Assembly: GCA_035496295.1 (NCBI GenBank) | Contig: DATJET010000199.1 | Location: forward strand, 8 to 64,007 | Origin: Gemmatimonadaceae bacterium | GTDB taxonomy: Bacteria > Gemmatimonadota > Gemmatimonadetes > Gemmatimonadales > Gemmatimonadaceae | Length of the DNA stretch: 64,000 nucleotides | Direction: 5' to 3' | Part shown: in pieces, positions 1 to 64,000 of the stretch | Layout of the letters: each line of letters opens with the position of its first letter | Numbering within the stretch: position 1 is the stretch's first letter | Made by a program: the position numbers and the translations under genes | Notes under the pieces: generated by a model | Seen by the model: the letters and a program-made list of their open reading frames with translations, nothing else | The model's database searches: none | What the model was told of the DNA's origin: nothing

Positions 1-902
1 TTGGCGCGGCGCGGGCGCGGCGCACGAGGCCGCCGCGCGACGAGAAAATCGTCGCGTCCTGGAACGGGCTCATGCTGCGCGCCCTCGCCGAAGCCGCCCG
101 AGCGCTCGAACATGATGCGGCTCGCGCACTCGCGATGCGCAACGGCTCGTTTCTCCTTCGCGAGCTCGTGCACGATGGGCGGGCGGCGCGCGTCTGGAAT
201 GCGGCGGGCGGCGCGTCGCACGCGCCAGGCTTTCTCGATGATCAGGCAGCGGTCGCCTTGGCCGCGATTGCCATGTATGAGCTCACCTTCGATGCATCGT
301 GGGTGGCCGAAGCGCGCCGGATGGCCGACGCCATGCTCCGGTGGTTCTGGGACGAACACACCGGGATGTTCTACGATACGGCACACGATCATGAAGCACT
401 CATCACGCGCCCGCGGGAAACGACGGACAACGCCACGCCGTCCGGGACCTCGCTTGCCGTGGAGCTGCTCCTTCGTCTGGGCGACCTGCTCGACGTGCCG
501 TCCTGGCGCCAGCACGCCGTCGACGTGCTGTCGAGCATCGGCAATGCGGTGGAGCGCTATCCGCTCGCATTCGGCCATCTGCTCACGGCGGCGGATGTCG
601 CCGTCTACGGACCCGTCGAAGTCGCGTTGTTAGGCGATCCCTCGAGTGTCGGATTCGTCGCGCTGCAGCGTGCCGCGGGGCAGCAATACGTGCCGGGCTT
701 GGTGCTCGCGGGCGGACGCGCCAACGGCGACATCGCGCTGCTGCGCAACCGCAAGCCGATCAACGACGCGGCGACGGCGTTCGTCTGCCGCCACTACGCG
801 TGCGACGCGCCGACGACGATTCCCGAAACGTTGAGCGCCCAACTCGAGCTCGCGGTAGATGCGCCGCCCGCCGATTCCGTTGGGCAGGCTCCGAACGGCT
901 AG
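1..902 (+). CDS. Thioredoxin-domain/DUF255 (YyaL/SSP411-like) protein, C-terminal part; 5' end lies outside the window
   Basis: The frame is open from nt 3. The translation ...DEKIVASWNGLMLRAL...FLDDQAAVALA...TDNATPSGTS...FVCRHYACDAPT resembles the alpha/alpha-barrel C-terminal half of YyaL-type proteins. Stop TAG at 900-902. Confidence 0.75.
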   Translation, partial: GAARARRTRPPRDEKIVASWNGLMLRALAEAARALEHDAARALAMRNGSFLLRELVHDGRAARVWNAAGGASHAPGFLDDQAAVALAAIAMYELTFDASWVAEARRMADAMLRWFWDEHTGMFYDTAHDHEALITRPRETTDNATPSGTSLAVELLLRLGDLLDVPSWRQHAVDVLSSIGNAVERYPLAFGHLLTAADVAVYGPVEVALLGDPSSVGFVALQRAAGQQYVPGLVLAGGRANGDIALLRNRKPINDAATAFVCRHYACDAPTTIPETLSAQLELAVDAPPADSVGQAPNG

Positions 903-908
903 GACCGA

Positions 909-1118
909 TCACAGATCGCCGCACGTCATCAGAATGGCGTGGCACTGGTTGCAGATGAGTTTGCATCGCACCCACGCGATATCCGCGGAACCGCAGATGT
1001 CGCAGGACGGCGGGTCCGGATCGGGCGGCGTCCGGGGCGGCCCGGTCTCGTGTTCTGGCATCGGCGAGGGTTCTTGCCCGTTATCGGACATTCGTGTCGT
1101 GTACGCGGTGGCGAACAC
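909..1118 (-). CDS. Small zinc-ribbon protein (CxxC...CxxC); start uncertain (GTG 1118 or ATG 1091)
   Basis: 60-69 aa ORF with high GC3. It carries the motif CDICG-x13-CNQCH. It converges on the upstream gene and ends 7 nt after that gene's stop. Confidence 0.4.
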   Translation of the reverse strand: MFATAYTTRMSDNGQEPSPMPEHETGPPRTPPDPDPPSCDICGSADIAWVRCKLICNQCHAILMTCGDL

Positions 1119-1273
1119 TGAGTGTTAGGCGTGGGCGCGACGGTGCGGCGAGGTCAACAATGAGCATGCTGTCGTAACGTAGTCGCCCGCTGCCTTCGCG
1201 CGAACGGCCGGATGCGACGCGCCCGCGCGACGTGGTCGCGCGGGCGCGTCGTATCTCTCGAGTGCTGGAGCGT

Positions 1274-1594
1274 CTAGCGCCAGTGGCCTTCCACCCAGTA
1301 CCAGCCGCGCCGATCGTGCGCCCAATGCCCAGGCCGCCACGCGTGATAGCCGCGACCGAGCACAATCCATCGGCCGCGTATCCAGACATACGCCCGTGTG
1401 TCCCAGTTGTAATGGCCCGGCACCCACACGTAGCCCGGCCCAGGAGCGGGGCCGATCACTTCGACCCGCTCGACCGGAGGAGCCTCGCGTACGTACACGC
1501 GCTCGCCCCGCGGACTCGACGCGCACGCGGCGACGCCGAGCAGTGTAGCAGCGAGCGCGACCGTCATCACCTTTCGCTTCGTCTGTTCTATCAT
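1274..1594 (-). CDS. Lipoprotein with WxxGxW/YxWxxGxW repeats (BcpO-related repeat family)
   Basis: Internal ATG at 1594 is preceded by AAGGA. Signal peptide plus lipobox LLGVAAC. C-terminal repeats GYVWVPGHYNW, YVWIRGRW, WRPGHW, GWYWVEGHW. Confidence 0.6.
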   Translation of the reverse strand: MIEQTKRKVMTVALAATLLGVAACASSPRGERVYVREAPPVERVEVIGPAPGPGYVWVPGHYNWDTRAYVWIRGRWIVLGRGYHAWRPGHWAHDRRGWYWVEGHWR

Positions 1595-1733
1595 CTCATC
1601 CGTCCTTTGCGCTCGGAAGCGCATCGATGTCGTCCGCAGAAATGCATAGACCGGCCCGCCGCGACGGGCCGTACAATTCATTGGACGATTTGCGCCGACC
1701 GGCGTTAATGGCGGACGCGGCCGTTAGACGGCC

Positions 1734-2780
1734 TTATTTCGCTCGACCGGCGCCGGGCTCGTGCGCGGGCGAGGACTTGAACACGCGGAACAAGTACGTG
1801 ATCGACGGCAACAGCACGATGGCTCCCAGCGCCAGTACGATGAGGAACAGGGCGAGGGTTCGCGACGGCGCCGCGGCGTTCGCGACTGTGAGAGTTGGCG
1901 GCACCAGGTAGGGCGCTTGCGTAGCGGCCCATCCCCACAAGATGAGCGACACTTGCGCAGCGACCGCGATGCGCGCGATCCGCCACTTCCTGACCCAGAG
2001 CGCGGCGATGGCGAGGATCGCGGCGATGCCGGTCAACACGTGCAGCGCCGGAGCCCACGAAGACGCGAGCAGTCCGGCGCTGACGCGCGGCGCCTGCCAT
2101 CGCGCAAGCAAGAGCGCGAGAAACGCAGTGACGAACACTGCGATTGCCGCAGCAAGCGCACGGCGGCGGAAATCCTCGCGCAGCGCTGCATTGTCCGCTT
2201 CAACGGTGAGGTACGTCGCGGCGAGAAACGCGAACAGGCACAACGCCAGCGCGCCAACAGCTACGGTGAACGGAGACAACCATGGCCACACGTACATCGA
2301 TACGAAAGACTCGCGCGTGCCGCCGCTATTCAACTGCTCGAGCACCGCGCCAACACGTCCAGACGCAATGGCGCCGATGCACACGCCGAGGAGGAGTGGC
2401 GTGAGCAAACTCGCGATGGCGAACAGTCGGCCCCATCGTCGCTGGGGCGCGTCTTCGCTGCTGCCGTAACTGCGGAACGCGAACGCGGAGCCGCGTAACA
2501 CAATGCCGATCAACATGAGGGTGAGCGGAATGTGGAGCGCGATCGCGAGACCGGCGTAAACCGCCGGAAAGCATGTGAACAGCAACACGACGACCAGGAT
2601 CAGCCAGACGTGATTGGCTTCCCAGATCGGCCCGATGGCCTCGGCGATCAGCGCGCGCTGCTCGGCGCGTCGCGGGCCGGTGGCCAGCAGGTCCCATACG
2701 CCGCCGCCGAAATCCGCGCCCGCGAGCAGCACGTAGGCGTTGAGCGAAACCAACGCGACGAACGCGATCGCAGTAGCCAT
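1734..2780 (-). CDS. cydB: Cytochrome bd ubiquinol oxidase subunit II
   Basis: Starts MATAIAFVALVSLNAYVLLAGADFGGGVWDL, typical of a CydB N-terminus. Polytopic membrane protein. ATG lies 11 nt downstream of the cydA stop. The longer ORF in the track is an upstream extension. Confidence 0.85.
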   Translation of the reverse strand: MATAIAFVALVSLNAYVLLAGADFGGGVWDLLATGPRRAEQRALIAEAIGPIWEANHVWLILVVVLLFTCFPAVYAGLAIALHIPLTLMLIGIVLRGSAFAFRSYGSSEDAPQRRWGRLFAIASLLTPLLLGVCIGAIASGRVGAVLEQLNSGGTRESFVSMYVWPWLSPFTVAVGALALCLFAFLAATYLTVEADNAALREDFRRRALAAAIAVFVTAFLALLLARWQAPRVSAGLLASSWAPALHVLTGIAAILAIAALWVRKWRIARIAVAAQVSLILWGWAATQAPYLVPPTLTVANAAAPSRTLALFLIVLALGAIVLLPSITYLFRVFKSSPAHEPGAGRAK

Positions 2781-2791
2781 GCAGAAGTCCG

Positions 2792-4126
2792 TTAGGCGGC
2801 GGCGGGCGCGATCGTCCCGTCGCCGTCGCGCGTGATCGGGCTGCGCATCACCAGGTCGTACAGCAGCCACACTACGACGACGCCGAGGAAACAGTAGAGT
2901 GCACTGATCACGAGGAATGGTACGATGAGACCAGGCATGGGCGTCACCGAATCCGCTGTTCGCATGACGCCGTAGATCACCCACGGCTGTCGCCCGACTT
3001 CAGTGACCGTCCACCCGGCTTCGATGCAGATGAATCCCATGGGCGACGCGATGGTCACAGCGCGCATGAGCCACCGGTTGGCCGCGAGATCGCGCCGTCG
3101 CAACGCCTCGACAGCTACCCATATGCCGAGCAGCGCGAGGTACGTACCGAGTGCGACCATGATTTGGAAGGCAACGTGGACAACGGGGACCGGCGGCCAG
3201 TCGCGCCGTGGCACGGCATCCAGTCCCCGAACCACGGCGTGCGGATCGTGAAAGGCGAGCAGCGACAGTCCGCGGGGGATCTCGATTGCCCAACGTGTCC
3301 GTTGGGCATCGACGTCGGGAATACCGCCGATGCGGAGCGGCGCGCCGGACTCGGTGCGGAACTGCCCTTCCATGGCCGCGAGCTTCGGCGGCTGCCAGTG
3401 CGCGACGTATCGCGCGCTCACGTCACCCGAGATCGGCTGCACGATCGCAGCCGGCACTCCGACGATGAGTGCCACACCGAGGGCGCGCCGGTGGAACGCG
3501 TTGCGGTGGTCTCGAAGCAGCATGAAGCCATGAATGCCGGCCACCGCAAACCCCGTAGCGGCATAGGCGGCCACCAGCATGTGGAGCACTTCGGGAAACG
3601 CCGCGGGCGTCAGCATGGCAGCGAGTGGATCCACGTTCACGGGCGCGCCATTCTGCAGTTGAAATCCCGCCGGTGTATTCATCCACGCGTTCGCGATCAC
3701 GACGAACAGCGCTGAAGCCGCTCCGCTCACCGCGACGAGGAAGCCGGCCACGATGTGCGCGCGCGGCGAGATGCGCTGCCACCCGTACAGATACACGCCG
3801 AGAAAAATGGCCTCGGCGAAGAACGCAAAGCCTTCGAGCGAAAAGGGCATGCCGATGATGGCACCAGCGAATCGCATGAAGCCCGGCCACAGGAGGCCGA
3901 GCTCGAAGCTCAAGACCGTTCCGGATACGGCGCCGACGGCGAAGAGAATGGCGGTGCCTTTGGCCCAACGCTTCGCAAGCTCGAGGTACATCGCGTCGCC
4001 GGTGCGCCGCCACCGCGCCTCGGCGATGATCATGAGCACCGGCATGGCGATGCCGACGACGGCGAACAGGATGTGAAAACCGAGCGACACCGCCATTTGG
4101 GACCTGGCGGCGAGCACGTCGCCCAT
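2792..4126 (-). CDS. cydA: Cytochrome bd ubiquinol oxidase subunit I
   Basis: 444 aa beginning MGDVLAARSQMAVSLGFHILFAVVGIAMP, with WRRTGD, the Q-loop region and GWTVTEVGRQPW, all CydA hallmarks. The TAA stop lies inside a GTTAGGC copy. Confidence 0.9.
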   Translation of the reverse strand: MGDVLAARSQMAVSLGFHILFAVVGIAMPVLMIIAEARWRRTGDAMYLELAKRWAKGTAILFAVGAVSGTVLSFELGLLWPGFMRFAGAIIGMPFSLEGFAFFAEAIFLGVYLYGWQRISPRAHIVAGFLVAVSGAASALFVVIANAWMNTPAGFQLQNGAPVNVDPLAAMLTPAAFPEVLHMLVAAYAATGFAVAGIHGFMLLRDHRNAFHRRALGVALIVGVPAAIVQPISGDVSARYVAHWQPPKLAAMEGQFRTESGAPLRIGGIPDVDAQRTRWAIEIPRGLSLLAFHDPHAVVRGLDAVPRRDWPPVPVVHVAFQIMVALGTYLALLGIWVAVEALRRRDLAANRWLMRAVTIASPMGFICIEAGWTVTEVGRQPWVIYGVMRTADSVTPMPGLIVPFLVISALYCFLGVVVVWLLYDLVMRSPITRDGDGTIAPAAA

Positions 4127-5163
4127 CAGACTGCCTCGAACTCGAGCTCCAGATCGAGCGCCGGCGCGCGTTGCGTGAGCGCGTCGACGGCAATGCGATC
4201 GACTCCGGCTTGTGCGAAGCTTCGCACCGCATCGAGACGCACGTCACCGGTCACCTGCGTGTACACGCGCGACGATGCAACTTCCACGCATTCGCGGACG
4301 TGCAGCGGTGTCATGCCATCGAGCAGCACCGCATCCACGCCGGCAGCAACGGCAATGCGCACTTCGGCGGGGGAACGGCACGCGACCTCGATACGCGTGT
4401 GGTCCGACGCCAGTTCGCGCGTCCGTCGCACGACCATCGCCACATCGCGATTCGTGGCGGTGAGGTGGCTGTCGCGAATCTGCACGACGTCCAAGCCGTC
4501 GCGCCTCACGCCTAACGCGCCGCCGGCACGCGCCGCGTAGTGCTCGAGCTCCCGCAGGCCCGGCGTGGTCTTCCAGGTGTCGACGATACGGGCCGAGGTC
4601 CCGCGCACGGCCTCGACGTAGGACGCCGTGAGCGTCGCAATACCCGATAGGTGCCGGAGGAAGTTGAGTGCGACGCGCTCGGCCGACAGGATGGCGTGCG
4701 AGAGCGCGGTGATGCGCACGACTGGCGCGCCATCGGTCACGCGGCCGCCGTCGTCGATATCGACGCGCAGGGCGGCGTTGGAATCGAAGAGCCGGAACGC
4801 CGCGACGGCTAACGGAACGCCCGCCAGGACGCCCGATTGCCGCGCGACGATCGTCGCGTGCGCGCGTCGAGCGGACAAGACGCTCGCCGCGGTGGCGATG
4901 TCGTGGTAGGCGCCGTCTTCGAGCAAAGCCGCGCGAAGACACGCTTCGAGTTGTCGATCCGAGAGCGGGAACCCGAGGTGGTCGTCTTCGGCCACCGGCG
5001 CCCCGGTTTGGGGCGTCACGGCACGCGAGGCGCGTCGATCTCGGGATGGTCGCGGGAATCGGGATTCCAGGCCGCGGTCGCTGTTACGACTCGGCTCGAT
5101 GGAGCGCCGGCGGTCGCTTTCGAACCGTCCTTCCTCCGGCCCAAACATCTCGGGTGTGGTCAT
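4126..5163 (-). CDS. nadC: Nicotinate-nucleotide pyrophosphorylase (carboxylating), with ~60-aa N-terminal extension
   Basis: Contains LNFLRHLSGIATLT...IVDTWKTTPGLRELEHYA...GG and a QPRTase C-terminal TIM barrel. ATG 5163 is preceded by AGGAGG with an 8-nt spacer. Its TGA stop overlaps the cydA ATG (TGATG). Confidence 0.8.
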   Translation of the reverse strand: MTTPEMFGPEEGRFESDRRRSIEPSRNSDRGLESRFPRPSRDRRASRAVTPQTGAPVAEDDHLGFPLSDRQLEACLRAALLEDGAYHDIATAASVLSARRAHATIVARQSGVLAGVPLAVAAFRLFDSNAALRVDIDDGGRVTDGAPVVRITALSHAILSAERVALNFLRHLSGIATLTASYVEAVRGTSARIVDTWKTTPGLRELEHYAARAGGALGVRRDGLDVVQIRDSHLTATNRDVAMVVRRTRELASDHTRIEVACRSPAEVRIAVAAGVDAVLLDGMTPLHVRECVEVASSRVYTQVTGDVRLDAVRSFAQAGVDRIAVDALTQRAPALDLELEFEAV

Positions 5164-5319
5164 GCGCCCCACCTCCTGCCGTCTCCGCTGGAATCTGCAA
5201 GCTGACCAGTGCCGGTTGCGGATGCAAGACGCGGGCGCGCAGCAAACGCTTGCCGCTCCCCTCGACCGATCCCAAATTCGCCCGACGCGGCTTGCTGTTC
5301 GCGGCTTCCGAAAGCGGCG

Positions 5320-5454
5320 CAGGTCGATCCGCAGGGAACGCGCGGAATGCCGTCGCAGTTCGTGCAAATGATCCCGTACGTCTTCACGGCCATCGCGCTT
5401 GCCGGCGTCGTGAGGAAGACGACTCCGCCGGCGGCGCTGGGCAAGGCCGAGTGA
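5320..5454 (+). pseudogene. Relic of the C-terminal ~37 aa of a nucleoside/simple-sugar-type ABC transporter permease
   Basis: The translation ...RGMPSQFVQMIPYVFTAIALAGVVRKTTPPAALGKAE* matches the conserved C-terminus of BMP/RbsC-type permeases (..P.q..mlPY..T...L.g......PaalG). No upstream permease body is present. Confidence 0.45.
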
Positions 5455-5527
5455 TCGAAACGCAACGGGCGTGGCTGCATCGGCGGCTTCCTGACGTGTG
5501 TCGTGCTCCAGCCGCTAGATTCCACGC

Positions 5528-6847
5528 GTGACTTCCCGTTTCGGCACACAGGTCCAGAAGTTCAGGTCGGGTGAGCCCGGCAAGCTCGGCGTCCTCATGG
5601 CGACGGCTTTCGTCGACATGGTGGGTGCGTTGATGATCTTGCCGCTGATGCCGTTCTACGCCGAAAAGTTCGGCGCCAGCGACTTCATGGTCATGGTGCT
5701 CGTGTCGGCGTTCTCGGCGATGCAGCTGGTGAGCGCGCCACTGTGGGGCCGCGTATCGGATCGGTACGGTAGAAAACCCGCGCTCCTCATCGGGCTTGGC
5801 GCTTCGGCGATCGCGTACGTCGTTTTCGCATACGCGGATACCTATTGGCTGCTGCTGCTCTCGAGGGCCGTGCAGGGCGCCGGCGGCGGTACTACCGCCG
5901 TGATTCAGGCGTACGTCACCGACAGCGTCGAGCCGCGCAACCGCGCGAAAGGGTTGGGATGGCTGTCGGCGGCGACGAACGCCGGTGTTGTGTTAGGCCC
6001 GGCGCTCGGATCGTGGTCCAAGCAATTCGGGGGCGACCACGGACCGGGGTTGGTCGCGGCGGTACTCTGTGTGTTGAACGTGCTCTTCGCGGCCAAGTAT
6101 CTCGTGGAGTCGCGCGTCGTGTCGGCCGCTGATCGTGCGCGTCGGGCGAGCGGCAATACCACGGTGAAAGCCGTGCTGCGCGTGGCCTCGTGGCATCACA
6201 TCGGCGATCCGGCATCGCGTCTCGTGTGGATGTACTCGATCGGTATCGGCGCGTTCTATGGTGTCAATGCGCTGATCACTTTGTATCTCGGCCGCGCGTT
6301 CAACGTGACGGCCGAATCGATCGGTCCGTTCTATTCGTACATCGGCGCCCTCAACATCTTTTTCCGGCTCATCGTGTTAGGCAAGGCGGTCGACACGCTG
6401 GGCGAGATGCGGACGTCGCGCTTCGGCGCGTCGATACTGGCGCTGGGCCTCGCGGTCATTCCGTTGACCGCGCCCGTGCACATCCCCCATTTGACGTATC
6501 TGACCATCGGCCTTGCGCTCGCGCTGATTCCGCTCGGCACGGCACTCAACTTTCCGTGCGTCACGGCCACGCTGTCACGAGTCGTGAGCGACGATGACCG
6601 CGGCCTGTACATGGGTGTGCAGCAGACGTACGGCGGACTCGCGCGCGTTCTGTATCCGTTAGCCGCCGGTGCCGCGTCGGATCACTTCGGCGTCGGCGCG
6701 CCGTTCTGGTTGTCCGCGTTGCTCGTCGCGAGCACGATCCTCATCGGCAAGAACCTGAATCGATTCACGGCCAGAACGGGCGAGCACCCCGTGCCATCCC
6801 CTGCTGTTGCCGAAGCCGTGAAGGAAACGCCCGCGATCGCAGAATAG
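5528..6847 (+). CDS. MFS transporter (drug/H+ antiporter-like); alternative ATG start at 5597
   Basis: 12-TM profile. MFS motif A is present as GRVSDRYGRKP. Confidence 0.8.
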   Translation: MTSRFGTQVQKFRSGEPGKLGVLMATAFVDMVGALMILPLMPFYAEKFGASDFMVMVLVSAFSAMQLVSAPLWGRVSDRYGRKPALLIGLGASAIAYVVFAYADTYWLLLLSRAVQGAGGGTTAVIQAYVTDSVEPRNRAKGLGWLSAATNAGVVLGPALGSWSKQFGGDHGPGLVAAVLCVLNVLFAAKYLVESRVVSAADRARRASGNTTVKAVLRVASWHHIGDPASRLVWMYSIGIGAFYGVNALITLYLGRAFNVTAESIGPFYSYIGALNIFFRLIVLGKAVDTLGEMRTSRFGASILALGLAVIPLTAPVHIPHLTYLTIGLALALIPLGTALNFPCVTATLSRVVSDDDRGLYMGVQQTYGGLARVLYPLAAGAASDHFGVGAPFWLSALLVASTILIGKNLNRFTARTGEHPVPSPAVAEAVKETPAIAE

Positions 6848-6877
6848 CGGCGACGCCGCGCGGTGCGCTGTCCCGGC

Positions 6878-8530
6878 TTACTGAATGACGACCGCTTGGG
6901 CGCGCGTCCAGCGGCCTTCCGCCCACCGCGCGATGAGCGTGATGGCGAGCACGAGCGCGATCAGCACCACGCTGAACGCCGCCGCCGTACCGAACGCAAA
7001 ATTCCGCAGCTGCGATAGGATCTCCATGGAGATCGGGCGATTCGCATGAGTGAACAGCACGATGCTCGCCACGAATTCGCCGACGGCGGTAATCCCGGCG
7101 AGCATTGCGCCGGCAACGAGCCCCGGGCGCGCGGCGGGAAGAACCACGCGACGCATGGTGAGCCACCAGCTCGCGCCTAACCCGCGCGCGGCGTCCTCGA
7201 GCGACGGATCCATCTGGCGCAGCGATCCTTCGGTCGCGCTGGACACGAGCGGGATGCCCCGCACGAAGTAGGCAAGGGGCAGAATCCAGAATGTGCCGAC
7301 CAGCAGTACGCGCGCACCGAGCAGCGAGTTGCGGTCGAACGTCGATGCCAGTCCAATGGCGATCGCCGTTCCGGGAATCGCCCACGGCAACGCCACGAGA
7401 ATCGCGAGCAGCCAACGGACTCGGAATCGTCGCAGCACGAGCAGATAGGCGGCGAGGAAGCATACCACGATGTCGAGCGCCGTCGCGATTGCGGTCATCG
7501 ACACGCTGTTCCAGATCGGCACCCAGAGCTCGTTATCGGTGGCGAGCCGCCGGAAGTTGTCGAGCGTGTACTCGGGCGGCAGCACCTGTGTCGTCCACGT
7601 GCCGTCACGCGCGAACGACACGAGAATGACAACGAGCGCCGCGCCGAGAATCGGCGCGAGCGCACGCGCGGTGGGCGACTGCAGTCGGCTGCGCACGGCG
7701 GATCCCTTCGATGACACGGCGTATGTGCGCCGGCGCTCGAACCACCGCAGCAGAATCAGCGCCGCGATCGCGCCGACGGCGAGCACGGTGGTCTCGACGT
7801 AGGCGAGATCCATCGCGCCATTGAGCTTGGATGCGACGATCTGCGTGGACAGTACGCGCAGCCCGCCGCCGAAGATGTATGGGGCCGAAAAACTGCCGAG
7901 CGCGCTCATGAACACCAGCAGCATCGACCCGGCGATCGCGGGCGTGAGCAACGGCAGCGTGACGCGGCGCAGACGGAACGACCGCGACGCGCCTAACCCG
8001 GACGCGGCGTCGTCCAACGACGAGTCCAACCGCTCGAGGCCCGCCGAGACAAACAGAAAGACATACACGTACATTGTGTACGCGTGCACGAAGATGATCG
8101 CCCCGGCGCCGTTGAGCGTCCACGGCGCATGGTCGAGTCCAAAGAGCGTCTGCACGCCGCGCGTCACCACGCCGCTCTCGCCGTAGAGAAAGAGAAACGC
8201 GACCACGCCCACGAGAGGCGGCAGGGCCGCGGGCAGCGTGGCGACCACGCTCAAGAGGCGGCGTCCGCGAAACTCCACGCGTGTGAGGAGAAACGCCAAC
8301 GGCAGGCCGACGGCCACGGAGGCAATGACCGATCCGATCGCAATCACGAGCGTGGTACGTAACGCTTCGCGATCCGTCGGGCTGGATGCAAACGCGCGCC
8401 ACGACCGCAAACCATGCTCGAAACTTCCGACGATAATGGACGCGTTGGGGTAGACGACCGTCCACAGGAGCAAGACCAACACCGGCAGTGCGAACAGCCA
8501 CGTGCCTTTCGCGCCCGGGCGGCTGCTCAC
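6878..8530 (-). CDS. ABC importer permease, duplicated (two BPD_transp_1 domains; FbpB/ThiP-like)
   Basis: About 12 TM segments with two EAA-like loops (LDDAASGLGASR.. and LEDAARGLGASWW). GTG start at 8530 overlaps the upstream TGA (GTGA). The 605-aa track ORF is an upstream extension. Confidence 0.8.
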   Translation of the reverse strand: MSSRPGAKGTWLFALPVLVLLLWTVVYPNASIIVGSFEHGLRSWRAFASSPTDREALRTTLVIAIGSVIASVAVGLPLAFLLTRVEFRGRRLLSVVATLPAALPPLVGVVAFLFLYGESGVVTRGVQTLFGLDHAPWTLNGAGAIIFVHAYTMYVYVFLFVSAGLERLDSSLDDAASGLGASRSFRLRRVTLPLLTPAIAGSMLLVFMSALGSFSAPYIFGGGLRVLSTQIVASKLNGAMDLAYVETTVLAVGAIAALILLRWFERRRTYAVSSKGSAVRSRLQSPTARALAPILGAALVVILVSFARDGTWTTQVLPPEYTLDNFRRLATDNELWVPIWNSVSMTAIATALDIVVCFLAAYLLVLRRFRVRWLLAILVALPWAIPGTAIAIGLASTFDRNSLLGARVLLVGTFWILPLAYFVRGIPLVSSATEGSLRQMDPSLEDAARGLGASWWLTMRRVVLPAARPGLVAGAMLAGITAVGEFVASIVLFTHANRPISMEILSQLRNFAFGTAAAFSVVLIALVLAITLIARWAEGRWTRAQAVVIQ

Positions 8531-9588
8531 GCGACCACCGCCACCGGTTCGCGCGCGACCCGCACCCACACCGTATCGCCGGGCTGTACGTCGCGCACGG
8601 TGCTGTGCAGCTCGATATCGACGTCGCCCGCCACCCGCACGCGGTACGCGAGCAACGCACCGGCGAAGCGGCGCTCCTGCACGACGCCGCTCCACGCATC
8701 GGTCCCGTTAGGCTGAGAAAAGGCGAGCGCGTCGGGCCGCAGCACGGCGGTGGCGGCCCCGCGCGACGGCAGGCCGGGCGCGGGAGCGGCGCGGAGGGAC
8801 CGGGACGCGCCGCCTAACTGGACGGTGATGCGGTCCCCGTCCAGGGTGCCCGGCACGAGGGTGGACCGGCCGATGAACGCGGCCACCTCGCGGTTCGCCG
8901 GACGATCGTACAGGAGCTCCGCCGTTCCCACCTGCAACAGCCGACCCTCGGCCAGCAGCGCCACGCGGTCGGCGACGGCGAAGGCGTCCTCCTGATCGTG
9001 CGTCACGAAGAGCGCGGTGACGCCGAGGCGGCGCAGCGTCGCGCGCAGCTCTTCGCGCGTGCTGCGCCGGAGCGTCGGGTCGAGGTTGGACAGTGGCTCG
9101 TCGAGGAGCAGCACCGGCGGCTCGATGACTAACGCACGGGCGAGCGCGACCCGCTGCTGCTCGCCGCCCGAGAGCGATTGGATGGGCCGGCCGGCGGCAC
9201 CTGCGAGGCCGACGCCGGCCAACGCTTCGGCGGCGCGCGACATGCGCTCGCTCCGCGTCACGCCGCGCGCCTCGAGGCCGAACGCCACGTTCTGCCCAAC
9301 GGTGAGATGCGGGAACAGCGCGTAGTGCTGGAACACCATGCCGAACTGGCGGCGTTGCGGCGGCAGGCTCGTGATGTCGCGTCCGTCGAGGACGACCGCG
9401 CCGGCGTCGGGCGCCTCGTAGCCCGCTACCATGCGGAGGGTCGTGGTTTTGCCGGAGCCGCTGGCGCCGATGAGCGCGACCAACTCTCCCGCGGCAATCT
9501 CGAGCGACACGGCGTCCACTGCGGCGCGTGCTTCACTGAATCGGCGCGTCAACCGAACGAGCGCGAGATGCGGCGTGGCGCCGCTCAC
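8527..9588 (-). CDS. ABC transporter ATP-binding protein (FbpC/PotA family)
   Basis: Walker A GASGSGKTT, signature LSGGEQQRV, Walker B LLLDEP, and a C-terminal TOBE-like domain. GTG 9588 overlaps the upstream stop (GTGA). Confidence 0.85.
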   Translation of the reverse strand: MSGATPHLALVRLTRRFSEARAAVDAVSLEIAAGELVALIGASGSGKTTTLRMVAGYEAPDAGAVVLDGRDITSLPPQRRQFGMVFQHYALFPHLTVGQNVAFGLEARGVTRSERMSRAAEALAGVGLAGAAGRPIQSLSGGEQQRVALARALVIEPPVLLLDEPLSNLDPTLRRSTREELRATLRRLGVTALFVTHDQEDAFAVADRVALLAEGRLLQVGTAELLYDRPANREVAAFIGRSTLVPGTLDGDRITVQLGGASRSLRAAPAPGLPSRGAATAVLRPDALAFSQPNGTDAWSGVVQERRFAGALLAYRVRVAGDVDIELHSTVRDVQPGDTVWVRVAREPVAVVA

Positions 9589-10637
9589 CGCGAGCTGTTC
9601 CGGATGTGCGAGTCCCAGTACTGCATCCACTCGTCGAGATGCTGTTCGAGCATCGCACGATCGAGCGGCATGGGTTTGATCTGTGCGCGGGCCTCGCGAA
9701 TCCACGGCGGAAGCGAGTCCGCCGGAATGTCGGTGCGCACGGGAATGCGGTAGAAGCGGTCCGCGGCATCGATCAAGGCGCGCTCGGACGTCACGAACTC
9801 GTAGTACGCTCGCGCGATCGCGGGCTGCTTGGCGCCCTTTACGATCGCGATCGCGTCGACCAGGAGGGGCGTCCCGCTGGTCGGTATCGTGTATTTCACC
9901 GGGATGTGGTATCGATCGCGCAGCATCGCCAGGTCCGGCATGTCGAACAGCGTGATCAATCCTTCCTGGCGGCCGAGCTTCTGGTACAGAATCGTCGGGT
10001 TGAGGGTGTACTCCTTGGTTTGCGCGTCGAGCCGCTTGAGCCAGTCGTAGCCTTGGTTAGGCGAGCCCGTCTCGCGAATGCTGCGCAAAATGATGCCGCC
10101 GAAGATCGCGCGCATGCTGCCCGACGCGATCGGATCGCGGATCAGCACCTTGCCCTTCCACTTCGGATCCAGGACATCGTCCCAGTCTTTGGGCGCGGCC
10201 GAATCGCTCACCGCCTGGCTGTTGTAGCCGATCACTTCGGGCGTGAGGTAGGTCCCGTACCAGAGGTCGTTCGGGTCGTGGCTGTCGGCCGGAACGGCGT
10301 TCGCCCACGTCGGATGATACGGGGCGAGGAGTCCCTCGCGACCCGCGCGCTCGAAGATTTCCTCGGGCGCGCCGAACCAGACATCGGCCTGCGGGTTCGC
10401 TTTCTCGCTGCGCAGGCGATCGATGATGTCCTGCGATCCCATGTCCACGGACTGCACGTCGACATCGGGATGCGCGGCCTCGAATTCTTTCTCGTAAAAC
10501 GAGAGGAGATCGTTGCCGTGCGGCGAATACACGGTGAGCACCGTGCGATGCGGTCCCCGTTGGCACGCCGCGAGCACGAGCGACGCCAGTACCGCGCCGG
10601 CCAGTTGCGCAACGCGCCGCCGCGGCACGGGCATCAC
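9585..10637 (-). CDS. Periplasmic substrate-binding protein, SBP family 1 (Fe3+/polyamine/thiamine-like); lipoprotein
   Basis: Lipobox LAAC followed by TVYSPHG...ANPQADVWFGAP, typical of FbpA/PotD-class binding proteins. Its start overlaps the PIG-L gene stop (GTGATG). The ligand cannot be assigned from the sequence. Confidence 0.7.
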   Translation of the reverse strand: MMPVPRRRVAQLAGAVLASLVLAACQRGPHRTVLTVYSPHGNDLLSFYEKEFEAAHPDVDVQSVDMGSQDIIDRLRSEKANPQADVWFGAPEEIFERAGREGLLAPYHPTWANAVPADSHDPNDLWYGTYLTPEVIGYNSQAVSDSAAPKDWDDVLDPKWKGKVLIRDPIASGSMRAIFGGIILRSIRETGSPNQGYDWLKRLDAQTKEYTLNPTILYQKLGRQEGLITLFDMPDLAMLRDRYHIPVKYTIPTSGTPLLVDAIAIVKGAKQPAIARAYYEFVTSERALIDAADRFYRIPVRTDIPADSLPPWIREARAQIKPMPLDRAMLEQHLDEWMQYWDSHIRNSSR

Positions 10638-13249
10638 TGCGGCGTCTGTGCGCCGTCCGCGGCGCCGACCGCGCGCGGCGCCTCACCCACGCCTAACAGG
10701 TTGAGGAAGAGCCGCGACGCGCCGGGGTTGCCCGCCGGCAGCTGGCGGAACAGCGACAACGTGGTGTACACGTACATGCCCGCGCCCAACCGCGTCTCGA
10801 GGATCGCGCCCGAGTTGGGCGGCTCGTTGGGATCATTCATCGAGAGCGGCGTCGTGTAATGCGAATCGATGGTCGACGGCATGTACAAGGACCGCTCCTG
10901 CACCCATCCCGTCCAATCGTCCGCGGTGATGCGGTTGGGCCACGTGAGGACCGGGTCGTTAGGCACGAGAATCCGCACCGGCGCGTTTTCGTCGGTCACC
11001 CGGTTGGCCGGACGCGACAGCGAAATCGGATATGGCAGGCGCCCCGGTGCTGTCATCTCGTACTGGCCGTACTGCACCACCATGGTACCGCCATGCCGCA
11101 CCCAGTCGAGGAGCCGCGCATTGGCGGACGCGAGCTCCGGATGCGCCTCATAGGCACGCGTGCCGATCACCAAGGCGGTAAACCGAGACAGATCGACGGT
11201 CGCCAAGCGCGCCGGATCGATCACCGTGAGCGGAACGCCTAACTCCTGGAGCATGGGCGCCACGTTGTCACCCACGCCGCGCACGTACGCCACGTCGAGG
11301 CGCGGCGGCAGCGTCGCATCCACCGCCTCCAGCGTCAGCGCGGCGCGACGATACAGTTTCTGCGGACGAATGTGCGAGTACTCGATCGGCTGATATCCAA
11401 TCGCATACGTGTTGCCACCGCTGCGCGCGTCCGCGGCAATCTCGTAATGGCCGGGCGTGAGCTGACCGGTGATCGAGAACGACACTGTCGCAGTGGCGTC
11501 GAATCCGCTGAGATGGGCGGTGCGCGAGCTCGAATCAGCGTGCAGTCCTGCAGGCAACGTCAACGACACCTGCACATCGCGCGGCTCCGTCACGCCGGAC
11601 GTCACGTGGACCTGCACAGTGCGGTCGAGCGGGGTGTTCGCGCGCGCGAGCTCCACCGTACGATCGAGCGTCACCGCGACCGCCGGCACCACCATGAGCG
11701 GCCGTTCGACGGCGCCTCGTACCGGGTCACCGTAGCGGCGGACCACAGGCACCTCGGTCACGACCCGGCCACCGTCCAATGCAACGCGGACGCGAATACC
11801 CGCGTCGCGCACATCGTCGGAGCGACCATCGATCGGCACGCTGAACATGTCGCCCCGCCGCGGTGTGGCCAGCCACCACGGTTGCGACAGCGAATCGCCG
11901 CGCACGTAGACCGTATCCGTGTGCGCGCTGTCGGGCGCGACCGCAGTTTCGTGACCGGCCGACGACGACCCGGCCCCGCGAGTCCGTGCGGCGGCCATCG
12001 CCGAGGGCGACTCAACGGACACGCGCCCGGTACCACGGTTGTAGGTGGTCACCTCGACCGGAATCGAGTCGCCTAACGCGACCTCGTCGCGCTGCACCGT
12101 GGCCTCGATGGCGACGCCGCGCGCCATCAGCAGGGCGCGCGTCACGCGCTGGAGGCCGTCGGTGACCGACACCGACACATCGCCGTTCATGGACTGCGGC
12201 GCCGCTTGTGCGTCGGCGGCAAGTTGCGCGAGAGCGGCGTGCGCGCGCTCCAGGGCGGGCACGCCGGTGCTCGGATTGTACAGGCTGAGCGAGCGCCGCG
12301 CCTCCGCCGTCGCGGCGACGAGTCGTTCCACCGCAGCCTTATCGGCCGGCCGGCTGACTAACGGAAGCAGCCGGCGCCACGTGGTGTCGATGCCATCGAA
12401 GATCGAACGCTCCCGCTTCGCATCGGCGGGCGCCCGCTGGGCTCGCGACGCTTCCCGGGCGAGCGAGCCCGTCTGCGCACCGAGCCGCGCGACCACACCG
12501 AACCCTTGCGACTTGTGCTGCGACCGGCTTTCGGCGGCGATCTCGGCGAATGACTTGCCTAACACAGGGTCGAGTCCGCCTGCATTGTAGGTGAACGTTG
12601 CCCCTTCGCCGTTGAAATAGGATCGTGCACGATAGAATTTCAGTGGCGCCCAGGCGCCGTACCCTGCCGTCGCCGATCGCGGAAACCGCACCGTGTCCAT
12701 CGCCGCGTCGTACGCTTCGCGGGCGACGATGCCGGCCACTTGGTGCTGCCCATGCCCATCGCGCGGTGTGCCCGAGAACACGGACACGATCACCTGTGGC
12801 CGGAACGCGCGGACCACCGTCACCACATCCTGGAGCACCGAGTCGTGCGGCCAGTGCTGGAAGGACTCCGCGCTCGTCTTGGAGAAGCCGAAATCGTACG
12901 CGCGCGTGAAGTACTGATGGGCGCCGTCGATCCGGCGCGCGGCCAGCAGCTCCTCGGTGCGAATGACGCCTAACGCGTCGCCGAGCTCGTCGCCAATGAG
13001 GTTCTGGCCGCCGTCGCCCCGCGTGAGCGAGAGGTAGGCGACGTCGACGTGGTGGCCCCGCGTGAGCCACGTGATGAGACGGGTGTCTTCGTCATCCGGG
13101 TGGGCGCCGATCACGAGGACTCGCACCGAAACCGGCAACCCTTCCACGAGTTGACCGAGCGCGGCGGCGCCGCGGTCTTGCGCCTGCAAAGGATGCAGGG
13201 CTCCCGCGGCGATCAGGACAAGAGCGACGATGGCGTGGCGTACGTGCAT
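10634..13249 (-). CDS. Large secreted PIG-L/LmbE-family deacetylase
   Basis: Signal peptide, then VIGAHPDDED...YLSLTRGDGGQN...HGQH (the PIG-L zinc-site pattern). Long beta-rich middle region and a GATase1-like C-terminal domain. Confidence 0.75.
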   Translation of the reverse strand: MHVRHAIVALVLIAAGALHPLQAQDRGAAALGQLVEGLPVSVRVLVIGAHPDDEDTRLITWLTRGHHVDVAYLSLTRGDGGQNLIGDELGDALGVIRTEELLAARRIDGAHQYFTRAYDFGFSKTSAESFQHWPHDSVLQDVVTVVRAFRPQVIVSVFSGTPRDGHGQHQVAGIVAREAYDAAMDTVRFPRSATAGYGAWAPLKFYRARSYFNGEGATFTYNAGGLDPVLGKSFAEIAAESRSQHKSQGFGVVARLGAQTGSLAREASRAQRAPADAKRERSIFDGIDTTWRRLLPLVSRPADKAAVERLVAATAEARRSLSLYNPSTGVPALERAHAALAQLAADAQAAPQSMNGDVSVSVTDGLQRVTRALLMARGVAIEATVQRDEVALGDSIPVEVTTYNRGTGRVSVESPSAMAAARTRGAGSSSAGHETAVAPDSAHTDTVYVRGDSLSQPWWLATPRRGDMFSVPIDGRSDDVRDAGIRVRVALDGGRVVTEVPVVRRYGDPVRGAVERPLMVVPAVAVTLDRTVELARANTPLDRTVQVHVTSGVTEPRDVQVSLTLPAGLHADSSSRTAHLSGFDATATVSFSITGQLTPGHYEIAADARSGGNTYAIGYQPIEYSHIRPQKLYRRAALTLEAVDATLPPRLDVAYVRGVGDNVAPMLQELGVPLTVIDPARLATVDLSRFTALVIGTRAYEAHPELASANARLLDWVRHGGTMVVQYGQYEMTAPGRLPYPISLSRPANRVTDENAPVRILVPNDPVLTWPNRITADDWTGWVQERSLYMPSTIDSHYTTPLSMNDPNEPPNSGAILETRLGAGMYVYTTLSLFRQLPAGNPGASRLFLNLLGVGEAPRAVGAADGAQTPQ

Positions 13250-13309
13250 AGATCCGAGGCACTGGGTGATGAACGAGCGCCGCCACCGTGCGGCCGTGCC
13301 GGCCGCCGT

Positions 13310-16099
13310 CTAACGGACGCGCACCGGCGCCGAGCCCCGCGCCGCTCCGGCCGCGCCGACCGGATCGGGTACGGCGAGAGCGTCGGTGACGATTTTCGTC
13401 TGCTGTTCCGTGTGAGAAGTTGCGTAGCCCTCAGCGGGACTCGCGCGCTCCGGACGACCAATGTATCGAATCGGCAGCGTGTTCCCGACCGCCGCGCGCA
13501 ACCGCGGTGCCACGAACGACCAGGCACCCATGTTCTTCGGCTCTTCCTGCGCCCATACCACTTCCTCGAGCGCCGGATACCGGTCGATCACACGCGCGAT
13601 CTCCTCGTGCGGCCATGGATACAGCTCTTCGATGCGCGCCAGCGCGATGGCCCCGTTCTTCGCGGCCTGTCCAGCGAGATCATAGTAGAGCTTGCCGGTG
13701 CACAGCACCACGCGTCGAACGTGCTCGATCTCCTGCGTCGCTGAGTCGATCACCGGCCGGAACCGGCCCGACGACAGGTCCGACAGATGCGACGCGGCTT
13801 GCGGCAGACGCAACAAGCTCTTCGGCTGCATGAGCACGAGCGGGCGCCGGTCGCTCGCCATCGCCTGACGACGCAAGATGTGGAAATACTGCGCCGGTGT
13901 CGTCGGATACGCGATGCGCATATTGTTCTCGGCGGCCAGCTGCAGAAAGCGCTCGAGCCGAGCGCTCGAATGCTCCGGTCCTCCGCCCTCGTAGCCGTGC
14001 GGCAGGAGCAGCACGACGCCCGAGTCTTGTCCCCACTTTGCGCGGTCCGACGCGATGAACTGATCGATGATCGGTTGCGCGACGTTGGCAAAATCGCCGA
14101 ACTGCGCTTCCCACATCACGAGCGTCTGCGGCGCAGCGACGCTGTAGCCGTACTCGAACGCGAGAACGGCCATCTCCGAGAGCGGCGAGTTGTACACCTC
14201 GAAGCGTCCGGTGGCGCCAGGGAGGTGCTGCAACGGCGCGTACGAGGTCCCGTGCTCGTAGTCGTGCAACACCGCTTGTCGGTGGGAGAACGTGCCGCGC
14301 TCGCTATCCTGACCTGTGAGACGGACGGCAACACCTTGCATGAGCAACGATCCTAACGCCAGCGCCTCGGCGTGACCCCAGTCGATGCCCCCGGCCTCGC
14401 CTAACGCAGCACGCCGCCGCTCGAGCAGCTTCGCCAGCTTGGGGAGCGGCTTGAAGTCGGACGGCCAGGTGAGCAGGCGTTCGTTCACGGACCGCAGCGC
14501 ATCCGGCCGCACACTCGTGTCGACTGCCGCGAGGTCGGGCGCCGCGGCGTGATGGCCGTTTCCATTCTCCGCGGGCGCCGGCGCCGCCTTCACCTGCGTG
14601 AGGACACGGTCGAATGCGGCCTGTACCTCGGCGTCGAGCGCCTTGGCATCGCCGTCGCTCAGCAAACCCTCGCGCACCAACCGTGCAGCCCACACTTCGC
14701 GCGGCGTTGGATGCGAGTGAATGGCCGCGTAGAGCAACGGCTGCGTGAATGCCGGCTCGTCGGTCTCGTTATGCCCGTGGCGCCGATAGCCCACCAAATC
14801 GATCAGAAAATCCTTGCCGAACCGCGCTCGGTAGGCGAGACCGAGCCACACGGCTGCGATGCACGCCTCGGCATCGTCGCCGTTCACGTGCACGATCGGC
14901 ACCTCGAAGCCCTTGGCGAGGTCGCTCGCATAGTAGGTCGAGCGACCATCGCGCGGATCGGTGGTGAACCCGACCTGGTTATTCGAGATGATGTGCAGCG
15001 TGCCGCCGGTGCGGTACCCGCGCAGGTACGACAGGTTGAAGGTCTCGGCTACGACGCCTTCGCCCGGGAACGCCGCGTCGCCGTGCACGAGCACGGGGAG
15101 CACACTCGCCTCGTTAGGCGACACATCTCCGCTCGTGCTCTCGGACCGCGCTTGTTGGAGCGCGCGCGACAGGCCTTCCACAACCGGATTCACCATCTCG
15201 AGGTGACTCGGGTTCGGCAGCAGCACCACGTGCACCGACTCGCCGGTCGAGAGGTCGCGCACCGTGCGGGCGCCGAGGTGGTACTTGACGTCGCCGGTGT
15301 CGTTAGGCGCGGACGTACTCGCGTGCTTGCCCTCGAAGTCCTCGAAGATCGCCGCGACCGGCTTGTCGAGCACGTGTGTGAGCACGTTGATCCGCCCGCG
15401 GTGCGCCATGCCGATCACGACCTCCTGCGCGCCCGCGCGAGCGGCTCCATCGATCGCGGCGTCGAGCATCGGGACGAGCGCATCGGTGCCCTCGATCGAG
15501 AACCGCTTGTAGCCCTGGTAGGCCAGGCCGAGGAACCGCTCGAGGCCATCGACTTCGGTTAGGCGACGCAGGACCGCTTTCTTCTCGTCCGCGCTGAGCG
15601 TTCGGCGCATCTCGCCGCCTTCGATGGCGCGGCGGAACCAGTCGCGCTCCGCCTCTTCCTCGATGTGCTCGAACTCGAAGCCGATCGAAGACGAATAGAT
15701 CCGGCGCAGGCGCGCGACCGCCGCTGCCGCCGTGTTCTCCTCGGCAAAGCCGAGTGCAGCGCCGGGAATCGTCTCCAGATCCGCGCTCGAGATGCCGTGA
15801 AACTCGGGCTTGAGCTCGGCCGCGCTGAGCGGTGGACTGCCGAGTGGGTCGAGCTGCACGTCCAGATGTCCGTACTGCCTGATCGCCTGAACCAGAGCGG
15901 CAGCGCCGGCCACTTTGCGTAGATACGCGGGATCGTGTGCGCCGGCCGGCGCGCCGGTCCCGGCTCCAGCAAGGCTTTGGGCGACCGAAAAGAACTGCCG
16001 CCACGACGAATCGACGGATGCGGGATCGCGGAGAAACGACTCGTACAACCCGGCGATGTAGCCGTCGTTGAACGCGCTCGTGATCGGGAGAGAACTCAT
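13310..16099 (-). CDS. sucA: 2-oxoglutarate dehydrogenase E1 component
   Basis: 929 aa from MSSLPITSAFNDGYIAGLYESFLRDP, with GMAHRGRINVL, LVHGDAAFPGEG and PHGYEGGGPEHSS. The longer track ORF is an upstream extension. Confidence 0.9.
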   Translation of the reverse strand: MSSLPITSAFNDGYIAGLYESFLRDPASVDSSWRQFFSVAQSLAGAGTGAPAGAHDPAYLRKVAGAAALVQAIRQYGHLDVQLDPLGSPPLSAAELKPEFHGISSADLETIPGAALGFAEENTAAAAVARLRRIYSSSIGFEFEHIEEEAERDWFRRAIEGGEMRRTLSADEKKAVLRRLTEVDGLERFLGLAYQGYKRFSIEGTDALVPMLDAAIDGAARAGAQEVVIGMAHRGRINVLTHVLDKPVAAIFEDFEGKHASTSAPNDTGDVKYHLGARTVRDLSTGESVHVVLLPNPSHLEMVNPVVEGLSRALQQARSESTSGDVSPNEASVLPVLVHGDAAFPGEGVVAETFNLSYLRGYRTGGTLHIISNNQVGFTTDPRDGRSTYYASDLAKGFEVPIVHVNGDDAEACIAAVWLGLAYRARFGKDFLIDLVGYRRHGHNETDEPAFTQPLLYAAIHSHPTPREVWAARLVREGLLSDGDAKALDAEVQAAFDRVLTQVKAAPAPAENGNGHHAAAPDLAAVDTSVRPDALRSVNERLLTWPSDFKPLPKLAKLLERRRAALGEAGGIDWGHAEALALGSLLMQGVAVRLTGQDSERGTFSHRQAVLHDYEHGTSYAPLQHLPGATGRFEVYNSPLSEMAVLAFEYGYSVAAPQTLVMWEAQFGDFANVAQPIIDQFIASDRAKWGQDSGVVLLLPHGYEGGGPEHSSARLERFLQLAAENNMRIAYPTTPAQYFHILRRQAMASDRRPLVLMQPKSLLRLPQAASHLSDLSSGRFRPVIDSATQEIEHVRRVVLCTGKLYYDLAGQAAKNGAIALARIEELYPWPHEEIARVIDRYPALEEVVWAQEEPKNMGAWSFVAPRLRAAVGNTLPIRYIGRPERASPAEGYATSHTEQQTKIVTDALAVPDPVGAAGAARGSAPVRVR

Positions 16100-16364
16100 G
16101 GAGCCGAAATGTATAGAAAGGAAACGTCGGGCGGGATAACCGGATGGCGATGCGAAATGTGCAGGGCTCTCAGCCACGGGAGTAGTTCGGTCCGCCGTGC
16201 AACGATGTGGTCTCTCCAACCCCGCTGGCGCCTTTACCTTGGCCCCAATCGATCGTCAAGGCCACGTAGGGCCGTTGGCGAAACGGACTGGCGGCGCGGA
16301 TAGACCACGTTTGCCGAGTACCAAGGCGTGGAGATCAGGGGCGGCGGTGGAAAGGTGCGGAGCC

Positions 16365-16393
16365 GTTGCAATTCACCATGCAGGTTGCAATTC
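16365..16393 (+). promoter_or_regulatory. Direct repeat GTTGCAATTC-N9-GTTGCAATTC, candidate enhancer (bEBP/PilR-like) site upstream of the pilA sigma54 promoter
   Basis: Two identical 10-mers at 16365-16374 and 16384-16393, lying about 85-110 nt upstream of the -24 element. Confidence 0.35.
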
Positions 16394-16474
16394 GCTACCG
16401 CAAAACCACCCACAAAGCTTCGAATACACTGCATAAGTCGTTGTAGAACAACAGCTTATCTGAACAGCCGAAGC

Positions 16475-16490
16475 TGGCACCTACCCTGCT
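16475..16490 (+). promoter_or_regulatory. Sigma54 (-24/-12) promoter for pilA
   Basis: TGGCAC-ctacc-CTGCT compared with the consensus TGGCAC-N5-TTGCW. It lies about 78 nt upstream of the pilA ATG. Type IVa pilin genes are classically sigma54-dependent. Confidence 0.6.
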
Positions 16491-16567
16491 TTACTCCCTG
16501 GCTGAACCCACGCTGTCACCGAGTCGCGAGGTTGCTCGCGAACAACTGATCCCGGAGGATCACTCTC

Positions 16568-16954
16568 ATGCGCTTCACCGGAAAGAAGGGCTTCACGCTG
16601 ATCGAGCTGCTGATCGTTGTGGTCATCATCGGCATCCTCGCGGCGATCGCGATTCCGAAGTTCGCGAGCACGAAGGAGAAGGCGTATATCGCGTCGATGA
16701 AGTCGGACTTGAAGAACCTGGCGACGTCCGAGGAGGCGTACTACTCGGATAAGAACAGCTACTCGACCGACACGACCGCGTTGAACTTCAACACCTCGAC
16801 CGGCAACGTCCTCACGATCACGTCAACGGCGCTCACGACGGGCTGGGCCGGCAGCATCACCAACCCGCGCGTGACCAGCATCACGGGCTGCAAGATCGGC
16901 ACGGGCGCGGACACCACCGGTATCGGCGTCGAAGGCGTGGTGGTCTGCCAGTAA
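16568..16954 (+). CDS. pilA: Type IV pilin (major pilin, PilA-like)
   Basis: Prepilin leader MRFTGKKG followed by FTLIELLIVVVIIGILAAIAIPKF (N-methylation motif). C-terminal Cys pair C...C. RBS GGAGGA at 16554-16559. Confidence 0.9.
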   Translation: MRFTGKKGFTLIELLIVVVIIGILAAIAIPKFASTKEKAYIASMKSDLKNLATSEEAYYSDKNSYSTDTTALNFNTSTGNVLTITSTALTTGWAGSITNPRVTSITGCKIGTGADTTGIGVEGVVVCQ

Positions 16955-16976
16955 GGTTGCTTCGCAGCATGAGAGA

Positions 16977-17010
16977 ACGGGCCAGGCGAAAGCCTGGTCC
17001 GTTTTCTTTT
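16977..17010 (+). terminator. Rho-independent terminator after pilA (may also serve the convergent gene)
   Basis: 11-bp stem ACGGGCCAGGC/GCCTGGTCCGT (one G-U pair), GAAA tetraloop, then a TTTTCTTTT tail. Confidence 0.7.
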
Positions 17011-17021
17011 CCCCCCAGTGC

Positions 17022-17519
17022 TCACGGCGGTCCCTGGGTGTGTCGCGCCGTGAGCGCGTTCGTCACCCGCTCCACGGTTGCGTCGTTAGGCGTGACGAGG
17101 ATCGCGATGAGGTTGCCGGAGAGGATGTAGTGCGGCGTGTCGAGTGTCGGCATGCCATGCAGCGTCGTGTCGAGGCCAGACGCGTCGCGCGTGCGTGCTC
17201 CGCGTCCTGAGTAGATGTACACGGTCAGTGTGCCTCGCCCGAGATGAAGCACGTGACCCACTTCGTGAAGCTCCGGCCGGTGCACGGTTTGCCCCGAGTC
17301 GGCGATCGCGAGTCCCGCCTCGCGCACGCGGCGCATCACTTCAGGCACCGACCACGCATCGCGCGCCAGCGCGACGCTGTCAGCAGGCTGGATCTCCGCT
17401 GCGGGTATGCCCGTTTGTGGGGGTGTATTCCCAGCGCGCGAGGATGACCCCTCGCTGTGCCCACACGCGACGACTGCGAATGCCAACGACATCGCGCATC
17501 GCGAGGACACCCGAGTCAT
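17022..17519 (-). CDS. Hypothetical lipoprotein
   Basis: Start MTRVSSRCAMSLAFAVVACGHSEG (lipobox VVAC). I recognise no family. It lies 10 nt downstream of the preceding gene. Confidence 0.5.
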   Translation of the reverse strand: MTRVSSRCAMSLAFAVVACGHSEGSSSRAGNTPPQTGIPAAEIQPADSVALARDAWSVPEVMRRVREAGLAIADSGQTVHRPELHEVGHVLHLGRGTLTVYIYSGRGARTRDASGLDTTLHGMPTLDTPHYILSGNLIAILVTPNDATVERVTNALTARHTQGPP

Positions 17520-17529
17520 GTGCACGTGG

Positions 17530-17943
17530 TCAGTCTTCGCGCACCACTCGCAACGGAACTTCCATATCGCGGGCGCGCTGCCGTGCCGACCTCGTCGTGG
17601 CATCGAGCACGGTCCGCTCGACCACGGCGCTGTCGACCGCGGGCAGGTACAGGAATCCGGCGATCGTGCGTCCGTCGACCAGGTGGGCTTCTTCGGGTCG
17701 ACGCGTGAGACTCACGGCGACAATCGGCAGATCGTCGCGGCCGGGTCCGCGCTGCCATTCGTGGCGAGGAGCTGTCGCCAGCAAATCGTAATCACAGATC
17801 ACCACGTCCGGCCGCGCGAGGCGCGACGCATCCATTCCTTCACGCAGGCCGATCACCGATTCGCACTCGATGCCGGCGCTTCGCATGATCGAGCAGATGT
17901 GTTCACCCAAAAAAACGTGCCGCGAGATGCAGACAGCGCGCAT
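17530..17943 (-). CDS. Receiver-like (pseudo-receiver) single-domain protein
   Basis: The beta-alpha pattern MRAVCIS...PDVVICDYDL...PIVAVS...GFLYLP resembles CheY. It lacks the N-terminal acidic pair and the conserved Lys. Confidence 0.4.
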   Translation of the reverse strand: MRAVCISRHVFLGEHICSIMRSAGIECESVIGLREGMDASRLARPDVVICDYDLLATAPRHEWQRGPGRDDLPIVAVSLTRRPEEAHLVDGRTIAGFLYLPAVDSAVVERTVLDATTRSARQRARDMEVPLRVVRED

Positions 17944-18065
17944 AGTGCGGCAATATAGCGACGATTGCCGCGGCCATCGTCCGAGTTGTGAAACAGAGTT
18001 TTCACCGCCGCGAGTCGATCCGGCGGGGCGGGCAGTGCGCCCGCCCGTCAGTTTGCGATTGCTCG

Positions 18066-18737
18066 CTACGACGCGTAGCAGTAGGTACAACCGTGTTCCT
18101 GCGCGCGGTTCACACCCCAGACACCGCTCGGCAGCAGCGTGAACCCGGGAATGAGCCCGGCCACCCATTCTTGTTTCGCGGTGGCTTTGTCGACACCGAT
18201 GGCGTCGGCGCGCATCCCGCTGTAGACGGTCAGCGCGACGTTGCAACAGCCAAACGTCACGCCGCGCTGCATCAGTTTCTCGATCGCCATACCGGGGAAC
18301 ATCAACTCGCCTTCCTTCGCGTTGTAAAACGGATTGCGCTCGGCGGGCGCTTTCGTTCCCGGATCGTTGATCTTGAACGCCTCACCGAGCTTGTACTTCT
18401 TCCAGATCGGGTCGGTAAACGCGAGCGGAATCGCCTCGTGGCGCATGACCACGACTGCACTCAGGTCGCCATCCGCCAGGTTGCTCGACGCCTTGTTGGT
18501 GTCGAGGAAGATCATCGACCAGACGAGCGAGAAGCCGTTGTTCCAGCTGACGGCGTCGTAGATCTGGCGGTGTTTGCCGTGCACGTCAGGCCACTTCTCG
18601 ACGTCCGGGGACGCCGCATCGACGGCCGCGTTCAGCCGCTCGGGCAGCGCGCCGCCCAAGCCTAACGCGATGGATGCGGCAGCGACCTTGCCCAGAAAGT
18701 CCCGGCGGGGCGTGGCCGAGGAAGAGTCATCGATCAT
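18066..18737 (-). CDS. Tat-exported protein, tentatively DsrE/DsrF-like fold
   Basis: ATG 18737 is preceded by AGGAGG. Twin-arginine signal SATPRRDFLGKVAAASIALG. The GVTFGCCNVAL segment is reminiscent of the DsrE family. The function call is weak. Confidence 0.4.
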   Translation of the reverse strand: MIDDSSSATPRRDFLGKVAAASIALGLGGALPERLNAAVDAASPDVEKWPDVHGKHRQIYDAVSWNNGFSLVWSMIFLDTNKASSNLADGDLSAVVVMRHEAIPLAFTDPIWKKYKLGEAFKINDPGTKAPAERNPFYNAKEGELMFPGMAIEKLMQRGVTFGCCNVALTVYSGMRADAIGVDKATAKQEWVAGLIPGFTLLPSGVWGVNRAQEHGCTYCYAS

Positions 18738-18811
18738 GTGCTGCCTCCTGAGTCGGGTTGGTATCCGGAGAAGCGGGGTGGCGGCAGGTGCTTGTACAAC
18801 GCCGCGCGTCG

Positions 18812-19738
18812 TCAATGGCGCGCGGTGTCCTTGGCGGCGGCGGCGCGCGTCCGATACGCGACATCCGGCGGCGCGTCGCCGTTAGGCCAATCATTTTCTT
18901 TGCCGGCGAAATCGGGACGTGGGCGCGATGTGACGAACGACGCGACGTCGAAGGCCTGTTGGTCGTCGAGCGAGCCGGGCCGATCGAACGGCATGTTGTA
19001 CCGGATGAAGCCCGCGGCGGTACGCAGGCGGCTCATGCCTGCGCCGATGTTGAACGACTCGCGTCCCCAGAGCGGCGGCGCGACGGCCGTGCCCTCGCCA
19101 TCGGCGCCGTGACACCGCGCGCACTGTACGCCGAAGATCGCGCGGCCGCGCGTGGTGTCCGCGGCGAGCGGCGTGAGCTTCGCGAGCCCCTGCCCTTCCA
19201 CGGCGGCACCCACCGGAACACCGCGCGACAGCCAGGCAAAGTAGACCACAATGTCGCGCATGTCGGAGCTGCCAACGGGCAGTGCGCGTCCGTTCAAACT
19301 GCGGCGGAAGCAGTCGTTGATGCGGTCTTCGATCGTGTAGGCCTTCGCGCTCCGCGCGTTGTACGTCGGGTACCGCGCGTAGACGCCGACGAACGGCGAC
19401 GCGTGCGCCCGGCGTCCGTCATCGAGGTGGCAGCTCACGCAACGAAGGCGGCTCGGCGCGAACGTGGGCAAACTGTCGCGCGTCGCTGTGAGCAGGGCGT
19501 GCCCGCGACCAATCGACGCGCCTAACGCACCCGGCGGGATCTCGCTGTCGTTCGGCGGCCGCAGCGGAACGACGAGCGCACGCGATGCCGCGGGAGCAGC
19601 GCCAGTGGCCGGCGCGGCCGCCGGCGTCTTTGCGCCGCCGGGTGGGTCAGATCCTCCACACGCCAGTGCCGATGCGGCCAGCATGCTCAGCCACACCGCG
19701 GGGCGGAGAAACCGACAGACCGGCAGGAGAGCACGCAT
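18812..19738 (-). CDS. tsdA: Dihaem c-type cytochrome, thiosulfate dehydrogenase (TsdA)-like; lipoprotein
   Basis: Two haem motifs, CVSCH and CARCH. Conserved Y..R......IEDRINDCFRRSLNG, PPLWG..SFN.GAGM and a PRP tail as in the TsdA/SoxA-like family. Lipobox ALAC. Confidence 0.65.
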   Translation of the reverse strand: MRALLPVCRFLRPAVWLSMLAASALACGGSDPPGGAKTPAAAPATGAAPAASRALVVPLRPPNDSEIPPGALGASIGRGHALLTATRDSLPTFAPSRLRCVSCHLDDGRRAHASPFVGVYARYPTYNARSAKAYTIEDRINDCFRRSLNGRALPVGSSDMRDIVVYFAWLSRGVPVGAAVEGQGLAKLTPLAADTTRGRAIFGVQCARCHGADGEGTAVAPPLWGRESFNIGAGMSRLRTAAGFIRYNMPFDRPGSLDDQQAFDVASFVTSRPRPDFAGKENDWPNGDAPPDVAYRTRAAAAKDTARH

Positions 19739-19860
19739 GCGCACCAATCTCGAATGAGCGCCACGGGCCGCCTCGCCACGCGGCGTGAGGACACTCGTGA
19801 CACCGTGCTGCCGATCCTAGTGCGACCTGGTTCAAAACGCCAGAGCGAGCGCGACCGATG

Positions 19861-21075
19861 TCAACTAACCGCCGACGCCACCCTCGCATCCTCCTGCAGC
19901 GCACTCGCTCGAGACGCGAGCTCCCAGCTAAAAGTACCGGCTTCACCGGGCTCCCGCCCGAAGTGGCCGTACGCGGCGGTCGGATAATAGATAGGCCGCA
20001 GCAACTCGAGATCGCGAATGATTCCATACGGCGTGAGGTCGAACGCCGAAGCGACGCGTGCCTCGAGCTCGGCGCGCGACAGCTCGGAGGTGCCGAACGT
20101 CTCGACCATCACCGAAACGGGTCGAGCTACGCCGATCGCATATGCCACCTGCACCTCGCAACGCTCGGCGAGGCCGGCCGCCACGACGTTCTTGGCAACC
20201 CAGCGAGCCGCGTATGCCGCGGAACGGTCGACCTTTGACGGGTCCTTGCCGCTAAACGCGCCCCCACCGTGACGTGCCGCGCCACCGTATGTGTCGACAA
20301 TGATCTTGCGCCCCGTTAGGCCGGTATCGGTTGCGGGTCCGCCTTCTGAAAAGGCACCGCTCGGGTTCACGAGCACGGTATCACGCCAGCCCGCCGGCAG
20401 CATCCACTCCGGAATGACCGCCGGGATGATCTGCTCGATCACGAACTCGCGAATCACCGGCTGCGTCACCGCTGGCGCATGCTGGGTGGAGACGACGATG
20501 CGCGTCACGTCGGTGGGACGCCCGTCGCGATATCTCACCGAGACCTGTGACTTGGCGTCGGGACGAATCCACCGCGCGTCGCCTGCCTTGCGACGGCGCG
20601 CGAGCTCTTCGACCAGGCCGTGCGCGTACGTGATCGCCGCGGGCATGAGCGAAGGCGTCTCGCGCGTCGCGTAGCCAAACATCAGCCCCTGATCTCCTGC
20701 GCCCTGTTGGTCTGCCGCCGTTTTCTTGTCGACCGCGGAACCGATTTCGGTGGATTGAGGCTGCAGGCGTACGTCGATGCGCGCGCTTGCGTGCCCGAAT
20801 CGCTCATCGAATCCGTCGTATCCCGTGTCGAGAATGACCTGACGCGCCAAGCGTTCGACTTCATCGCGATCCACCGTCGCGGCGCACCGCGTTTCACCGG
20901 CGATGCAAACAAAGTTGTGCGTCACCAGCACTTCACACGCCACGCGGGATTTCGGATCGCGCGAGAGGTGCAGATCGAGAACGGCATCGCTGATGCGATC
21001 GGCGAGCTTGTCCGGATGACCTTCGGACACGGACTCGCTGGAGAACACGAATGAATCGGAACGTGCGGGTGTCAT
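19861..21075 (-). CDS. metK: S-adenosylmethionine synthetase
   Basis: 404 aa from [34 protein letters not shown], with [12 protein letters not shown] and [25 protein letters not shown]. Confidence 0.95.
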
Positions 21076-21114
21076 GAGCTGGCTCCTCGATGTGTGCAAG
21101 GCCGGCCACCGCGC

Positions 21115-21156
21115 ACAAAAACGAATAAGCCCGGTGGGCGGATACCGCCCCCGGGC
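21115..21156 (-). terminator. Intrinsic terminator/attenuator hairpin in the metK leader
   Basis: On the minus strand the RNA reads GCCCGGGGGCGG-UAU-CCGCCC(A)CCGGGC (12 bp with one bulge), followed by UUAUUCGUUUUUGU. It ends 40 nt upstream of the metK ATG. Confidence 0.6.
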
Positions 21157-21180
21157 TGTTTGCACAGATCAGGCGAGCGG

Positions 21181-21227
21181 TTTAGCGGAATTTCTTACGC
21201 GGCCGCAATCGCTTCAAATCGCCGCGG
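21181..21227 (-). ncRNA. SAM-II (SAM-alpha)-like riboswitch aptamer candidate
   Basis: RNA sequence CCGCGGC-GAUUUGAAGCGAUUGCG-GCCGCG-UAAGAAAUUCCGCUAAA. P1 is CGCGGC/GCCGCG around a 17-nt loop carrying GAUUU and AUUGC. The 3' GCUAAA can pair with UUGC to form an H-type pseudoknot. This is the layout of SAM-II aptamers as I recall them, and it sits upstream of metK. Confidence 0.5.
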
Positions 21228-21266
21228 AACTTTGTGCCCGTAAGTTCGCCGGGCTGTCCGGCGCTG

Positions 21267-22607
21267 TCAACGTGTCAATGGAAGTCGCACGTGGAACACG
21301 CTGCCCTGGCCCAGCGCGCTCTCAACACCGATCGATCCGCCCAAAAGCACCAACAATTGACGCGACACGCTGAGGCCCAGTCCGGTGCCACCTGCGCGGC
21401 GCGTGGAGTGCTGTTCGACCTGGCTGAACGGTTCGAAGATGTGATCGAGATGTTCGGCCGCGATGCCGATGCCGGTGTCCCGTACGTCGATCATGAGATC
21501 ATCGCCGGCAGCACGCGCGGACATCGTGACCTGCCCGCGCTCGGTGAACTTGATGGCGTTCGACAGCAGATTCACGAGCACTTGCTGGAGCTTCATGCAG
21601 TCCGTCGTCGTCGACAGGTCCCCGTTGCCGAGCGCCGGGACGGGCTCGACGACTACGGGTAGTGATTTGGCGGTAGCGAGTGGTGCGACCAACGCAGCGG
21701 CAGAGTCGAGAATCGTAGCGACGCGAACGAGCTCGAGCTTGACGCTCTCGCGTCCCGCTTCGAGGCGCGAAAATGTGAGCAGCTCGTCGATTAGAGCGAG
21801 GAGGTGCAACGCACTCGCCTCGATGCGGGACAAGTGCTGCCGTTGCAGCTCCGTGACTGGACCGCTGATCCCGTCGGCCAATAGCTCCTGATAGCCGAGT
21901 ATCGACGTGAGCGGCGTGCGCAGCTCGTGACTCATCACGGCAAGAAAATCACCCTTTGCGCGCATGGCGGACTCGGCTTCGAGGCGAGCGCGCTGCTCGG
22001 CCGAAAACAGACGAGCGCGCTCGAGCGACTGCGCGCACTGCGCGGCAAACGCGAGCAGCATCGCACGTTCTTCCGGTGAGAACGAGCGATCTTCGGGGAA
22101 GTTGAAGCTGACGACGCCGCGCAGACGGCCGCCGAACACCAGCGGAAGTCCGGCATATGCGGCGAGATGCACCTGACCGATGATCGGCGCGACGCGCGGA
22201 TAGTGCTGCGCCCACTCGGAGAATGAATCGAGGAAGACGGGTGCGGCGCTGCGCACGACATCGCCACCCGGCGTTCCCGTGTCGACCGGATATCGCATCC
22301 ACGAGCGAACGAGGTGCTCGGGGTAGCCCATCCAACAGAGGACGCGAAACGTGCGGTCGTCGTCGTCCAGGAGGACGACGTCGCCTGCCGTCGCGCCGAA
22401 GGCGGGCAGCGCCTCGCGCAAGACGACGGCACCGACCTGCTCCTCACTCAGCGTGCTCGAAAGCGCCGCGGTGAGGTGTTGCAGCGTCGCCGCTTGAACG
22501 GCCGCGCGACGAGCGATCGCGAGTAGCTGGACGGGGTCGTCGCTGAACTCGTCCATGACTACCGGGTCAACCCGATCCGATGCCGTGCGCTGCCGTGGTC
22601 CGGTCAC
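21267..22607 (-). CDS. Cytoplasmic GAF-domain sensor histidine kinase
   Basis: N-terminal GAF-like region. HisKA segment FLAVMSHELRTPLTSILGY. HATPase_c segments NLLSNAIKFT, DTGIGI and GGTGLGLS. Confidence 0.85.
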   Translation of the reverse strand: MTGPRQRTASDRVDPVVMDEFSDDPVQLLAIARRAAVQAATLQHLTAALSSTLSEEQVGAVVLREALPAFGATAGDVVLLDDDDRTFRVLCWMGYPEHLVRSWMRYPVDTGTPGGDVVRSAAPVFLDSFSEWAQHYPRVAPIIGQVHLAAYAGLPLVFGGRLRGVVSFNFPEDRSFSPEERAMLLAFAAQCAQSLERARLFSAEQRARLEAESAMRAKGDFLAVMSHELRTPLTSILGYQELLADGISGPVTELQRQHLSRIEASALHLLALIDELLTFSRLEAGRESVKLELVRVATILDSAAALVAPLATAKSLPVVVEPVPALGNGDLSTTTDCMKLQQVLVNLLSNAIKFTERGQVTMSARAAGDDLMIDVRDTGIGIAAEHLDHIFEPFSQVEQHSTRRAGGTGLGLSVSRQLLVLLGGSIGVESALGQGSVFHVRLPLTR

Positions 22608-22746
22608 GAACGGCGTTGGTCACGATGTGCCACATTGTGAGAAAGAATATACCCTGCACCGCCGGTAACGCATCGGCCGTGCATCGCGTCGCGCTTTCCG
22701 CTGTCGCGCGAACAGGATAGCTTCCGCGCTCCTTCAGACTGACTCG

Positions 22747-24015
22747 GTGGCGACCGACTCTCACGATCCGTACGCGGCGCTGCGCGTGCGCGACTTCCGA
22801 CTGTTTTTGGCCGGTCGTATGCTCTCCACGACCGGCCAACAGATGTTGGACGTCGCCATCGGTTGGGAACTGTACGAGCGAACGCACTCGGCACTGGCGT
22901 TGGGACTCGTTGGGCTGGTGCTCGTCGCGCCGATCGTGGCGCTCGCCCTGCCCTCCGGTCATTTGGCGGACCGGCACGAGCGACGGGGCATCGTACTCGC
23001 GACACAGCTCGTGCTGGCTCTGTGCTCGCTTGTGCTTGCGGGCCTGTCGTTCGGCCGCGGACCGGTGCCTCTCGTGTACGTGGCGTTGTTCGTCATCGGG
23101 ATCGCGCTGGCGTTCAACCGGCCGGCGACGGCCGCGATGTTGCCGCAGCTCGTAGCCGCGGATGATTTCGCCAACGCGGTGACGTGGAACAGCAGCGGGT
23201 TTCAGATCGCGTCAGTGGTGGGGCCTGCGTTAGGCGGCGCCATCATCGGCATCCGGCATCGCGCCGGGCCGGTGTACATCGTGGATGCGGCGCTCGCGCT
23301 GGCGTTCCTCGTGTGCGTGTGGGCGATCCGGGCGCGGCGCGTCGAACAGTCCGGAGAGTCGAAGGCCGTGACCGCGTCGAGCCTCGTGGCGGGCGTGGTC
23401 TACGTGTGGCGCACGAAGGTGATTCTCGCGGCCATCACGATGGACCTGTTCGCGGTGCTCTTCGGTGGCGCAACGACGCTGCTGCCGATCTTCGCGAAGG
23501 ACATCCTGCACGTGGGACCCGCGGGCTTCGGTTGGTTGCGCGCGGCACCTTCGATCGGAGCGTTCGCGATGGCGATCGCGATCACACATCGGCCTCCAAT
23601 GCGGCGTGCTGGACGCAGCCTGCTCCTGGCTGTGGCGGGGTTTGGCGCGGCGACGATCGGATTCGGGCTGTCGCGATCATTCGCCCTGTCGATGGCGCTC
23701 TTGCTGATCGCGGGAGGCCTGGACAACATCAGCGTGGTGGTGCGGCACACGCTGGTCCAGCTGCGCACGCCGGACGCGATGCGCGGCCGGGTGTCGGCGG
23801 TGAACGGCGTGTTCATCGATACGTCGAACGAGTTAGGCGGATTCGAATCCGGCGTGACGGCGGCGTGGCTGGGGCCGGTGGCATCCGTCGTCGCAGGCGG
23901 CATCATCACGATTCTCGTCGTGCTCGCGGTGGCACGGTTGTGGCCGGAGTTGCGCGAGATGGGGAATCTCGCCGCCGAAGATTGGGGACCGGAGCTCGAG
24001 GCGGGTAACGGCTAA
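22747..24015 (+). CDS. MFS transporter (EntS/MFS_3-like)
   Basis: GTG start. N-terminus ALRVRDFRLFLAGRMLSTTGQQM is typical of the ENTS/DUF894 MFS family. 12 TM segments. Confidence 0.75.
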   Translation: MATDSHDPYAALRVRDFRLFLAGRMLSTTGQQMLDVAIGWELYERTHSALALGLVGLVLVAPIVALALPSGHLADRHERRGIVLATQLVLALCSLVLAGLSFGRGPVPLVYVALFVIGIALAFNRPATAAMLPQLVAADDFANAVTWNSSGFQIASVVGPALGGAIIGIRHRAGPVYIVDAALALAFLVCVWAIRARRVEQSGESKAVTASSLVAGVVYVWRTKVILAAITMDLFAVLFGGATTLLPIFAKDILHVGPAGFGWLRAAPSIGAFAMAIAITHRPPMRRAGRSLLLAVAGFGAATIGFGLSRSFALSMALLLIAGGLDNISVVVRHTLVQLRTPDAMRGRVSAVNGVFIDTSNELGGFESGVTAAWLGPVASVVAGGIITILVVLAVARLWPELREMGNLAAEDWGPELEAGNG

Positions 24016-24028
24016 CGAGGACGGTGCG

Positions 24029-24391
24029 ATGCGCTTTCTCATCCGGCTGATCATCACCGCGGCGGCGCTGTGGGTGGCGACGCGCGTCATCACCGGCATC
24101 AGCTACCAGGGCGGCTGGCTCGGGCTGCTCGGCGTTGCACTGGTGTTCGGCGTGTTGAATGCGATCGTGCGCCCGGTGCTCAAGTTCTTCACGTTTCCGC
24201 TGTTCCTGATCACGTTGGGCTTGTTCACGTTCGTGCTCAACGCGTTCATGCTGTGGCTCGCGAGTCCTGTGGCGGCAGCATTCGGCTTGCGCTTCCAGGT
24301 TCGCGGATTCGCGGCCGCATTCTGGGGCGCGTTGGTGGTGAGCGTCGTGAGCTTCCTGCTGTCGATGCTGATTCCGGACCGCGAGGAATAG
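24029..24391 (+). CDS. Small membrane protein, phage-holin-4_2/DUF360 (YvlD-like) family
   Basis: 120 aa with 4 TM segments, beginning MRFLIRLIITAAALWVA..FGVLNAIVRPVLKFFTFPLFLITLGLF, as in this family. Confidence 0.7.
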   Translation: MRFLIRLIITAAALWVATRVITGISYQGGWLGLLGVALVFGVLNAIVRPVLKFFTFPLFLITLGLFTFVLNAFMLWLASPVAAAFGLRFQVRGFAAAFWGALVVSVVSFLLSMLIPDREE

Positions 24392-24393
24392 CG

Positions 24394-25548
24394 TTAGAGA
24401 CGCGCGGCCACGTCGACCGGGATGCCGCCGTTCGCGGTGTGCAGCAGCGGGCGCAGCGCGACGCCGGTCTCTTTGCCTAACGATCGATCGGCGAGCATCA
24501 CCACGGCGCGCCAGTCGCGGGCGTCGGTGCGCAGCAGCCGCCCCAGTTGAGCATAGACGTCGCGGGCGCCATCGCGGTCCCCGACGCGGACACCGTAGGG
24601 CGGGTTGGTGACGATCCAGCCTGTTGTCTCGGGCAGCGCGACCGAGGTGACCGGCTGCTGTGTGAACGCGATATTACCGGCGACGCCGGCGCGATCGGCG
24701 TTGTCGCGTGCAGCGGCGATCGCGCCGGCGTCGCGATCGGAACCGTAGATGACGGCTGGCGCCGCGGGCGACGCGGCGTCGAGCGCCGCGTCGACCAAGC
24801 GGCGCCAGCCCGGGGCCGAGAATTCCGGCCAGCTCTCGAACGCGAAGCGGCGATGCGCGCCTGGGGGAAGGCGCCGCGCGACGAGCGCCGCCTCGATCGG
24901 GATGGTGCCCGATCCGCAGAACGGGTCGACTAACGGTGCGCGCACGTCCCAGCCGCAAGCGAGGATCATGGCCGCGGCCAGGGTCTCCCGCATGGGCGCC
25001 TTCGCGGTGCGCAATCGATATCCGCGCCGGTGCAGCAACTCGCCCGACGTGTCGGCGCTGATCAGACACGTGTCGTGCGCGATGCGGACGATGACTAACG
25101 CATGCGAGGCAGCGGCGGGTGCGTCGTCGTGCGGCGCGGCTCCGGCGAACGTGACGCCCGGGACGCGGGCGGCGATGGCGCCGGCCACGCGCTCGGCGAT
25201 CGCACCGGTGTGATAGAGGCGCGACTTGTGCGCGGTGACGCGTACGCGAACCACGCTGCCCGGTGGGACGAACGGATCCCACGGCAGCGTGCGGGCGCGC
25301 CGCTCGAGCTCGCCTAACGCACGGGCGCGGAAGGAGCCGAGGCGGACGACCACGCGGCTGGCGGTGCGGAGCCAGAGGTTGGCGCGCCAGACGGCCTCGA
25401 TGCCGCCGCGAAACGAAACACCGCCGGGGTCGGTTGCGTGCGGCGCGAGGGACAGCGACGCGAGCTCACCGGCGACGAGCGACTCGAGTCCGGGAGCACA
25501 GATCGCGAACAGCTCGAGCGACGCGCGCCGCGAGCTACCGGCGGACAC
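24394..25548 (-). CDS. THUMP-domain class I SAM-dependent RNA methyltransferase (RlmL/UPF0020-like)
   Basis: Contains DPFCGSGTIPIEAAL (SAM site) and NPPYGVRVG (catalytic NPPY motif). Confidence 0.8.
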   Translation of the reverse strand: MSAGSSRRASLELFAICAPGLESLVAGELASLSLAPHATDPGGVSFRGGIEAVWRANLWLRTASRVVVRLGSFRARALGELERRARTLPWDPFVPPGSVVRVRVTAHKSRLYHTGAIAERVAGAIAARVPGVTFAGAAPHDDAPAAASHALVIVRIAHDTCLISADTSGELLHRRGYRLRTAKAPMRETLAAAMILACGWDVRAPLVDPFCGSGTIPIEAALVARRLPPGAHRRFAFESWPEFSAPGWRRLVDAALDAASPAAPAVIYGSDRDAGAIAAARDNADRAGVAGNIAFTQQPVTSVALPETTGWIVTNPPYGVRVGDRDGARDVYAQLGRLLRTDARDWRAVVMLADRSLGKETGVALRPLLHTANGGIPVDVAARL

Positions 25549-26248
25549 GTGCCGTCTTGCGAGTCGATCTGGTGCGACGCCGCGGTGTCTTTTTCACCGG
25601 CGCAGGCGTGGCCTTGCGCGCGCGACGCTTCTTGGGTGTCGCGCGCGCAGCAGGCAGCTCGAGACTCCTCCACAAGTACCAGCACGCGATGGTACGGTGG
25701 GGTGCCCACGCGGCGCCGATTGCGAGTACGCGATCGCTGTTAGGCATCCGCCGCAGACGGTACGCGAGCTGGATCGCCTTGCGGATGCCGAGATCGAGGT
25801 CAGGCAATACGTCCGGCCGCCCGAGACGAAACATCAAGAACATGTGCGCGGTCCACCGGCCGATGCCTTTGACTCGCGTGAGTGCCGCGATGATGTCGTC
25901 GTCGGCGAGCTCGTGCAGACGATCGACGGGCAGGTCGCCCGTATGCACACGTTGCGCCAGGTCGCGGAGGTATCCGATCTTCTGGCGAGAGAGTCCGGCC
26001 GAACGCAGTTGGTCGTCGGTGGCAGTTAGCAGGCTCTCGGCGGATGGTTTGCCCTCGAAGAGCGCGACGACGCGGCCGTGGATGGTCGCAGCGGCGCGTC
26101 CAGAAAGCTGTTGGTAGACGATGGCCCGCAGGATGTGGTCGAAGTGCGATCCTTCGCCGCGGGCGGCGAACCGACAGGGGCCGACGTCGGCCATGACACG
26201 GGCGAGCACGGGGTCGCGGCGCAGATGGGTGACAGCGTGGTCGTGCAT
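25535..26248 (-). CDS. DNA-3-methyladenine glycosylase II (AlkA-like, HhH-GPD) with Lys/Arg-rich C-terminal tail
   Basis: Contains QQLSGRAAATI and GIGRWTAHMFLMFRLGRPDVLPDLDLGIRKA. The tail is ATPKKRRARKATPAPVKKTPRRRTRSTRKTARVRR and overlaps the next gene's start by 14 nt. Confidence 0.8.
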   Translation of the reverse strand: MHDHAVTHLRRDPVLARVMADVGPCRFAARGEGSHFDHILRAIVYQQLSGRAAATIHGRVVALFEGKPSAESLLTATDDQLRSAGLSRQKIGYLRDLAQRVHTGDLPVDRLHELADDDIIAALTRVKGIGRWTAHMFLMFRLGRPDVLPDLDLGIRKAIQLAYRLRRMPNSDRVLAIGAAWAPHRTIACWYLWRSLELPAARATPKKRRARKATPAPVKKTPRRRTRSTRKTARVRR

Positions 26249-26414
26249 GGGCTGGAATCTATGTCACAGTGGAATTGCGAGGCGAGGCGGCATCCTTCAC
26301 GAATGGAACTTGGCGGCGCAAGTGGTGCTAGTCAGCTAGATTCGAAACATGCGCGGGCCCGCTTTGGGGGCGTACGCGGCGCGCGCCGACTTCTACCAAC
26401 ACGGAAACCGCACC

Positions 26415-28124
26415 ATGCGAGTGACAGACTACGCGGCTATCGCCGCGCTTGCCGCCGCCACCGCGTGCGGCTCCTCGACCACGCAACCGCACAACGGGAA
26501 CGCCCCGTGTCCGAGTGGGTCGCAGAAGACCACGGTATCGCTCGCGGTTGGCGGCGTGCAGGCAGTGACGACGCCCGCGGCGCTCGACTGTGTGTCGTTA
26601 GCCACAACGGACGGTGGGACCGGAACGTTCCTGGTGGTCGCCGGCAACGCCGACACGGAACCGGATGTCACGGGCACGTACAATCTGGCGGTGGCAACGC
26701 CGACGTCGGCGGACATCGTGGCCGGCGATCGGTCGCGATCGGCCGCGATCGCGTCGCCCGAGCTACAGGGCGCGTACAGCTCGATTGCGGAAGGGCGCGT
26801 CCGCGCGATGGAGCGGCGCGTGCTGCTGGACAATCCCGTGGCGGTGCGCGAGGCGTCCTCGTTCATGCGACGGGCGACCAGCCGTGTGCGCGCCGAGGCT
26901 GTCCCTGCGGTCGGGGACACGTTGACGTTCAACGTGCCTAACGCAAATGCGACGAATGCGTGCCAGACGTTCACGGCGCAGCGCGCGGTGGTGAAGACGG
27001 TGGGCACGCACGGCATCATCGTGCAGGACATCACGGCGCCGTCGGGTGGATTCAGTGCCGCCGCGTTCGATTCGATCGCGGCCGAATTCGACCAGATCAT
27101 CTATCCGGCGGATACGGTGCATTTCGGCCAGCCTTCGGACATCGACGGCAACGGACACGTGTTCCTGCTGTTCACGCCGCAAGTGAACGCGGCGACGAAG
27201 CGCGGATCGAACAGCATTCTCGAGGGATTTTTCTTCGTTGGCGACCTGTTCGCGACAACGAGCTGCGCCGAGAGCAACCAATCCGAGCTGTTCTATCTGC
27301 TGACGCCCGATCCGGCGGGGAAGTTCAGCGATGTGCGATCGACCGCATCGGTGCGCCAGGACATTCGCGGCACGATTGCGCACGAGTTCCAGCACATGAT
27401 CAATGCCGGAGTGCGGCTGAGCACGGCCGCGCCGGATGAGGCCACGTGGTTGAACGAGGGCCTGTCGCACTTCGCGGAGGAGTTGGTCGGGCGCGCCGAG
27501 GACAACTTTACGGATACGCAGAAACTGAAGATCAACGATGTGGCGGACTTCCCGAGCCTCAACAACTTCGACGCCTTCTTCGGTCAGAACATGGCGCGCT
27601 TGCGGGAGTTCATGTTGAAGCCTAGTGCGTTAGGCGCGACGAGCGGGCACGCGGACACGTCGCTCGCGGTGCGGGGCGCGGCGTGGTCGCTGCTGCGGTA
27701 TTCGGCGGACCACTACGCGAACGGGAACGTCGCGGGGTTCACGCGGGCACTGGTGGCCGGGCCGGACACGGGCGTCGCGAATCTGGTAGCGCGCGCGGGG
27801 ACGTCGTTCGATTCGGTCGCGGCGGGATGGCTGCCGGCGCTGTACACGAGCGACGACAGCATCGCGAATCTCCCGGACCGGTACACGTTTCTCAGCTGGA
27901 ACGTTCGCAGCATCGAGGCGGCGGTGAATCAAGGCGTGTTCCCGCTGGTAGCGCCCACCGTATCGGCAGGGAATGCGGCGCCGGGCAGCGTGTCGTCGGC
28001 GAGCGCGAACTACTATATCGTCGGCGTGCCCGCGTCGGCAGGCGAGCTGCTGGGCGAGCTCGCGCCTAACGGAGGGGCGGTCACCTACCCGGGCGCGCGA
28101 TTCTATCTCGTCCGATTGCAGTGA
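26415..28124 (+). CDS. Secreted lipoprotein, M30 (hyicolysin)-like zinc metallopeptidase
   Basis: Lipobox AATACGSS. HExxH motif in the context GTIAHEFQHMINAG, which is typical of peptidase family M30. Confidence 0.6.
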   Translation: MRVTDYAAIAALAAATACGSSTTQPHNGNAPCPSGSQKTTVSLAVGGVQAVTTPAALDCVSLATTDGGTGTFLVVAGNADTEPDVTGTYNLAVATPTSADIVAGDRSRSAAIASPELQGAYSSIAEGRVRAMERRVLLDNPVAVREASSFMRRATSRVRAEAVPAVGDTLTFNVPNANATNACQTFTAQRAVVKTVGTHGIIVQDITAPSGGFSAAAFDSIAAEFDQIIYPADTVHFGQPSDIDGNGHVFLLFTPQVNAATKRGSNSILEGFFFVGDLFATTSCAESNQSELFYLLTPDPAGKFSDVRSTASVRQDIRGTIAHEFQHMINAGVRLSTAAPDEATWLNEGLSHFAEELVGRAEDNFTDTQKLKINDVADFPSLNNFDAFFGQNMARLREFMLKPSALGATSGHADTSLAVRGAAWSLLRYSADHYANGNVAGFTRALVAGPDTGVANLVARAGTSFDSVAAGWLPALYTSDDSIANLPDRYTFLSWNVRSIEAAVNQGVFPLVAPTVSAGNAAPGSVSSASANYYIVGVPASAGELLGELAPNGGAVTYPGARFYLVRLQ

Positions 28125-28166
28125 CGACACGGCAATCGAACGGCCGATGACCGGCGCACCGGTGCG

Positions 28167-28718
28167 ATGCGGCGGCTGATCAACTATTTCATTCGCGGGT
28201 TGGTCGTCACGGCGCCGCTGGCGTTGACGCTGTACGTCTGCTGGGATCTGTTCCACTGGGTAGACCGCTGGCTCGGGCTGTCGATTCCCGGCGTCGGCTT
28301 CGCGATCACGGTCATCCTGATCACGTTGATTGGCGTGCTCGCATCGAGCCTGTTCACGCGCGGCGCGGTGGCGGCGGTCGATCGCGCGCTGCAACGGCTG
28401 CCGTTCGTGCGGCTCGTGTACGGATCGACGCGCGACTTTCTCAATGCGTTCGTCGGCGAGAAGCGGCGCTTCGACAAACCCGTGCTGCTCGCCGTCGCTC
28501 CCGGCGATCAGACGCACATGCTGGGATTCGTGACGGCGGAATCGGTGGAAGTCCTCGGGCTTACGGGGTACGTGGCGGTGTATCTGCCGCAGTCGTACGG
28601 ATTCTCCGGCAACCTGGTGGTGGTCCCGTCCGCGCGCGTTCGCCCGTTGGCCGCCGACAGCGCGGATGTATTGGCGTTCATCGTGTCCGGTGGTGTGTCG
28701 GGCGCGCTCAAGCGCTAG
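28167..28718 (+). CDS. DUF502 family membrane protein
   Basis: N-terminus MRRLINYFIRGLVVTAPLALTLYV, two N-terminal TM segments, and ...GFSGNLVVVP, as in DUF502. Confidence 0.7.
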   Translation: MRRLINYFIRGLVVTAPLALTLYVCWDLFHWVDRWLGLSIPGVGFAITVILITLIGVLASSLFTRGAVAAVDRALQRLPFVRLVYGSTRDFLNAFVGEKRRFDKPVLLAVAPGDQTHMLGFVTAESVEVLGLTGYVAVYLPQSYGFSGNLVVVPSARVRPLAADSADVLAFIVSGGVSGALKR

Positions 28719-28844
28719 CGCGGGACGGATGCGGCCGTGCCGCGAGCGGCCGCGCCCGATTATATTGGATGTCTATACATTAGTGCGCGCGCCGCGCCCC
28801 GGATTGGCTGGAGCGCGGCGCGTGCCGTTCACCCGAGCCTTCGC

Positions 28845-30821
28845 ATGAAAGACCACCTGGCCTCACGCGCGAGCACCACGGGCGGGTTGCCCGTTGCGCC
28901 CTCGCTGGGGCCCGCGCTCGACGCCGCGCACGTCCCGCACGAACGCGCGGAAAATCGTCGCCGCATCGTGTTCATCAGCGGACTCGCCATTCTGGTGGCG
29001 TTCGGCGCCGGATTCGTCGCCGTCATCCTGATGCGGTTGATCGGGTTGATCACCAACCTCTCGTTCTACGGCCGCGTGTCGACGACGTTCGCGTCGCCGG
29101 CGGACAATCATCTCGGATTGTGGGTCGTGCTGGTGCCGGTGATCGGCGGCGTGATCGTCGGCATCATGGCGCGCTATGGATCGGCGGCGATTCGCGGACA
29201 CGGGATTCCCGAGGCGATGGAGCAGGTGCTGTACAACGAGAGCCGGGTGCCGCCGCGCGTGACGATTCTCAAGCCGGTGTCGGCGGCGTTCGCGATCGGC
29301 ACGGGCGGCCCGTTCGGCGCCGAGGGCCCGATCATCGCGACGGGCGGCGCGTTAGGCTCGCTCGTCGGGCAGCTGGTGCGGACGACGGCCGACGAGCGGA
29401 AAGTCCTGCTGGCGGCGGGCGCCGCCGCCGGCATGGCGGCGACGTTTGGCAGTCCGGTGTCCGCCGTGCTGCTCGCCATCGAGCTCTTGTTGTTCGAGTA
29501 TCGCGCGCGGTCGCTGGTACCGGTGGCACTGGCCGCGTCGACGGCAACCGCGGTGCGTATCGCGTTCATGGGCTCGGGCCCGATTTTCCCGATGCCGAAC
29601 ATCGCGCAGCCGGGCGGCGCCGCATTGGCGACGTACATCGTGTTAGGCGCGGTCGTCGGATTGGCGTCCGTGTACGTGACACGCGCCGTGTACGCGATCG
29701 AAGATGGCTTCGACAAGCTGCCCATTCACTGGATGTGGTGGCCCGCCCTCGGCGGCCTCGCGGTGGGCGTGATCGGCTACTTCTTCCCGCACACGATGGG
29801 CGTGGGCTACGACAACATCGAGAGCATCGTCGCCGGAAATTTCGTGGGCGTCGCGTTGCTCGGCCTCGTGATCGCGAAGTTCGTGTCATGGGCCATCGCG
29901 TTAGGCAGCGGCACATCGGGCGGAACGCTCGCGCCGTTGTTCACGATCGGCGGCGGGCTGGGCTCGCTGCTGGGCGCGGCCGTGATCGCGCTCGCGCCGG
30001 CGTTGGGCGTCGACGTGCGCGTGGCGGCGCTGGTCGGCATGGCGGCGATCTTCGCCGGCGCGTCGCGCGCGATGCTGGCGTCGGTGGTGTTCGCATTCGA
30101 GACGACCCGGCAACCGTTAGGCTTGCTGCCGTTGTTGGGCGGATGCAGCGCGGCGTATCTCGTGTCGCTGCTCCTGATGCGCAGTACGATCATGACCGAG
30201 AAGCTGGCGCGTCGCGGCACCGATGTGGAGGCGGACTACGCCGTGGACTACCTGTCACAGATTCTCGTCAAGGACATCGCGTCGCCCGACGTCGTGGCGC
30301 TGGACGCGGACAACGCCGTCGAGGAAGTGCGCGATTGGATGGCGTCGCGCGACGACGAATCCCGCCATCAGGGCTTCCCCGTCGTCGACAAGGAAGGCAA
30401 CCTGTTAGGCGTGGTCGGGCGCGGCGATCTATTGGATCTCGAACTGCCGATCGACGCCACCGTGCGCGATGTGATCAAGCGGCCGCCCGTCGTGATCTTC
30501 ACGGACAACACCGTGCGCCAGGCGGCGGACCACATGGTGCGCCAGGGCGTGGGCCGCCTGCCGGTGGTGACACGCGCGGATCCGGGCCGCGTCGTTGGCA
30601 TCGTGACGCGAAGCGATCTCCTGGCGGCGCACGCGACGCGCCTCGACTCCGAGAATCGGGCGAGCCGCACCATCCGGCTGGACCTGCGGGCACTGCCGTG
30701 GCGCTTCCGCCGGGCGCCGGTGAACCTGGGCGACGAAGCGGGCACGATCACGACGGTGGAAACCGCGCCGCCGACGGTCCCACCCGAGACGGACGATGAG
30801 GAGCCGCCCCGAGAGGGATGA
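28845..30821 (+). CDS. ClC-family chloride channel/antiporter with C-terminal CBS pair
   Basis: Selectivity-filter-type motifs GGPFGAEGP and GSGTSGGTLAPLF. Two CBS domains near the C-terminus. ATG at 28845. Confidence 0.85.
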   Translation: MKDHLASRASTTGGLPVAPSLGPALDAAHVPHERAENRRRIVFISGLAILVAFGAGFVAVILMRLIGLITNLSFYGRVSTTFASPADNHLGLWVVLVPVIGGVIVGIMARYGSAAIRGHGIPEAMEQVLYNESRVPPRVTILKPVSAAFAIGTGGPFGAEGPIIATGGALGSLVGQLVRTTADERKVLLAAGAAAGMAATFGSPVSAVLLAIELLLFEYRARSLVPVALAASTATAVRIAFMGSGPIFPMPNIAQPGGAALATYIVLGAVVGLASVYVTRAVYAIEDGFDKLPIHWMWWPALGGLAVGVIGYFFPHTMGVGYDNIESIVAGNFVGVALLGLVIAKFVSWAIALGSGTSGGTLAPLFTIGGGLGSLLGAAVIALAPALGVDVRVAALVGMAAIFAGASRAMLASVVFAFETTRQPLGLLPLLGGCSAAYLVSLLLMRSTIMTEKLARRGTDVEADYAVDYLSQILVKDIASPDVVALDADNAVEEVRDWMASRDDESRHQGFPVVDKEGNLLGVVGRGDLLDLELPIDATVRDVIKRPPVVIFTDNTVRQAADHMVRQGVGRLPVVTRADPGRVVGIVTRSDLLAAHATRLDSENRASRTIRLDLRALPWRFRRAPVNLGDEAGTITTVETAPPTVPPETDDEEPPREG

Positions 30822-30844
30822 TCGTCGAGCGTTAGGCGGGCCGG

Positions 30845-31276
30845 TCAGCTCTCGAGGCTGGCGTTCAGGTCGATCGCGACGTTGCCCTTCAACGCACCGG
30901 ACACCGGACAGCCCTCCTTCGTGGCTTCCGCGATCTTGCGGAATGTCGGGGCATCGAGGTTCGCCGCCTTGGCGCGGACCGTGAGCACCATCGTCGTGAT
31001 CTTGAATCCCTCGCCGGCCTTGTCGATGGTGCACGCGGCTTTGGTCTCGATGCGCTGCGCCGGCGTGCCGTTCTTTTCCAAGCCGAGGGAGAGCGCCATG
31101 CTGTAGCAGGCGGCCTCGGCGGCGGCGAGCAATTCTTCGGGATTGGTGCCGGGCGTGGTGCCGAATCTGGTGCCGAACGAATAGGCGCCACCGATTTTTC
31201 CGCTCTGCCCTGAAAATGACCCTGTCCCAGACTGCAGGCCGCCTTCCCACACGGCCGTTGCCACACGTGTCGGCAT
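30845..31276 (-). CDS. osmC: OsmC-family peroxiredoxin
   Basis: 143 aa with NPEELLAAAEAACYSMAL and KEGCPVS, carrying the two conserved Cys residues. Confidence 0.85.
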   Translation of the reverse strand: MPTRVATAVWEGGLQSGTGSFSGQSGKIGGAYSFGTRFGTTPGTNPEELLAAAEAACYSMALSLGLEKNGTPAQRIETKAACTIDKAGEGFKITTMVLTVRAKAANLDAPTFRKIAEATKEGCPVSGALKGNVAIDLNASLES

Positions 31277-31444
31277 CGTACGCTCCTGGCTATGTTGTCG
31301 ATTCCAGACGCTGCTCGAGCGTCCGAACCAAGATCTCCCGTTGGCTGCGCTGCGGCAACGGGCGCCGACGGATGCATCGCGTGGCCGGCGGACGCGGCCG
31401 TCGAGTATGTTTCGCCGGGAGGACTACACGCGCGGCGGGAGCCG

Positions 31445-31903
31445 ATGACCGACGAGTCGAAGCCTAACGAACACGATGCGGCCGAGCTGCCGCCGTCGAT
31501 CGAGCGCGTGTTGCGGTATTTCCGCTCGCTTGGACGCGAGGAGAAGATGCAGGCGCTGGTGTCGTACGCGAAGAAGCTCGAGCCCCTGCCCGACCGGTAC
31601 ACGGCCATCGACCGCTCGAACTTCACCGTTCCGGAATGTCAGACGCGCGTGGACATCTTTCCGGAAGTCCGCGACGGCCATCTGCATTTTTTCGCCGACG
31701 TGAACGTGCGGCAGTCGCCGACCGTCGCGGCGTTCCTCGCGATACTCTTCTCGGCGGTGAACGACCAGCCGCCATCGACGACGCTCGCGATTCCTCCGGA
31801 CATCGTGCCGACGATGATGCACGACATCGGGCTGGGCGCGCGCGAGGCCGGCCTCAACGCGATGGTGGACCGCCTCAAGCGCTACGCGCGCGCCGCGGCA
31901 TGA
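31445..31903 (+). CDS. sufE: SufE-like sulfur acceptor protein
   Basis: ATG is preceded by GGGAG. Contains VPECQTRVDIF (conserved Cys) and SPTVAAFLAIL, as in the SufE/CsdE fold. Confidence 0.7.
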   Translation: MTDESKPNEHDAAELPPSIERVLRYFRSLGREEKMQALVSYAKKLEPLPDRYTAIDRSNFTVPECQTRVDIFPEVRDGHLHFFADVNVRQSPTVAAFLAILFSAVNDQPPSTTLAIPPDIVPTMMHDIGLGAREAGLNAMVDRLKRYARAAA

Positions 31904-31937
31904 GCGGCCGCACGGCGTTCCGTTAGGCGGTACACGC

Positions 31938-33014
31938 ATGCCTCAGCGGCGCGTGATGCCGTCGATGCCCGCCTCCGGCCCCGCCGGTTCGCCGGCGCCG
32001 AACACGGAAGAGGAGCTGGAGCGCCGCCTCGCCGAGCCGACGCCGGCCGTGCTCGAGGCGCTCCGCTCGCTCGCCGGCGATCTCGTCATTCTCGGCGCCG
32101 GCGGCAAGATGGGCCCGACGCTCGCGCGCATGGCGCGGCGCGCGTTCGACCTGTTAGGCAGGCGCGATCGCGTGATCGCCGTGTCGCGTTTCTCGTCGCC
32201 CGAGGCGGAAGGCGCGTTGCGCCTGTCGCACATCGAGACCGTCCGCTGCAATCTCGCGGACCACACGGCCGTCGCCGCGCTGCCCCAAGCGCCGCTGGTC
32301 GTGTTCATGGCCGGCCAGAAGTTCGGCACCACCGATGCGCCGGGCACCACGTGGATGATGAACACTGTCGTGCCCGCGTTCGTCGCGGAACGCTACGCCG
32401 GCGCGCGCATGGTCGCCTTCTCGACCGGGAACGTCTACCCGCTCACCCCAGTGGCGAGCGGCGGCGCGAGCGAATCGTGCGCGCCTGCGCCGGTGGGCGA
32501 ATACGCCGCGTCGTGCTTGGGGCGCGAGCGCGTATTGGAGTACGCGTCGCGTCGCGATGGAACGCCCATGGCCATCGTCCGGCTGAACTACGCCGTGGAG
32601 CTGCGGTACGGCGTGCTGGTGGACATCGTGAGCGCGGTACTGCGCGATGAACCGGTGGATGCGCGCATGGGGTACGTGAACGTGATCTGGCAGGGCGATG
32701 CGAATGCGCGCGCATTGCAGTGTTTCGCGCACGCCGCGTCGCCGCCGTTCGTGATCAACGTGACGGGTGGCGAGACGCTGTCGGTGCGCGACCTGGCCGC
32801 GCATGCGGGCCGTCTGTTAGGCCGCACGCCGCGCGTCGAGGGCGAGGAAGCGCCCGACGCCCTCCTCAGCGATGCACGGCGGTCGATCGAGCTATTCGGG
32901 CCGCCGGCGGTGTCCGTTGGGCAGATGATGGCGTGGATCGCGGATTGGCTGCAACGCGGCGGGCGCGTGCTCGAGAAGCCCACGCACTTCCAGGAGCGGC
33001 GAGGCGCCTTTTGA
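31938..33014 (+). CDS. NAD-dependent epimerase/dehydratase family (extended SDR) protein
   Basis: Rossmann motif LVILGAGGKMGPTLARMA. About 358 aa. Confidence 0.65.
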   Translation: MPQRRVMPSMPASGPAGSPAPNTEEELERRLAEPTPAVLEALRSLAGDLVILGAGGKMGPTLARMARRAFDLLGRRDRVIAVSRFSSPEAEGALRLSHIETVRCNLADHTAVAALPQAPLVVFMAGQKFGTTDAPGTTWMMNTVVPAFVAERYAGARMVAFSTGNVYPLTPVASGGASESCAPAPVGEYAASCLGRERVLEYASRRDGTPMAIVRLNYAVELRYGVLVDIVSAVLRDEPVDARMGYVNVIWQGDANARALQCFAHAASPPFVINVTGGETLSVRDLAAHAGRLLGRTPRVEGEEAPDALLSDARRSIELFGPPAVSVGQMMAWIADWLQRGGRVLEKPTHFQERRGAF

Positions 33015-34042
33015 GCGCGACGCCGTTCGACGTGCGCGCGCATCTCGCGGCGGGCCAGGTCATCCCGGCGCATCCCTTGGCGTTGGACGCGGCCGGCCGT
33101 CTGGACGAGCGCTACCAGCGTGCGCTGACGCGGTACTACGCGGGTGCGGGCGCCGGCGGGGTCGCGGTCGGCGTACACACCACGCAGTTCGCGATCCGCG
33201 AGCACGGGCTGCTCGAGCCGGTCCTCGCGTTAGCAGCCGAGACCCTGGCCGAGCTGGAGTCCGGCGGACGCACGCCGATGGCGCGGATTGCCGGCGTGTG
33301 CGGCCCGACGAAACAGGCCGTGGCCGAGGCCGCGCTCGCGCGCGATCGCGGCTATCACGCGGCGCTCGTCAGCTACGGCGGCTGGGGCGAGGCGAGCGAC
33401 GAGGCGCTACTCGCGCACGCCCGCGCGGTGGGCGAGGTGCTGCCCGTGTTCGGCTTTTACTTGCAGCCGGCCGTGGGCGGTCGTCCGTTAGGCTACGACT
33501 TCTGGTGCCGGTTCGCCGCGCTCGAGCAGGTCGTGGCGATCAAGATCGCGCCGTTCGACCGCTACGCGACCCTGGAGGTGGTGCGCGCCGTGGGTGATGC
33601 CGGACGCCGCGATGTTGCGCTCTACACCGGCAACGACGACAGCATCATCGCCGATCTTCTCACGGTGTTTCCTAACGGACGGCGCATGGCGGGCGGCCTC
33701 CTCGGCCAGTGGGCGGTGTGGACGCGCCGCGCCGTGGAGCTCGTGCAGGAGATCAAGACGCCCGACTCCGACGCATCCGCGTCGCGATGGTTGGCGCGCG
33801 CGGCCGCGCTCACCGACGCAAACGCGGCGATATTCGACGCGGCCAACCGGTTTGCGGGATGCATCGCGGGCATTCAAGAGGTGCTGTCCCGTCAGGGGCT
33901 GCTGGGCAGCACGCGGTGCCTCGACGCGCGCGACGTGCTGTCACGCGGACAAGCGGACGCGATCACGCGTGTGTGCGCGGCGCATCCCGAGCTGCGCGAC
34001 GACGAGTTCGTTGTGGCGCATCTGGACGACTGGCTGCGCTAG
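33011..34042 (+). CDS. Dihydrodipicolinate synthase (DapA-like/DUF993-like) family TIM-barrel protein
   Basis: TTG start overlaps the upstream TGA (TTGA). General similarity to the DHDPS/NAL family (GVAVGVHTTQF..., ...IKIAPFD). The substrate is unknown. Confidence 0.5.
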   Translation: MSATPFDVRAHLAAGQVIPAHPLALDAAGRLDERYQRALTRYYAGAGAGGVAVGVHTTQFAIREHGLLEPVLALAAETLAELESGGRTPMARIAGVCGPTKQAVAEAALARDRGYHAALVSYGGWGEASDEALLAHARAVGEVLPVFGFYLQPAVGGRPLGYDFWCRFAALEQVVAIKIAPFDRYATLEVVRAVGDAGRRDVALYTGNDDSIIADLLTVFPNGRRMAGGLLGQWAVWTRRAVELVQEIKTPDSDASASRWLARAAALTDANAAIFDAANRFAGCIAGIQEVLSRQGLLGSTRCLDARDVLSRGQADAITRVCAAHPELRDDEFVVAHLDDWLR

Positions 34043-34126
34043 CCCCGGTGCGCCCTCGCGCATCCACGTGCACGCCGGTACCTTGTCGCCCGTCCTTCGA
34101 CATCGAACCTTCCCTCGGGCCACCGC

Positions 34127-35830
34127 ATGTCAGACACCGCGTGCACTCCCGTCCGCTCACGCCGCGCGTTCATCGAATACTTCGCCTCGATCGGACTCGG
34201 CTCGACGCTCCTGCCCGGCATTCTCTGGGGACAGGCGGCACAGGGTGCGGAAATCACGAGCGAATCGGTGGCCAAGGCCGCGGAGCTCGCGGGTCTCGAG
34301 TTCGATGACGACGAGCGCGCGATGATGGTGGCCGGACTCGAGCAGCAGGAGAAGCAACTGGTGACGCTGCACGGCATCACGCTGACCAACGACGTCGTGC
34401 CGGCGGTGCATTTCAATCCCGTGCTGCCGGGCATCACGATCTCGAAGGGCGAGCATCGGATCGTCCGGTCCACCGTAGCGCCGCGCTCCCTACCGGCATC
34501 GCACGCCGAGCTCGCGTTTCTTCCGGTGACGGAGCTGTCGTCGCTGGTGCGGCGCCGCAAGGTGACGAGCGAACAATTGACGCGCGTGTCGCTCGACCGA
34601 CTGCAGGAGTTCGATCCAAAGCTGCATTGCGTGATCACGCTGACCGCCGATCGCGCGCTCGAGCACGCGCGCGCGGCGGACGAGGAGCTGCGCCGCGGCC
34701 GGTGGCGCGGGCCGTTGCACGGCATCCCTTGGGGCGCGAAGGATCTGCTCGCGGTGAAGGGCTATCCCACAACGTGGGGCAGCACGCCGTACAAGGATCA
34801 AATGCTGGACGACGACGCGACGGTGGTGCGCCGCTTGGACGCGGTCGGAGCGGTGCTGGTGGCGAAGCTTTCGTTAGGCGAACTCGCCATGGGCGATGTG
34901 TGGTTTGGCGGGAAGACGCGCAATCCGTGGAAGCCGGATCAGGGCTCCAGCGGCTCGTCCGCAGGCCCGGCATGCGCGACATCGGCGGGTCTGGTCGGTT
35001 TCTCGGTCGGCAGTGAAACGTTAGGCTCCATCTCGTCGCCCTCCACGCGGTGCGGTGCCACGGGACTGCGTCCGACTTTCGGCCGCGTGCCGCGTACGGG
35101 CGCGATGGCGCTCTCGTGGACGATGGACAAGCTGGGTCCGCTGTGCCGGAGCGTCGAGGATTGTGCGCTCGTCCTCGATGCGATTCGCGGCAGCGACGGA
35201 CACGATCCAACGGCAGTGGACGCGGCGTTCCCGTACGACGCGCGCACGACGCCGGCATCCCTGCGCATCGGCTACATCAAGAGCGCGTTCGATGCGGACC
35301 ATCCGACGAAGCAGTTTGACGACGCCGCGCTCGATGCCTTACGCGCGATCGGCGCGAAGCTCGTACCGGTGGAGCTGCCCGACCAGCCGTGGAGTGCGAT
35401 GACCCTCGTCCTGCGCGCCGAAGGCGCGGCCGCGTTCGATGAGCTCACGCGCTCGGGTCGCGACAAGCAGATGGCCCAACAGGACAAGGATGCGTGGCCC
35501 AACACCTTCCGTGTCGCGCGGTTCATCCCGGCGGTCGAGTACGTCAACGCCAACCGCGCGCGGACGCTGGCGATGCGCGCCATGGAGGCGACGTTCCGCG
35601 ACGTGGATGTCGTCGTCACGCCGACGTTCGGGGCGCAGCTCGTGGCCACGAATCTGACGGGCCACCCGGCGGTGATCGTGCCTAACGGATTCCGGGACGA
35701 TGGCACGCCGGTGTCGCTCACCTTCCTCGGCCACTTGTTCGGCGAAGCCCCGATGCTCGCACTGGCGCGCGCCTACCAGAACCACACCGGGTTCCACCTC
35801 AAGCACCCGGACTGGCTGCTGACTGCCTAA
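34127..35830 (+). CDS. Amidase-signature (GatA-like) amidase with Tat-type signal
   Basis: Signal RSRRAFIEYFASIGLG. Amidase-signature core GGSSGSSAG..GSETLGSISSPS. The TAA stop lies inside a GCCTAAC copy. Confidence 0.85.
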   Translation: MSDTACTPVRSRRAFIEYFASIGLGSTLLPGILWGQAAQGAEITSESVAKAAELAGLEFDDDERAMMVAGLEQQEKQLVTLHGITLTNDVVPAVHFNPVLPGITISKGEHRIVRSTVAPRSLPASHAELAFLPVTELSSLVRRRKVTSEQLTRVSLDRLQEFDPKLHCVITLTADRALEHARAADEELRRGRWRGPLHGIPWGAKDLLAVKGYPTTWGSTPYKDQMLDDDATVVRRLDAVGAVLVAKLSLGELAMGDVWFGGKTRNPWKPDQGSSGSSAGPACATSAGLVGFSVGSETLGSISSPSTRCGATGLRPTFGRVPRTGAMALSWTMDKLGPLCRSVEDCALVLDAIRGSDGHDPTAVDAAFPYDARTTPASLRIGYIKSAFDADHPTKQFDDAALDALRAIGAKLVPVELPDQPWSAMTLVLRAEGAAAFDELTRSGRDKQMAQQDKDAWPNTFRVARFIPAVEYVNANRARTLAMRAMEATFRDVDVVVTPTFGAQLVATNLTGHPAVIVPNGFRDDGTPVSLTFLGHLFGEAPMLALARAYQNHTGFHLKHPDWLLTA

Positions 35831-35836
35831 CCGGCG

Positions 35837-36430
35837 TCAGGCGCCGTCGCCCCGCGCCTGCAGCGCCTCGAGCACGCGCTCGATCTTGCCCTCGAGGCGA
35901 TCCATCCGCTGGGTGATCAGATCGTGCCAGCCCTCTTCGCCCGTCGGGTGCTTCACCGCGAACGTCAGCGTGCCGCCCACCTCGAGGCGCGCGCAATCCA
36001 CGGTGCGCAAATCGTCGATGCCTTGTTTGCGCGCCGCCGACACGAGCTCGGAGCGCGTGATGAGCTCCCGACGCAGGCGATTCTCGATCAGCTTGCCGTT
36101 CTTGATCAAGATCACTTCGCGGCCCTCGGCGATGCGGTCGAGTCGCGGGTGCAAGAACAGGAAGCGCACCACGGCATAGTTGAGCACGAGGAGCAGAGTC
36201 GCGCCGAACAGTCCGCCTAAGAGCGAATTGTCGTTGCCGATGATCGCGTTCTGCACCGTGTTGGACAGCACCAGCAGGACGACGAGATCGAACGGGTTCA
36301 GCTGCCCGAGCTCGCGCTTGCCGGCGAGTCGGAGACCGACGAGCAAAAAGACGTAGACCACCACGGTGCGCACGGCCTTGTCGAGCAGCGGAACACCGGG
36401 CGTTAGGATGTCGGTCCAGATGGGATGCAT
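35837..36430 (-). CDS. DUF421 (YetF-like) membrane protein
   Basis: From MHPIWTDILTPGV..., with GKRELGQLNPFDLVVLLVLSN and ILIKNGKLIENRLRRELIT, as in DUF421. Confidence 0.75.
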   Translation of the reverse strand: MHPIWTDILTPGVPLLDKAVRTVVVYVFLLVGLRLAGKRELGQLNPFDLVVLLVLSNTVQNAIIGNDNSLLGGLFGATLLLVLNYAVVRFLFLHPRLDRIAEGREVILIKNGKLIENRLRRELITRSELVSAARKQGIDDLRTVDCARLEVGGTLTFAVKHPTGEEGWHDLITQRMDRLEGKIERVLEALQARGDGA

Positions 36431-36563
36431 GGGAGGACGCGGTGGGAAGGAGTCGAGCGGGAAGCGCGTCGAGCGGGTGATGATAGTATGGCAGGCGAGG
36501 CCGCGGTGACCAGAGGCGCGCAAACCCTTCGCGCGCATCCAGTGTCGAATCAGTGAAACCACG

Positions 36564-37112
36564 ATGCGACCCGTTCGGAGCGTGCCGATGAGTACGATGG
36601 CCTTGAATCTGTGGATGCTCGACACTCGACTTTCGCGTCGGCGTACCATTCCAACGTTGCGCGTCGTCGAGCGCGCGCCCGAAACGCAACGCGAGGGCTG
36701 GCTGAGCCGTCACGGCATCGAGTCGGCGGAAATCGAACCGGATGGACGTGGCGTGGTCGAGCTGCGCAAATTCGTCGGCACTCCCGCCGCACGCGCGAGT
36801 GCGATCGCCGCGATGACCCGGGTGGCGTGCGCACAGCGTGTCGTATTGGACCTGCGTCGGCACCGCGGCGGCGACGAATCGATGGCCGCCTTACTCACGA
36901 GCTTGCTGTTCGACACCGAGTCGCTGTACGCCGACGAAGTCCAGATCTCCGGCGAGGCGTTTCCCGCGACGCGGCCCGAGGCGCGCTGCACGTGGCAACC
37001 GGTCGAGGTGTGGGTCAGCGCGGCCACGAGCGCACTTGGACTTGCCTTCGCGACGAACCTCGGTCGCCTGGGGCGGGCGACGGTCCGTCGCTGGAACGAC
37101 ATGCACGCATAA
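36564..37112 (+). pseudogene. S41 (tail-specific) peptidase-like core fragment, C-terminally truncated; possible pseudogene
   Basis: Contains VVELRKF...RVVLDLRRHRGGDESMAALLTSLLF and PVEVWVSAATSALGLAFA..LGRATV, like the S41 core. It lacks a PDZ domain and ends before the catalytic Lys region. Confidence 0.35.
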
Positions 37113-37221
37113 AGGCGGACAGGACCGGACACTGCCGGATCGCTATGGTGCTGTGGCCGGCTGTGTCCTGTCGTGCGCGCCCTTATCATTCGAGCCGACT
37201 TCGACTCGAGGTTTGTTGGGC

Positions 37222-37875
37222 ATGCACGGCGATGCGGAAACGCTCCGCGATTGGCCTCATCGGTGGCTGCCCGGTGCCGCGGGCCCGGCGTCGCCCACCG
37301 TTCTGTTGTTGCACGGCACGGGCGGCGACGAATCCGATCTCATCCCGTTAGGCACCGAGCTGGCGCCCGGGGCGTCGCTGCTGAGTGCGCGGGGACAGGT
37401 GAGCGAGCGCGGCATGCCGCGGTTCTTCCGGCGACACGCCGAAGGCGTATTCGATGAGGCCGACATCCGCGCGCGCGTACCGGTTCTCGCGGCCTTTGTC
37501 CGCTCCGCCGCCGGCACGTACGGGTTCCGACTCGAGTCCCTGTTTGCGTTAGGCTACTCGAACGGGGCGAACATGGCGGCGAGCCTGCTGCTCCTCGAGC
37601 CGGGGCTGTTGCGCGGCGCGGCCCTCCTCCGCGCCGTGATGCCGCTCGAGCCGGCCACTCTTCCCGCGCTCGCGGGAACCTCGGTCTTCATCTCGGCGGG
37701 CAAGACAGATCCGTTCTCGCCGGTGCAGCGGGCTCAGCGTCTGGCCGATGCCCTCGCGAGCGCGGGCGCCGACGTGACGCTGCGTTGGCAGCGGGCAGGA
37801 CACGAGCTCGTGCCTGGCGACCTCGAGGATACGCGCGGCTGGCTCAGCCGGCACTTGGCACCGGTCGACGCGTAA
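37222..37875 (+). CDS. Alpha/beta hydrolase, phospholipase/carboxylesterase family
   Basis: Contains LLLHGTGGDE and the nucleophile elbow GYSNGA. C-terminus is D...H. About 217 aa. Confidence 0.75.
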   Translation: MHGDAETLRDWPHRWLPGAAGPASPTVLLLHGTGGDESDLIPLGTELAPGASLLSARGQVSERGMPRFFRRHAEGVFDEADIRARVPVLAAFVRSAAGTYGFRLESLFALGYSNGANMAASLLLLEPGLLRGAALLRAVMPLEPATLPALAGTSVFISAGKTDPFSPVQRAQRLADALASAGADVTLRWQRAGHELVPGDLEDTRGWLSRHLAPVDA

Positions 37876-37933
37876 AACTCCGGTCAGGAGTTCGCGTCAC
37901 CTTCGTGCAGGGCCGCGAGGCTTCTGGCCGAGC

Positions 37934-38152
37934 TCAGAGCTCGCCGCTGTCGATCAGCCGACGCGCAAGCGCATCCACCATCTGCGGTGTGTCGTACACT
38001 CCGCTGCGTAGGCGGCGCTTGATCTCGTCGACCTGGCGGGGCGAGACCGCACGGTTAGCCGACCAATGAGTGCGGCTCTGGGCGGCAGAGCGGTCGCGAA
38101 GGCGATCGTCGCTCCTGTCGCCGGCATCGTTCCAACGCGGTGTGGTCATCAT
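37934..38152 (-). CDS. flgM: Anti-sigma-28 factor FlgM
   Basis: 72 aa. The C-terminal segment VDEIKRRLRSGVYDTPQMVDALARRLI matches the FlgM sigma28-binding region. Confidence 0.7.
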   Translation of the reverse strand: MMTTPRWNDAGDRSDDRLRDRSAAQSRTHWSANRAVSPRQVDEIKRRLRSGVYDTPQMVDALARRLIDSGEL

Positions 38153-38159
38153 GCCATGA

Positions 38160-38186
38160 TGATCGGTCAGGCGCGGCGGAACTTTA
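38160..38186 (-). promoter_or_regulatory. Sigma28 (FliA)-type promoter for flgM
   Basis: The minus strand reads TAAA-N15-ACCGATCA, compared with the consensus TAAA-N15-GCCGATAA. The -10 element ends 8 nt before the ATG, which predicts a near-leaderless mRNA. Confidence 0.45.
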
Positions 38187-38296
38187 GCGGCCTCTAGCGG
38201 GCGCGAACTTCCGGCCGGCCGAGGGCACCAATGCCGCCCGGCAGGCGTGTCCCGGAAATTGTTGCCGGACGCAGTTTCGGTGCGTCATCCACACGC

Positions 38297-39730
38297 ATGG
38301 CTACCATCCTGTGCGTCGATGATGACGAAACGATCTCGCTTCTCCTCGGGGAGACGCTCAAGCAAGCCGGACACGAGCCGCTGAACGCGGCCAACGTTCC
38401 GGACGCCTTGGTGATTCTCGCGCGGGGGAACGTCGATCTCATCATCTCGGATTACCGCATGCCCGGCAACACCGGGCTCGATCTGCTCGCGCACCTCGAG
38501 CGCGAAGGCATCGACACACCGGTAATCATGATGACGGGATACGCAAGCATCGAGCATGCGGTTGCGTCGATCAAAGCAGGCGCGGTGGACTACATCACGA
38601 AGCCCGTGCGCGCCGCGCAGCTCGAGCTCGCGGTCGAGCAAGCGCTGGAGCTCGTTCGGTTGCGACGCGAGAACGCGGCACTCAAGCGCGAGATTATGGA
38701 AGCGCGCAGCGAGCGACAGATCATTGGTGAGAGCCAGGCGATTCGTCGTGCTCTGCAGGCCGCGGCATCCGCTGCACCTACTCGCGCGACGGTGTTGTTG
38801 CAAGGCGAATCGGGCACAGGCAAGGAGCTGTTCGCGCGCGCGATTCACGAGCTGAGCGACCGTCGGGAGAAGCCGTTCATCAAGCTGAATTGCGCCGCGC
38901 TGCCAGAGGGGCTGGTGGAGAGCGCACTCTTTGGACACGAACGTGGCGCGTTCACGGGCGCGCTCAAGCGAGTGGAAGGTGCATTCGAGCGGGCGCACGG
39001 CGGCACGTTGCTGCTCGACGAGATCTCCGAGATGCGTCTGGATCTTCAGGCGAAGCTGCTGCGCGTGCTGCAGGAACAGGAATTCGAGCGTGTGGGTGGG
39101 ACGTCTCCGATTCGCGTCGACGTGCGCGTGATCGCGACCACGAATCGAGACCTCGCGGCGGAAGCAACAGCGGGCCGTTTTCGGCAGGATCTGTTTTTCC
39201 GTCTCAGCGTGATTCCCGTGCGCATTCCGCCGCTTCGCGAGCGACTCGACGACATTCCGATGTTGGCGCATCGGTTCGCGCTCCGCGCCGCAGCCGACTC
39301 GGGCAAAGATGTAGCCGGCATTTCGCCTGAAGCGTTGGCACTGCTGCAGCAGCACGAGTGGCCGGGCAACGTGCGTGAGCTCCAGCACGTGATCGAGCGC
39401 GCGGTTATCCTGAGCTCGGACCCGGTGTTGCAGGCGCGTGCGCTGGACGCGGAGACCTTCCGGAACGGTCGCGGCGTGGCGGTGCAGCAGGCCGCGGCAC
39501 CGGTGGCGAACGGCGCGACCAACGGATCCGGCGCGCTCAATGGTAGTGTGGTGCTGACGTCCCTGAGTCTGGATCGCGCCGAAGAAGTCCTGATCTCCAA
39601 AGCGCTCGAAGTGACGGGACGGAACCGGACTCGCGCCGCCGCGCTCCTCGGCATCTCAGTCCGCACGCTGCGTTACAAGCTGAACGGCCCACCGTCCTCG
39701 TCATCCGCCTCGGAAGCGGCGGACGACTGA
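38297..39730 (+). CDS. Sigma54-dependent response regulator (NtrC/FleR-type bEBP: REC-AAA+-Fis HTH)
   Basis: REC domain with the phospho-acceptor context DLIISDYRMPG. AAA+ motifs GESGTGKE, GAFTGA and LLLDEI. C-terminal HTH AAALLGISVRTLRYKL. Confidence 0.9.
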   Translation: MATILCVDDDETISLLLGETLKQAGHEPLNAANVPDALVILARGNVDLIISDYRMPGNTGLDLLAHLEREGIDTPVIMMTGYASIEHAVASIKAGAVDYITKPVRAAQLELAVEQALELVRLRRENAALKREIMEARSERQIIGESQAIRRALQAAASAAPTRATVLLQGESGTGKELFARAIHELSDRREKPFIKLNCAALPEGLVESALFGHERGAFTGALKRVEGAFERAHGGTLLLDEISEMRLDLQAKLLRVLQEQEFERVGGTSPIRVDVRVIATTNRDLAAEATAGRFRQDLFFRLSVIPVRIPPLRERLDDIPMLAHRFALRAAADSGKDVAGISPEALALLQQHEWPGNVRELQHVIERAVILSSDPVLQARALDAETFRNGRGVAVQQAAAPVANGATNGSGALNGSVVLTSLSLDRAEEVLISKALEVTGRNRTRAAALLGISVRTLRYKLNGPPSSSSASEAADD

Positions 39731-39737
39731 GGGCTTT

Positions 39738-39765
39738 CGGGACGCGGCAAGCGTTGCCCGTCCCG
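39738..39765 (+). terminator. GC-rich hairpin just after the bEBP gene stop (possible terminator; no U-tract)
   Basis: CGGGACGCGGCAA-GCG-TTGCCCGTCCCG, with one bulge. Confidence 0.3.
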
Positions 39766-39859
39766 ATCCGGTAATTCCTTCCGCGGGGCACTCTTGCCCT
39801 GCCTTTCCCTGGCCAAACCGGGCCGGCCGACGCGCGATTTTCTGGCCCGGCAGCGGCCC

Positions 39860-39886
39860 CTAACAGCTGTCGTTGCAAGCTGTTAG
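39860..39886. promoter_or_regulatory. Perfect 9-bp inverted repeat CTAACAGCT-N9-AGCTGTTAG upstream of fliA (candidate operator or RNA hairpin)
   Basis: The arms at 39860-39868 and 39878-39886 are exact reverse complements. The repeat lies about 130 nt upstream of the fliA ATG. Confidence 0.4.
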
Positions 39887-40012
39887 ATGATCGCGACTCG
39901 TCGTTCGGAGCGCATGAATTCTGTCCAATCCGGCGTGGAACGTCGGTTGCTTTTGATGGGGCCGCCGGACGGATGAATCCGCTGTCCGGCGCGACTCCTT
40001 CAGAGAGGCACG

Positions 40013-40774
40013 ATGTCGGACGCGGAATTGTGGCAGCGGTTGGCGGCAGGCGACGAACAGTGTCGTGAACGGCTCATGGCGACCCATCTCAGCCTCGTGT
40101 ACCACGTGGCGCGCGGTGTCCACCGCCGGTTGGGCGGCGCCGCGGAGCTGGACGAGCTGGTGAGCGCGGGCACGCTGGGCCTTGCCGAGGCGATCGACCG
40201 CTTCGACCCGAACCGCGGACTGGCCTTCAGCACCTACGCGGTACCGCGCATCCACGGCGCGATCGTGGACGAGCTGCGCCGGCTGGACCACGTTCCGTCG
40301 TCGATTCGCCGCCGGGCGCGTGCGTTAGGCGCCACGCAAGCCGGCCTGGCGCACGACCTTGGCCGCGCACCGATGCCGAAAGAGACGGCACTTCGGATGG
40401 GCGTGGACGTCGAGACGGTGACGCGCTGGCAGTCGGACGCGGCGAGCACGATGATGCTGCGGCTGGACGATCCGATGCCGGGCAGCAGTGAGGACGGCGA
40501 GGCTCGGACGTGGGGTGAATCGCTCGCGGCGAGCGACGGCGTCGAGGTGGAGGCGCGGCTCACGCGGGAACAGGAAATCGAGCGCCTGCGCGCCGCGTTG
40601 CTCGAGCTGCCGGACGTGGAGCGCCGGGTGTTGACGCTCTATTTCCTCGAGGAGCTCAAGCTGCAGGACATCGCGCGGGTGCTCGAGGTGACCGAATCGC
40701 GCGTGTCGCAGATCAAGCAGAAGGCGATGAGCCGCCTGCGTACCGCGCTCGCGCCGATGCGGTCCGTTGCCTAA
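40013..40774 (+). CDS. fliA: RNA polymerase sigma factor, FliA/WhiG (sigma28) family
   Basis: Region 2 is LVSAGTLGLAEAIDRFDPNRGLAFSTYAVPRIHGAI. Region 4 is LKLQDIARVLEVTESRVSQIKQKAM. Confidence 0.85.
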   Translation: MSDAELWQRLAAGDEQCRERLMATHLSLVYHVARGVHRRLGGAAELDELVSAGTLGLAEAIDRFDPNRGLAFSTYAVPRIHGAIVDELRRLDHVPSSIRRRARALGATQAGLAHDLGRAPMPKETALRMGVDVETVTRWQSDAASTMMLRLDDPMPGSSEDGEARTWGESLAASDGVEVEARLTREQEIERLRAALLELPDVERRVLTLYFLEELKLQDIARVLEVTESRVSQIKQKAMSRLRTALAPMRSVA

Positions 40775-40782
40775 CGCCTAAC
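40769..40782 (-). repeat. Back-to-back tandem pair GCCTAAC-GCCTAAC at the fliA/kinase-like convergent junction
   Basis: The first copy supplies the fliA TAA stop (40772-40774). The second copy supplies the opposite-strand TAG stop (40778-40780). Confidence 0.9.
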
Positions 40783-41473
40783 CGGAAGCGCGGTCGCGGC
40801 GGCGCGCCGCGGCCAGCGTCGGCATCCGCAGCTCGTATCGCGCGCCGCCCGGCGTTTCGAAGATTCCGATGGCCGGCACGCCCGCGTTTGTTTCGTCGGG
40901 CAACGCTCCTGCGCCAACCGCATCGCCCGCCGCGGCACCGACCACGACCCACCGCGCATCCCCCCGCACGTCCACTTGCACGCGCGGAGGCTGCAGTCGC
41001 CGTGCGGCGCGCATGGCTGCAACCACGAGCGCGGGCACGATGCGGCCCACCTGGCCGGCGTCCACGAAAGCGGGCTGCACACCGGCCGTGAGACGGACAT
41101 CGCACGGCGTACCCACGACATCCGGATGACGGCCCGCCAAGTCGACGAGCGGCGCGAGCACGTCGGCGATGTTGAGCGGTTCCGCGGGCGCCGGTGCCGC
41201 GGGCGACAGCAGGCGGAACTGCTGCAACAGCGCGTCGAGGCGGACGGCCTCCGAGGCCAGCACGGTACGCGTGGTCGTGACGGCGCTTGCGTCGCCGGCC
41301 AGGTCCGCGAGCGTCGTGATGGCCATCACCCGGTTGCTCAGCGCGTGCGTAAGGCCGCGCAGGACCGCATCGCGCACCGTGCTCCACGCGATGTCCAACG
41401 GAAGGGTTTCGCCGGGCTGGCCCGTGGGAATGTACGTAGGAGGACTCGGTGGGGATGGTGTGGAGGAAGCCAC
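40778..41473 (-). CDS. Histidine-kinase-like protein (HisKA-like His, degenerate ATPase domain, no sensor domain)
   Basis: Contains GLTHALSNRVMAI (H-box-like). The C-terminal alpha/beta region has weak N/G-box remnants. GTG start. Confidence 0.45.
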   Translation of the reverse strand: MASSTPSPPSPPTYIPTGQPGETLPLDIAWSTVRDAVLRGLTHALSNRVMAITTLADLAGDASAVTTTRTVLASEAVRLDALLQQFRLLSPAAPAPAEPLNIADVLAPLVDLAGRHPDVVGTPCDVRLTAGVQPAFVDAGQVGRIVPALVVAAMRAARRLQPPRVQVDVRGDARWVVVGAAAGDAVGAGALPDETNAGVPAIGIFETPGGARYELRMPTLAAARRRDRASG

Positions 41474-41535
41474 GGATTGCGGGTGAGGTCGAAGATAGCT
41501 CGGGCGCGTCGGGGCGCGAGGGTCGGAGGGTTGCC

Positions 41536-42864
41536 TTACGGAAGAGCCGTGCGGCGGCGTCGCATCGCGGCGAACACCACGGGCCCGAGGAGCGCAGCAG
41601 CGACGGCGCCTGCGACGGCCGGCCGCCCGTACTCGCCGTCGCGCATCTCCAGTGCGACGACGCCGAGCAGGATGACCATCGGGAGCACCGCGAGCACCGT
41701 GACGCCGGCGCGCCCGACGGGGATGCGGAAGACGCCGCGCAGGTCAGGCTCCGTACGGCGGAGCTGGATCAGCGCGCCGAATTCCAGAAAGAGCGCCATC
41801 GCGTAGAGCAGCACATCGGCCACGACGAGTCCCTGGATGGAAAGCAGCACGAACACCGAGTAGCAGACCGCGGACACGAGGACCGCGTTGCGCGGCGTGC
41901 CGCGCGTATCGGTGCGTCCGAGCCAGGCCGGCAGGTAGCCGTCGAGCGCCATGGCCAACGGGATGCGCGAGTAGGAGAGCAGGAGCGCGTTGAAGAGCGC
42001 GAGCGCACTCACCATGCCGGCGACGCCGATCCAGACGGCAATCGCGGATCCGCCTAACGAACCGGCCGCGGCCCGCGCGATCTCGGGCCACGCGCCGTCG
42101 CTCCACCGGGTCCAGTCGGTGGCGGCGAGCGCCGCGCACAGGGCCGTGAGGTAGCCGAGCGTGACTAACGGCAGAGCGACGGCGAGGGCGCGCGGGTAGC
42201 TGCGCGAGGCGTCCACGACTTCCCCCTGCACCGTCGACGCGTTGTCCCAACCGATGTAGTTCCAGAGCGCGATCGAGAGACCGATGCCCAACGCGCCGGC
42301 GGGCGTGCTCCCGGGTTTGAGTACGGGGAGCCACGGCACATGCGTGACGTGCGGCAGCGCGGCAAGCGACATCGCCAGAAAGGCGAGAATGATGCATGCG
42401 CCGGCCAGCACGGACACACGCCCAACGGGCAGCGCGCCGCGCAGGTTGATCGCGGCCGCGGTCCAGATCACGACCAGCGCCACGAGCCACTTGGCGTCGG
42501 CGCCCAACGACGGGAAGAAGTAGCCCAGGTACTGCGTGAACAGCACCGGGTAGATGGCCATGTCGACCAACGAATACATCCACGTCCACCAGCCGTTCTG
42601 CACGGCCCAGAAGGGGCCGAACGCCCGACGCACCCACCGATAGTAGCCGCCCTCCTCCGGCAGCATGCTGGCCAGCTCGCCTATGATCAGCGCCTCCGGT
42701 ACGGACCAGAGCAACGGGACGAGCAGCATGATCAGCAGCGCCAGTCCCGGTCCAACTTCTGCCACGAGACCTTCGGTGGTGAACGGACCGCCCGAGGTGG
42801 TGAAGTAGAGGACGAAGACGAGCGAGAGGACGGTGAGCGATCGCTTGAGCACCAGTGCGGTCAC
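41536..42864 (-). CDS. APC-superfamily amino acid permease
   Basis: 442 aa, 12 TM segments, with YFTTSGGPFTTEGLV and ELASMLPEEGGYYRWV, typical of APC permeases. Confidence 0.8.
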   Translation of the reverse strand: MTALVLKRSLTVLSLVFVLYFTTSGGPFTTEGLVAEVGPGLALLIMLLVPLLWSVPEALIIGELASMLPEEGGYYRWVRRAFGPFWAVQNGWWTWMYSLVDMAIYPVLFTQYLGYFFPSLGADAKWLVALVVIWTAAAINLRGALPVGRVSVLAGACIILAFLAMSLAALPHVTHVPWLPVLKPGSTPAGALGIGLSIALWNYIGWDNASTVQGEVVDASRSYPRALAVALPLVTLGYLTALCAALAATDWTRWSDGAWPEIARAAAGSLGGSAIAVWIGVAGMVSALALFNALLLSYSRIPLAMALDGYLPAWLGRTDTRGTPRNAVLVSAVCYSVFVLLSIQGLVVADVLLYAMALFLEFGALIQLRRTEPDLRGVFRIPVGRAGVTVLAVLPMVILLGVVALEMRDGEYGRPAVAGAVAAALLGPVVFAAMRRRRTALP

Positions 42865-43063
42865 CTGTGAGGCAGAAGCAACAGGTCGCCGCTTGTCGCG
42901 ACGACTAAAGCACGCGTATCATCGAAGGGAGGCGTGGCATGATAGCTGCCGACACCGGGGCGCGCGATGGACTTGGCGCGCGACCGCCGGCCCGCGTAGG
43001 CCCCGGCCCAAGTCCCACGCGGCACCGTTTTCCGCCTCGCCCTGCGATCCATCGTCCCCGGAT

Positions 43064-43966
43064 ATGTCCGACCTCGTGTTAGCCAGAGACGTTCCGTCGC
43101 CGCAGCGGCGTTCCTTGCTGCGCGATCTCCGTGAGATCGCGGTGGACGAGTTGTGGAAGTATCGCGAGCTGCTCTACGAGCTCACGCTGCGCGACGTGCG
43201 CATCCGATACAAGCAGGCGGTGATGGGATTCGCGTGGGCGATCCTCATGCCCGCGTTGATCGTGGCAGCGGGTACGCTGGTGCGGTTCGCGATGGCGTAC
43301 ATGAGCGGCGGGCACGTCGCGCGCGACGTGATTGCGGGCATGGCGGTGAAGGCCTTACCGTGGGCATTCTTCGTGGGCGCGATCGGATTCGCGACGAGCA
43401 GCTTGACGGGCAATCTGCCGTTGGTGTCGAAGATCTACTTTCCGCGCGAGGTGCTGCCGTTGTCGGCGACGTTCGCGCAATCGTTCGACTCGACGATCGG
43501 CGCGATCACGGTGGGCGCCGCGCTACCGTTCCTCGGCGTCCACTATGGACTCACGGCGCTGTGGGTGCCGCTGCTGGCCGTCCTGATCTTCTGCGTGACA
43601 GCCGGCGCGGCACTTTTTCTGGGGTGCGCGAATCTCTTCTTTCGCGACGTCAAATACATCGTGCAGGTGCTGCTCACCTTCGGGATCTTCTTCACGCCCG
43701 TGTTCTTCGAGCCGCGCATGTTCGGTCCGTTAGGCGCGCGTCTGATGATGCTGAACCCGTTGGCGCCGCTGCTCGAGGGCCTGCGGCTGAGCATCGTGGA
43801 GGGACACAACTTGCTGGAGCCGCTCGTCTTGGTCGGCAACAAGGGCGCGGTGGTCGCGTGGAGTCCTTGGTATCTCGCGTACGGCGCGACCTGGGCCGTG
43901 GTCGGGCTCATCGTGAGCGTGCTGGTGTTTCACCGCACCGAGGGCAAGTTCGCCGAATATGTCTGA
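43064..43966 (+). CDS. ABC-2 type polysaccharide/O-antigen export permease (Wzm/TagG-like)
   Basis: Contains ELLYELTLRDVRIRYKQAVMGFAWAILMP (ABC-2 signature region) and 6 TM segments. Confidence 0.8.
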   Translation: MSDLVLARDVPSPQRRSLLRDLREIAVDELWKYRELLYELTLRDVRIRYKQAVMGFAWAILMPALIVAAGTLVRFAMAYMSGGHVARDVIAGMAVKALPWAFFVGAIGFATSSLTGNLPLVSKIYFPREVLPLSATFAQSFDSTIGAITVGAALPFLGVHYGLTALWVPLLAVLIFCVTAGAALFLGCANLFFRDVKYIVQVLLTFGIFFTPVFFEPRMFGPLGARLMMLNPLAPLLEGLRLSIVEGHNLLEPLVLVGNKGAVVAWSPWYLAYGATWAVVGLIVSVLVFHRTEGKFAEYV

Positions 43967-45185
43967 CCTGACGGACGCGCCTCGTATCGAATTCGACCAC
44001 GTGTGGAAGAAGTTCGCGCGAGGCGAGCTGCACGACAGCCTGCGCGATCTGGTGCCGGCGACGGTGCGCCGTCTCGCGGGGCGCATGCCGCCGCGCGACG
44101 AGCTGTCGGGTGAAGAGTTCTGGGCGGTGAGCGATGTGTCGTTCGAGGTGGGCCCGGGCGAAGCGCTCGGCATCCTCGGGCCTAACGGAGCGGGCAAGTC
44201 GACCATCCTCAAGCTGCTGACGCGGATTCTGGTGCCCACGCGCGGACAGTGCTCGATCACCGGGCGCGCGGGCGCGCTGATCGAAGTGGCGGCAGGCTTC
44301 CATCCCGATCTCACCGGGCGCGAGAACGTCTTTCTGCAGGGCGCCATCCTCGGCATGAAGCGGCGCGAGATCCGCAGCCGCTTCGACGAGATCGTGTCGT
44401 TCGCCGAGATCGAGGCATTCATCGACACGCCCGTCAAGCGGTATTCGAACGGCATGAACGCGCGGCTCGGCTTCGCGATCGCGGCGCACATCAGCCCCGA
44501 TGTGCTGGTCATCGACGAGGTGTTGTCGGTGGGCGATCTGCGATTTCAGCAGAAGGCGTTCGACCGGATACAGGAGATGTGCACGAGCGGTATTCCAGTG
44601 GTGCTCGTGTCGCATCAACTCGAGCGCATCGCGTCCCTGTGCACGCACGCGCTGCTGTTGGAGCGAGGGCGGGTGGCGAAGCGCGGCACGCCCACCGAGT
44701 GCATCGAGGCGTATCTCGAGATCTCGCGGAACGGCGACCCGGGGGCGGGACACACGTCGGGACTCACGTTCGATGCGCTGTCACTCGAGTCGCCGCTGCC
44801 GGTGCGATCGGGCGAGCGGGCGCACTTTCGATTGAGCGGCGCGGTGGCCCACGGCGGCGATGAGGCGTCGCGCGACTTCACGCTGCGTGTGCGGGCCCTG
44901 TCTACCGGTCGTCTGATCTTCAGTGCGTCGGCACAGGATTGCGGCGCGTCGATGCCCGCGGGCGGGCCGTTCGAGGTGGATGTGGAGTTGCAGTTCAACG
45001 TGGCGCCGGGTATCTACGGCCTCGAGCTCGCGGTATGGGATGCCGAGACGCGGCGGGACGTGGTGTCGGGGCCGGGCGTGACCGTGCAGGTGGAGACAGG
45101 CGCGCTCACGTTCTCGGGGACGTCGCATCTCTTACCGCGGGCGCGCGTGCTGCCCGTCGCAAAGGCAGCCGGCGCCTCTCGTTAG
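43959..45185 (+). CDS. Polysaccharide export ABC ATPase (Wzt/TagH-like) with C-terminal extra domain
   Basis: Walker A GPNGAGKST, signature YSNGMNARL, Walker B VLVIDEV. C-terminal beta-rich domain of about 150 aa. Overlaps the permease gene by 8 nt. The TAG stop lies inside a GTTAGGC copy. Confidence 0.85.
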   Translation: MSDLTDAPRIEFDHVWKKFARGELHDSLRDLVPATVRRLAGRMPPRDELSGEEFWAVSDVSFEVGPGEALGILGPNGAGKSTILKLLTRILVPTRGQCSITGRAGALIEVAAGFHPDLTGRENVFLQGAILGMKRREIRSRFDEIVSFAEIEAFIDTPVKRYSNGMNARLGFAIAAHISPDVLVIDEVLSVGDLRFQQKAFDRIQEMCTSGIPVVLVSHQLERIASLCTHALLLERGRVAKRGTPTECIEAYLEISRNGDPGAGHTSGLTFDALSLESPLPVRSGERAHFRLSGAVAHGGDEASRDFTLRVRALSTGRLIFSASAQDCGASMPAGGPFEVDVELQFNVAPGIYGLELAVWDAETRRDVVSGPGVTVQVETGALTFSGTSHLLPRARVLPVAKAAGASR

Positions 45186-45204
45186 GCGCTTTCCCTCTTC
45201 GACC

Positions 45205-46245
45205 GTGTCGACCGTGATTCCGCAGCTGCGCATCCGGACAGCAACCGCGAGCGATGCCGCCCGCCGGGCCTGCACGGTGGTGCATGCGTTAGGCGAGCGG
45301 CTGGAGCGCACCGTCCGGCCGCTGCTCGCCGGCGTCACGCGCGCCGCGCTGCTCGATGTGCCGACACACCAGAACGTTGGCGACAGCGCGATCCACCTGG
45401 GGACGCTCGCGCTGCTGCGACGCGCCGGCGTGCGCGTGTGCTACGCGTGCAGCCTCGAGACGTACGCGCCGGCCACGCTCGCCCGCCGGTTAGGCGGGGG
45501 TGTGATTCTGCTATCGGGCGGTGGAAACCTCGGCGACCTGTGGCCGCTGCACCAGCAGCTGCGCGAGCGCGTGCTGGCCGATTTCCCGGACGTGCCCGTG
45601 ATCCAGCTGCCGCAGTCGATGCATTTCCGCGAGCCGGCCGCGTTGGCGCGCGCACGGTCGGCGTTCGGCGCGCACCGGCGTCTCACGCTGCTGCTCCGCG
45701 ACGACCGCAGTCTCGCGGCGGCGCGCACCGCCTTCGACGCGCCGAGCGACGTGTGTCCCGATCTGGCGTTCGCGTTAGGCCCGCTGCCGAGGCCGGTCGC
45801 GCCGACGGCGCGGGTCGTGTGGCTCGCTCGGCGCGACCGCGAGGCCGCGCCGCACGCGCACGCCGGCAGCTACCCGACGTTCGATTGGGCGCTGCGGCCG
45901 CGCTCCGCCCTATCCCGCGTCGAGCGATTCGGCCACACGTTGACCTCTGTGCACCCGCGCCTCGAGCCGTATGCGCAAGGTCCGTTGAGAGGGTTGAGCA
46001 TCATCGCGTCGCGGGAGCGTGTGCGCAGCGGATGCACCATGCTCGCCGCCGGCGACACCGTGATCACGGACCGCCTCCACGGGCACATCCTGAGCCTCAT
46101 GCTCGGCAGCCCGCACGCGGTGCTCGACAACAGCTACGGCAAGGTGCGCTCGTTCTACGAAACGTGGACCCGCGACGCGCCGATCGTGCACTGGGCGGAG
46201 ACGCCGGCGGAGGCTGTGCGAACGGTGGAGCAATGGACGTCGTGA
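45205..46245 (+). CDS. Polysaccharide pyruvyl transferase family protein
   Basis: Contains GDSAIHLGT, GGGNLGDLW and TDRLHGHILSLMLGSPHAVLDNSYGK (PS_pyruv_trans pattern). GTG start. Confidence 0.75.
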   Translation: MSTVIPQLRIRTATASDAARRACTVVHALGERLERTVRPLLAGVTRAALLDVPTHQNVGDSAIHLGTLALLRRAGVRVCYACSLETYAPATLARRLGGGVILLSGGGNLGDLWPLHQQLRERVLADFPDVPVIQLPQSMHFREPAALARARSAFGAHRRLTLLLRDDRSLAAARTAFDAPSDVCPDLAFALGPLPRPVAPTARVVWLARRDREAAPHAHAGSYPTFDWALRPRSALSRVERFGHTLTSVHPRLEPYAQGPLRGLSIIASRERVRSGCTMLAAGDTVITDRLHGHILSLMLGSPHAVLDNSYGKVRSFYETWTRDAPIVHWAETPAEAVRTVEQWTS

Positions 46246-47168
46246 CCGCGCGTGCCGCGCCGGCGGTGGATGTCAGCGTCATCGTGTGCACCCGGAATCG
46301 CAGCGACGCGATGGCGCGGCTGCTCGAGCAATTGGAGCGGCTCGTCGTGCCAACCGGCCTGCGCTGGGAGCTGATCGTCGTCGACAATGCGTCCACGGAC
46401 GACACGGCGTCGATGCTCGCATCGCTCCAGAGCCCGTTGCCGATGCGCGTCGTGCGCGAAGGCATTCCCGGCGTTTCGCGGGCGCGCAACGCGGGGATCG
46501 CGGCTGCGCGCGGCGATCTCCTGCTCTTCACCGACGACGACTGCCTCCCTGATGCGCGGTGGCTCACGACCATCCACGAGGAATTCGCTCGCGCCCCGTC
46601 GCTTGGCGTGTTAGGCGGGCGGGTGGAGTTGTTCGACCTGCGCGACCGGCCGACCACGACGCGCACGTCGCGGACGCGCGGCGAGATCTCGGCGTCGTTC
46701 AATCTGGACGGGATCATCGGCTGCAATCTGGCGTTCCGGCGGTCGGCGCTCGCGGTGACCGGTCCGTTCGATGTTGGGTTAGGCGGCGGCACCGGCGCCG
46801 GCGCCGGCGAAGACGTGGATTTGGTCTACCGCAGCCTGCGCGCCGGCTTGCGTGTCGAGTATTCGCCGGATGCGCTGGTGTATCACAACCACGGGCGGCG
46901 CACGGACGCGCAGGTGCGGGCGCTCACCCGCGCGTACACCCGCGCGCGCGGCGCGTTGTTCTGCAAGTACGTGATGGCCGGCGATCGCGGCATCCTGCCG
47001 CGCATCCGGCAGGACCTCTTCTATTACGGCCGCTCGCTGGCCGTCGACGTGCGGGCCGGGCGGTTCCCGACGCGGGTGGTGCGGCACTATTACCACCTCG
47101 GCCTCGGCGCGATGTACTGGCTCCGCCACCTCCTAACGCAGGGCCGCCGGGGGCGCGACGCCGCCTAG
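46233..47168 (+). CDS. Family 2 glycosyltransferase
   Basis: Contains VSVIVCTRNRS, VVDNASTDDT and LLFTDDDCLP (DxD motif). Overlaps the upstream gene by 13 nt. Confidence 0.85.
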   Translation: MDVVTARAAPAVDVSVIVCTRNRSDAMARLLEQLERLVVPTGLRWELIVVDNASTDDTASMLASLQSPLPMRVVREGIPGVSRARNAGIAAARGDLLLFTDDDCLPDARWLTTIHEEFARAPSLGVLGGRVELFDLRDRPTTTRTSRTRGEISASFNLDGIIGCNLAFRRSALAVTGPFDVGLGGGTGAGAGEDVDLVYRSLRAGLRVEYSPDALVYHNHGRRTDAQVRALTRAYTRARGALFCKYVMAGDRGILPRIRQDLFYYGRSLAVDVRAGRFPTRVVRHYYHLGLGAMYWLRHLLTQGRRGRDAA

Positions 47169-49522
47169 AGACGGAACAGGTAGCTCACCTTCACGAAGAC
47201 GCCGTCCGTGGTCCGGTACATGCCGCGCGAGAACTGAAATGCGTTGGGCTCGCTGAGCGATGTCCCGTAGCCGGCGAAGAAGACCGTCCCCGGGATCGGC
47301 TTGTAGGACAACAGCACGTCGTTCCGGAAGAGGTTGGACGAGAACGCGCCGAGGGGGGCGTACGCGCCGCCGACCGAACCGCGCTGGACCAACGGAGCGC
47401 CGGTTCGCGGATCCTCGAGCGCCGCTTGATGCTGCGCCACGTATTGCCCGATGTAGCGCAGGAAGATCGATCGCGTGAGTTGATATTCGACCTGCAGGCG
47501 CGGGATGTTGGTGATGGCGAACTCGCTGCCGTCACGCACGCGCGTGAGCCGATCGTAGATCCACGACGCGTCGAGGCGGAGGTCCGGCGTTGGGCGCCAG
47601 GCCACGCTCAGACTGCCAGTGACCTCGCGGCCCTCGCCGGCTTCGGCGAAGAGTACCGCGTCGTTCATGCCGGCGCTGGCGTTCACCGTGACCTTCCGGT
47701 TAGGCGATGTGAGGCTCACGCTCTTGCCATACAGCGAGTAGAGCCCATGCGGCAGCACGAACGCGGCGGTGTCGGCGCCGGCGATCACGCCGTAGCCCCG
47801 GTACGCCGTGCTGTCGAATCGCTGGAAGTTGTCGTTGAGCGTCAACCCGAGGTTCCAGCCGCCGCGCAGCGTGGCAGACGCCTGCGTGGAGTAACCGCCC
47901 TCGAACGTGCCGCCTAACTTGCCGAAGTCGGCGTAGTTCCAGAGCGGCTGCGCATTGAGGAAAAACGAGACCTGCTCCACCAGCGCGCCCGGACCACCGT
48001 ACACCGTGTATCGGTTGAAAATCATCGCGCGGACGAACCCCGTGCGGTTCACGAAGCCGCTCGCGGCCTCGAAGTTCGGGCTCACACCCAGCAGCTCGAC
48101 GTGGTTCCCATAGGCTCGGCCCGTGCGGTCGCCGAAGGTGATATCCCACAGCGCACCGTTGCGTCCGCCGAGACTGTCGCGGGTGGTGGAACCGACGAAT
48201 TGCACCTGCGAGAACCAGATCTTGTGCCATAAGAAGCGCGCGTCGACGCCACCCATGCGATTGTAGTCGCCGCCGTCGATCCGGTCTGTGTATACGAGCC
48301 CGAGGTTCGAGCTGGCGCCGAGGTCGCGGCGGAGTCGCAGGATGTTGTAGATCGGGTCGCTGCCCGTGACCGCGTCGCGCTGGTCGACGGCGCCCAGGTA
48401 GGCCACGTTCAGATCGCCGACCTTGCCGGTGAGCTTGGCGCCGCCGTTGGGCTGCACGATGTCGCGCGTGTAGATGAGCCGGTTAGGCGTGTCGTACTGC
48501 TCGAGTCCCTCGAGAAAGAACGGGCGCTTTTCGGGGTAGAAGAGCGCGAAGCGCTGGTTGAGCGTGACCTGCGCGACGTCGGCTTCGACCTGCGAGAAGT
48601 CGGGGTGCGCGGTGGCGCTCAAGCCGAGTCCGTTAGTCAGGCCCCAGAACATCGTGCCGCCCAACGCCGGTGTCGTGGCGTAGCGATACGCGCCGTTCAC
48701 CGAATCGCCGTCCACTTTGGTGGTGGCCTCGGGGATCACGTCCATCACCAGGCCGCGGTGCAAATGCGTGAGCCCAACGAGGCGCCCCGCCTGGATGAGG
48801 AAGCTCGCATTCGCGCGCACCACGGGCGTCCACGTGTCCTCGTAGCCGGAGTGCTGGACCTCGCGTACGATCTGAATGCCCCATGTTTGTGGATCGAGAT
48901 CCTGAAACCGGATGCTCCGGAACGGGATGCGTACTTCGATTTCGTAGCCCGATGACGTCACGTGGCCGCGCGATTCCCACACAAAGTCGGGATTGAGGTC
49001 GATCGTGCCATCGAAGCGCGCGTTCGGACCGGAACCGCCGCCGGCCGCGCCGGCGTCCTGGCCTTCACTGCGCACACCATCCTCCTGCACGCCAAGCGGA
49101 TTCACGGCGAACATGAATGCGCGACGGTGGTCGGAGTACGTGTCGAGCAGGATCTGGACGTTGTCGTCCGCATCGATGTTGTCGCGGTCGGCAAGCGTTG
49201 CGCGTACGACGCTGCCATGTGGTTCGTACGCGCGGATGCCGAAGTAGATCGCATCGCTCGAGTACCACACGAGCACATCGGTCGAATCGGTGGCGGCCGA
49301 TCCGTCGACGGGACGATACTCGGAAAAGCCGGTGAGCCTCGCGGCGCGTCGCCACACGGCTTCGTCGAGCACACCGTCGACGACGATCGTGGTGTCGATG
49401 CGCGGCGGCGCGACATCGAGCTGCCGCGACCGGCCGTCATAGACGGTACTGTCCGATCGAATGGCGGGGGCTGGGTTCGGCGCCTGCAAGAGCAGCGCGA
49501 ACGATAGAATAGAGATGAGCAT
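47165..49522 (-). CDS. Outer-membrane protein with CBM9-like N-terminal domain and DUF5916 beta-barrel
   Basis: Signal peptide, then IVVDGVLDEAVW...YFGIRAYEP...DDNVQILLDTYSDHRRAFMFAVNPLGVQ. Long beta-rich C-terminus ending VKVSYLFRL. Confidence 0.65.
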   Translation of the reverse strand: MLISILSFALLLQAPNPAPAIRSDSTVYDGRSRQLDVAPPRIDTTIVVDGVLDEAVWRRAARLTGFSEYRPVDGSAATDSTDVLVWYSSDAIYFGIRAYEPHGSVVRATLADRDNIDADDNVQILLDTYSDHRRAFMFAVNPLGVQEDGVRSEGQDAGAAGGGSGPNARFDGTIDLNPDFVWESRGHVTSSGYEIEVRIPFRSIRFQDLDPQTWGIQIVREVQHSGYEDTWTPVVRANASFLIQAGRLVGLTHLHRGLVMDVIPEATTKVDGDSVNGAYRYATTPALGGTMFWGLTNGLGLSATAHPDFSQVEADVAQVTLNQRFALFYPEKRPFFLEGLEQYDTPNRLIYTRDIVQPNGGAKLTGKVGDLNVAYLGAVDQRDAVTGSDPIYNILRLRRDLGASSNLGLVYTDRIDGGDYNRMGGVDARFLWHKIWFSQVQFVGSTTRDSLGGRNGALWDITFGDRTGRAYGNHVELLGVSPNFEAASGFVNRTGFVRAMIFNRYTVYGGPGALVEQVSFFLNAQPLWNYADFGKLGGTFEGGYSTQASATLRGGWNLGLTLNDNFQRFDSTAYRGYGVIAGADTAAFVLPHGLYSLYGKSVSLTSPNRKVTVNASAGMNDAVLFAEAGEGREVTGSLSVAWRPTPDLRLDASWIYDRLTRVRDGSEFAITNIPRLQVEYQLTRSIFLRYIGQYVAQHQAALEDPRTGAPLVQRGSVGGAYAPLGAFSSNLFRNDVLLSYKPIPGTVFFAGYGTSLSEPNAFQFSRGMYRTTDGVFVKVSYLFRL

Positions 49523-49670
49523 GTGAAGTCCGGACGTGGATTTTACGTGCGCGTGTCCGAATCTCCAACTGTCTGGGGGCGAGAGCGTGCCACTTGTCAC
49601 GTCGATGTCGGCGGCGTATAAACAGGTGGCCTCGACCATTTTCGTACGCTTCCCTTAAGACCCGTCCCTG

Positions 49671-50429
49671 ATGCGATTCGCTCCATGCGTCGCAATCGCG
49701 GTGTTGCTCACCGCCATCGGCGTGTCGAGCGCGCGATGCCAGGTGGACACGCGCTGGCCGCAGCACTCGATGGACCGGCCCAGGCCGCCGGTGGTTGATC
49801 CCGGACCCGAGCGAGCCCCGGTGCCGCCGCCCGCGGACGCGATCGTGTTGTTCGATCACGGCTCGCTTTCGGCGTGGCGCCAGCACGACGGAAGTCCCGT
49901 GCGTTGGGCAGTACACGGCGACTACTTCGAGGTCGAGCCGGGCACGGGCAACATCGTGACTGCGCGCGGGTTCGGCGACTGCCAACTGCACGTCGAGTGG
50001 GCCGCGCCCACGCCGCCGAAAGGCGAAAGCCAGGAGCGCGGCAACAGCGGCGTGTTCCTGATGGGCCTGTACGAGGTGCAGGTGCTCGACTCGTACCACA
50101 ACGACACGTACCCGGATGGCCAGGCGGCATCGGTGTACGGGCAATTTCCGCCGTTGGTCAACGCCAGCCGCGCGCCGGGGAAGTGGCAATCGTACGACAT
50201 CATCTTTCACCGGCCGCGATTCGACTCGAGCGGCACGGTCACATCACCGGCCCGCCTAACGGTGTTTCACAACGGCATACTGGTCCAGGACAACGTGGCA
50301 CTGAGCGGTCCGACGGCGAACAAGCAGCGGCCGCCGTATCACGTCACGCCCGATAGCTTGCCGCTGGAGCTCCAGGACCACAACAATCGGGTGCGGTATC
50401 GCGACATCTGGATTCGCGCGATCGACTGA
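49671..50429 (+). CDS. DUF1080 (3-keto-disaccharide hydrolase-like) secreted protein
   Basis: Signal peptide. Contains GNSGVFLMGLYEVQVLDS and LELQDHNNRVRYRDIWIR, typical of DUF1080. Confidence 0.8.
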   Translation: MRFAPCVAIAVLLTAIGVSSARCQVDTRWPQHSMDRPRPPVVDPGPERAPVPPPADAIVLFDHGSLSAWRQHDGSPVRWAVHGDYFEVEPGTGNIVTARGFGDCQLHVEWAAPTPPKGESQERGNSGVFLMGLYEVQVLDSYHNDTYPDGQAASVYGQFPPLVNASRAPGKWQSYDIIFHRPRFDSSGTVTSPARLTVFHNGILVQDNVALSGPTANKQRPPYHVTPDSLPLELQDHNNRVRYRDIWIRAID

Positions 50430-50442
50430 CCCAAGGAGACCC

Positions 50443-52137
50443 ATGCAAGCTGCAGGAACGCGCAAGACATTCGACGTATGCATCGTGGGCTCGGGCGCCG
50501 GCGGCGGTATGTCGGCGTACGTCCTAACGCAGGCCGGCGCCGACGTCGTGATGCTCGAAGCGGGCGGCCCGTGGGACAACGCGACCGATTCCAAGATGAT
50601 GGAGTGGCCATACGAGTCGCCGCGACGCGGGCGCGGATCCAAGGAGCGCCCATTCGGTGAATTCGACGGCTGCATTGGCGGGTGGGAGATCGATGGCGAG
50701 CCGTATACCACGGCGCCGGGTACGAAATTCGACTGGTGGCGCGCGCGCATGGTGGGCGGCCGCACGAACCATTGGGGCCGCATCTCGCTGCGCTTCGGTC
50801 CGGACGATTTTCGCCGGAAAAGTCTCGACGGGTTAGGCGACGATTGGCCGATCACCTACGACGATCTCAAGCCGTACTACGATCGCGTTGACCGGTTGGT
50901 CGGGCTCTTCGGCAGCGTCGAGGGGTTGCGCAATCATCCCGACGGCATTTTCCAGCCGCCGCCCGCGCCGCGCTGCTACGAGCTGCTCATCAAGCAGGCC
51001 GCGGACAAGCTGCGCATCACGTGCATTCCGGCGCGTCTCTCTGTCCTCACGCAGCCCCTCAACGGACGCGCGGCGTGTCATCACTGCGGGCAATGCAACC
51101 GCGGCTGCAAGACCAACTCGAACTTCTCGAGCTCGGGCGTGTTGATCCCGCCTGCCAAGCAGACAGGCAAGCTGACGCTCATCACCAGCGCCATGGCGTA
51201 CGAGGTGACGACGGATGGACGCGGGATGGCAACGGGCGTGTCGTACGTCGACAAGAAGACGGGGACCGTGGAGCACGTGCAGGCGCGCACGGTCGTGCTC
51301 GCCGCGAGCGCGTGCGAGTCCGCGCGACTCCTGCTCAACTCGAAGTCGTCGCGCTTCCCGCAGGGCCTCGCGAATTCGAGCGGCGTCGTTGGGCGGTATC
51401 TCACCGACACGATAGGCACCGACCTGGCCGGGTACATCCCGAAGATGGTCGACCACGTGCCGCACAACGAAGATGGCGTGGGCGGTAATCACCTCTACAT
51501 GCCGTGGTGGCTCGACAACCGCAATCTCGATTTTCCGCGCGGCTATCACATCGAGTTGTGGGGCGGGCTGGATACCCCGGCGTATGGCATCATGGATGGC
51601 ATTCACAAATATCCTAACGCGGGCGGCTACGGGAAGGCGCTGAAGGATGAGTATCGCCACTATTACGGAGCGAGCGTCGGTTTCTCCGGACGCGGCGAGA
51701 TGATTCCGAACGCGGATTGCTACTGCGAGCTCGACCCGATGACGGTGGACCGGTGGGGCATTCCCGTGCTGCGCTTCCACTGGAAGTGGACGGACCACGA
51801 GTTGAACCAGGTGCGCCACATGCAGCAGACGTTCCGCGCGATCGTCCACGAGATGGGCGGCGACGTGTTCTCGCCGATGCCGACCAAAGAGCACGGCTAC
51901 GGGATCGCGAACGGTGGACAGATCATCCACGAGTTAGGCACGACGCGCATGGGGCGCGAGCCGGGAAACTCGGTGGTCAACGCCCACTGCCAGGCGCACG
52001 ACGTGCCCAACTTGTTCGTGGCCGATGGCGGCCCGTTCGTGTCGCAAGCCGACAAGAATCCCACGTGGACGATTCTCGCGTTGGCGTGGCGGACCGCCGA
52101 CTACATCACCGAGCAGCGGAAGGCAGGCGCGATATGA
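50443..52137 (+). CDS. GMC-family FAD-dependent oxidoreductase
   Basis: FAD motif VCIVGSGAGGGMSAYVLTQAGADVVMLEAG and a GMC C-terminal domain. Confidence 0.85.
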   Translation: MQAAGTRKTFDVCIVGSGAGGGMSAYVLTQAGADVVMLEAGGPWDNATDSKMMEWPYESPRRGRGSKERPFGEFDGCIGGWEIDGEPYTTAPGTKFDWWRARMVGGRTNHWGRISLRFGPDDFRRKSLDGLGDDWPITYDDLKPYYDRVDRLVGLFGSVEGLRNHPDGIFQPPPAPRCYELLIKQAADKLRITCIPARLSVLTQPLNGRAACHHCGQCNRGCKTNSNFSSSGVLIPPAKQTGKLTLITSAMAYEVTTDGRGMATGVSYVDKKTGTVEHVQARTVVLAASACESARLLLNSKSSRFPQGLANSSGVVGRYLTDTIGTDLAGYIPKMVDHVPHNEDGVGGNHLYMPWWLDNRNLDFPRGYHIELWGGLDTPAYGIMDGIHKYPNAGGYGKALKDEYRHYYGASVGFSGRGEMIPNADCYCELDPMTVDRWGIPVLRFHWKWTDHELNQVRHMQQTFRAIVHEMGGDVFSPMPTKEHGYGIANGGQIIHELGTTRMGREPGNSVVNAHCQAHDVPNLFVADGGPFVSQADKNPTWTILALAWRTADYITEQRKAGAI

Positions 52138-52781
52138 CGGACCACGACGAGGAGCGCGACACCGCGGAGTCTCCCGCGCCTAACGGGAGCGGGATGTCCC
52201 GCCGGTCGATGCTCGAGCTGATGGTGCTGGGCACGATCGCCACCGCGTGCAACGGCGCCGAGCGCACGGCCACGGCGGTCGGGAGCAAGGCCGGCGCCGA
52301 TACGGCGCGCGCCGCGACGGGATCGTACCAGCCCACCGTGTTCACGCCGCACGAGTGGGACACGGTGAACGTGCTGGTCGACATCATCATCCCGCGCGAC
52401 GAGCGGTCGGGGAGCGCGACCGACGCGCGCGTGCCTGAATTCATGGACCGGATTCTCGTCCTGTACCCGGAGGACAGCCTGCCCATTCGCGGCGGTCTGG
52501 CCTGGCTGGATCACGAGTGCGCGGACCGGTTCGGAAGACCCTTCGTGCAGTGCACGACCAACGAGCGGCATGCGGTGCTCGACGACATCGCGTGGCCGAG
52601 TCGCGCCAAACCGGAGTTCAGCCAGGGGGTCGCGTTTTTCAACCGCTTCCGCGACTTCACGGCGACCGGATTTTTCTCGAGCAAGATGGGCGTCGCCGAC
52701 CTGCAGTATCAGGGCAATACGTACGTCCCGCAGTGGACCGGGTGCCCGCCGGAGGCCCTCCACAAACTCGGCGTCGGTTAG
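52134..52781 (+). CDS. Gluconate 2-dehydrogenase subunit 3-family (Tat-signal small subunit) protein
   Basis: ATG overlaps the GMC gene's TGA (ATGA). Tat-like signal SRRSMLELMVLG. It is the typical partner of GMC dehydrogenases. The TAG stop lies inside a GTTAGGC copy. Confidence 0.7.
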   Translation: MTDHDEERDTAESPAPNGSGMSRRSMLELMVLGTIATACNGAERTATAVGSKAGADTARAATGSYQPTVFTPHEWDTVNVLVDIIIPRDERSGSATDARVPEFMDRILVLYPEDSLPIRGGLAWLDHECADRFGRPFVQCTTNERHAVLDDIAWPSRAKPEFSQGVAFFNRFRDFTATGFFSSKMGVADLQYQGNTYVPQWTGCPPEALHKLGVG

Positions 52782-52796
52782 GCAGTTGGGCCGAGC

Positions 52797-55700
52797 TCAC
52801 GTCGTGGGCAGCGCAGCGCCGGGCGCATCGAGCAGGTCGCGGATGCGCCGGGCCAGATCGTCGGGACGAAACGGCTTCTGGATGAACTCCGCGCCCGGCT
52901 CCAACATACCCTGCCGCAGCACCGCATCATCCGTATACCCCGACATGTAGAGGACTTTGAGATCCGGCTTCGCCGCTCGGAGCTCTCGCACAAGGTCACG
53001 CCCGCTGAGTTCCGGCATCACGACGTCGGTGACCAACAGGTCAATGCCACCCGGTCGCCGGCCCGCGAGCTGCAGGGCTTCGCGTCCGCTCGCTGCTTCG
53101 ACGACGGTGTACCCATGACGCTCCAGCACATCGCGCAGGACCGCGCGCACCGCCGCCGTGTCTTCGGCGACCATGATGGTTTCGGTCCCGTGCAGCGATC
53201 GCGTGGGCCGTTCTGCTGATTCGAGAGACTCGGCCGGCTCGTCCACGCGCGGCAAGTAGATCTTGAACGTCGACCCCTTACCCGGCTCGCTATACACCCA
53301 GATGAATCCGTCGCTTTGTTTGACGATACCGTACACCGTCGCGAGTCCGAGACCTGTTCCCTTCCCGGCCTCCTTGGTCGTGAAGAAGGGTTCGAAGATG
53401 CGCGCTTTGGTCTCCTCGTCCATGCCGATGCCCGTATCGCTCACGGCCATCACGACGTGCGGTCCGGACGCCGGTCCGGGTCGCTCGGGCGCGAATTCCG
53501 CATCGACCATCACGTTGGCGGTCTCGATCGTCAGGAGGCCTCCGTTAGGCATCGCGTCGCGCGCGTTGACGGCGAGGTTCATAATCACCTGCTCCAGCTG
53601 GCCGGGATCGGCCCGGACCGACGCGAGCGCCGAATCCAGCGACGTCTCGACCTTGACGTCCTCGCCGATGAGCCGTCCCAATAACTTCTGCGCGCCTGAG
53701 ATGACCGCGTTGAGATTGATGACCCGCGGCGCGAGCACCTGACGGCGGCTGAATGCGAGCAGCTGCCGCGTGAGATCCGCCGCGGCGAGTGCCGCGCGCT
53801 TGATCTCGGCGACGTCCTGGCGTAATACGTCCTGCGGGTCGAGGTCGAGCAGCAACAAGTCCGAGTATCCGGTGATCGCGGTGAGGAGATTGTTGAAGTC
53901 GTGTGCAACGCCGCCGGCCAAGCGTCCAACGGCTTCCATTTTCTGCGCCTGTCGGAATTGCTCCTCGAGTTGGCGGTGTTCAGTGATGTCCACCCAGACG
54001 CCAACCACCTCGGCGCCCTCGCCGAACATGTCGCCCACGACGCGTGACTCGTCCCGGATCCAGCGATACTTGCCCGATCGATCCCGAAAACGATACTCGG
54101 AGACCATCCGACCCGTTCGTGCCAGGCCGTTCTGCGCGTCGAGCGTACGCGCCAGGTCGTCGGGGTGAACGCCCGCGACCCACCACCCGTCGGCGAGGGC
54201 CTCCTCCACGCTGTATCCAATGAACCGCGCGATGTTGTCACTCACCCACACGCCGTGAAAGCCCGCACCGCGCAGCCTCGTGACGTAGAGCACCGCGTTG
54301 CTCGACGTGAGCGCCTGCGCGAGACGACTCTGCACCTCGCGCAGCTGGCGTTCGGCGCGCTCGCGCGCGGTGATGTCGTTGATCACCACGAGCTCGGCCG
54401 GACGGCCTTCCCACGTTAGGCTGCAGGCGTTGATCTCGACGTCCATCGCGACGCCGAACTTGGTACGGTGGCGCCAAGTGCCTGCCGAGTGAAGCGGACG
54501 CGGCGGCTGATCCAGCTCCTCTTGCAGACGCGGCACGTCCTCGCGCGGACGGAGTACATCGATCGTGAGCGTGAGGAATTCTTCCTTCGTGTAGCCGTAG
54601 GCGTGCGTGGCCGCCGCGTTCACGGCCAGAATGCGGCGCGTCTCTCGGTCGAAGACCCACGACGGTAGCGGCGTATGCTCGAACAGTAGACGATATCGTT
54701 CCTCCGACTCGGCCAGGCGTTCGAAGGTGCGACTCAGCGCGACGGCCTGCCCAACCTGGTACGCCACCGTGTGTGCGAACGCGAGCCACTCCTCTCCGCC
54801 TAACGATTTGCTCGCCGAGTCGAAGAGGAGCACGCCATCGCGGTCGCCGCGAGCGCTGATCGGTGCGAGCATGGCGCCGGATGTGCTCGCGCGCTCCAAC
54901 AGATCGTCGGCGACCGCGCTGGGTATGCGCGACGATGGAATCGCGATCGGTTTGCCCTCGTCGAGGATGGCATCCAACAAATCGGCGTGCCCGAACAACG
55001 TCGGCAATCCGGCCGCGATCTCATCGGGGTACCCGACCTGCGCCACGCAGCGCCAGCCGGCATTGTCGCGCACGAGGACCGCCGCTCGCGACAGCCCGGC
55101 CGCGTCGACGCACTGTGTCAGCACGTCCTGCAGCGAGCCTCCCGCATCTCCGCGTTGGGCCAGCGTGTCGGCGATCGTGCTGAGCACGGACAGGGCAGCC
55201 GCCTGCAGCGACACCCGCCGGGCGATGTCGGATCGCAGGGCCACCTGCCGCTGCAATTGCCGGATCAGGCGCGGATCGTACTCGACGCGCTCGATCGTTG
55301 GTGGCGGCGCGAGGTCCGGATGCGCGTGCGGTGCGCGAGCTGCCGCGGTGATGACATCCGCGACGTTGGACATCTCGGGCGTGCGACTCACGAGATCGAA
55401 CGCGCCCGCACGTTGGGCGAGCTCGCGCGCCTCGTCGTCGACGGCCATGGATGAAACGAGGACGATGGGCAATCCGGCGATGCTCGGGTCGCGGCGGGCC
55501 GCCACGCACAGGTCAAAGCCGTCGACAGTGGGCAGCAGGACATCGGCGACGATCACGTCGGGCGCGTGACGGCGCGCGGAATCGAGCGCCGATCGTCCGT
55601 CACCGCTCGTGGTCACAGCAAAGCCGTTCCGCTCCAGCCGCTGGCGTTCCACTCGCAGTTGTACGTCATCGTCGTTGACCAACAACACGTGCAACAGAGT

Positions 55701-56093
55701 GCCACCGGGACCGCGTCGGCCCGCGGCGCCACTCAGATGCGCGCGCAGCACCTGGACGATGCGCGATGGTTCGGCCGGTTTGACCAACAGGTCGTCGAAC
55801 CCAGCCGCGGCGATGTGGCCTTCCTGGACGGCCGAGAGAAATCCGGTGAAGGCGATAATCGGTACGCGCTCGGCGCCGGGGAGACGCCGCAATTGGGCGA
55901 CGAGATCGAATCCGCTCATGTCCGGCAAGACGATGTCCTGGAGGACGAGATCGGGCGGCGTTGCCGCAGCGCGCTCGAGCGCGCCGGCGCCCGTATCCGC
56001 CTCGAGCACGCGGTAGCCTTCGGTCTCGAGCGCGATCCGCGCCATCTTGCGGGTGATGGGATTGTGTTCGACGACGAGGATGGTCGCGCTCAT
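52797..56093 (-). CDS. Hybrid sensor histidine kinase/response regulator (REC-REC-GAF-PAS-PAS-HisKA-HATPase-REC)
   Basis: Two N-terminal receivers (ILVVEHN..., VLLVNDD...), a GAF-like region and two PAS domains. H-box VAHDFNNLLTAI. HATPase segments NLAVNARDAM, DTGIGM and GTGLGLA. C-terminal REC with the context LLVTDVVMPE. Confidence 0.9.
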   Translation of the reverse strand: MSATILVVEHNPITRKMARIALETEGYRVLEADTGAGALERAAATPPDLVLQDIVLPDMSGFDLVAQLRRLPGAERVPIIAFTGFLSAVQEGHIAAAGFDDLLVKPAEPSRIVQVLRAHLSGAAGRRGPGGTLLHVLLVNDDDVQLRVERQRLERNGFAVTTSGDGRSALDSARRHAPDVIVADVLLPTVDGFDLCVAARRDPSIAGLPIVLVSSMAVDDEARELAQRAGAFDLVSRTPEMSNVADVITAAARAPHAHPDLAPPPTIERVEYDPRLIRQLQRQVALRSDIARRVSLQAAALSVLSTIADTLAQRGDAGGSLQDVLTQCVDAAGLSRAAVLVRDNAGWRCVAQVGYPDEIAAGLPTLFGHADLLDAILDEGKPIAIPSSRIPSAVADDLLERASTSGAMLAPISARGDRDGVLLFDSASKSLGGEEWLAFAHTVAYQVGQAVALSRTFERLAESEERYRLLFEHTPLPSWVFDRETRRILAVNAAATHAYGYTKEEFLTLTIDVLRPREDVPRLQEELDQPPRPLHSAGTWRHRTKFGVAMDVEINACSLTWEGRPAELVVINDITARERAERQLREVQSRLAQALTSSNAVLYVTRLRGAGFHGVWVSDNIARFIGYSVEEALADGWWVAGVHPDDLARTLDAQNGLARTGRMVSEYRFRDRSGKYRWIRDESRVVGDMFGEGAEVVGVWVDITEHRQLEEQFRQAQKMEAVGRLAGGVAHDFNNLLTAITGYSDLLLLDLDPQDVLRQDVAEIKRAALAAADLTRQLLAFSRRQVLAPRVINLNAVISGAQKLLGRLIGEDVKVETSLDSALASVRADPGQLEQVIMNLAVNARDAMPNGGLLTIETANVMVDAEFAPERPGPASGPHVVMAVSDTGIGMDEETKARIFEPFFTTKEAGKGTGLGLATVYGIVKQSDGFIWVYSEPGKGSTFKIYLPRVDEPAESLESAERPTRSLHGTETIMVAEDTAAVRAVLRDVLERHGYTVVEAASGREALQLAGRRPGGIDLLVTDVVMPELSGRDLVRELRAAKPDLKVLYMSGYTDDAVLRQGMLEPGAEFIQKPFRPDDLARRIRDLLDAPGAALPTT

Positions 56094-56520
56094 GGTTGCT
56101 CCAGGTACGACGCGCCGATGGCCGGCAGGGTGCGGGTATCGATCGGCTTCAAGATGTATCCGTCACAACCCGCGGCGAATGCCCGTTCGTCATCGCTTTT
56201 CATGGCACATGCGGTGGGCGCGATGATCTTGACGCACCGGCTCGCTGCGCGCGCTGACGCCTGGTATCCTCCACCTGCATCTGGAACTCGGTCGCCCCCG
56301 AGGCGAGCGCACGCACATGGACACGACCGTTGTCCGGCGTGAATTTGAGTACGTTCGAGAGGAAGTCGTACAGCACTTGCTCGCGCTTGCCTGGATCGAC
56401 CACGACGATGCCGACGTCGGGATCGACATGCATCGTCACGTCGATTTGCTTTTGGGCGGCCATCGATCGCAGAATGCCGTTCACTTCGAGACCGCCGGTC
56501 CAACTGCGGTCGCGCCCCGA
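56090..56520 (-). pseudogene. Decayed hybrid histidine-kinase remnant (HATPase N-terminal half joined out of frame to a receiver C-terminal half)
   Basis: One frame reads ILRSMAAQKQIDVTMHVDPD...REQVLYDFLSNVLKFTPDNGRVHV...QVEDT (N-box region). After a frame shift the sequence reads VKIIAPTACAMKSDDERAFAAGCDGYILKPID...YLEQP*. There is no H-box and no G-boxes. Confidence 0.55.
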
Positions 56521-56686
56521 GGCCTATGACTAACGTCGCCCGTGGGGAGGCGCAAGAGCGACCCTTGCGTCCTAACGGAAATCGGCTGACCGCCGACTCC
56601 GGCGGTATCAGCCGGACGCAGCGGCTTGCCCCCGTTATCGGTTCGGCCGCACGGCGGAGCCCGAATCGCCTAACACCAATTCAGAG

Positions 56687-57928
56687 ATGAACACTCGCCC
56701 ACTCGGCATCGGCGTCATTGGCAGCGGTTTCAATGCGCGCTTTCACCTGCACGCCTTCCGCGCTGTGCGCGACGCGGAGATCCGCGGCATTTACAGTCCA
56801 CATGCGCAGCATGCCGCGGAGGCCGCGGCTCTGGCCCGGTCACTCGACGTCGGTCCGGCGCGTGCGTTCGCGTCGATCGCCGACATGGTGACGGATCCCG
56901 CGATCGACGCGATCTGGCTCTGCGGTCGGAACGACGCACGCGTGGAGAACATCGAAGCCATCCTCGTTGCCGCCGCTGCACGCGGGGAGCCTTTGCGCGG
57001 CATCGCGTGCGAGAAGCCGCTGGCCCGCACCGTCGCCGAGGCATCGCGCGTGGCGCGAATGGCGAAGCAAGCGGAGATTATGCACGGGTATCTCGAGAAC
57101 CAGGCGTTCGCGCCTCCGGTGGTCCACGGACGCGACCTGATCTGGTCGCGCGGTGCACGACTGACGGGGCGGCCGTATCTCGCGCGCGCGGCCGAAGAGC
57201 ACAGCGGTCCGCATTCGCCGTGGTTCTGGCAGGGTCGCCTGCAGGGTGGCGGCGTGCTCAACGACATGATGTGCCACTCGGCGCTCGTGGTGCGGCACCT
57301 CCTGACGGAGCCGGGCCAGCCGCTGTCATCGCTATCCGTTAGGCGGGTGACCGGGCACATCGCAAGCCTCAAGTGGTCGCGGCCCGAGTACGCCAAGCGG
57401 CTGGCGCGCACGATGGGCAAGGAGGTGGACTACACGAAGCATCCCTCGGAGGACTTCGCCAGTATCACGCTGGAGTTCGAGGATGGTGACGGACGCACGG
57501 TGTTAGGCGAAGCTACCACGTCGTGGAGCTTCGTCGGCGCGGGCCTGCGGCTCTCGGCCGAGCTCCTCGGCCCGGAGTACTCGATGGCGTGGAACTCGTT
57601 GGACAGCGGGCTGACGGTGTTTTTCAGCCGCGAGGTGCGCGGTCGCGCCGGCGAGGACCTCGTCGAGAAACAGAATGCGGAGATGGGGCTCATGCCCGTC
57701 GTGGCGGGCGAAGCTGCGGTGTATGGCTACGAGGCGGAAGATCGCCACTTCGTGCGCGCGTTCCTCGGAAAGGAAGCGCCGCTGCTCACGTTCGACGACG
57801 GTTTGGACGTGGTGCGGATTCTGATGGCGGCGTACATGAGCGCGGAACGCGGGAAGACGGTCGAGTTTCCGCCGCGCGGACTGGACGCTTTTGTGCCGCA
57901 GGTTGCGACAGGCGGTTGGAAGCCGTGA
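56687..57928 (+). CDS. Gfo/Idh/MocA family oxidoreductase
   Basis: Rossmann N-terminus LGIGVIGSGFNARFHLHAF. 413 aa. Confidence 0.8.
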   Translation: MNTRPLGIGVIGSGFNARFHLHAFRAVRDAEIRGIYSPHAQHAAEAAALARSLDVGPARAFASIADMVTDPAIDAIWLCGRNDARVENIEAILVAAAARGEPLRGIACEKPLARTVAEASRVARMAKQAEIMHGYLENQAFAPPVVHGRDLIWSRGARLTGRPYLARAAEEHSGPHSPWFWQGRLQGGGVLNDMMCHSALVVRHLLTEPGQPLSSLSVRRVTGHIASLKWSRPEYAKRLARTMGKEVDYTKHPSEDFASITLEFEDGDGRTVLGEATTSWSFVGAGLRLSAELLGPEYSMAWNSLDSGLTVFFSREVRGRAGEDLVEKQNAEMGLMPVVAGEAAVYGYEAEDRHFVRAFLGKEAPLLTFDDGLDVVRILMAAYMSAERGKTVEFPPRGLDAFVPQVATGGWKP

Positions 57929-58779
57929 CGGCGGCGCGGCGCTGGCTCATCGCGGCAGCAGCGTTCTCGGTCTTGGACGCGGCGCCGCGCCTAACGGCAG
58001 CGCAGGCTGCCGACACTGCATCGTGTCTCGCCAAACAACTGCCGGCCGGCTCGGTGCAGGACACGGTCATGCTCGACGTCCGCACGTTGCCCGACTCCAC
58101 GCTCTCGGTCGACTACGAACGGCTGCTGCTCGAGGGTGTGGCCGAGGAGTTCCACGCGCCGAGCAGCACGGCGATGCCGGTGTTCAATCACTGGCGCGTG
58201 AACGGTAGTACGACGTTCAATTTGGCGGGCGCGCAAGTCGAGGGTGAGATTGGATTCGACATCGATGCCAAGGGGCAGATCTCGCACGTCGCGCTGACGG
58301 CGAGCACCCTCGAGCCCGAGCTCGACGACAGCCTCGCCAAAGCCGTCCTCAGGCTTGCCGCATCCGGCTTGGTGCCACCGCCGCCCGCGGTGCCGCGGAC
58401 GGGTCGCGCACTCGTACTGCTGAGCATTCGGTCGGCGCGAGGACTCTCGCCGATCGTGCGGCCGTTGTATCGCGAGCAGGCGCAGCTGTTCGCGCTGTCA
58501 CAGGATCTGGCTGAGCTGCCCAACAACCCGCCGATCGATTATCCGATCTTGCCCGCCGAGGCAAATGTCGGCGACAGCGTGGTGGTCGATTTCGTGGTGG
58601 ATGAGACCGGAAGCGTCATGCCGGGCACCACGCGATACCTCCGAGGCCACTACCTGAACTTCATGCGAGCACTCGGGCGCGGCGTGAGCCGGTTTCGCTT
58701 TCAGCCGGCTATGATTGGCCCGTGCCCCATCAAGATGCGGTGGCAGTACACGTACGTGTTCCAAACCAGGCCGAAGTAG
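57925..58779 (+). CDS. Secreted protein with TonB-C-like domain(s)
   Basis: GTG overlaps the upstream TGA (GTGA). Signal peptide. The C-terminal segment VVVDFVVDETGSVMPGT...RFRFQPAMIGPCPIKMRWQYTYVF resembles the TonB_C fold. Confidence 0.45.
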   Translation: MTAARRWLIAAAAFSVLDAAPRLTAAQAADTASCLAKQLPAGSVQDTVMLDVRTLPDSTLSVDYERLLLEGVAEEFHAPSSTAMPVFNHWRVNGSTTFNLAGAQVEGEIGFDIDAKGQISHVALTASTLEPELDDSLAKAVLRLAASGLVPPPPAVPRTGRALVLLSIRSARGLSPIVRPLYREQAQLFALSQDLAELPNNPPIDYPILPAEANVGDSVVVDFVVDETGSVMPGTTRYLRGHYLNFMRALGRGVSRFRFQPAMIGPCPIKMRWQYTYVFQTRPK

Positions 58780-58816
58780 GGGACCGAGTGGCGGCTGGCC
58801 GCGCGGGGCGAGGCAG

Positions 58817-61303
58817 TCACTCGGCGCGCATCGTGACGGCGGGATCCGACCGCGCCGCCCGGCGCGCCGGCACCCAGCTCGCCAACAGCGCCATCCCCGC
58901 TATCGCGAGGGCGAGCGCGCCAACCAGCGCCGGGTTCGGCGTGCCCATGTCGGCCAGCGTGGCGCGCATGACCTGATACAACACGACGGCCGCCGCGAGT
59001 CCTGCTCCGACGCCGGCGCCGGCGAGCACCATGGTTTCGCCGAGCACGAGCCGCGCAATCCGGCCGGCGCCCGCGCCTAACGCAACGCGGATGCCCAACT
59101 CGCGCTCGCGTTCCCGCACCCACTGCATCGCGATGCCGTAGATCCCCGCTGCGGCGAGCGCCGCCGCGAGGGCCGCGAAGGCGGCCAGGACGCGACCGGT
59201 GAACCTCGGCCGCGCCCAGGCGTCGCCAAGGCGGTCCGTCAAATCACGCACGTCGAACGCCGCCACACCCGGATCGACGGAGGCAACCGCAGCGCGCAGT
59301 GCCGGCACCAGTTTGTTCGGATCGCCGCGCGTCCGCACCATTACCATGCGCGCGGCGTACGTGAACTGTAGGTACGGCGTGTAAAAACTCGGCAGCATCG
59401 AGGCGCCTGTCGACGAACCGTACGGAACGTCGCCAACCACGCCGACAATCTCGGCGCTCGAGTCCGGGCGATCGAAGCTACTGCCGCCGCCAAACCACAC
59501 GCGCTGGCCGATTGGATCCTGGCCCGGCCAGAATCGACGCGCGGCGGTTTCGTTGATGATCGCCACGCGTGGGCGTCCCGCGCGATCCGCCGATGTGAAC
59601 GCACGTCCGCGGACGATCGGTACGCCGAGTGTGCGAAAGTGATCGGGGCCGACATAGTGGCGCAGCACCTCGGGGGCGAGGCCGGGCGGTGGCGCCGCGC
59701 GGCCGATCACGTAGAGCGTGCTGTTGGCGCATCGCAGTCCGAGCGGTGCACAGGCGTCGACCGTGGCCGATTCGACGCCGGGCACTGCGCTGACCGTGGC
59801 GAGCACGTGTTCGATCAGCGCGGGGGCGGCCGGCGCGGGATACCGGACATCCGACGGCGCGATCCGGAACGTGAGGACGTGGGCCGGTTCGATGCCTAAC
59901 GGAATGCCCTCGAGCCGTCGCGCGGCGCCGAGCGCGAGCATGGCACCGGCGGTGAGGACGAGCGCGAGCGCGATCTCACCAATGACGAGCATCGAGCGGA
60001 TGTTGCGGCGTCTGCGTCGTTGGCTCTGGCCTCCGCTCGCGCCGCCTTGTTTGAGCGCCATGGACAGATCGCTGCGCGATGCCGTGAGCGCGGGGAGCAG
60101 GCCCGCCAACAGGGCCGCCGCGCCGGCCATGATGACCGCGAACCCGAGGACGGCCGCCGAGGCGCGCGGCGCCGCGAATTCGCCTAACTGACCGTACTGA
60201 TTGCGTGGACCAGCGATGGCCGCCGGCAGCGCGATGAGGTGCGGGGCCCAGGTCGCGATGATGGCGCCGGCGATGCCGCCTAACAACGCAATCACGGCGG
60301 TCTCCGTCAACAGCAACGTTACGACGCGGGCCCGATCGGCGCCGAGCGCCAGGCGCACCGCGATTTCCCGGGCGCGGCCGATGTTGCGCGCGAGCTCGAG
60401 CCCGGCGACGTTCGCGCACGTCAATAACAAGAGGAGCAGCACCGCGGTGAGCAATACGAGAATCGCGCGCCGGTAGGCGGGATCGATGCGCGCCTCCGAA
60501 AGCGGGACTGCCGTCGCGCCGAACACCGTAGGCACGTCCGTCTCACTCGGCAGCACGCGCTCGATGCGCACGCCGAGCATGGCCAATTCGGCGCGTGCTC
60601 GGTCGAGGGTCATGCCGGGCGGCCGACGACCGACGACGCTGATGAAATCCTGATTGGTGGTGTGGTAGTCCGCGTAGCTCAGGCGCGGCACCATTGCCGA
60701 TGGGACCCACACGTCGGCGCTTCCCGTTAGGCCATGGAAGCCGCGCGGCATGATGCCGACGACGGTCACGTCGACCCCGTTCAGGCGCACCGAACGGCCG
60801 ATGATCGCGCGGTTGGCGCCGAAGCGGCTGCTCCAGAGATCGAAGCCGATCACGGCGACCGCGGCCGGTCCGCCCACCGAATCCTCGGCGGTGAGAAACG
60901 TGCGGCCTACGTTCGCGTCGACGCCTAACGCGCGAAAGTACGTCGCCGAGACGGCTTCGGCGGCGACGCGCTCCGGCGCATCGCTGCCCGACAGGTTGAA
61001 CTCGTAGGGCCCGTACGCCGCGAGCGCGCTGTACGACGATGCGAGATGACTGAGCATCTCGTACCGTCCGTACGACCAACGCATGCGGGTCAGACCGTGT
61101 CCAGTTGCCTGGCTGGTGAGGTAGAGCTCGTCGATCTGGCCGGCCGCCGGGAATGGCGGCGGTCGCAGCAGTGCCGCGTCGGCGAGGGAAAAGAGCGCCG
61201 TGCTGGCGCCGATTCCGATCGCAAGCGTGGCGATCGCGAATGCGGCGAATGTTGGACGCCTAACGAGCGCGCGGAGCGCGTGGCGGAGATCCTGTGGCAG
61301 CAT
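58817..61303 (-). CDS. ADOP-family duplicated MacB/FtsX-type ABC permease
   Basis: Begins MLPQDLRHALRALVRRPTFAAFAIATLAIGIGASTALFS. Two MacB_PCD plus FtsX modules, 828 aa. Confidence 0.85.
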   Translation of the reverse strand: MLPQDLRHALRALVRRPTFAAFAIATLAIGIGASTALFSLADAALLRPPPFPAAGQIDELYLTSQATGHGLTRMRWSYGRYEMLSHLASSYSALAAYGPYEFNLSGSDAPERVAAEAVSATYFRALGVDANVGRTFLTAEDSVGGPAAVAVIGFDLWSSRFGANRAIIGRSVRLNGVDVTVVGIMPRGFHGLTGSADVWVPSAMVPRLSYADYHTTNQDFISVVGRRPPGMTLDRARAELAMLGVRIERVLPSETDVPTVFGATAVPLSEARIDPAYRRAILVLLTAVLLLLLLTCANVAGLELARNIGRAREIAVRLALGADRARVVTLLLTETAVIALLGGIAGAIIATWAPHLIALPAAIAGPRNQYGQLGEFAAPRASAAVLGFAVIMAGAAALLAGLLPALTASRSDLSMALKQGGASGGQSQRRRRRNIRSMLVIGEIALALVLTAGAMLALGAARRLEGIPLGIEPAHVLTFRIAPSDVRYPAPAAPALIEHVLATVSAVPGVESATVDACAPLGLRCANSTLYVIGRAAPPPGLAPEVLRHYVGPDHFRTLGVPIVRGRAFTSADRAGRPRVAIINETAARRFWPGQDPIGQRVWFGGGSSFDRPDSSAEIVGVVGDVPYGSSTGASMLPSFYTPYLQFTYAARMVMVRTRGDPNKLVPALRAAVASVDPGVAAFDVRDLTDRLGDAWARPRFTGRVLAAFAALAAALAAAGIYGIAMQWVRERERELGIRVALGAGAGRIARLVLGETMVLAGAGVGAGLAAAVVLYQVMRATLADMGTPNPALVGALALAIAGMALLASWVPARRAARSDPAVTMRAE

Positions 61304-61384
61304 CTGTCACGCATTTCGATGTGGGATTACGAGTCGCGTCGCACATCGATTGGACGGTGCGCGGGCCTCGAACGCTTACGGCGG

Positions 61385-62725
61385 CTAGAGGCTCCAGCCC
61401 GACCGGTACTCGGTCCGCACGTATTCGTCGGGTACCTTCGCGTTCGTCACCTCGCCCGTCTCTGGGTTCAGGTCCAGCGGCCGATTCATCCGGATGGCGA
61501 GGTTGCCGAGCAGCACCATCTGCGTGAGCGGTCCAGCGTGACCGGCGAAATTGGATCCGGCCGGCGGACCGCCCTTGCACGCACGAATCCATTCCTGATA
61601 CACGCCGGGCGTCCGCGCATACTTCTCGGGCAGTGGATGCGCCGTGAATTCCGCCTGGCGCTTGGGATCGAGCAGGCGCACAGCTTCGCCGTAACAGTCG
61701 GCGAGCAGTTTGCCGTCGCTGCCGATCCACAGTTGTGTCCCCACGTCGGCGTAGCCCGGCCAGTCGAATTCGGGCGCGAGCTCCACGGGCCGCGCTTCGG
61801 CCAATCCACCATCGTGCCACACGGCGCGCACGGGTGCGCGCGCACCCCGCGCGCCGAACTCATACACGATGCGCGACAGCTTCGGCGCCGTTTCCGGGTA
61901 GAGCTTCGTCGTTTCGGCCTCGATGTGCACGGGGAAGCCGAGGCCTAACGTCCAGAACGCGGCGTCCATGGCGTGCGCAGCGATGTCGCCTAACGCGCCG
62001 CAGCCGAAGTCCCACCAGCCGCGCCACGTGAACGGCGCGTACGCCGGATGGTACGGGCGCGACGGCGCCGGCCCGAGCCAGAGGTCCCAGTCGAGCCACG
62101 GCGGCACCTCGTACGCCTCGAGCGGACGCTCCAATCCCTGCGGCCAGATCGGCCGATCGGTCCAGTAGTGCACTTCCCGCACCGTGCCGATCGCACCGGC
62201 TTCGACCAGCTCGCGGATCAGTCGCGTGCCGGCGCCCGCGTGACCCTGGTTGCCCATTTGCGTCGCGACCTTGGTGCGCGCGGCAGCATCCATTATCGCT
62301 CGCACTTCGGTGAGCGTGCGGGCGAGCGGCTTCTGGCAGAAGACGTGCTTGCCGTGTTTCAACGCGAGCATCACGGCGGCGGCATGCGAGTGATCGGGAA
62401 TCGTCACCGTGACGGCGTCGATATTCTTGCCCTCTTTGTCGAGCATCTCGCGGTAGTCGCGATACTGTTTTGCTTTGGGGAACCGCCGGAACGACGTCTC
62501 AGCGCTGTGGAGATCGACGTCGCACAGGGCGTAGATGTTCTCGGTGCTCACACCCTGCACATCGCTCTCGCCTTTCCCGCCGACGCCAATGCAGGCGATG
62601 TTGAGCGTGTCGCTGGGCGCTCGATAGCCGCGGCCGAGCACGTGGCGCCGCACGATGGTGAAGGCCGCGCCGGCGAGTGCGACGTCGCCCAGGAATTCGC
62701 GGCGGGAAACCGGGTCAGCGGTCAT
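61385..62725 (-). CDS. Tat-signal Gfo/Idh/MocA family oxidoreductase
   Basis: Signal SRREFLGDVALAGAAF, then IACIGVGGKG (Rossmann fold). 446 aa. Confidence 0.8.
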   Translation of the reverse strand: MTADPVSRREFLGDVALAGAAFTIVRRHVLGRGYRAPSDTLNIACIGVGGKGESDVQGVSTENIYALCDVDLHSAETSFRRFPKAKQYRDYREMLDKEGKNIDAVTVTIPDHSHAAAVMLALKHGKHVFCQKPLARTLTEVRAIMDAAARTKVATQMGNQGHAGAGTRLIRELVEAGAIGTVREVHYWTDRPIWPQGLERPLEAYEVPPWLDWDLWLGPAPSRPYHPAYAPFTWRGWWDFGCGALGDIAAHAMDAAFWTLGLGFPVHIEAETTKLYPETAPKLSRIVYEFGARGARAPVRAVWHDGGLAEARPVELAPEFDWPGYADVGTQLWIGSDGKLLADCYGEAVRLLDPKRQAEFTAHPLPEKYARTPGVYQEWIRACKGGPPAGSNFAGHAGPLTQMVLLGNLAIRMNRPLDLNPETGEVTNAKVPDEYVRTEYRSGWSL

Positions 62726-62738
62726 GGGATGAGCTGCG

Positions 62739-63959
62739 TTAGGCGGCCATCGCCGCGGCAGGTTTCGGTTCTTCCGTCTGTGTGCGCGGACGGAAGAGCA
62801 GCGCGAACAGCACGAAGATCACGGCCGCGCCGCACGCCGGCACGAGCCACACCGATCGCCAATCGTGCACCCCGCCGGGCAACCGGTACTTATCCACGAC
62901 GGGTCCAGACAAGAGTGAGCCAATGAACAGGCCGACGCCCTGTGTGATGAACGCCAGGAATCCCTGCGCCGCCGCGCGGATCGACACGCTCGCGCGCTGA
63001 TCGACGTAGATCTGCCCCGTGACGAAGAAGAAATCGTAGCACACACCGTGGAGGATGATGCCGGCGTACAGCATCCACACGTTCACGGTTACGTTGCCGA
63101 ACGCGAACAACAGGTACCGCACCGCCCACGCCGCCATGCCCAGCAGGAGGATCCGCTTCACGCCTAACCGGGACAGCGCCCACGGCAAGAGCAGCATGAA
63201 GCCGATCTCGAAGAACTGGCCCAACGTCATCTTGGCGGCCGCGTTCTGAAGCCCGATCTCGTTCAGGAACGGGTTGGTGAACGTGTAGTAGAACTGCAGT
63301 GGGATGCACAGCAGGAACGAGCCGAGAATGAACACGGCGAACGCGTTGTCCTTGAGCAGCGAGAGCGCGTCGAGGCCTAACACATCGCGCGCGGTGATTT
63401 TCTTGCCCGCGGCGTGGGGCGGCGTGTGCGGCAGCGCGAACGAGAATATGCCCAACACGATCGATGCGGCCGCGGCCAACTGCAGCGGCACCGCCGTCGC
63501 CTCGAGCTTGAGGATGCCGACGATGAGTCCGGCCACGATCCAGCCAATGGTGCCCAACACGCGCACGAGCGGAAACTCGCGCGTCGGGTCGCTCATGTGG
63601 TCGAACGAAATCGAGTTGGTGAGCGCCAGCGTGGGCATGTAGCAGAGCGCGTACACGATGAGCACAACGTAAAACGCGCCGAATGCATGCATCGTCGACG
63701 CAATCCAGAGCACGACACCGCCCACGATGTGCAGCAGCGCGAGGATGCGCTCGGTGGCGAAGAATCGGTCGGCCACCATTCCGACGAAAAACGGAGAGAT
63801 CATCGCCGCGATGGCCGTCGCACCGTAGGCGAGACCGACCTGCGTGCCGTCGAACTTGAGCGATGTCCCCAAGTACGTGCCCATGGTGACGAACCACGCG
63901 CCCCAGACGAAATACTCGAGGAACATCATCGTCGAGAGCTTGGCTCGAACCGCGGTCAT
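62739..63959 (-). CDS. MFS transporter, nucleoside:H+ symporter (NupG/XapB-like) family
   Basis: Begins KLSTMMFLEYFVWGAWFVTMGTYL, as in Nuc_H_symport. 12 TM segments. The TAA stop lies inside a GTTAGGC copy. Confidence 0.75.
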   Translation of the reverse strand: MTAVRAKLSTMMFLEYFVWGAWFVTMGTYLGTSLKFDGTQVGLAYGATAIAAMISPFFVGMVADRFFATERILALLHIVGGVVLWIASTMHAFGAFYVVLIVYALCYMPTLALTNSISFDHMSDPTREFPLVRVLGTIGWIVAGLIVGILKLEATAVPLQLAAAASIVLGIFSFALPHTPPHAAGKKITARDVLGLDALSLLKDNAFAVFILGSFLLCIPLQFYYTFTNPFLNEIGLQNAAAKMTLGQFFEIGFMLLLPWALSRLGVKRILLLGMAAWAVRYLLFAFGNVTVNVWMLYAGIILHGVCYDFFFVTGQIYVDQRASVSIRAAAQGFLAFITQGVGLFIGSLLSGPVVDKYRLPGGVHDWRSVWLVPACGAAVIFVLFALLFRPRTQTEEPKPAAAMAA

Positions 63960-64000
63960 GTCCGGTCTCCAGAGAATGGACGGCGCGCGAGAAGATACCG

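Follow-up and report, generated by a model that had tools for sequence, protein, structure and literature searches.

GTTAGGC, a hyper-abundant genomic word of some Gemmatimonadaceae and a possible DNA-uptake or self-recognition tag

The window, by which we mean the whole stretch of 64,000 nucleotides that was analysed, holds 90 exact copies of CGTTAGGC, a hyper-abundant genomic word of Gemmatimonadaceae. Read on the + strand, 51 of them are GTTAGGC and 39 are GCCTAAC, and our recount reproduced both the number and the coordinates (629-63381) given by an earlier sequence-only reading of this DNA. The copies, and the genes and sites among which they lie, are the following.

629, 1124, 2791, 5992, 6376, 8707, 10056, 10958, 15113, 15302, 15558, 17085, 18881, 20315, 23229, 23832, 25739, 27629, 29351, 29642, 29900, 30116, 30404, 30831, 31922, 32153, 32816, 33487, 34873, 35020, 37347, 37548, 40324, 43729, 45181, 45288, 45489, 45774, 46610, 46778, 47699, 48482, 50832, 51933, 52777, 53544, 54415, 57338, 57502, 60726, 62738 (starts, each +6), + strand: copies of GTTAGGC
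4510, 7175, 7991, 8812, 10691, 11237, 12071, 12557, 12968, 14399, 18660, 19520, 24475, 25312, 26936, 28064, 31462, 35680, 35825, 40769, 40776, 42052, 44180, 47912, 50254, 52178, 54798, 56668, 57989, 59075, 59894, 60182, 60278, 60923, 61258, 61943, 61988, 63162, 63375 (starts, each +6), - strand: copies reading GCCTAAC on the + strand
1124-1130, + strand: intergenic copy
16568-16954, + strand: gene for a type IV pilin of the major type, carrying a prepilin N-methylation motif (context only)
17085-17091, + strand: copy 3' of the pilin gene and a terminator-like hairpin, in weakly coding sequence, scored as non-coding
28737-30821, + strand: CLC chloride-channel gene with five in-frame copies (29351, 29642, 29900, 30116, 30404)
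30831-30837, + strand: intergenic copy flanked by the CLC channel gene (stop at 30821) and a - strand OsmC-like gene
31922-31928, + strand: intergenic copy 10 nt upstream of the ATG (31938) of an epimerase gene
35825-35831, - strand: copy that provides the TAA stop codon of an amidase gene (34127-35830, + strand)
40769-40782, - strand: tandem direct pair GCCTAACGCCTAAC between two convergent genes

Copies in four intergenic spacers had been noted earlier; four copies are truly intergenic, and three further copies, missing from that account, supply stop codons. Besides the copy at the end of the amidase gene, these are the two members of the tandem pair, the single such pair in the window as had been said: the copy at 40769 forms the TAA stop of a sigma-70-family gene (39977-40774, + strand) and that at 40776 the TAG stop of an ORF on the opposite strand (40778-41743). 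Both are conserved in the relative L082, and the intergenic copies at 30831 and 31922 are conserved in L081 as well as L082. The pilin gene, itself free of the word, is preceded by a sigma-54-type TGGCAC-N5-CTGC at 16475-16489, in agreement with the sequence-only reading.

At the computed GC content of 67.0% (about 68% had been assumed), a zero-order model predicts about 7 copies in the window, dinucleotide shuffles predict 2.35 +/- 1.5 with a maximum of 6 in 100 shuffles, and an order-2 Markov model with the word masked predicts 1.03. Codon-aware nulls, which had been proposed as a check and were run here on the CDS of the window, set the 77 copies observed in confident CDS against 3.5 expected when synonymous codons are shuffled within each gene, 2.3 when codon order is shuffled, and 1.8 when the protein is kept and codons are drawn from usage outside the word. 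The more than 10-fold over-representation claimed earlier is thus 22-43x even under these nulls, and across word-rich material the word is enriched 25-90x over chance. Nor is it local to the window, for both the cultured Gemmatirosa kalamazoonensis and relatives with independent public assemblies carry it at high density. Copies do occur in almost every gene longer than 1 kb, three such genes (2792-4243, 21267-22619 and 38198-39730) having none; that nearly every TTAG tetramer belongs to the word was an overstatement, since the exact word accounts for 71% and GTTAG for 94%; and the spacing, described as irregular, is a little more regular than chance would give (CV 0.80, P=0.017). We agree that there is no orientation skew along the window and that the word, mostly coding and devoid of any longer conserved flank, is no REP or MITE element. 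As the sequence-only reading had supposed, the literature search found no paper that treats the heptamer as a motif.

The immediate flanks are nevertheless biased, with G at +8 in 56 of the 90 window copies and C at -1 in 55. The count at +8 had been reported correctly and attributed to codon composition, an explanation that is not fully sufficient, given that G follows the word in 65% of cases against 38% for matched Leu-Gly controls (P=0.006). The motif is accordingly slightly longer than the bare heptamer it had been taken for, about C-GTTAGGC-R. Related forms exist as well: GTTGGGC, one step from the word, is 4-5x enriched throughout the clade, and the relative L006 carries a shifted form, CGTTAGG(C/T). 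TTAG is nearly missing from word-free relatives (0-8 per 22 kb), so that a word built on this otherwise almost absent tetramer could serve as a tag with very low background.

By reading frame, the copies in the window fall into five classes:

Sense xxG-TTA-GGC (Leu-Gly): 54 of 90 copies
Sense GTT-AGG-C (Val-Arg): 4 of 90 copies
Antisense xxG-CCT-AAC (Pro-Asn): 17 of 90 copies
Antisense xGC-CTA-ACx (Leu-Thr): 8 of 90 copies
Non-coding or on stop codons: 7 of 90 copies

With respect to gene direction the copies are strongly skewed (58 sense, 25 antisense), a feature that had been overlooked and that arises because only certain dipeptides can host the word. All four stop-free classes of frame and orientation are enriched (100x, 46x, 19x and 36x), the antisense ones 19-36x. 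Rare codons are pressed into service: TTA is very rare outside the word (22 codons), and GGC follows 50 of the 71 TTA codons in the window. The word encodes 27% of the Leu-Gly and 39-41% of the Pro-Asn dipeptides of the window, and 11% and 32%, respectively, of those of Gemmatirosa; saturation on the antisense strand is thus as high as on the sense strand, which fits recognition of duplex DNA. In L006 and L027 the four frame classes are used about evenly. GTTAGGC is a signal in double-stranded DNA and not a peptide, codon-pair or RNA signal. Most of its copies arise through synonymous changes, at whichever dipeptide is able to accommodate them (Leu-Gly and Val-Arg, or on the other strand Pro-Asn and Leu-Thr), and copies arise in spacers and over stop codons, too.

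With the CLC gene we recovered relatives that form a graded series and mapped orthologous sites; word density rises along the CLC tree from 0 through 0.23, 0.57 and 1.14 to 1.4-1.55 per kb. Where the window has the word, word-free relatives have GCTGGGC, GCTCGGC or GTTGGGC, that is, ordinary Leu-Gly codons, and toward the window lineage gains of the word exceed losses. At 87% nucleotide identity, exact conservation is 85% for copies and 35% for matched controls; at 80% identity the figures are 71% and 5-20%. Existing copies are therefore retained far better than matched sequence, and build-up has been progressive within lineages. Within the family, three distinct branches carry this one word at high density, and each of them has sister lineages that lack it. 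Word-free sisters have an otherwise syntenic genome, and orthologous positions hold the same words in independent assemblies (ENA, NCBI, JGI). It is natural and lineage-restricted, belonging to some lineages of one family.

G. kalamazoonensis KBS708, a cultured strain with a finished PacBio genome, offers a complete 1.1-Mb replicon, plasmid 1, in which 892 copies are present against 10 expected (89x). The leading strand holds 52.0% of them (P=0.24), which bears out the earlier exclusion of KOPS and makes Chi unlikely; density is equal on both strands and on two megaplasmids. Spacing is again more even than under random placement (CV 0.854 versus 0.999 +/- 0.033). Non-coding DNA is the densest compartment (1.5 copies per kb versus 0.65 in coding DNA), convergent spacers have the lowest density of spacers (1.09 per kb), and inverted pairs of the word within 60 nt number 3 on 1.1 Mb. 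The longest stretches devoid of the word are the RepA/ParA module (10.9 kb) and two SusC/SusD loci of lower GC content, which are probably foreign. The SMRT methylome published for KBS708 lists RGATCY, ATGCAC and CCAGN7TCA as its only methylated motifs (PMC3974934), so that GTTAGGC is absent from it; this weakens the earlier suggestion of a modification target as far as modifications other than 5-methylcytosine are concerned.

What such a word is for can be answered only tentatively. We lean toward a tag for DNA uptake or self-recognition that molecular drive would have spread, a possible reading rather than a probable one. A sequence-specific DNA-binding protein would read the word on either strand, and its most likely use would be that of a DUS/USS-type tag: word-bearing fragments would be bound preferentially by the import machinery of related cells (type IV pilus, ComEA, ComEC), then taken up and recombined, such that word-creating alleles would be passed on more often than word-destroying ones. 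A drive of this kind could fill every position that coding constraints tolerate, despite the rarity of TTA, CTA, CCT and AGG codons. DUS are depleted in mobile DNA, and the absence of the word from the rep/par module and the probable foreign loci is reminiscent of this. The enrichment of GTTGGGC together with the density series resembles the graded drive described for uptake sequences by Bakkali (PMC1939737), and DUS and USS, too, are known to show a sense/antisense bias within genes (PMC2346458). However, terminators harbour about half of all DUS/USS copies, frequently arranged as inverted pairs (bioRxiv 10.1101/2025.10.24.684340), and the low density in convergent spacers with only 3 inverted pairs counts against an uptake tag. 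So, in our assessment, do a distribution patchier than that of DUS dialects, with the same word in three branches that have word-free sisters, and a core of 7-9 bp; DUS measure 10-12 bp and USS 9 bp plus flanks. Moreover, conservation, even spacing and absence from foreign DNA are equally expected for a selected protein-binding site, as argued for HIP1. The pilin gene, raised earlier as a hint of competence, is indeed present, but it is of the ordinary major-pilin type and says little on the matter. Type IV pilin genes occur in the window and on the Gemmatirosa plasmid; the 64-kb window has no other competence gene, and neither a competence gene beyond the major-type pilin nor a ComP-like receptor was seen in the material covered, which did not include chromosomes. 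The literature search on natural transformation returned nothing on the phylum Gemmatimonadota, and we know of no species in it that is naturally transformable.

The main rival, in our judgement rather unlikely, is that the word is, like HIP1, the site of an abundant cytoplasmic DNA-binding protein (nucleoid-organising, or concerned with topology or repair) under ordinary selection and with no role in transfer. HIP1 enrichment is reported as 15-300x and its sites are conserved beyond matched controls (PMC5861425); GTTAGGC, at 25-89x, lies inside this range and is conserved likewise, and its even spacing, equal density on both strands and two megaplasmids, lack of ties to terminators and variant forms in related lineages (CGTTAGG(C/T) in L006, enriched GTTGGGC) would all suit such a site. 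Yet per-site selection would have to fix rare codons at more than one site per kb, which is hard for a single binding site, and the function would be dispensable, as the word-free sisters are otherwise syntenic; besides, the word is non-palindromic, and KBS708 has no linked methylation at it, unlike the association of HIP1 with a methyltransferase. It is conceivable, if improbable, that the word is instead a positive self-marker for a nuclease or recombination system, following the logic of Chi without its polarity, whereby word-rich DNA would be spared or repaired and word-free DNA (phage, plasmid) degraded. Its shortness and asymmetry, its absence from the rep/par module and the probable foreign SusC/SusD loci, and the high contrast between self and foreign that a scarce tetramer provides are in line with this. 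Chi sites, though, are co-oriented with replication (compare 52.0% leading strand, P=0.24), few-fold enriched and built from common codons, unlike a word of rare codons enriched 25-89x, and we know of no orientation-independent self-marker of this kind.

Highly doubtful is the idea that near-matches are turned into a functionless word by a biased, sequence-specific process of gene conversion or repair that resembles very-short-patch repair and may be tied to 5-methylcytosine. One-step variants are enriched, many sites look stepwise (GCTGGGC to GTTGGGC to GTTAGGC), and m5C is compatible with the SMRT data; but the conversions hit word positions 2, 3, 4, 6 and 7 with differing base changes, which is beyond a single mismatch-specific enzyme, VSP-type effects are below 2-fold, far from 25-89x, and copies are conserved between genomes, not merely replenished. 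A translational or RNA signal, in which a regulatory pause would be set by the in-frame rare-codon pair TTA-GGC (Leu-Gly) and the other copies would be incidental, might be read into the 54 of 90 sense in-frame G-TTA-GGC copies and the 22 TTA codons outside the word. Antisense and intergenic enrichment contradict it and leave it a very slight chance: enrichment of the antisense classes is 19-36x, saturation is higher for Pro-Asn than for Leu-Gly, non-coding DNA is densest in Gemmatirosa, and the four classes are about even in L006 and L027. Finally, we found nothing to suggest chance, an artefact of assembly or an engineered insertion limited to the window, to which we give virtually no credence: it is refuted by the shuffles (0 of 100 above 6 copies), by the same words at orthologous positions in independent ENA, NCBI and JGI assemblies, and by the density in the finished PacBio genome of a cultured strain.

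Taken together, GTTAGGC resembles the "self tags" by which some bacteria recognise their own DNA, here in soil bacteria, and the word-rich cultured strain KBS708 opens both its reader and its function to testing. Among known systems, the raw letters of GTTAGGC are met in papers on DtxR, where they lie inside the 19-bp palindromic operator of the DtxR/IdeR iron box (TTAGGTTAGGCTAACCTAA); here, however, the word stands alone and has no palindromic partner, its density is 0.8-1.5 per kb and most copies lie within genes, and we reject a DtxR/IdeR regulon operator, the resemblance being coincidental. With Chi (RecBCD/AddAB) and KOPS/SRS (FtsK/SpoIIIE) it shares the character of a short, asymmetric, over-represented chromosomal word, but it lacks their co-orientation with replication (52.0% leading strand), is enriched an order of magnitude more and uses rare rather than common codons. 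HIP1 (GCGATCGC) of cyanobacteria is comparably over-represented within and between genes, with sites conserved beyond matched controls and variant words in some lineages; GTTAGGC differs in being non-palindromic, in having no linked methyltransferase motif detected, and in belonging to another phylum and there to some lineages of one family only. The DUS of Neisseriaceae and USS of Pasteurellaceae, collectively DUES, differ from this candidate tag in that the latter is found in Gemmatimonadota, has a core of 7-9 rather than 9-12 bp, is not concentrated in terminators and hardly ever forms inverted pairs, and is patchily distributed, with the same word in separate branches. Like it, however, they are short and non-palindromic, occur about once per kb on both strands without replication skew, are written into coding sequence in tolerant frames with a sense/antisense bias inside genes, have one-mismatch forms enriched in a graded way and slightly different forms in related lineages, are depleted in mobile or foreign DNA, and are spaced more evenly than random.

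All 90 copies of GTTAGGC that the sequence-only reading had counted by hand (51 as GTTAGGC and 39 as GCCTAAC on the + strand) were recovered by exact pattern search. One hundred dinucleotide-preserving shuffles of the window, which is 67.0% GC, yielded 2.35 +/- 1.5 copies with a maximum of 6, and an order-2 Markov model with the word masked predicted 1.03 copies in the whole window. Because the sub-words of the heptamer are equally enriched, a maximal-order Markov ranking of k-mers is unable to flag it, and low-order and codon-aware nulls were used instead. Three codon-aware nulls were run on 45 confidently called coding sequences (58.9 kb), inside which 77 copies lie. Shuffling synonymous codons within each gene, a procedure that retains the word's own inflated TTA usage, gave an expectation of 3.5; shuffling codon order gave 2.3; and drawing codons from usage outside the word with the proteins fixed gave 1.8. 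A codon-aware null had been set beforehand as the decisive test of the proposed hyper-abundance, and the word clearly withstands it. Depending on the choice of null, over-representation in the window amounts to 22-87x. This is abundance of the DUS/USS type (the uptake words of Neisseriaceae and Pasteurellaceae), namely about one copy per kb on both strands, above both composition and codon expectation. Spacing between copies in the window is also more even than random (CV 0.80, P=0.017). Two places in the window stand out locally:

40769-40782, two abutting copies of the word, forming the TAA and TAG stops of two convergent genes 3 bp apart
45082-47168, peak word density within the window; the ORF of a pyruvyl-transferase (45082-46245) overlaps a second, long one (45438-47168), in which the glycosyltransferase-2 domain begins only at residue 280

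The second interval represents either two adjacent genes, or a frameshift, or a miscalled start.

Because one strand of the word reads TAG and the opposite strand TAA, only two frames per orientation are open to it inside genes. All four coding classes, counted on curated gene calls and compared with expectations computed from the protein sequences and background codon usage, are occupied, each with an enrichment of 19-100x.

Coding classes of the word in the window (frame; dipeptide; orientation of the word; copies; expected)
xxG-TTA-GGC; Leu-Gly; sense; 54; 0.54
GTT-AGG-C; Val-Arg; sense; 4; 0.09
xxG-CCT-AAC; Pro-Asn; antisense; 17; 0.92
xGC-CTA-ACx; Leu-Thr; antisense; 8; 0.22

These classes account for 83 of the 90 copies; three more serve as stop codons, and four are intergenic, as had been reported. 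TTA codons are otherwise avoided by the genome, and 50 of the 71 in the window are followed directly by GGC. TTA-GGC encodes 50 of 183 Leu-Gly dipeptides (27%) and G-CCT-AAC 16 of 41 Pro-Asn dipeptides, and the word is found in 7 of 11 Leu-Thr dipeptides preceded by an xGC codon but in only 5 of 165 Val-Arg dipeptides, a class that requires about three base changes; the more synonymous changes a dipeptide class requires, the lower is its saturation. Inside genes there are 58 sense and 25 antisense copies, an excess overlooked when the word was first described as orientation independent. It reflects the abundance of the host dipeptides and no strand preference, because the antisense Pro-Asn class is saturated at least as strongly as the sense Leu-Gly class. 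By arithmetic from the dipeptide counts, Pro-Asn is about 1.8 times commoner in the window than amino-acid composition predicts, and ortholog mapping places one Pro-Asn word site at Pro-Thr in a word-free relative. From this excess and this ortholog, it would seem that amino-acid changes, besides synonymous ones, were partly recruited to the word.

The preference for G at +8, which the sequence-only reading put down to codon composition, goes beyond it: G follows 65% of Leu-Gly copies against 38% of matched Leu-Gly controls (P=0.006). Similarly, 71% of Pro-Asn copies are preceded by C at -1, compared with 20% of the controls (P=0.006). Conservation around the word is limited to -1 and +8 to +10, both in the window and on plasmid 1 of Gemmatirosa (see below). 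One-mismatch forms in the window are enriched at positions 4, 6 and 7 (GTTGGGC 4.3x, GTTAGTC 14x, GTTAGGA 16x), with no tolerance seen at positions 1, 2, 3 and 5. The word is thus a signal of duplex DNA, acting at neither the protein nor the RNA level.

SucA (2-oxoglutarate dehydrogenase) assigns the window to Gemmatimonadaceae, its top match, at 71% identity, coming from a soil MAG. Of 80 fetched loci, few are dense in the word: L027, from DASYRX01, holds 13 copies in 8.5 kb and L006, from JBJMNO01, 14 copies of CGTTAGG in 22.8 kb, both with the four frame classes in roughly equal use; enrichment is weak in L056 and L041. Homologues of the window's CLC channel (28737-30821, + strand) supplied a graded series of relatives, including many 90-95% identical contigs of the soil clade.

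Word density in relatives recovered with the CLC channel (identities relative to the window)
L081; 95% amino-acid identity, 87% nucleotide; 1.55 per kb
L082; 90% amino-acid identity, 80% nucleotide; 1.14 per kb
L084; 85% amino-acid identity, about 74% nucleotide; 0.57 per kb
L086; 78% amino-acid identity; 0.23 per kb
L085, L088, L087, L089; 74-78% amino-acid identity, about 70% nucleotide (L085); 0

The CLC tree unites the word-rich genomes in a single clade, within which density climbs toward the window; in the SucA tree dense loci are spread over three separate branches, and every one of these adjoins word-free lineages. Genomes of word-free sisters include GCA_036278895.1, GCA_036378095.1 and GCA_035760785.1. 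Relatives therefore share the word, which is dense in L081, L082, L027, L006 and the Gemmatirosa plasmids and hence not confined to the window. Ortholog mapping reveals plain Leu-Gly codons (GCTGGGC, GCTCGGC, GTTGGGC) at window word sites in word-free relatives. Between the window and L081, the exact 7-mer is kept at 85% of word sites in the Leu-Gly frame, compared with 35% for non-word Leu-Gly and 36% for same-phase 7-mers; between the window and L082, the respective values are 71%, 5% and 20%. Sites also turn over, in that 10 window sites are absent from L082, 3 sites of L082 are absent from the window, and only 3 of the 9 aligned sites of L084 are shared. GTTGGGC, one step from the word, is 4-5x enriched across the window clade, without enrichment outside it. 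The word is thus made chiefly by synonymous change, is kept once made and accumulates within lineages. It is built on TTAG, a tetramer near-absent elsewhere in the family: TTAG/CTAA occurs 0-8 times per 22 kb in L085, L087-L089, L010, L014 and L018 against a dinucleotide expectation of about 20 (in the 21.9 kb of L085, TTAG is missing altogether), and CTAG is likewise strongly depleted in word-free relatives.

Other 7-mers considered as alternative dialects of the word were rejected. ACAACGT and AACACGAT (L003, L005, L008, L016) stem from tandem protein repeats of 276 bp (92 codons), which several MAGs of the family carry in a large ORF located upstream of sucA, and which give rise to spurious over-represented 7-mers. 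GGGAAGCG stems from intergenic repeat arrays in L085 and L088, a word-free sister lineage, where units of ~27 bp have the consensus of about CGCCCTGCGGGAAGCGGCGCGCT; it occurs 18-21 times per 22 kb versus 2.3 expected, clustered between genes at 27-bp spacing.

276-bp tandem repeats: L003:618-3378, L005:1664-3320, L016:227-2987, L008:1456-3940
27-bp intergenic arrays: L085:283-2565 and 11913-12188, and also L088

This REP-like 27-bp element is a phenomenon distinct from the dispersed heptamer.

A protein search of the plasmid collection brought up two megaplasmids of the cultured Gemmatirosa kalamazoonensis KBS708. Plasmid 1 (NZ_CP007129.1; 1,106,233 bp, 72.7% GC), analyzed complete, carries 892 copies (456 on the + and 436 on the - strand) versus 10 expected (89x), and a 50-kb sample of plasmid 2 carries 38, a density as on plasmid 1. 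With C at -1 in 87%, G or A at +8 in 81% and C at +10 in 60% of copies, the motif on plasmid 1 is C-GTTAGGC-R. Its frame classes repeat the pattern of the window (Leu-Gly 349, Pro-Asn 167, Val-Arg 91, Leu-Thr 40), and the word encodes 32% of all Pro-Asn dipeptides. Density is 1.5 per kb in non-coding versus 0.65 per kb in coding DNA; divergent spacers hold 1.87, tandem spacers 1.51 and convergent spacers 1.09 copies per kb, the last being the lowest non-coding value. Among called genes, 87 copies provide stop codons, making up 58 of 107 TAA and 29 of 187 TAG stops, and the word thereby shapes stop-codon usage on this replicon. More generally, it skews codon usage, accounting for the majority of TTA codons and, in Gemmatirosa, for more than half of the TAA stops. 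On plasmid 1, units of 12 or 15 nt that each hold the word are further repeated in short tandem arrays, for example (GTTAGGCGCGGC)n:

NZ_CP007129.1 1005343-1005436, word-bearing short array
NZ_CP007129.1 735995-736061, word-bearing short array
NZ_CP007129.1 911592-911613, word-bearing short array

The word thus occasionally seeds microsatellite-like repeats. In addition, the copy pairs 22095/75155 and 53015/1101653 have identical 30-bp flanks and lie about 53 kb apart, which fits the 53-kb tandem duplication described in the KBS708 genome paper.

Cumulative GC skew places the origin of plasmid 1 at 1.023 Mb, where genes for a RepA-like protein and for ParA lie, and its terminus at 0.349 Mb. 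The leading strand carries just 464 of the 892 copies (52.0%, P=0.24), with 54% of coding bases running in the direction of replication. Chi sites, recognized by RecBCD/AddAB, are preferentially co-oriented with replication, and the KOPS/SRS words of FtsK/SpoIIIE are strongly polar toward the terminus, with most copies on the leading strand; the share observed here therefore excludes polarity of the KOPS type and disfavors a Chi-type function, in agreement with the misfit proposed earlier. Spacing on plasmid 1 is evener than random (CV 0.854 versus 0.999 +/- 0.033). The word is thus spread fairly evenly and is indifferent to the direction of both replication and transcription once coding constraints are allowed for. 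The longest word-free stretch is the 10.9-kb rep/par module, where 8.8 copies are expected; second and third in length come SusC/SusD pairs, whose GC content is lower (0.69). Probable mobile or foreign DNA thus lacks the word, which in practice sets resident apart from foreign DNA in word-rich genomes.

The window encodes ordinary functions in housekeeping and transport (cytochrome bd oxidase, SucA, MetK, CLC channel, ABC/MFS/MacB transporters) together with histidine kinases, a sigma-54 activator of the NtrC type and a factor of the sigma-70 family; it contains no mobile elements. The features related to the pilus are as follows:

16475-16489, sigma-54-type TGGCAC-N5-CTGC near the pilin gene
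16568-16954, type IV pilin of the major type, with the usual prepilin N-terminus and a pair of C-terminal cysteines; no word copy
38198-39730, NtrC-type sigma-54 activator gene; no word copy across 1.5 kb
NZ_CP007129.1 about 631100-631640 (+), pilin whose mature N-terminus is near-identical to that of the window pilin (GFTLIELLIVVVIIGILAAIAIPKF...)

The major pilin of KBS708 therefore sits on the megaplasmid. The suggestion that a sigma-54-driven pilin is compatible with natural competence holds insofar as a type IV pilus is encoded, but it bears on competence no further; besides this major-type pilin, the 64-kb window contains no competence genes. The activator, which shares the window with the pilin's sigma-54-type promoter, may be a PilR-like regulator.

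How could such a word arise? Word-creating changes hit several positions with differing substitutions, so that the agent must recognize the whole word, and this points to a sequence-specific DNA-binding protein rather than to a context-dependent mutational or mismatch-repair bias. Biased repair, perhaps m5C-linked, is for this reason improbable. To our knowledge, only the uptake biases of DUS and USS lift a non-palindromic word so high against codon preference, and on these grounds an uptake tag of the same type appears to us the best explanation, tentative as it is and somewhat short of an even chance. In the known systems, preferential import plus recombination constitutes a molecular drive (PMC1939737). 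Here, a putative protein reading the entire word would favor the import of word-bearing DNA, which would then be recombined, and the resulting drive would raise the word against codon preference. The shorter core, the missing link to terminators and inverted repeats, and the fact that only a major pilin was seen among competence genes in the window and on plasmid 1 all weaken this explanation. Its main rival, a HIP1-like binding site held by selection (HIP1 being the hyper-abundant palindrome of cyanobacteria), fits all our comparative measurements equally well; healthy word-free sisters with syntenic genomes argue somewhat against an essential architectural role, and we regard such a site as the less likely of the two, though still to be reckoned with.

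Appreciably less probable is a positive self-mark that a nuclease or recombination system would recognize in either orientation, whereby a putative intracellular protein would license or protect resident DNA and offer no cover to incoming DNA poor in the word, such as plasmid modules, foreign islands or phage. Such a mark would have arisen, or become active, several times among Gemmatimonadaceae and, if real, would represent self/non-self discrimination distinct from restriction-modification, CRISPR and polar Chi recognition. The earlier option of a modification target, for a restriction-modification system or an orphan methylase, finds no support, since the SMRT methylome of KBS708 lists three N6-methyladenine motifs (RGATCY, ATGCAC and CCAGN7TCA) and not the word, m5C lying outside those data (PMC3974934); an m6A/m4C target was rejected on this basis. 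Also rejected were a DtxR box as the identity of the word, a codon-pair signal, to which we give hardly any credence, and an engineered artifact, artifacts of any kind being more improbable still.

In the searchable literature we found no description of the heptamer as a motif, primer and operator matches only, nor anything connecting Gemmatimonadota with uptake sequences or competence; the motif may have been described elsewhere. We know of hyper-abundant words from very few bacterial groups, namely DUS from Neisseriaceae, USS from Pasteurellaceae and HIP1 from cyanobacteria, and whether they originate by drive or by selection is still argued. GTTAGGC adds a new sequence and a new phylum. Its close syntenic relatives range from zero copies to saturation, and therefore its build-up can be reconstructed site by site and the reader gene traced by phylogenetic profiling. 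Since it is carried by a cultured strain with a finished genome and SMRT kinetics deposited as GEO GSE55390 (KBS708, ATCC BAA-2150), uptake, binding and modification are open to immediate testing. As an uptake tag, should it prove to be one, it would be without precedent outside Proteobacteria and would imply natural transformation in an abundant, poorly cultured soil phylum.

Among known systems, REP and MITE elements exceed 20 bp, are intergenic and have conserved, usually palindromic flanks. They were rejected, as the sequence-only reading had proposed, because nothing is conserved past -1 and +8 to +10 and most window copies are coding (83/90). DUS and USS are defined by the preferential import or transforming ability of word-bearing DNA; their hosts possess a type IV pilus, ComEA, ComEC, DprA and a receptor that recognizes the word specifically, for instance the minor pilin ComP, and the words show no replication-strand polarity and are depleted in recently acquired or mobile DNA. 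GTTAGGC resembles them in its absence of replication polarity and in its largest gaps, the rep/par module and the lower-GC SusC/SusD pairs. It differs from them in its shorter core and in lacking a terminator preference, with no inverted pair in the window and only three within 60 nt on plasmid 1; terminators contain about half of all DUS/USS copies, frequently paired as inverted repeats, and a 2025 survey confines uptake sequences to Neisseriaceae and Pasteurellaceae (bioRxiv 10.1101/2025.10.24.684340). Orientation bias inside genes is known for DUS/USS as well (PMC2346458).

HIP1 is a palindromic octamer associated with methyltransferases recognizing its core. GTTAGGC is not palindromic, its reverse complement being GCCTAAC, and it is not among the N6-methyladenine motifs published for the KBS708 methylome. 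In its retention beyond matched controls (85% vs 35%, 71% vs 5-20%) the word is nevertheless like HIP1, where enrichment and conservation occur in the same combination and the function is unknown (PMC5861425). Because the terminator feature is absent, and because DUS/USS are defined by uptake bias and our word is known from sequence, we keep it apart from the DUS/USS family and file it with the hyper-abundant genomic words.

Follow-up and report, generated by a model that had tools for sequence, protein, structure and literature searches.

A SAM-II-class leader followed by a terminator hairpin upstream of a divergent metK in Gemmatimonadaceae

The metK gene of the Gemmatimonadaceae DNA analyzed here (one stretch of 64,000 nt, referred to below as the window) is preceded by a leader that raises the question of whether the gene is controlled by a SAM-sensing riboswitch and, if so, at which step of its expression. 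The leader lies on the minus strand and fills the 191-nt spacer that separates metK from a histidine kinase gene (21267-22607). The original prediction had proposed a SAM-II-like aptamer coupled to an intrinsic terminator and had considered such coupling unusual, both for this riboswitch class and for the lineage.

On re-reading of the sequence, the conserved motifs, P1 (6 bp) and the loop of 17 nt were located at exactly the positions originally given (Table 1). The aptamer is encoded on the same strand as metK, its 3' end being separated from the metK ATG by 105 nt. A strong downstream hairpin had also been described and was indeed found, starting 24 nt downstream of GCUAAA and followed by a U-rich tail, but we counted 13 bp with one bulged A instead of the 12 bp claimed. 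The GAGGAG motif and the metK ATG were confirmed further 3'. The open reading frame was identified as metK by TIGR01034 (495.7 bits vs a cut-off of 309.4), and in all MetK orthologues the start ATG is situated 10-11 codons before a conserved SESV(S/T)EGHP motif.

Table 1. Features of the metK leader, in window coordinates
Feature	Position	Strand	Basis or remark
Tandem TTGACA hexamers, possible -35 region	21265..21280	(-)	Read from sequence; kept in orthologous leaders
SAM-II aptamer stem-loop	21198..21226	(-)	RF00521 alignment; P1 covariation across 82 aptamers
P1 5' strand CGCGGC	21226-21221	(-)	Read from sequence
17-nt aptamer loop GAUUUGAAGCGAUUGCG	21220-21204	(-)	Read from sequence
P1 3' strand GCCGCG	21203-21198	(-)	Read from sequence
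UAAGAAAUUCC, between P1 3' strand and GCUAAA		(-)	Read from sequence
GCUAAA	21186-21181	(-)	Read from sequence
Pseudoknot P2 3' strand GCUAAACCGCU	21176..21186	(-)	Pairs with loop bases 21205-21213; U21184 and A21183 unpaired
Candidate anti-terminator	21144..21181	(-)	Inferred; MFE of transcription intermediates
Terminator hairpin H1 AGCCCGGGGGCGG-UAU-CCGCCC(A)CCGGGCU	21128..21157	(-)	13 bp, bulged A 21135, loop UAU
U-rich tail UAUUCGUUUUUGU	21115..21127	(-)	6 U in first 9 nt; read from sequence
GCGCGGUGGCCGG, possible strand of alternative helix H2	21102..21114	(-)	Complements H1 3' arm 21141-21129
Shine-Dalgarno GAGGAG	21088-21083	(-)	Read from sequence
metK start codon ATG	21075-21073	(-)	Read from sequence
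metK, 404 aa	19861..21075	(-)	TIGR01034, 495.7 bits

Assignment of the aptamer to the SAM-II class

The whole window was scanned against all 4227 Rfam families, and one match was obtained at the gathering level. It was RF00521 (SAM-II, SAM_alpha) at positions 21161-21235 of the minus strand, covering model positions 1-79 of 79, with an E value of 6.8e-5 when the 64-kb window is taken as the search space and of 9.4e-7 when the whole genome is. The score of 37.6 bits exceeded the gathering score of 36 by just 1.6 bits. In a permissive scan of positions 20900-21500, no rival family did better than E = 1.2; the long-loop SAM-II model (RF01726), whose gathering score is 44, reached 17.6 bits, and neither SAM-V (RF01826) nor SAM/SAH (RF01727) was matched up to E = 10. 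Comparison with the SAM-II and SAM-V models, which had been suggested as a check of the prediction, thus left the SAM-II assignment unrivalled. SAM-II and SAM-V have been treated as one general class (McCown et al. 2017; PMC5473149), and RF01726 and RF01826 share the general fold class of the window element, which differs from them in having a short loop.

Conservation of the structure was assessed in an alignment of 82 distinct aptamers, collected from the Rfam matches in the phylum, the orthologous metK leaders and metagenome matches to a DNA pattern. The alignment includes one row from a locus of an unpublished genome (L109, G057), and no conclusion rests on unpublished genomes alone. The P1 and P2 structure was 91.5% paired across the 82 aptamers vs 31-43% when the partner strand was slid by 1-3 columns. 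Three of the six P1 pairs (89% paired) changed on both sides, e.g., GC:61/CG:18 and CG:43/UA:33, and two of the eight P2 pairs (93% paired) covaried between the long-loop and the short-loop subtypes (GC:53/UA:18; GC:24/AU:13/GU:11/CG:4). Four core P2 pairs were invariant throughout the alignment and uninformative for covariation; in the pattern-selected rows, these four pairs and CCGC had been fixed by the metagenome search pattern. Since the pattern left P1 free, the pattern-selected rows carry no P1 bias, whereas the Rfam-selected rows lean towards P1. The covariation that was to be looked for in metK leaders of relatives was found among the 82 related aptamers and not within the metK leaders alone, in which P1, H1 and the anti-terminator (see below) are nearly invariant and so provide no compensatory support.

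The blocks GAUUU(G) (21220-21215), UUGC (21208-21205) and GCUAAA are all present in the window and were invariant in the alignment. By the 2QWY structure, these blocks would supply the U carbonyls reading the sulfonium. The structure of the metX SAM-II aptamer was reportedly described by Gilbert and coworkers in 2008.

The window element resembles the RF00521 elements, known from metA of A. tumefaciens (Corbino et al. 2005), in the H-type pseudoknot, the 6-bp P1, the GAUUUG, UUGC and 3' GCUAAA motifs; like them, it is part of a Met/SAM gene leader and has an intrinsic terminator downstream. It departs from the Rfam consensus in the distal P2 (GCG/CGC vs GGCC/GGCC) and in a loop shorter by 4 nt, and it is hosted by Gemmatimonadota, not by Proteobacteria or Bacteroidetes. 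The regulated gene is also different, as metK is absent from the SAM_alpha targets listed for Proteobacteria (PMC4239095). Altogether, the RF00521 score above the gathering level and the covariation of P1 and the pseudoknot in the 82 aptamers uphold the predicted SAM-II aptamer, and we consider the metK leader element a genuine member of the SAM-II class of riboswitches, whose binding of SAM we infer.

SAM-sensing feedback control of SAM synthetase is known for several other riboswitches located before metK, i.e., SAM/SAH, SAM-III/SMK, SAM-VI and SAM-I. These represent other folds and families and are mostly translational, and no sequence match to them was found at positions 20900-21500. The SAM/SAH riboswitches of Rhodobacterales deserve attention, as an H-type pseudoknot before metK is precisely their gene context (PMC2864571), and the window aptamer might by analogy sense SAH, or both SAM and SAH. 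With RF01727 unmatched up to E = 10 and the SAM-II blocks GAUUU, UUGC and GCUAAA intact, we find this very improbable.

The terminator hairpin and its place among SAM-II platforms

Hairpin H1 folds at -27.1 kcal/mol and, in its 53-nt context, at -28.8 kcal/mol (z = -3.2 vs dinucleotide shuffles). It is stable and GC-rich and runs directly into the U-rich tract UAUUCGUUUUUGU, as is characteristic of a terminator; in 11 close relatives, the hairpin is followed by 5-7 U in 9 nt. A simple terminator scanner, working by the rule of at least 5 T in 8 bases, did not call H1, which we ascribe to the bulge and the interrupted U run, both falling outside the rule. Twelve more distant metK leaders showed H1 to be 99% paired and revealed no compensatory change, and 7 of 11 pairs were invariant across the orthologues of approximately 70% identity.

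Such conservation of the H1 sequence is unusual and could hint at a function of the terminated leader itself (aptamer plus H1, approximately 110 nt) as a riboswitch-derived sRNA acting in trans, similar to RZ and RA of S. meliloti. SAM-II leaders do accumulate as stable sRNAs under high SAM (PMC9373788), but a trans target is not known even in S. meliloti, and the alternative pairings of H1 explain its conservation equally well. We regard a trans-acting sRNA as improbable, and such a role would add to the regulation in cis rather than replace it.

The original view that an aptamer coupled to a terminator would be exceptional was not supported by the comparison with other elements. All four SAM-II elements of the window's genome have a hairpin and a U run downstream, as do most of the 30 best-scoring SAM-II matches in the phylum and, with few exceptions, the metagenome relatives and the 72 distinct relatives of the short-loop type, so the arrangement is the rule in this lineage. 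Published surveys name terminators as the commonest SAM-II platform. Barrick and Breaker (2007) described SAM-II as the class most often tied to regulatory terminators, Corbino et al. may likewise be cited against the terminator being an unusual platform, and elements of the terminator type are documented in PMC1273637, PMC2258182 and PMC9373788. One of these is the metZ element of S. meliloti (sRNA RZ), in which the aptamer is directly followed by a Rho-independent terminator and which acts as an OFF switch at high SAM (PMC9373788), as we propose for the window element; it controls metZ, whereas the window element stands before metK. The aptamer-terminator layout is thus an ordinary SAM-II design, met here in a phylum and before a gene for both of which it has been little documented.

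It may also be asked whether the aptamer-like sequence is just a chance or decayed match and whether the hairpin attenuates constitutively or terminates the histidine kinase gene. The RF00521 score is barely over the gathering threshold, and the promoter scanner found no site for the metK leader, including the segment from the stop codon of the kinase gene (21267) to P1. A possible -35 region is provided by the tandem TTGACA hexamers, the second of which overlaps this stop codon; one contig from RNA libraries reaches 21278, upstream of the putative -35. However, the element is kept upstream of every orthologous metK, even when the upstream gene is different, the Rfam-conserved nucleotides are invariant and P1 and P2 covary in the 82 relatives, and the three other SAM-II loci of the genome display the same aptamer-terminator arrangement. 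A spurious or decayed aptamer is, in our opinion, hardly credible.

The contigs in question come from rhizosphere RNA libraries of two studies and bridge the aptamer through H1 into metK (X16, 21007-21278; X18, 20996-21232). DNA carry-over is possible in such material, and gaps, contig ends and depth are not readable as termination or expression. The bridging contigs are weakly compatible with a 5' UTR and prove neither transcription nor RNA ends.

The proposed switch and the translational alternative

A candidate anti-terminator was recognized in which ACCGC-U-C-G-CCUG (21181-21170) pairs with CGGG-G-GCGGU (21153-21144), the helix being capped by CUGU-GCAA-ACAG (21167-21156). The predicted structure has 14 bp and -17.9 kcal/mol, and 2.2% of the shuffles fold as well. 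It represents the MFE of nascent transcripts ending at 21143 and 21140, before the 3' arm of H1 exists. As P2 uses ACCGC for its own distal 3' strand, P2 and the anti-terminator are mutually exclusive. In 11 close relatives, variation of the anti-terminator segment is confined to position N of the GNRA loop (GCAA, GAAA, GUAA), a U-G wobble and a bulged G/A. The P2 tail pairs with a GCGG or GUGG located close to the upper end of the terminator 5' arm in 70 of the 72 distinct relatives, which are related and non-independent sequences; because CCGC was fixed by the search pattern, the informative part of this count is the GCGG conserved in the arm of the terminator. The same 72 relatives carry very different terminator stems. 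Sequestration of the arm was also counted against shuffles (36 of 72 above control), but it was uninformative as a statistic and was not used.

We propose that the SAM-II riboswitch, in all likelihood, feedback-represses metK via premature termination of transcription. Binding of SAM would stabilize the H-type pseudoknot P2 (loop GCGAUUGC with 3' GCUAAACCGC) and lock ACCGC (21181-21177) in it, which would leave the G-rich segment 21153-21144 free to complete the 13-bp H1 and make RNA polymerase terminate in the U-rich tail 21127-21115. When SAM is low, ACCGCUCGCCUG would pair with CGGGGGCGGU as soon as the latter segment is transcribed, and the resulting anti-terminator with its GNRA-hairpin cap would delay H1 and allow read-through into metK. 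At equilibrium, H1 is more stable than the anti-terminator by approximately 9 kcal/mol; hence, the control would have to be kinetic, and both the kinetic control and the anti-terminator are offered as a model.

A different long-range helix, formed in the equilibrium MFE by 21176-21160 and the Shine-Dalgarno region (21099-21082), was rejected. Leaders L150 and L182 break one of its pairs, and L152 alters both sides with loss of complementarity. Instead, the base that varies matches position N of a GNRA tetraloop. The fold of the whole leader was not significant vs shuffles (z = -1.76).

Different wiring is suggested by the sister clades. The aptamer and H1 are retained in eleven sister metK leaders (MetK 71-83% identical), with only 2-5 U in 9 nt after the hairpin, and their downstream CCGGCGGGC complements the 3' arm of H1 (helix H2, 85.6% paired). 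In four sister leaders (L169, L216, L180 and L118), the unconstrained MFE consists of the anti-terminator and H2, and blocking of the P2 strand flips the predicted fold from the anti-terminator to H1. The block lowers the predicted accessibility of the Shine-Dalgarno sequence in L216 (from 0.71 to 0.27), L180 (from 0.46 to 0.11) and L169 (from 0.52 to 0.30), but in L118, the accessibility changes in the opposite direction. The retention of the hairpin without the U tract suggests a translational relay in these clades.

By extension, translation might be the main or an additional step at which the switch acts, by way of a relay of structures that exclude one another (P2/anti-terminator, H1, H2 and a helix masking the Shine-Dalgarno sequence), with the U tail adding termination only in the window clade. 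In the window, 11 of 13 positions of H2 pair, and H2 is 96.7% paired in 11 relatives of the window clade with one compensatory change, C-G to U-A in G188; this single event, reached by 46 of 500 shuffles, gives H2 weak support. The blocked P2 strand raises the predicted accessibility of the Shine-Dalgarno sequence in the window from 0.15 to 0.51. A masking hairpin proposed for the window was no better than shuffles (z = 0.02) and was rejected, and the window clade has a clear U tail. As the prediction for the window runs the wrong way, translational control is ranked as a rival of, or an addition to, termination and appears rather unlikely. Premature termination remains our preferred reading of the metK leader in the window.

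The divergent MetK and the distribution of short-loop SAM-II elements

The window MetK represents a divergent type of methionine adenosyltransferase, approximately 55% identical to the usual MetK of Gemmatimonadaceae. Its nearest public homologue (91% identity) comes from a Gemmatimonadaceae MAG. Of 60 family genomes, five contain an orthologue with more than 70% identity, in each case together with the riboswitch (28.7-42.5 bits). The divergent metK occurs in few genera; no other metK was found in G170, G183 and G040, and in G188 and G195 it sits beside the usual type. We inspected 20 family loci with the usual-type metK, including L128 and L144 of the unpublished genomes G176 and G156, and one Gemmatimonadota locus from another collection (L013), and none of these loci matched a riboswitch among all Rfam families.

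A second copy of the kinase-SAM-II-metK segment was found on contig C222 (9966-38561), colinear over 28.7 kb with C199 (1277-29919), whose coordinates run about 7 bases ahead of the window coordinates. The two contigs share 85-87% nucleotide identity, and such doubling affects no more than about 53 kb of the assembly. The C222 copy is probably derived from a co-binned sister population and not from a duplication.

RF00521 matches were obtained in 107 of 151 sampled Gemmatimonadota genomes and in 31 of 31 from the window's own family; these tallies, like the MetK comparison, include the unpublished genomes G057, G097, G156, G175 and G176. The four matches above the threshold in the window's genome precede metH, an aminotransferase gene and the two metK copies. 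The best-scoring elements in the phylum are located before metH, a homocysteine-methyltransferase/MTHFR fusion gene, metF and a GHMP kinase gene. Among the papers searched, none mentioned SAM-II in connection with Gemmatimonadota.

Two SAM-II loci were noted for their layout. On contig C92 of the window's genome (G000; L002:1499-1832), SAM-II and its terminator are followed by approximately 150 nt without a called gene and then by a second terminator-like hairpin with a T8 run, the aminotransferase gene appearing only after it. In G076 (L086:1513-1846), two SAM-II aptamers are placed on opposite strands approximately 220 nt apart and apparently control divergent genes.

The window aptamer is of the short-loop subtype and lies close to the Rfam detection limit. 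The orthologous metK leaders scored 42.5, 37.7, 36.7, 30.0, 28.8 and 28.7 bits with RF00521, three of them below the threshold of 36. Being at or below this threshold, the short-loop subtype is probably under-called in metagenomes; the curated RF00521 model probably under-detects it.

Further observations were made on metagenome loci. Among 13 loci with the short-loop subtype, 12 had no RF00521 match at the gathering score (L146, L149, L153, L155, L159, L165, L173, L183, L193, L205, L220 and L224). In L159:30-273, L173:1166-1446 and L224:1700-1944, a short-loop SAM-II-type aptamer and terminator stand approximately 100 nt ahead of a SAM-I (S-box) aptamer (RF00162, 62-72 bits), giving a tandem of two SAM classes; an older survey had listed no species with SAM-I as well as SAM-II. 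In L153:770-965 (minus strand), and also in L155, L170, L191 and L193, a second conserved pseudoknot-like element, GCGCUUUGAUUUGG...CUUGGCGG...CCGCCUAAAGCG, occurs after the aptamer and terminator. It gave no Rfam match at the gathering level and may be a tandem SAM-II/V-like variant. The short-loop aptamer and terminator of L205:163-380, as well as those of L202, L207, L212, L213, L221 and L223, are located before small ORFs in which alternating runs of Cys and Met (CMCMCMC, CCC) abound.

The analysis removes a misleading clue, as SAM-II aptamers normally have a terminator behind them, and extends the documented range of SAM-II to most sampled Gemmatimonadota, with metK as its target in a soil Gemmatimonadaceae genome. 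It also provides a compact and testable model in which the 3' strand of the pseudoknot is exchanged with an arm of the terminator. More tentatively, we suggest that the short-loop SAM-II elements with the conserved ACCGC/GCGG strand-exchange module might form a distinct and widespread sub-family largely missed by Rfam, whose cassette would work as a terminator in the window clade and as a U-less translational relay (H1, H2 and masking of the Shine-Dalgarno sequence) in the sister clades, and which in some Gemmatimonadaceae would regulate a divergent MetK that has taken the place of the usual enzyme as sole SAM synthetase. The natural sister variants lacking the U tract make it convenient to compare how a single aptamer is wired to transcription and to translation.

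Follow-up and report, generated by a model that had tools for sequence, protein, structure and literature searches.

A densely maintained heptamer, GTTAGGC, in soil Gemmatimonadaceae: a possible DNA uptake or self-recognition word

The heptamer GTTAGGC (reverse complement GCCTAAC) occurs 90 times in a 64 kb stretch of Gemmatimonadaceae DNA, hereafter called the window, and is dispersed over its whole length (1..64000), with 51 copies on the plus strand and 39 on the minus strand. Selection or a conversion-type drive actively maintains the word in both orientations, within genes as well as between them. From its likeness to known systems, we tentatively read it as a signal recognised on double-stranded DNA throughout the genome, for which a DNA uptake or self-recognition word of the kind of the DUS of Neisseriaceae and the USS of Pasteurellaceae seems the most likely identity.

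Enrichment and boundaries of the word

Dinucleotide-preserving shuffles yielded 2.35 ± 1.5 copies, at most 6, against the 90 observed, which corresponds to an approximately 40-fold enrichment over chance and to a density of about 1.4 per kb, or about one copy per 0.7 kb, in DNA of 65-70% G+C. The word is sharply bounded, as 90 of the 91 occurrences of TTAGGC in the window carry a 5' G, and perfect copies are more numerous than those with one mismatch. Most variants with a single mismatch show no enrichment; GTTGGGC, one transition away, is 4-fold enriched (38 versus 9.3), and all four NGTTAGGC words are over-represented in the window, 22-51 fold. When a flanking consensus was sought, only a C at position -1 (61% of the window copies) and a G at +7 were seen, both of them partly due to the CpG-rich background, in which the probability of a C where the next base is G is 0.48.

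Gene contexts were assigned with our own 51 gene calls, by which 90.5% of the window is coding. A first-pass annotation of this DNA had named phases such as dipeptide frequencies and a normal codon table would give as the outcome that would refute it, and the shuffles do not refute it: there are 77 in-gene copies, against 4.1 ± 1.8 (maximum 13) in 500 within-gene synonymous-codon shuffles, which retain the proteins and a codon usage already inflated by the word.

Conservation, spacing and turnover

Two Gemmatimonadaceae MAGs share synteny with the window, at a nucleotide identity of about 79-80%; four-fold-site identity is 54% and 58%, with synonymous sites near-saturated. Copies were identical in position in both relatives in 20 of 29 cases. 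When 7-mers were matched for phase and restricted to conserved amino acids, both relatives had the identical sequence at 11 of 14 word copies, against 523 of 3553 other 7-mers (14.7%) and 1 of 26 non-word Leu-Gly sites. In a set of eight relatives, the six loci with eight or more aligned copies kept 69-88% of them, compared with 22-44% of all 7-mers, and the two short loci kept 1 of 4 and 1 of 2 copies. Intergenic copies stand out as conserved islands, and where a copy is missing, the commonest orthologous state is GTTGGGC.

Copies are spaced more evenly than chance, with a coefficient of variation (CV) of 0.80 versus 1.03 ± 0.086 when positions are drawn at random from the permissive sites (P = 0.002). 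Copies found only in the window tend, beyond chance, to have one found only in a relative close by, at distances of 11, 33, 120, 184 and 318 bp (P about 0.03, from only 9 sites), which suggests that lost copies tend to be replaced nearby.

Five copies lie in a ClC chloride channel gene, where the first-pass annotation had placed them correctly, each as an in-frame TTA-GGC encoding Leu-Gly; the two GTTGGGC near-copies that it had reported in this gene, at 30002 and 30134, were likewise found.

28845..30821, plus strand: ClC chloride channel gene (Voltage_CLC and CBS domains) with five in-frame copies
29351..29357, plus strand: G TTA GGC at a near-universal ClC Leu-Gly (residues 170-171); copy present in the window and in L011, ATTGGGC in L001
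29642..29648, plus strand: G TTA GGC at Leu267-Gly; copy in the window only, GTTGGGC in L001 and CCTCGGC in L054
29900..29906, plus strand: G TTA GGC at a near-universal Leu-Gly (residue 353); copy kept in L001 and L054, CTC/CTG-GGC in word-free genomes
30116..30122, plus strand: G TTA GGC at Leu425-Gly; copy kept in L001 and L054, other taxa with M, I, L, H or A at this residue
30404..30410, plus strand: G TTA GGC at Leu521-Gly; copy in the window only, CCTCGGC in L001 and GGTCGGC (Val-Gly) in L054

The question had been raised of whether such sites are written with ordinary leucine codons elsewhere, and the conserved ClC Leu-Gly sites are indeed CTC/CTG-GGC in 77 word-free genomes.

Reading frames, codons and peptides

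According to our gene calls, 53 copies read G TTA GGC, 16 read G CCT AAC, 6 read GC CTA AC and 2 read GTT AGG C, while 7 overlap a stop codon and 6 are intergenic; the counts of the first-pass annotation (54, 17, 6, 2, 7 and 4) match these apart from differences in the gene calls. With 6 of 90 copies in the 9.5% of the sequence that is intergenic, there is no intergenic enrichment. The stop-codon and intergenic copies are listed here, together with a copy whose reported position inside a Walker A box was confirmed.

2791..2797, plus strand: stop codon of the cytochrome bd subunit I gene, GCC TAA C on the minus strand
35825..35831, minus strand: stop codon (TAA) of an amidase gene; absent in L001 and L054, where one lies instead at window position 35836, 11 bp downstream
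40769..40782, minus strand: two adjacent direct copies (40769 and 40776), providing the TAA stop of a sigma-factor gene and the TAG stop of the convergent gene 40778-41398
45181..45187, plus strand: stop codon (TAG) of an ABC ATPase gene, CGT TAG GC
52777..52783, plus strand: stop codon (TAG) of the gluconate 2-dehydrogenase subunit 3 gene
62738..62744, plus strand: stop codon of gene 62739-63959, GCC TAA C on the minus strand
1124..1130, plus strand: intergenic by our own gene calls
19520..19526, minus strand: intergenic, kept in L001 and L054
30831..30837, plus strand: intergenic, 10 nt past the ClC stop; CGTTAGGCG forms a conserved island beside an indel in L001
31922..31928, plus strand: intergenic; CCGTTAGGCG is kept in L001 and L054, with substitutions and indels in the flanks
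52178..52184, minus strand: intergenic by our own gene calls
56668..56674, minus strand: intergenic by our own gene calls, 13 nt upstream of gene 56687-57928
44180..44186, minus strand: antisense G CCT AAC, encoding Pro-Asn in the Walker A box LGPNGAGKS of an ABC ATPase

Since TAG or TAA arises in two of the six frames, those two are usable only as real stop codons, and 7 of the 51 stop codons in the window come from copies of the word. The four open frames are filled as peptide availability and codon cost allow, namely as X-Leu-Gly, X-Pro-Asn, (S/C/R/G)-Leu-Thr and Val-Arg. Occupancy of the permissive contexts is 33% for X-Leu-Gly (sense) and 52% for X-Pro-Asn (antisense), and in the minor classes 20% for Leu-Thr (antisense) and 4.5% for Val-Arg (sense); GTTAGGC encodes 53 of the 123 Leu-Gly pairs that follow a G-ending codon, and CCT-AAC encodes 18 of 39 Pro-Asn pairs. 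The earlier proposal that copies are tolerated only where the protein permits is supported. The same annotation had described the word as locked to the codon phase. The pattern is present, but it is the outcome of stop codons and peptide availability and no property of the word, and the phase spectrum differs in an octamer-using sister lineage (34 sense-2, 26 antisense-1, 12 sense-0 and 6 antisense-2).

TTA accounts for 74 of the 2085 leucine codons in the window (3.5%), and GGC follows it in 54 of these 74, with a G-ending codon in front in 53 of the 54. It had been stated that TTA is always followed by GGC, which is incorrect, as the other 20 TTA codons precede GTC (5), CGC (3), GCC (3) and others; some of them look like decayed copies of the word. 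That rare codons are overridden holds true, TTA making up 3.3-3.6% of leucine codons in genomes with the word at high density and 0.2% in word-free relatives. Maintenance of GTTAGGC overrides the usual avoidance of TTA, CTA, CCT and AGG and shifts dipeptide frequencies: the observed-to-expected ratio of Pro-Asn is 1.76-2.29 in the window lineage/high-density word genomes, 1.61 in the octamer lineage and 1.17-1.22 in word-free relatives. The window contains no tRNA genes, and none with a Leu(UAA) anticodon was found in 27 related loci, which are fragments of 64 kb or less.

The codon and phase pattern is, in our analysis, a consequence of pressure on GTTAGGC at the DNA level. The first-pass annotation had come to the same view, which is borne out by the presence of copies on both strands relative to transcription, by the intergenic and stop-codon copies, by the use of codons that word-free relatives hardly have, by the CTC/CTG-GGC spelling of the ClC Leu-Gly in word-free genomes, and by conservation far beyond that of synonymous sites.

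Strand and orientation

In the window, 57% of the copies are on the plus strand, and the cumulative GC skew is uniformly positive throughout. Normalised to permissive sites, occupancy differs weakly and not significantly between the chromosome strands (0.33 versus 0.25), and once opportunity is accounted for, the word has no preference for a transcription strand. A strand excess of 150:100 by GC skew across loci was discounted: redundancy among syntenic loci and the many G residues of the word exaggerate it, and the strands are in balance when loci are independent. Strong co-orientation with replication, as in Chi and KOPS, was not seen in this one 64 kb window plus short loci.

Lineage distribution and dialects

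The GTTAGGC signal is confined to certain lineages of soil Gemmatimonadaceae, with dialects in sister lineages. Six of eight close relatives carry it at 1.1-1.3 per kb and the two short loci at a lower density, while 77 other loci, other Gemmatimonadales included, have at most 0.17 copies per kb; other Gemmatimonadaceae lineages are without the word. Position -1 is C in 77% of the copies in close relatives and in 91-94% of those in L011 and L091-107, and the octamer CGTTAGGC is the variant word of L011, L091-107 and L120. A further form, CGTCAGGC, is enriched in L093, L094 and L282 and also raised in L289.

The uptake-signal reading

The best available analogy appears to be that with DUS and USS. 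These, too, are short non-palindromic words present at about one copy per kb in both orientations, lineage-restricted with single-base dialects and conserved at orthologous sites; their in-gene copies likewise occupy tolerated frames only, the encoded peptides are commoner, and perfect copies exceed one-mismatch copies (PMC3630211, PMC2817400, PMC1939737), with an effect of USS on the proteome having been reported (PMC2817400). By this analogy, fragments of DNA with the word would be bound by a putative receptor on the cell surface, probably one associated with type IV pili, and recombination of the DNA taken up would spread new copies and restore mutated ones, with the outcome that conspecific DNA would be preferred and a copy would be kept on almost every fragment. 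In Neisseria, the minor pilin ComP is the specific uptake receptor. The window encodes a type IV pilin of the major type (16568-16954).

GTTAGGC differs from DUS and USS in its length, 7-8 bp compared with 10-12 bp for DUS and a 9 bp core plus flanks for USS, and in its host phylum, the Gemmatimonadota, in soil. Every open frame of GTTAGGC needs a rare codon, whereas uptake sequences reportedly favour frames with preferred codons, according to Findlay and Redfield. As of 2025, DNA uptake enhancing sequences (DUES) had been described only in the two proteobacterial families Neisseriaceae and Pasteurellaceae, and terminators hold about half of the DUS/USS copies, many of them as inverted pairs (bioRxiv 10.1101/2025.10.24.684340). 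In the window, no inverted GTTAGGC pairs occur within 150 bp, and terminator-like sites are at chance level, none of them overlapping a copy. The lack of an extended flanking consensus and of terminator, inverted-pair or intergenic enrichment counts against an uptake word, and a DNA-binding or DNA-modifying protein inside the cell would account equally well for conservation, even spacing and dialects. With yet a little more reserve, CGT[T/C]AGGC can be proposed as possibly the first self-recognition word of the uptake-signal type outside Proteobacteria, which would label the chromosomes of uncultured soil Gemmatimonadaceae for a receptor acting in DNA uptake or recombination; if its reader is intracellular, it would be a new asymmetric chromosome-wide signal comparable to HIP1.

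Alternative explanations

The main rival, which we hold to be rather unlikely, is a role inside the cell like that of HIP1 (GCGATCGC), in which a cytoplasmic protein (for example an orphan or asymmetric-site methyltransferase, a linked repair enzyme of the very-short-patch type, or a factor of the nucleoid or of chromosome maintenance) recognises the word, and copies are kept either because a dense, even array is needed or by motif-directed mismatch correction, with less loss and more gain. HIP1 of cyanobacteria is over-represented 15-300 fold in coding and non-coding DNA, uses non-preferred codons and is conserved beyond codon preference (PMC5861425; PMC4390886), which the tens-of-fold enrichment, conservation and rare codons of GTTAGGC parallel. 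Single-base dialects are what a specificity change in a DNA-recognition domain would be expected to produce, and the missing association with terminators and inverted pairs fits this role better than it fits DUS/USS. However, HIP1 is a palindrome recognised by known methyltransferases and is near phylum-wide, whereas GTTAGGC is asymmetric, unlike most dimeric methyltransferase or repair sites, has no methyltransferase linked to it and is patchy within one family. The window has no DNA methyltransferase or Vsr-like gene, its sole methyltransferase being RlmL-like, an RNA enzyme, and neither even spacing nor the replacement of lost copies close by is predicted by repair drive alone. What HIP1 does is itself under debate, and recent preprints tie it to transformation or horizontal transfer.

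The remaining explanations are improbable to differing degrees. A Chi-like hotspot or polar signal (KOPS/AIMS), read by RecBCD/AddAB or FtsK and protecting or orienting the chromosome, is an improbable one. Chi and KOPS are short asymmetric species-specific words over-represented in core genes, and the word shares with them its length of 7-8 nt, asymmetry, lineage specificity and abundance in core genes, and in the window it is slightly commoner on the G-rich strand (51:39); yet Chi and KOPS are strongly co-oriented with replication and sparser, known Chi densities being several times below 1.4 per kb, whereas GTTAGGC is close to strand-symmetric, without a significant difference after normalisation. 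Context-specific mutation bias acting by itself, for instance a deamination hotspot turning GCCCAAC into GCCTAAC (GTTGGGC into GTTAGGC) without selection, would account for GTTGGGC being enriched and the commonest state at lost orthologous sites, but a precursor should be depleted, a hotspot at one position cannot fix all seven positions at 54-58% four-fold identity, and even spacing, intergenic islands and dialects at other positions would stay unexplained, so that we consider this highly improbable. Still less credible are sites of an integron-type tyrosine recombinase, although GTTAGGC fits the core GTTRRRY and GCCTAAC the inverse core RYYYAAC exactly (PMC12901181), a fit that only about 0.2% of heptamers would show by chance, and GCCTAAC is the R'' box of attC(aadB) (PMC12901181). 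The window has no attC-like inverse-core/core pairs at 50-150 bp, its closest minus-to-plus pair being 221 bp apart, and neither an integrase nor a cassette array; the invariant GTT is lost in the CGTCAGGC dialect, and thousands of insertion targets inside genes would be harmful. We treat the match to the integron core as a coincidence. A translational or peptide-level cause, whether a preference for the codon pair TTA-GGC or selection for Leu-Gly and Pro-Asn peptides, has a negligible probability. Its one support is that TTA-GGC is in frame in 59% of the copies; antisense Pro-Asn contexts are filled more often (52%) than sense Leu-Gly contexts (33%), intergenic and stop-codon copies exist, the preceding G is the third position of varied codons in 53 of 54 cases, 77 other genomes write the same conserved Leu-Gly sites with CTC/CTG, and word-free relatives use TTA at 0.2%. 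The first-pass annotation had likewise rejected translational selection.

Novelty and significance

No published description of GTTAGGC, of its octamer or flanked forms, or of a Gemmatimonad uptake sequence or competence was found by full-text literature searches, in which the sole relevant match to the word was in the context of integron core sites. To our knowledge, genome-saturating signal words are rare; GTTAGGC is a third, independent case beside DNA uptake words and HIP1, in an abundant, almost uncultured soil phylum. Its maintenance across species, its dialects and its recoding of proteins provide a new system for studying how such words originate, by drive or by selection, and the dialects offer a handle for finding the reader protein through phylogenetic profiling. 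By analogy with known uptake words, our findings suggest that soil Gemmatimonadaceae may undergo natural transformation with a preference for their own DNA. The word can also serve as a sharp compositional marker, both in the binning of these genomes and in recognising foreign DNA in them, and the rise of TTA from 0.2% to 3.6% of leucine codons is a warning for inference based on codon usage.

Other repeats and gene candidates

An RlmL-like methyltransferase gene and an overlapping HhH-GPD glycosylase gene (24394-26248) were considered as a VSP-like module and set aside, the architecture being that of an RNA methyltransferase and the pair being ordinary syntenic housekeeping. Unrelated candidate dialect words in word-free sisters, CCTGCGGGAAGCGG in L281 and L088 and (GCAGGAA)n in L286, were rejected as REP-like or tandem arrays; these are clustered and mostly intergenic and therefore a different phenomenon from GTTAGGC. 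Viral contigs were scanned for close GTTAGGC pairs, and most of the 120 matches were chance, this sample being uninformative on phages of this clade. In L221 and L254, the two viral G+C-rich loci (above 65%) with the most copies, the word occurs solely inside tandem iterons.

Abundance and codon phases of the word in the window

The heptamer GTTAGGC, counted together with its complement GCCTAAC, has 90 copies in the 64 kb window (51 on the plus strand and 39 on the minus strand), against an expectation of 2.35 ± 1.5 and a maximum of 6 in dinucleotide-preserving shuffles of the window, whose G+C content is 65-70% throughout. Genes were called by codon-usage score, yielding 51 genes that make up 90.5% of the window, and each copy was then classified.

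Word copies in the window by codon phase (own gene calls), with occupancy of the permissive sites for each peptide context in the four open frames
G-TTA-GGC: 53 copies; X-Leu-Gly, sense; 53 of 162 permissive sites, 33%
G-CCT-AAC: 16 copies; X-Pro-Asn, antisense; 16 of 31, 52%
GC-CTA-AC: 6 copies; (S/C/R/G)-Leu-Thr, antisense; 6 of 30, 20%
GTT-AGG-C: 2 copies; Val-Arg-(L/P/H/Q/R), sense; 2 of 44, 4.5%
Overlapping a stop codon: 7 copies
Intergenic: 6 copies

The first-pass annotation had counted 54, 17, 6, 2, 7 and 4 copies in these classes, which match ours to within gene-call differences, and it had placed five copies in the ClC gene, two GTTGGGC sites and a copy in a Walker A box (LGPNGAGKS) correctly. 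The remaining two of the six frames, xGT-TAG-GCx and GCC-TAA-C, contain stop codons, so that the word is possible there solely as a real stop; it supplies 7 of the 51 stop codons in the window. The four open frames are filled according to opportunity, and as the most saturated context, X-Pro-Asn, is antisense, the orientation of transcription is irrelevant to the word. In the octamer lineage, a sister lineage with a longer form of the word, the phase spectrum differs (34 copies in sense-2, 26 in antisense-1, 12 in sense-0 and 6 in antisense-2). Phase locking thus results from pressure that acts on the DNA and is not inherent in the word.

Among the 51 gene ends, TGA is used 24 times, TAG 15 and TAA 12, and the share of TAA and TAG looks high to us for 67% G+C; besides the seven stops within the word, several others are one mismatch away from it, for example, GGC TAA C and CGT TAG AC.

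Effect on codon usage and dipeptide content

TTA accounts for 74 of the 2085 leucine codons in the window (3.5%), and 54 of the 74 are followed by GGC; in 53 of these, the preceding codon ends in G. Outside the word, the share of TTA among leucine codons is about 1%. The word encodes 53 of the 123 Leu-Gly pairs that follow a G-ending codon, and CCT-AAC encodes 18 of the 39 Pro-Asn dipeptides. In word-free Gemmatimonadaceae loci, TTA makes up 0.2% of leucine codons, and both TTA-GGC and CCT-AAC are all but missing, which bears out the earlier proposal that the word overrides codon usage. The further statement that TTA always precedes GGC does not hold, as 20 TTA codons have other followers. The refutation test named by the first-pass annotation was run by shuffling synonymous codons within each gene, which keeps the proteins and the already word-inflated codon table; 500 shuffles gave 4.1 ± 1.8 in-gene copies (maximum 13), compared with 77 observed.

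In the window, only one dipeptide is more over-represented than Pro-Asn (observed/expected 1.73 for Pro-Asn). With a second gene caller, the ratio for Pro-Asn was 1.76-2.29 in the lineage of the window, 1.61 in that of the octamer and 1.17-1.22 in word-free relatives. Both codon usage and dipeptide content give way to the word. The Pro-Asn excess parallels the roughly two-fold rise of peptides encoded by uptake sequences reported by Findlay and Redfield (PMC2817400).

Distribution of related words

The nearest ClC loci belong to two Gemmatimonadaceae MAGs, at 89% (L001) and 86% (L054) amino-acid identity, with 1.32 word copies per kb each; L011 has 0.78 per kb, and none of the other 77 loci, which include other Gemmatimonadaceae and Gemmatimonadales, exceeds 0.17 per kb. 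Loci from a scan of metagenomes with a lineage-specific protein, together with nine contigs encoding SucA homologues, reveal a patchy family of related words.

Words found in the comparison loci
L081-86 (window lineage, with L001 and L054): GTTAGGC, 0.56-1.3 per kb
L011, L091-107, L120: CGTTAGGC, 0.25-0.94 per kb
L093, L094, L282: CGTCAGGC, 10-12 copies compared with about 1.4 expected
L289: CGTCAGGC, 9 copies (raw count)
L285, L287, L288: GTTAGGC, residual, 0.14-0.20 per kb
L281, L283, L284, L286, L087-90: no enriched word, 0

The base preceding the word is relaxed in the window, where it is C in 61% of copies and each of the four NGTTAGGC words exceeds expectation 22-51 fold; C precedes the word in 77% of copies in close relatives and in 91-94% in the octamer lineage. 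The lineage variants correspond to what have been called dialects for the uptake sequence DUS (PMC3630211).

Conservation, spacing and local replacement of copies

Over positions 18853-40404, the window aligns collinearly with both L001 and L054 (nucleotide identity about 79-80%), and four-fold-degenerate sites are 54% and 58% identical with the two relatives and 44% in both, near saturation for the composition. Both relatives have an identical copy at the corresponding position for 20 of the 29 window copies. When phase-matched 7-mers with all three amino acids conserved were compared, 11 of 14 word copies were identical in both, compared with 523 of 3553 other 7-mers (14.7%); among non-word Leu-Gly sites, 1 of 26 was identical. 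Of the eight relatives compared, six have 8 or more aligned copies, and in these 69-88% of copies were conserved; two short loci kept 1 of 4 and 1 of 2. For all 7-mers, the baseline was 22-44%. Intergenic copies at 19520, 30831 and 31922 persist as CGTTAGGCG or GCGTTAGGCG, with substitutions and indels around them. Where relatives miss a copy, the site usually carries a synonymous sequence (for example, GTTGGGC, CCTCGGC or GCTCGGC) or has a conservative substitution. In the ClC gene, two of its five copies lie on near-universal Leu-Gly pairs, and there 77 word-free genomes use CTC/CTG-GGC.

Copies are more evenly spaced than under random placement among permissive sites (CV 0.80 compared with 1.03 ± 0.086, P = 0.002), and copies found only in the window lie unusually near copies found only in relatives (11, 33, 120, 184 and 318 bp; P about 0.03, 9 sites). 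In the clearest swap, GCCTAAC at the amidase stop codon (35825) lacks a counterpart in L001 and L054, which have a TGA stop and bear GCGTTAGGCG at the equivalent of 35836, 11 bp downstream; the window reads GCGTCAGGCG at that site.

Possible functions of the word

The word is lineage-specific and read on DNA independently of orientation, and selection or a conversion-type drive keeps it at a density near one copy per 0.7 kb. A translational cause is contradicted by the codon-shuffle result, the antisense saturation, and the stop-codon and intergenic copies. A one-site mutational hotspot does not account for seven positions all held constant, and GTTGGGC, its putative precursor, shows a 4-fold enrichment and no depletion. 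Nor is the word an element of the REP or MITE type: the copies have no extended consensus and sit in frame within housekeeping genes. TTAGGC is the repeat unit of nematode telomeres, a likeness treated as coincidence. We also take as coincidence that GTTAGGC fits the integron core-site consensus GTTRRRY, and its complement the inverse core RYYYAAC (PMC12901181), since the window holds neither attC-like pairs nor an integrase, and the C dialect breaks GTT.

The closest functional model, which we favour tentatively, is that the word may serve as a DNA uptake or self-recognition sequence. Density, strand symmetry, dialects, site conservation, sharp specificity and proteome effect resemble those of the uptake sequences DUS and USS, and a type IV pilin gene in the window lends weak support; counted against membership are a length of just 7-8 bp, the absence in the window of any association with inverted pairs or terminators, and the lack of intergenic enrichment. 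The main rival, rather less probable, is an intracellular reader like that of the cyanobacterial palindrome HIP1, whose phenomenology is the same (PMC5861425), although HIP1, unlike this word, is a palindrome with known methyltransferases. A Chi-type role is improbable, as Chi- or KOPS-like polarity is not seen (57% of copies on the plus strand; normalised occupancy 0.33 compared with 0.25, not significant), and the remaining readings are more improbable still. Full-text literature searches returned no account of this word, nor, for Gemmatimonadota, of any hyperabundant or uptake-type word, and a 2025 survey still confines DUES to Neisseriaceae and Pasteurellaceae (bioRxiv 10.1101/2025.10.24.684340). 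Signal words that saturate a genome were known before; this one comes from a new phylum, and its mix of properties is unusual.

Neighbouring genes and other repeats

Genes of the window
16568-16954 (+): type IV pilin gene with N-terminal methylation motif, GC3 0.93; best PDB matches Geobacter and Thermus PilA
24394-25548 (-): RlmL-like methyltransferase gene
25535-26248 (-): HhH-GPD DNA glycosylase gene, low coding score, overlapping the 5' end of the methyltransferase gene by 14 nt

Each of the nine SucA-homologue loci (L281-L289) has a pilin gene beside or near sucA. Upstream of this pilin gene, the word-free L283 (8258-9008) and L284 (579-2496, 6817-7585) carry several toxin-antitoxin pairs (PhdYeFM/PIN, YoeB, PemK); the corresponding stretch of the window holds small genes without domain matches.

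A different repeat, CCTGCGGGAAGCGG, occurs in L088 and in L281, which represents a sister lineage devoid of the word (SucA identity 74%); its sites in L281 include 2703-2745, 4433-4502, 16635-16910 and 19730-19773. GCGGGAAGC has 23 copies in 22.7 kb, 13 of them intergenic, in direct and inverted REP/BIME-like clusters. L286 has an intergenic tandem heptamer, (GCAGGAA)n, at 3577-3860, 12856-13000 and 15705-15897, in opposed orientations around genes, and AAGCAGGA occurs there 17 times (0.55 expected). Over-represented words elsewhere are the octamers ATCCCAGC in L036 (Dyella; 17 compared with 0.95 expected) and CCAGCAAC in L035 (Thermoanaerobaculia; 14 compared with 0.69), and the HIP1 word GCGATCGC in L033 (Planctomycetota MAG; 32 compared with 5.8). 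In two IMG/VR viral contigs, GTTAGGC lies solely within tandem iterons: GGCCTAACCT three times at 1402-1428 of L221, adjoining a VapE-like gene (identity read from the ORF), and GGTTAGGCGAAG five times at 200-254 of L254, adjoining a cytosine methyltransferase gene.
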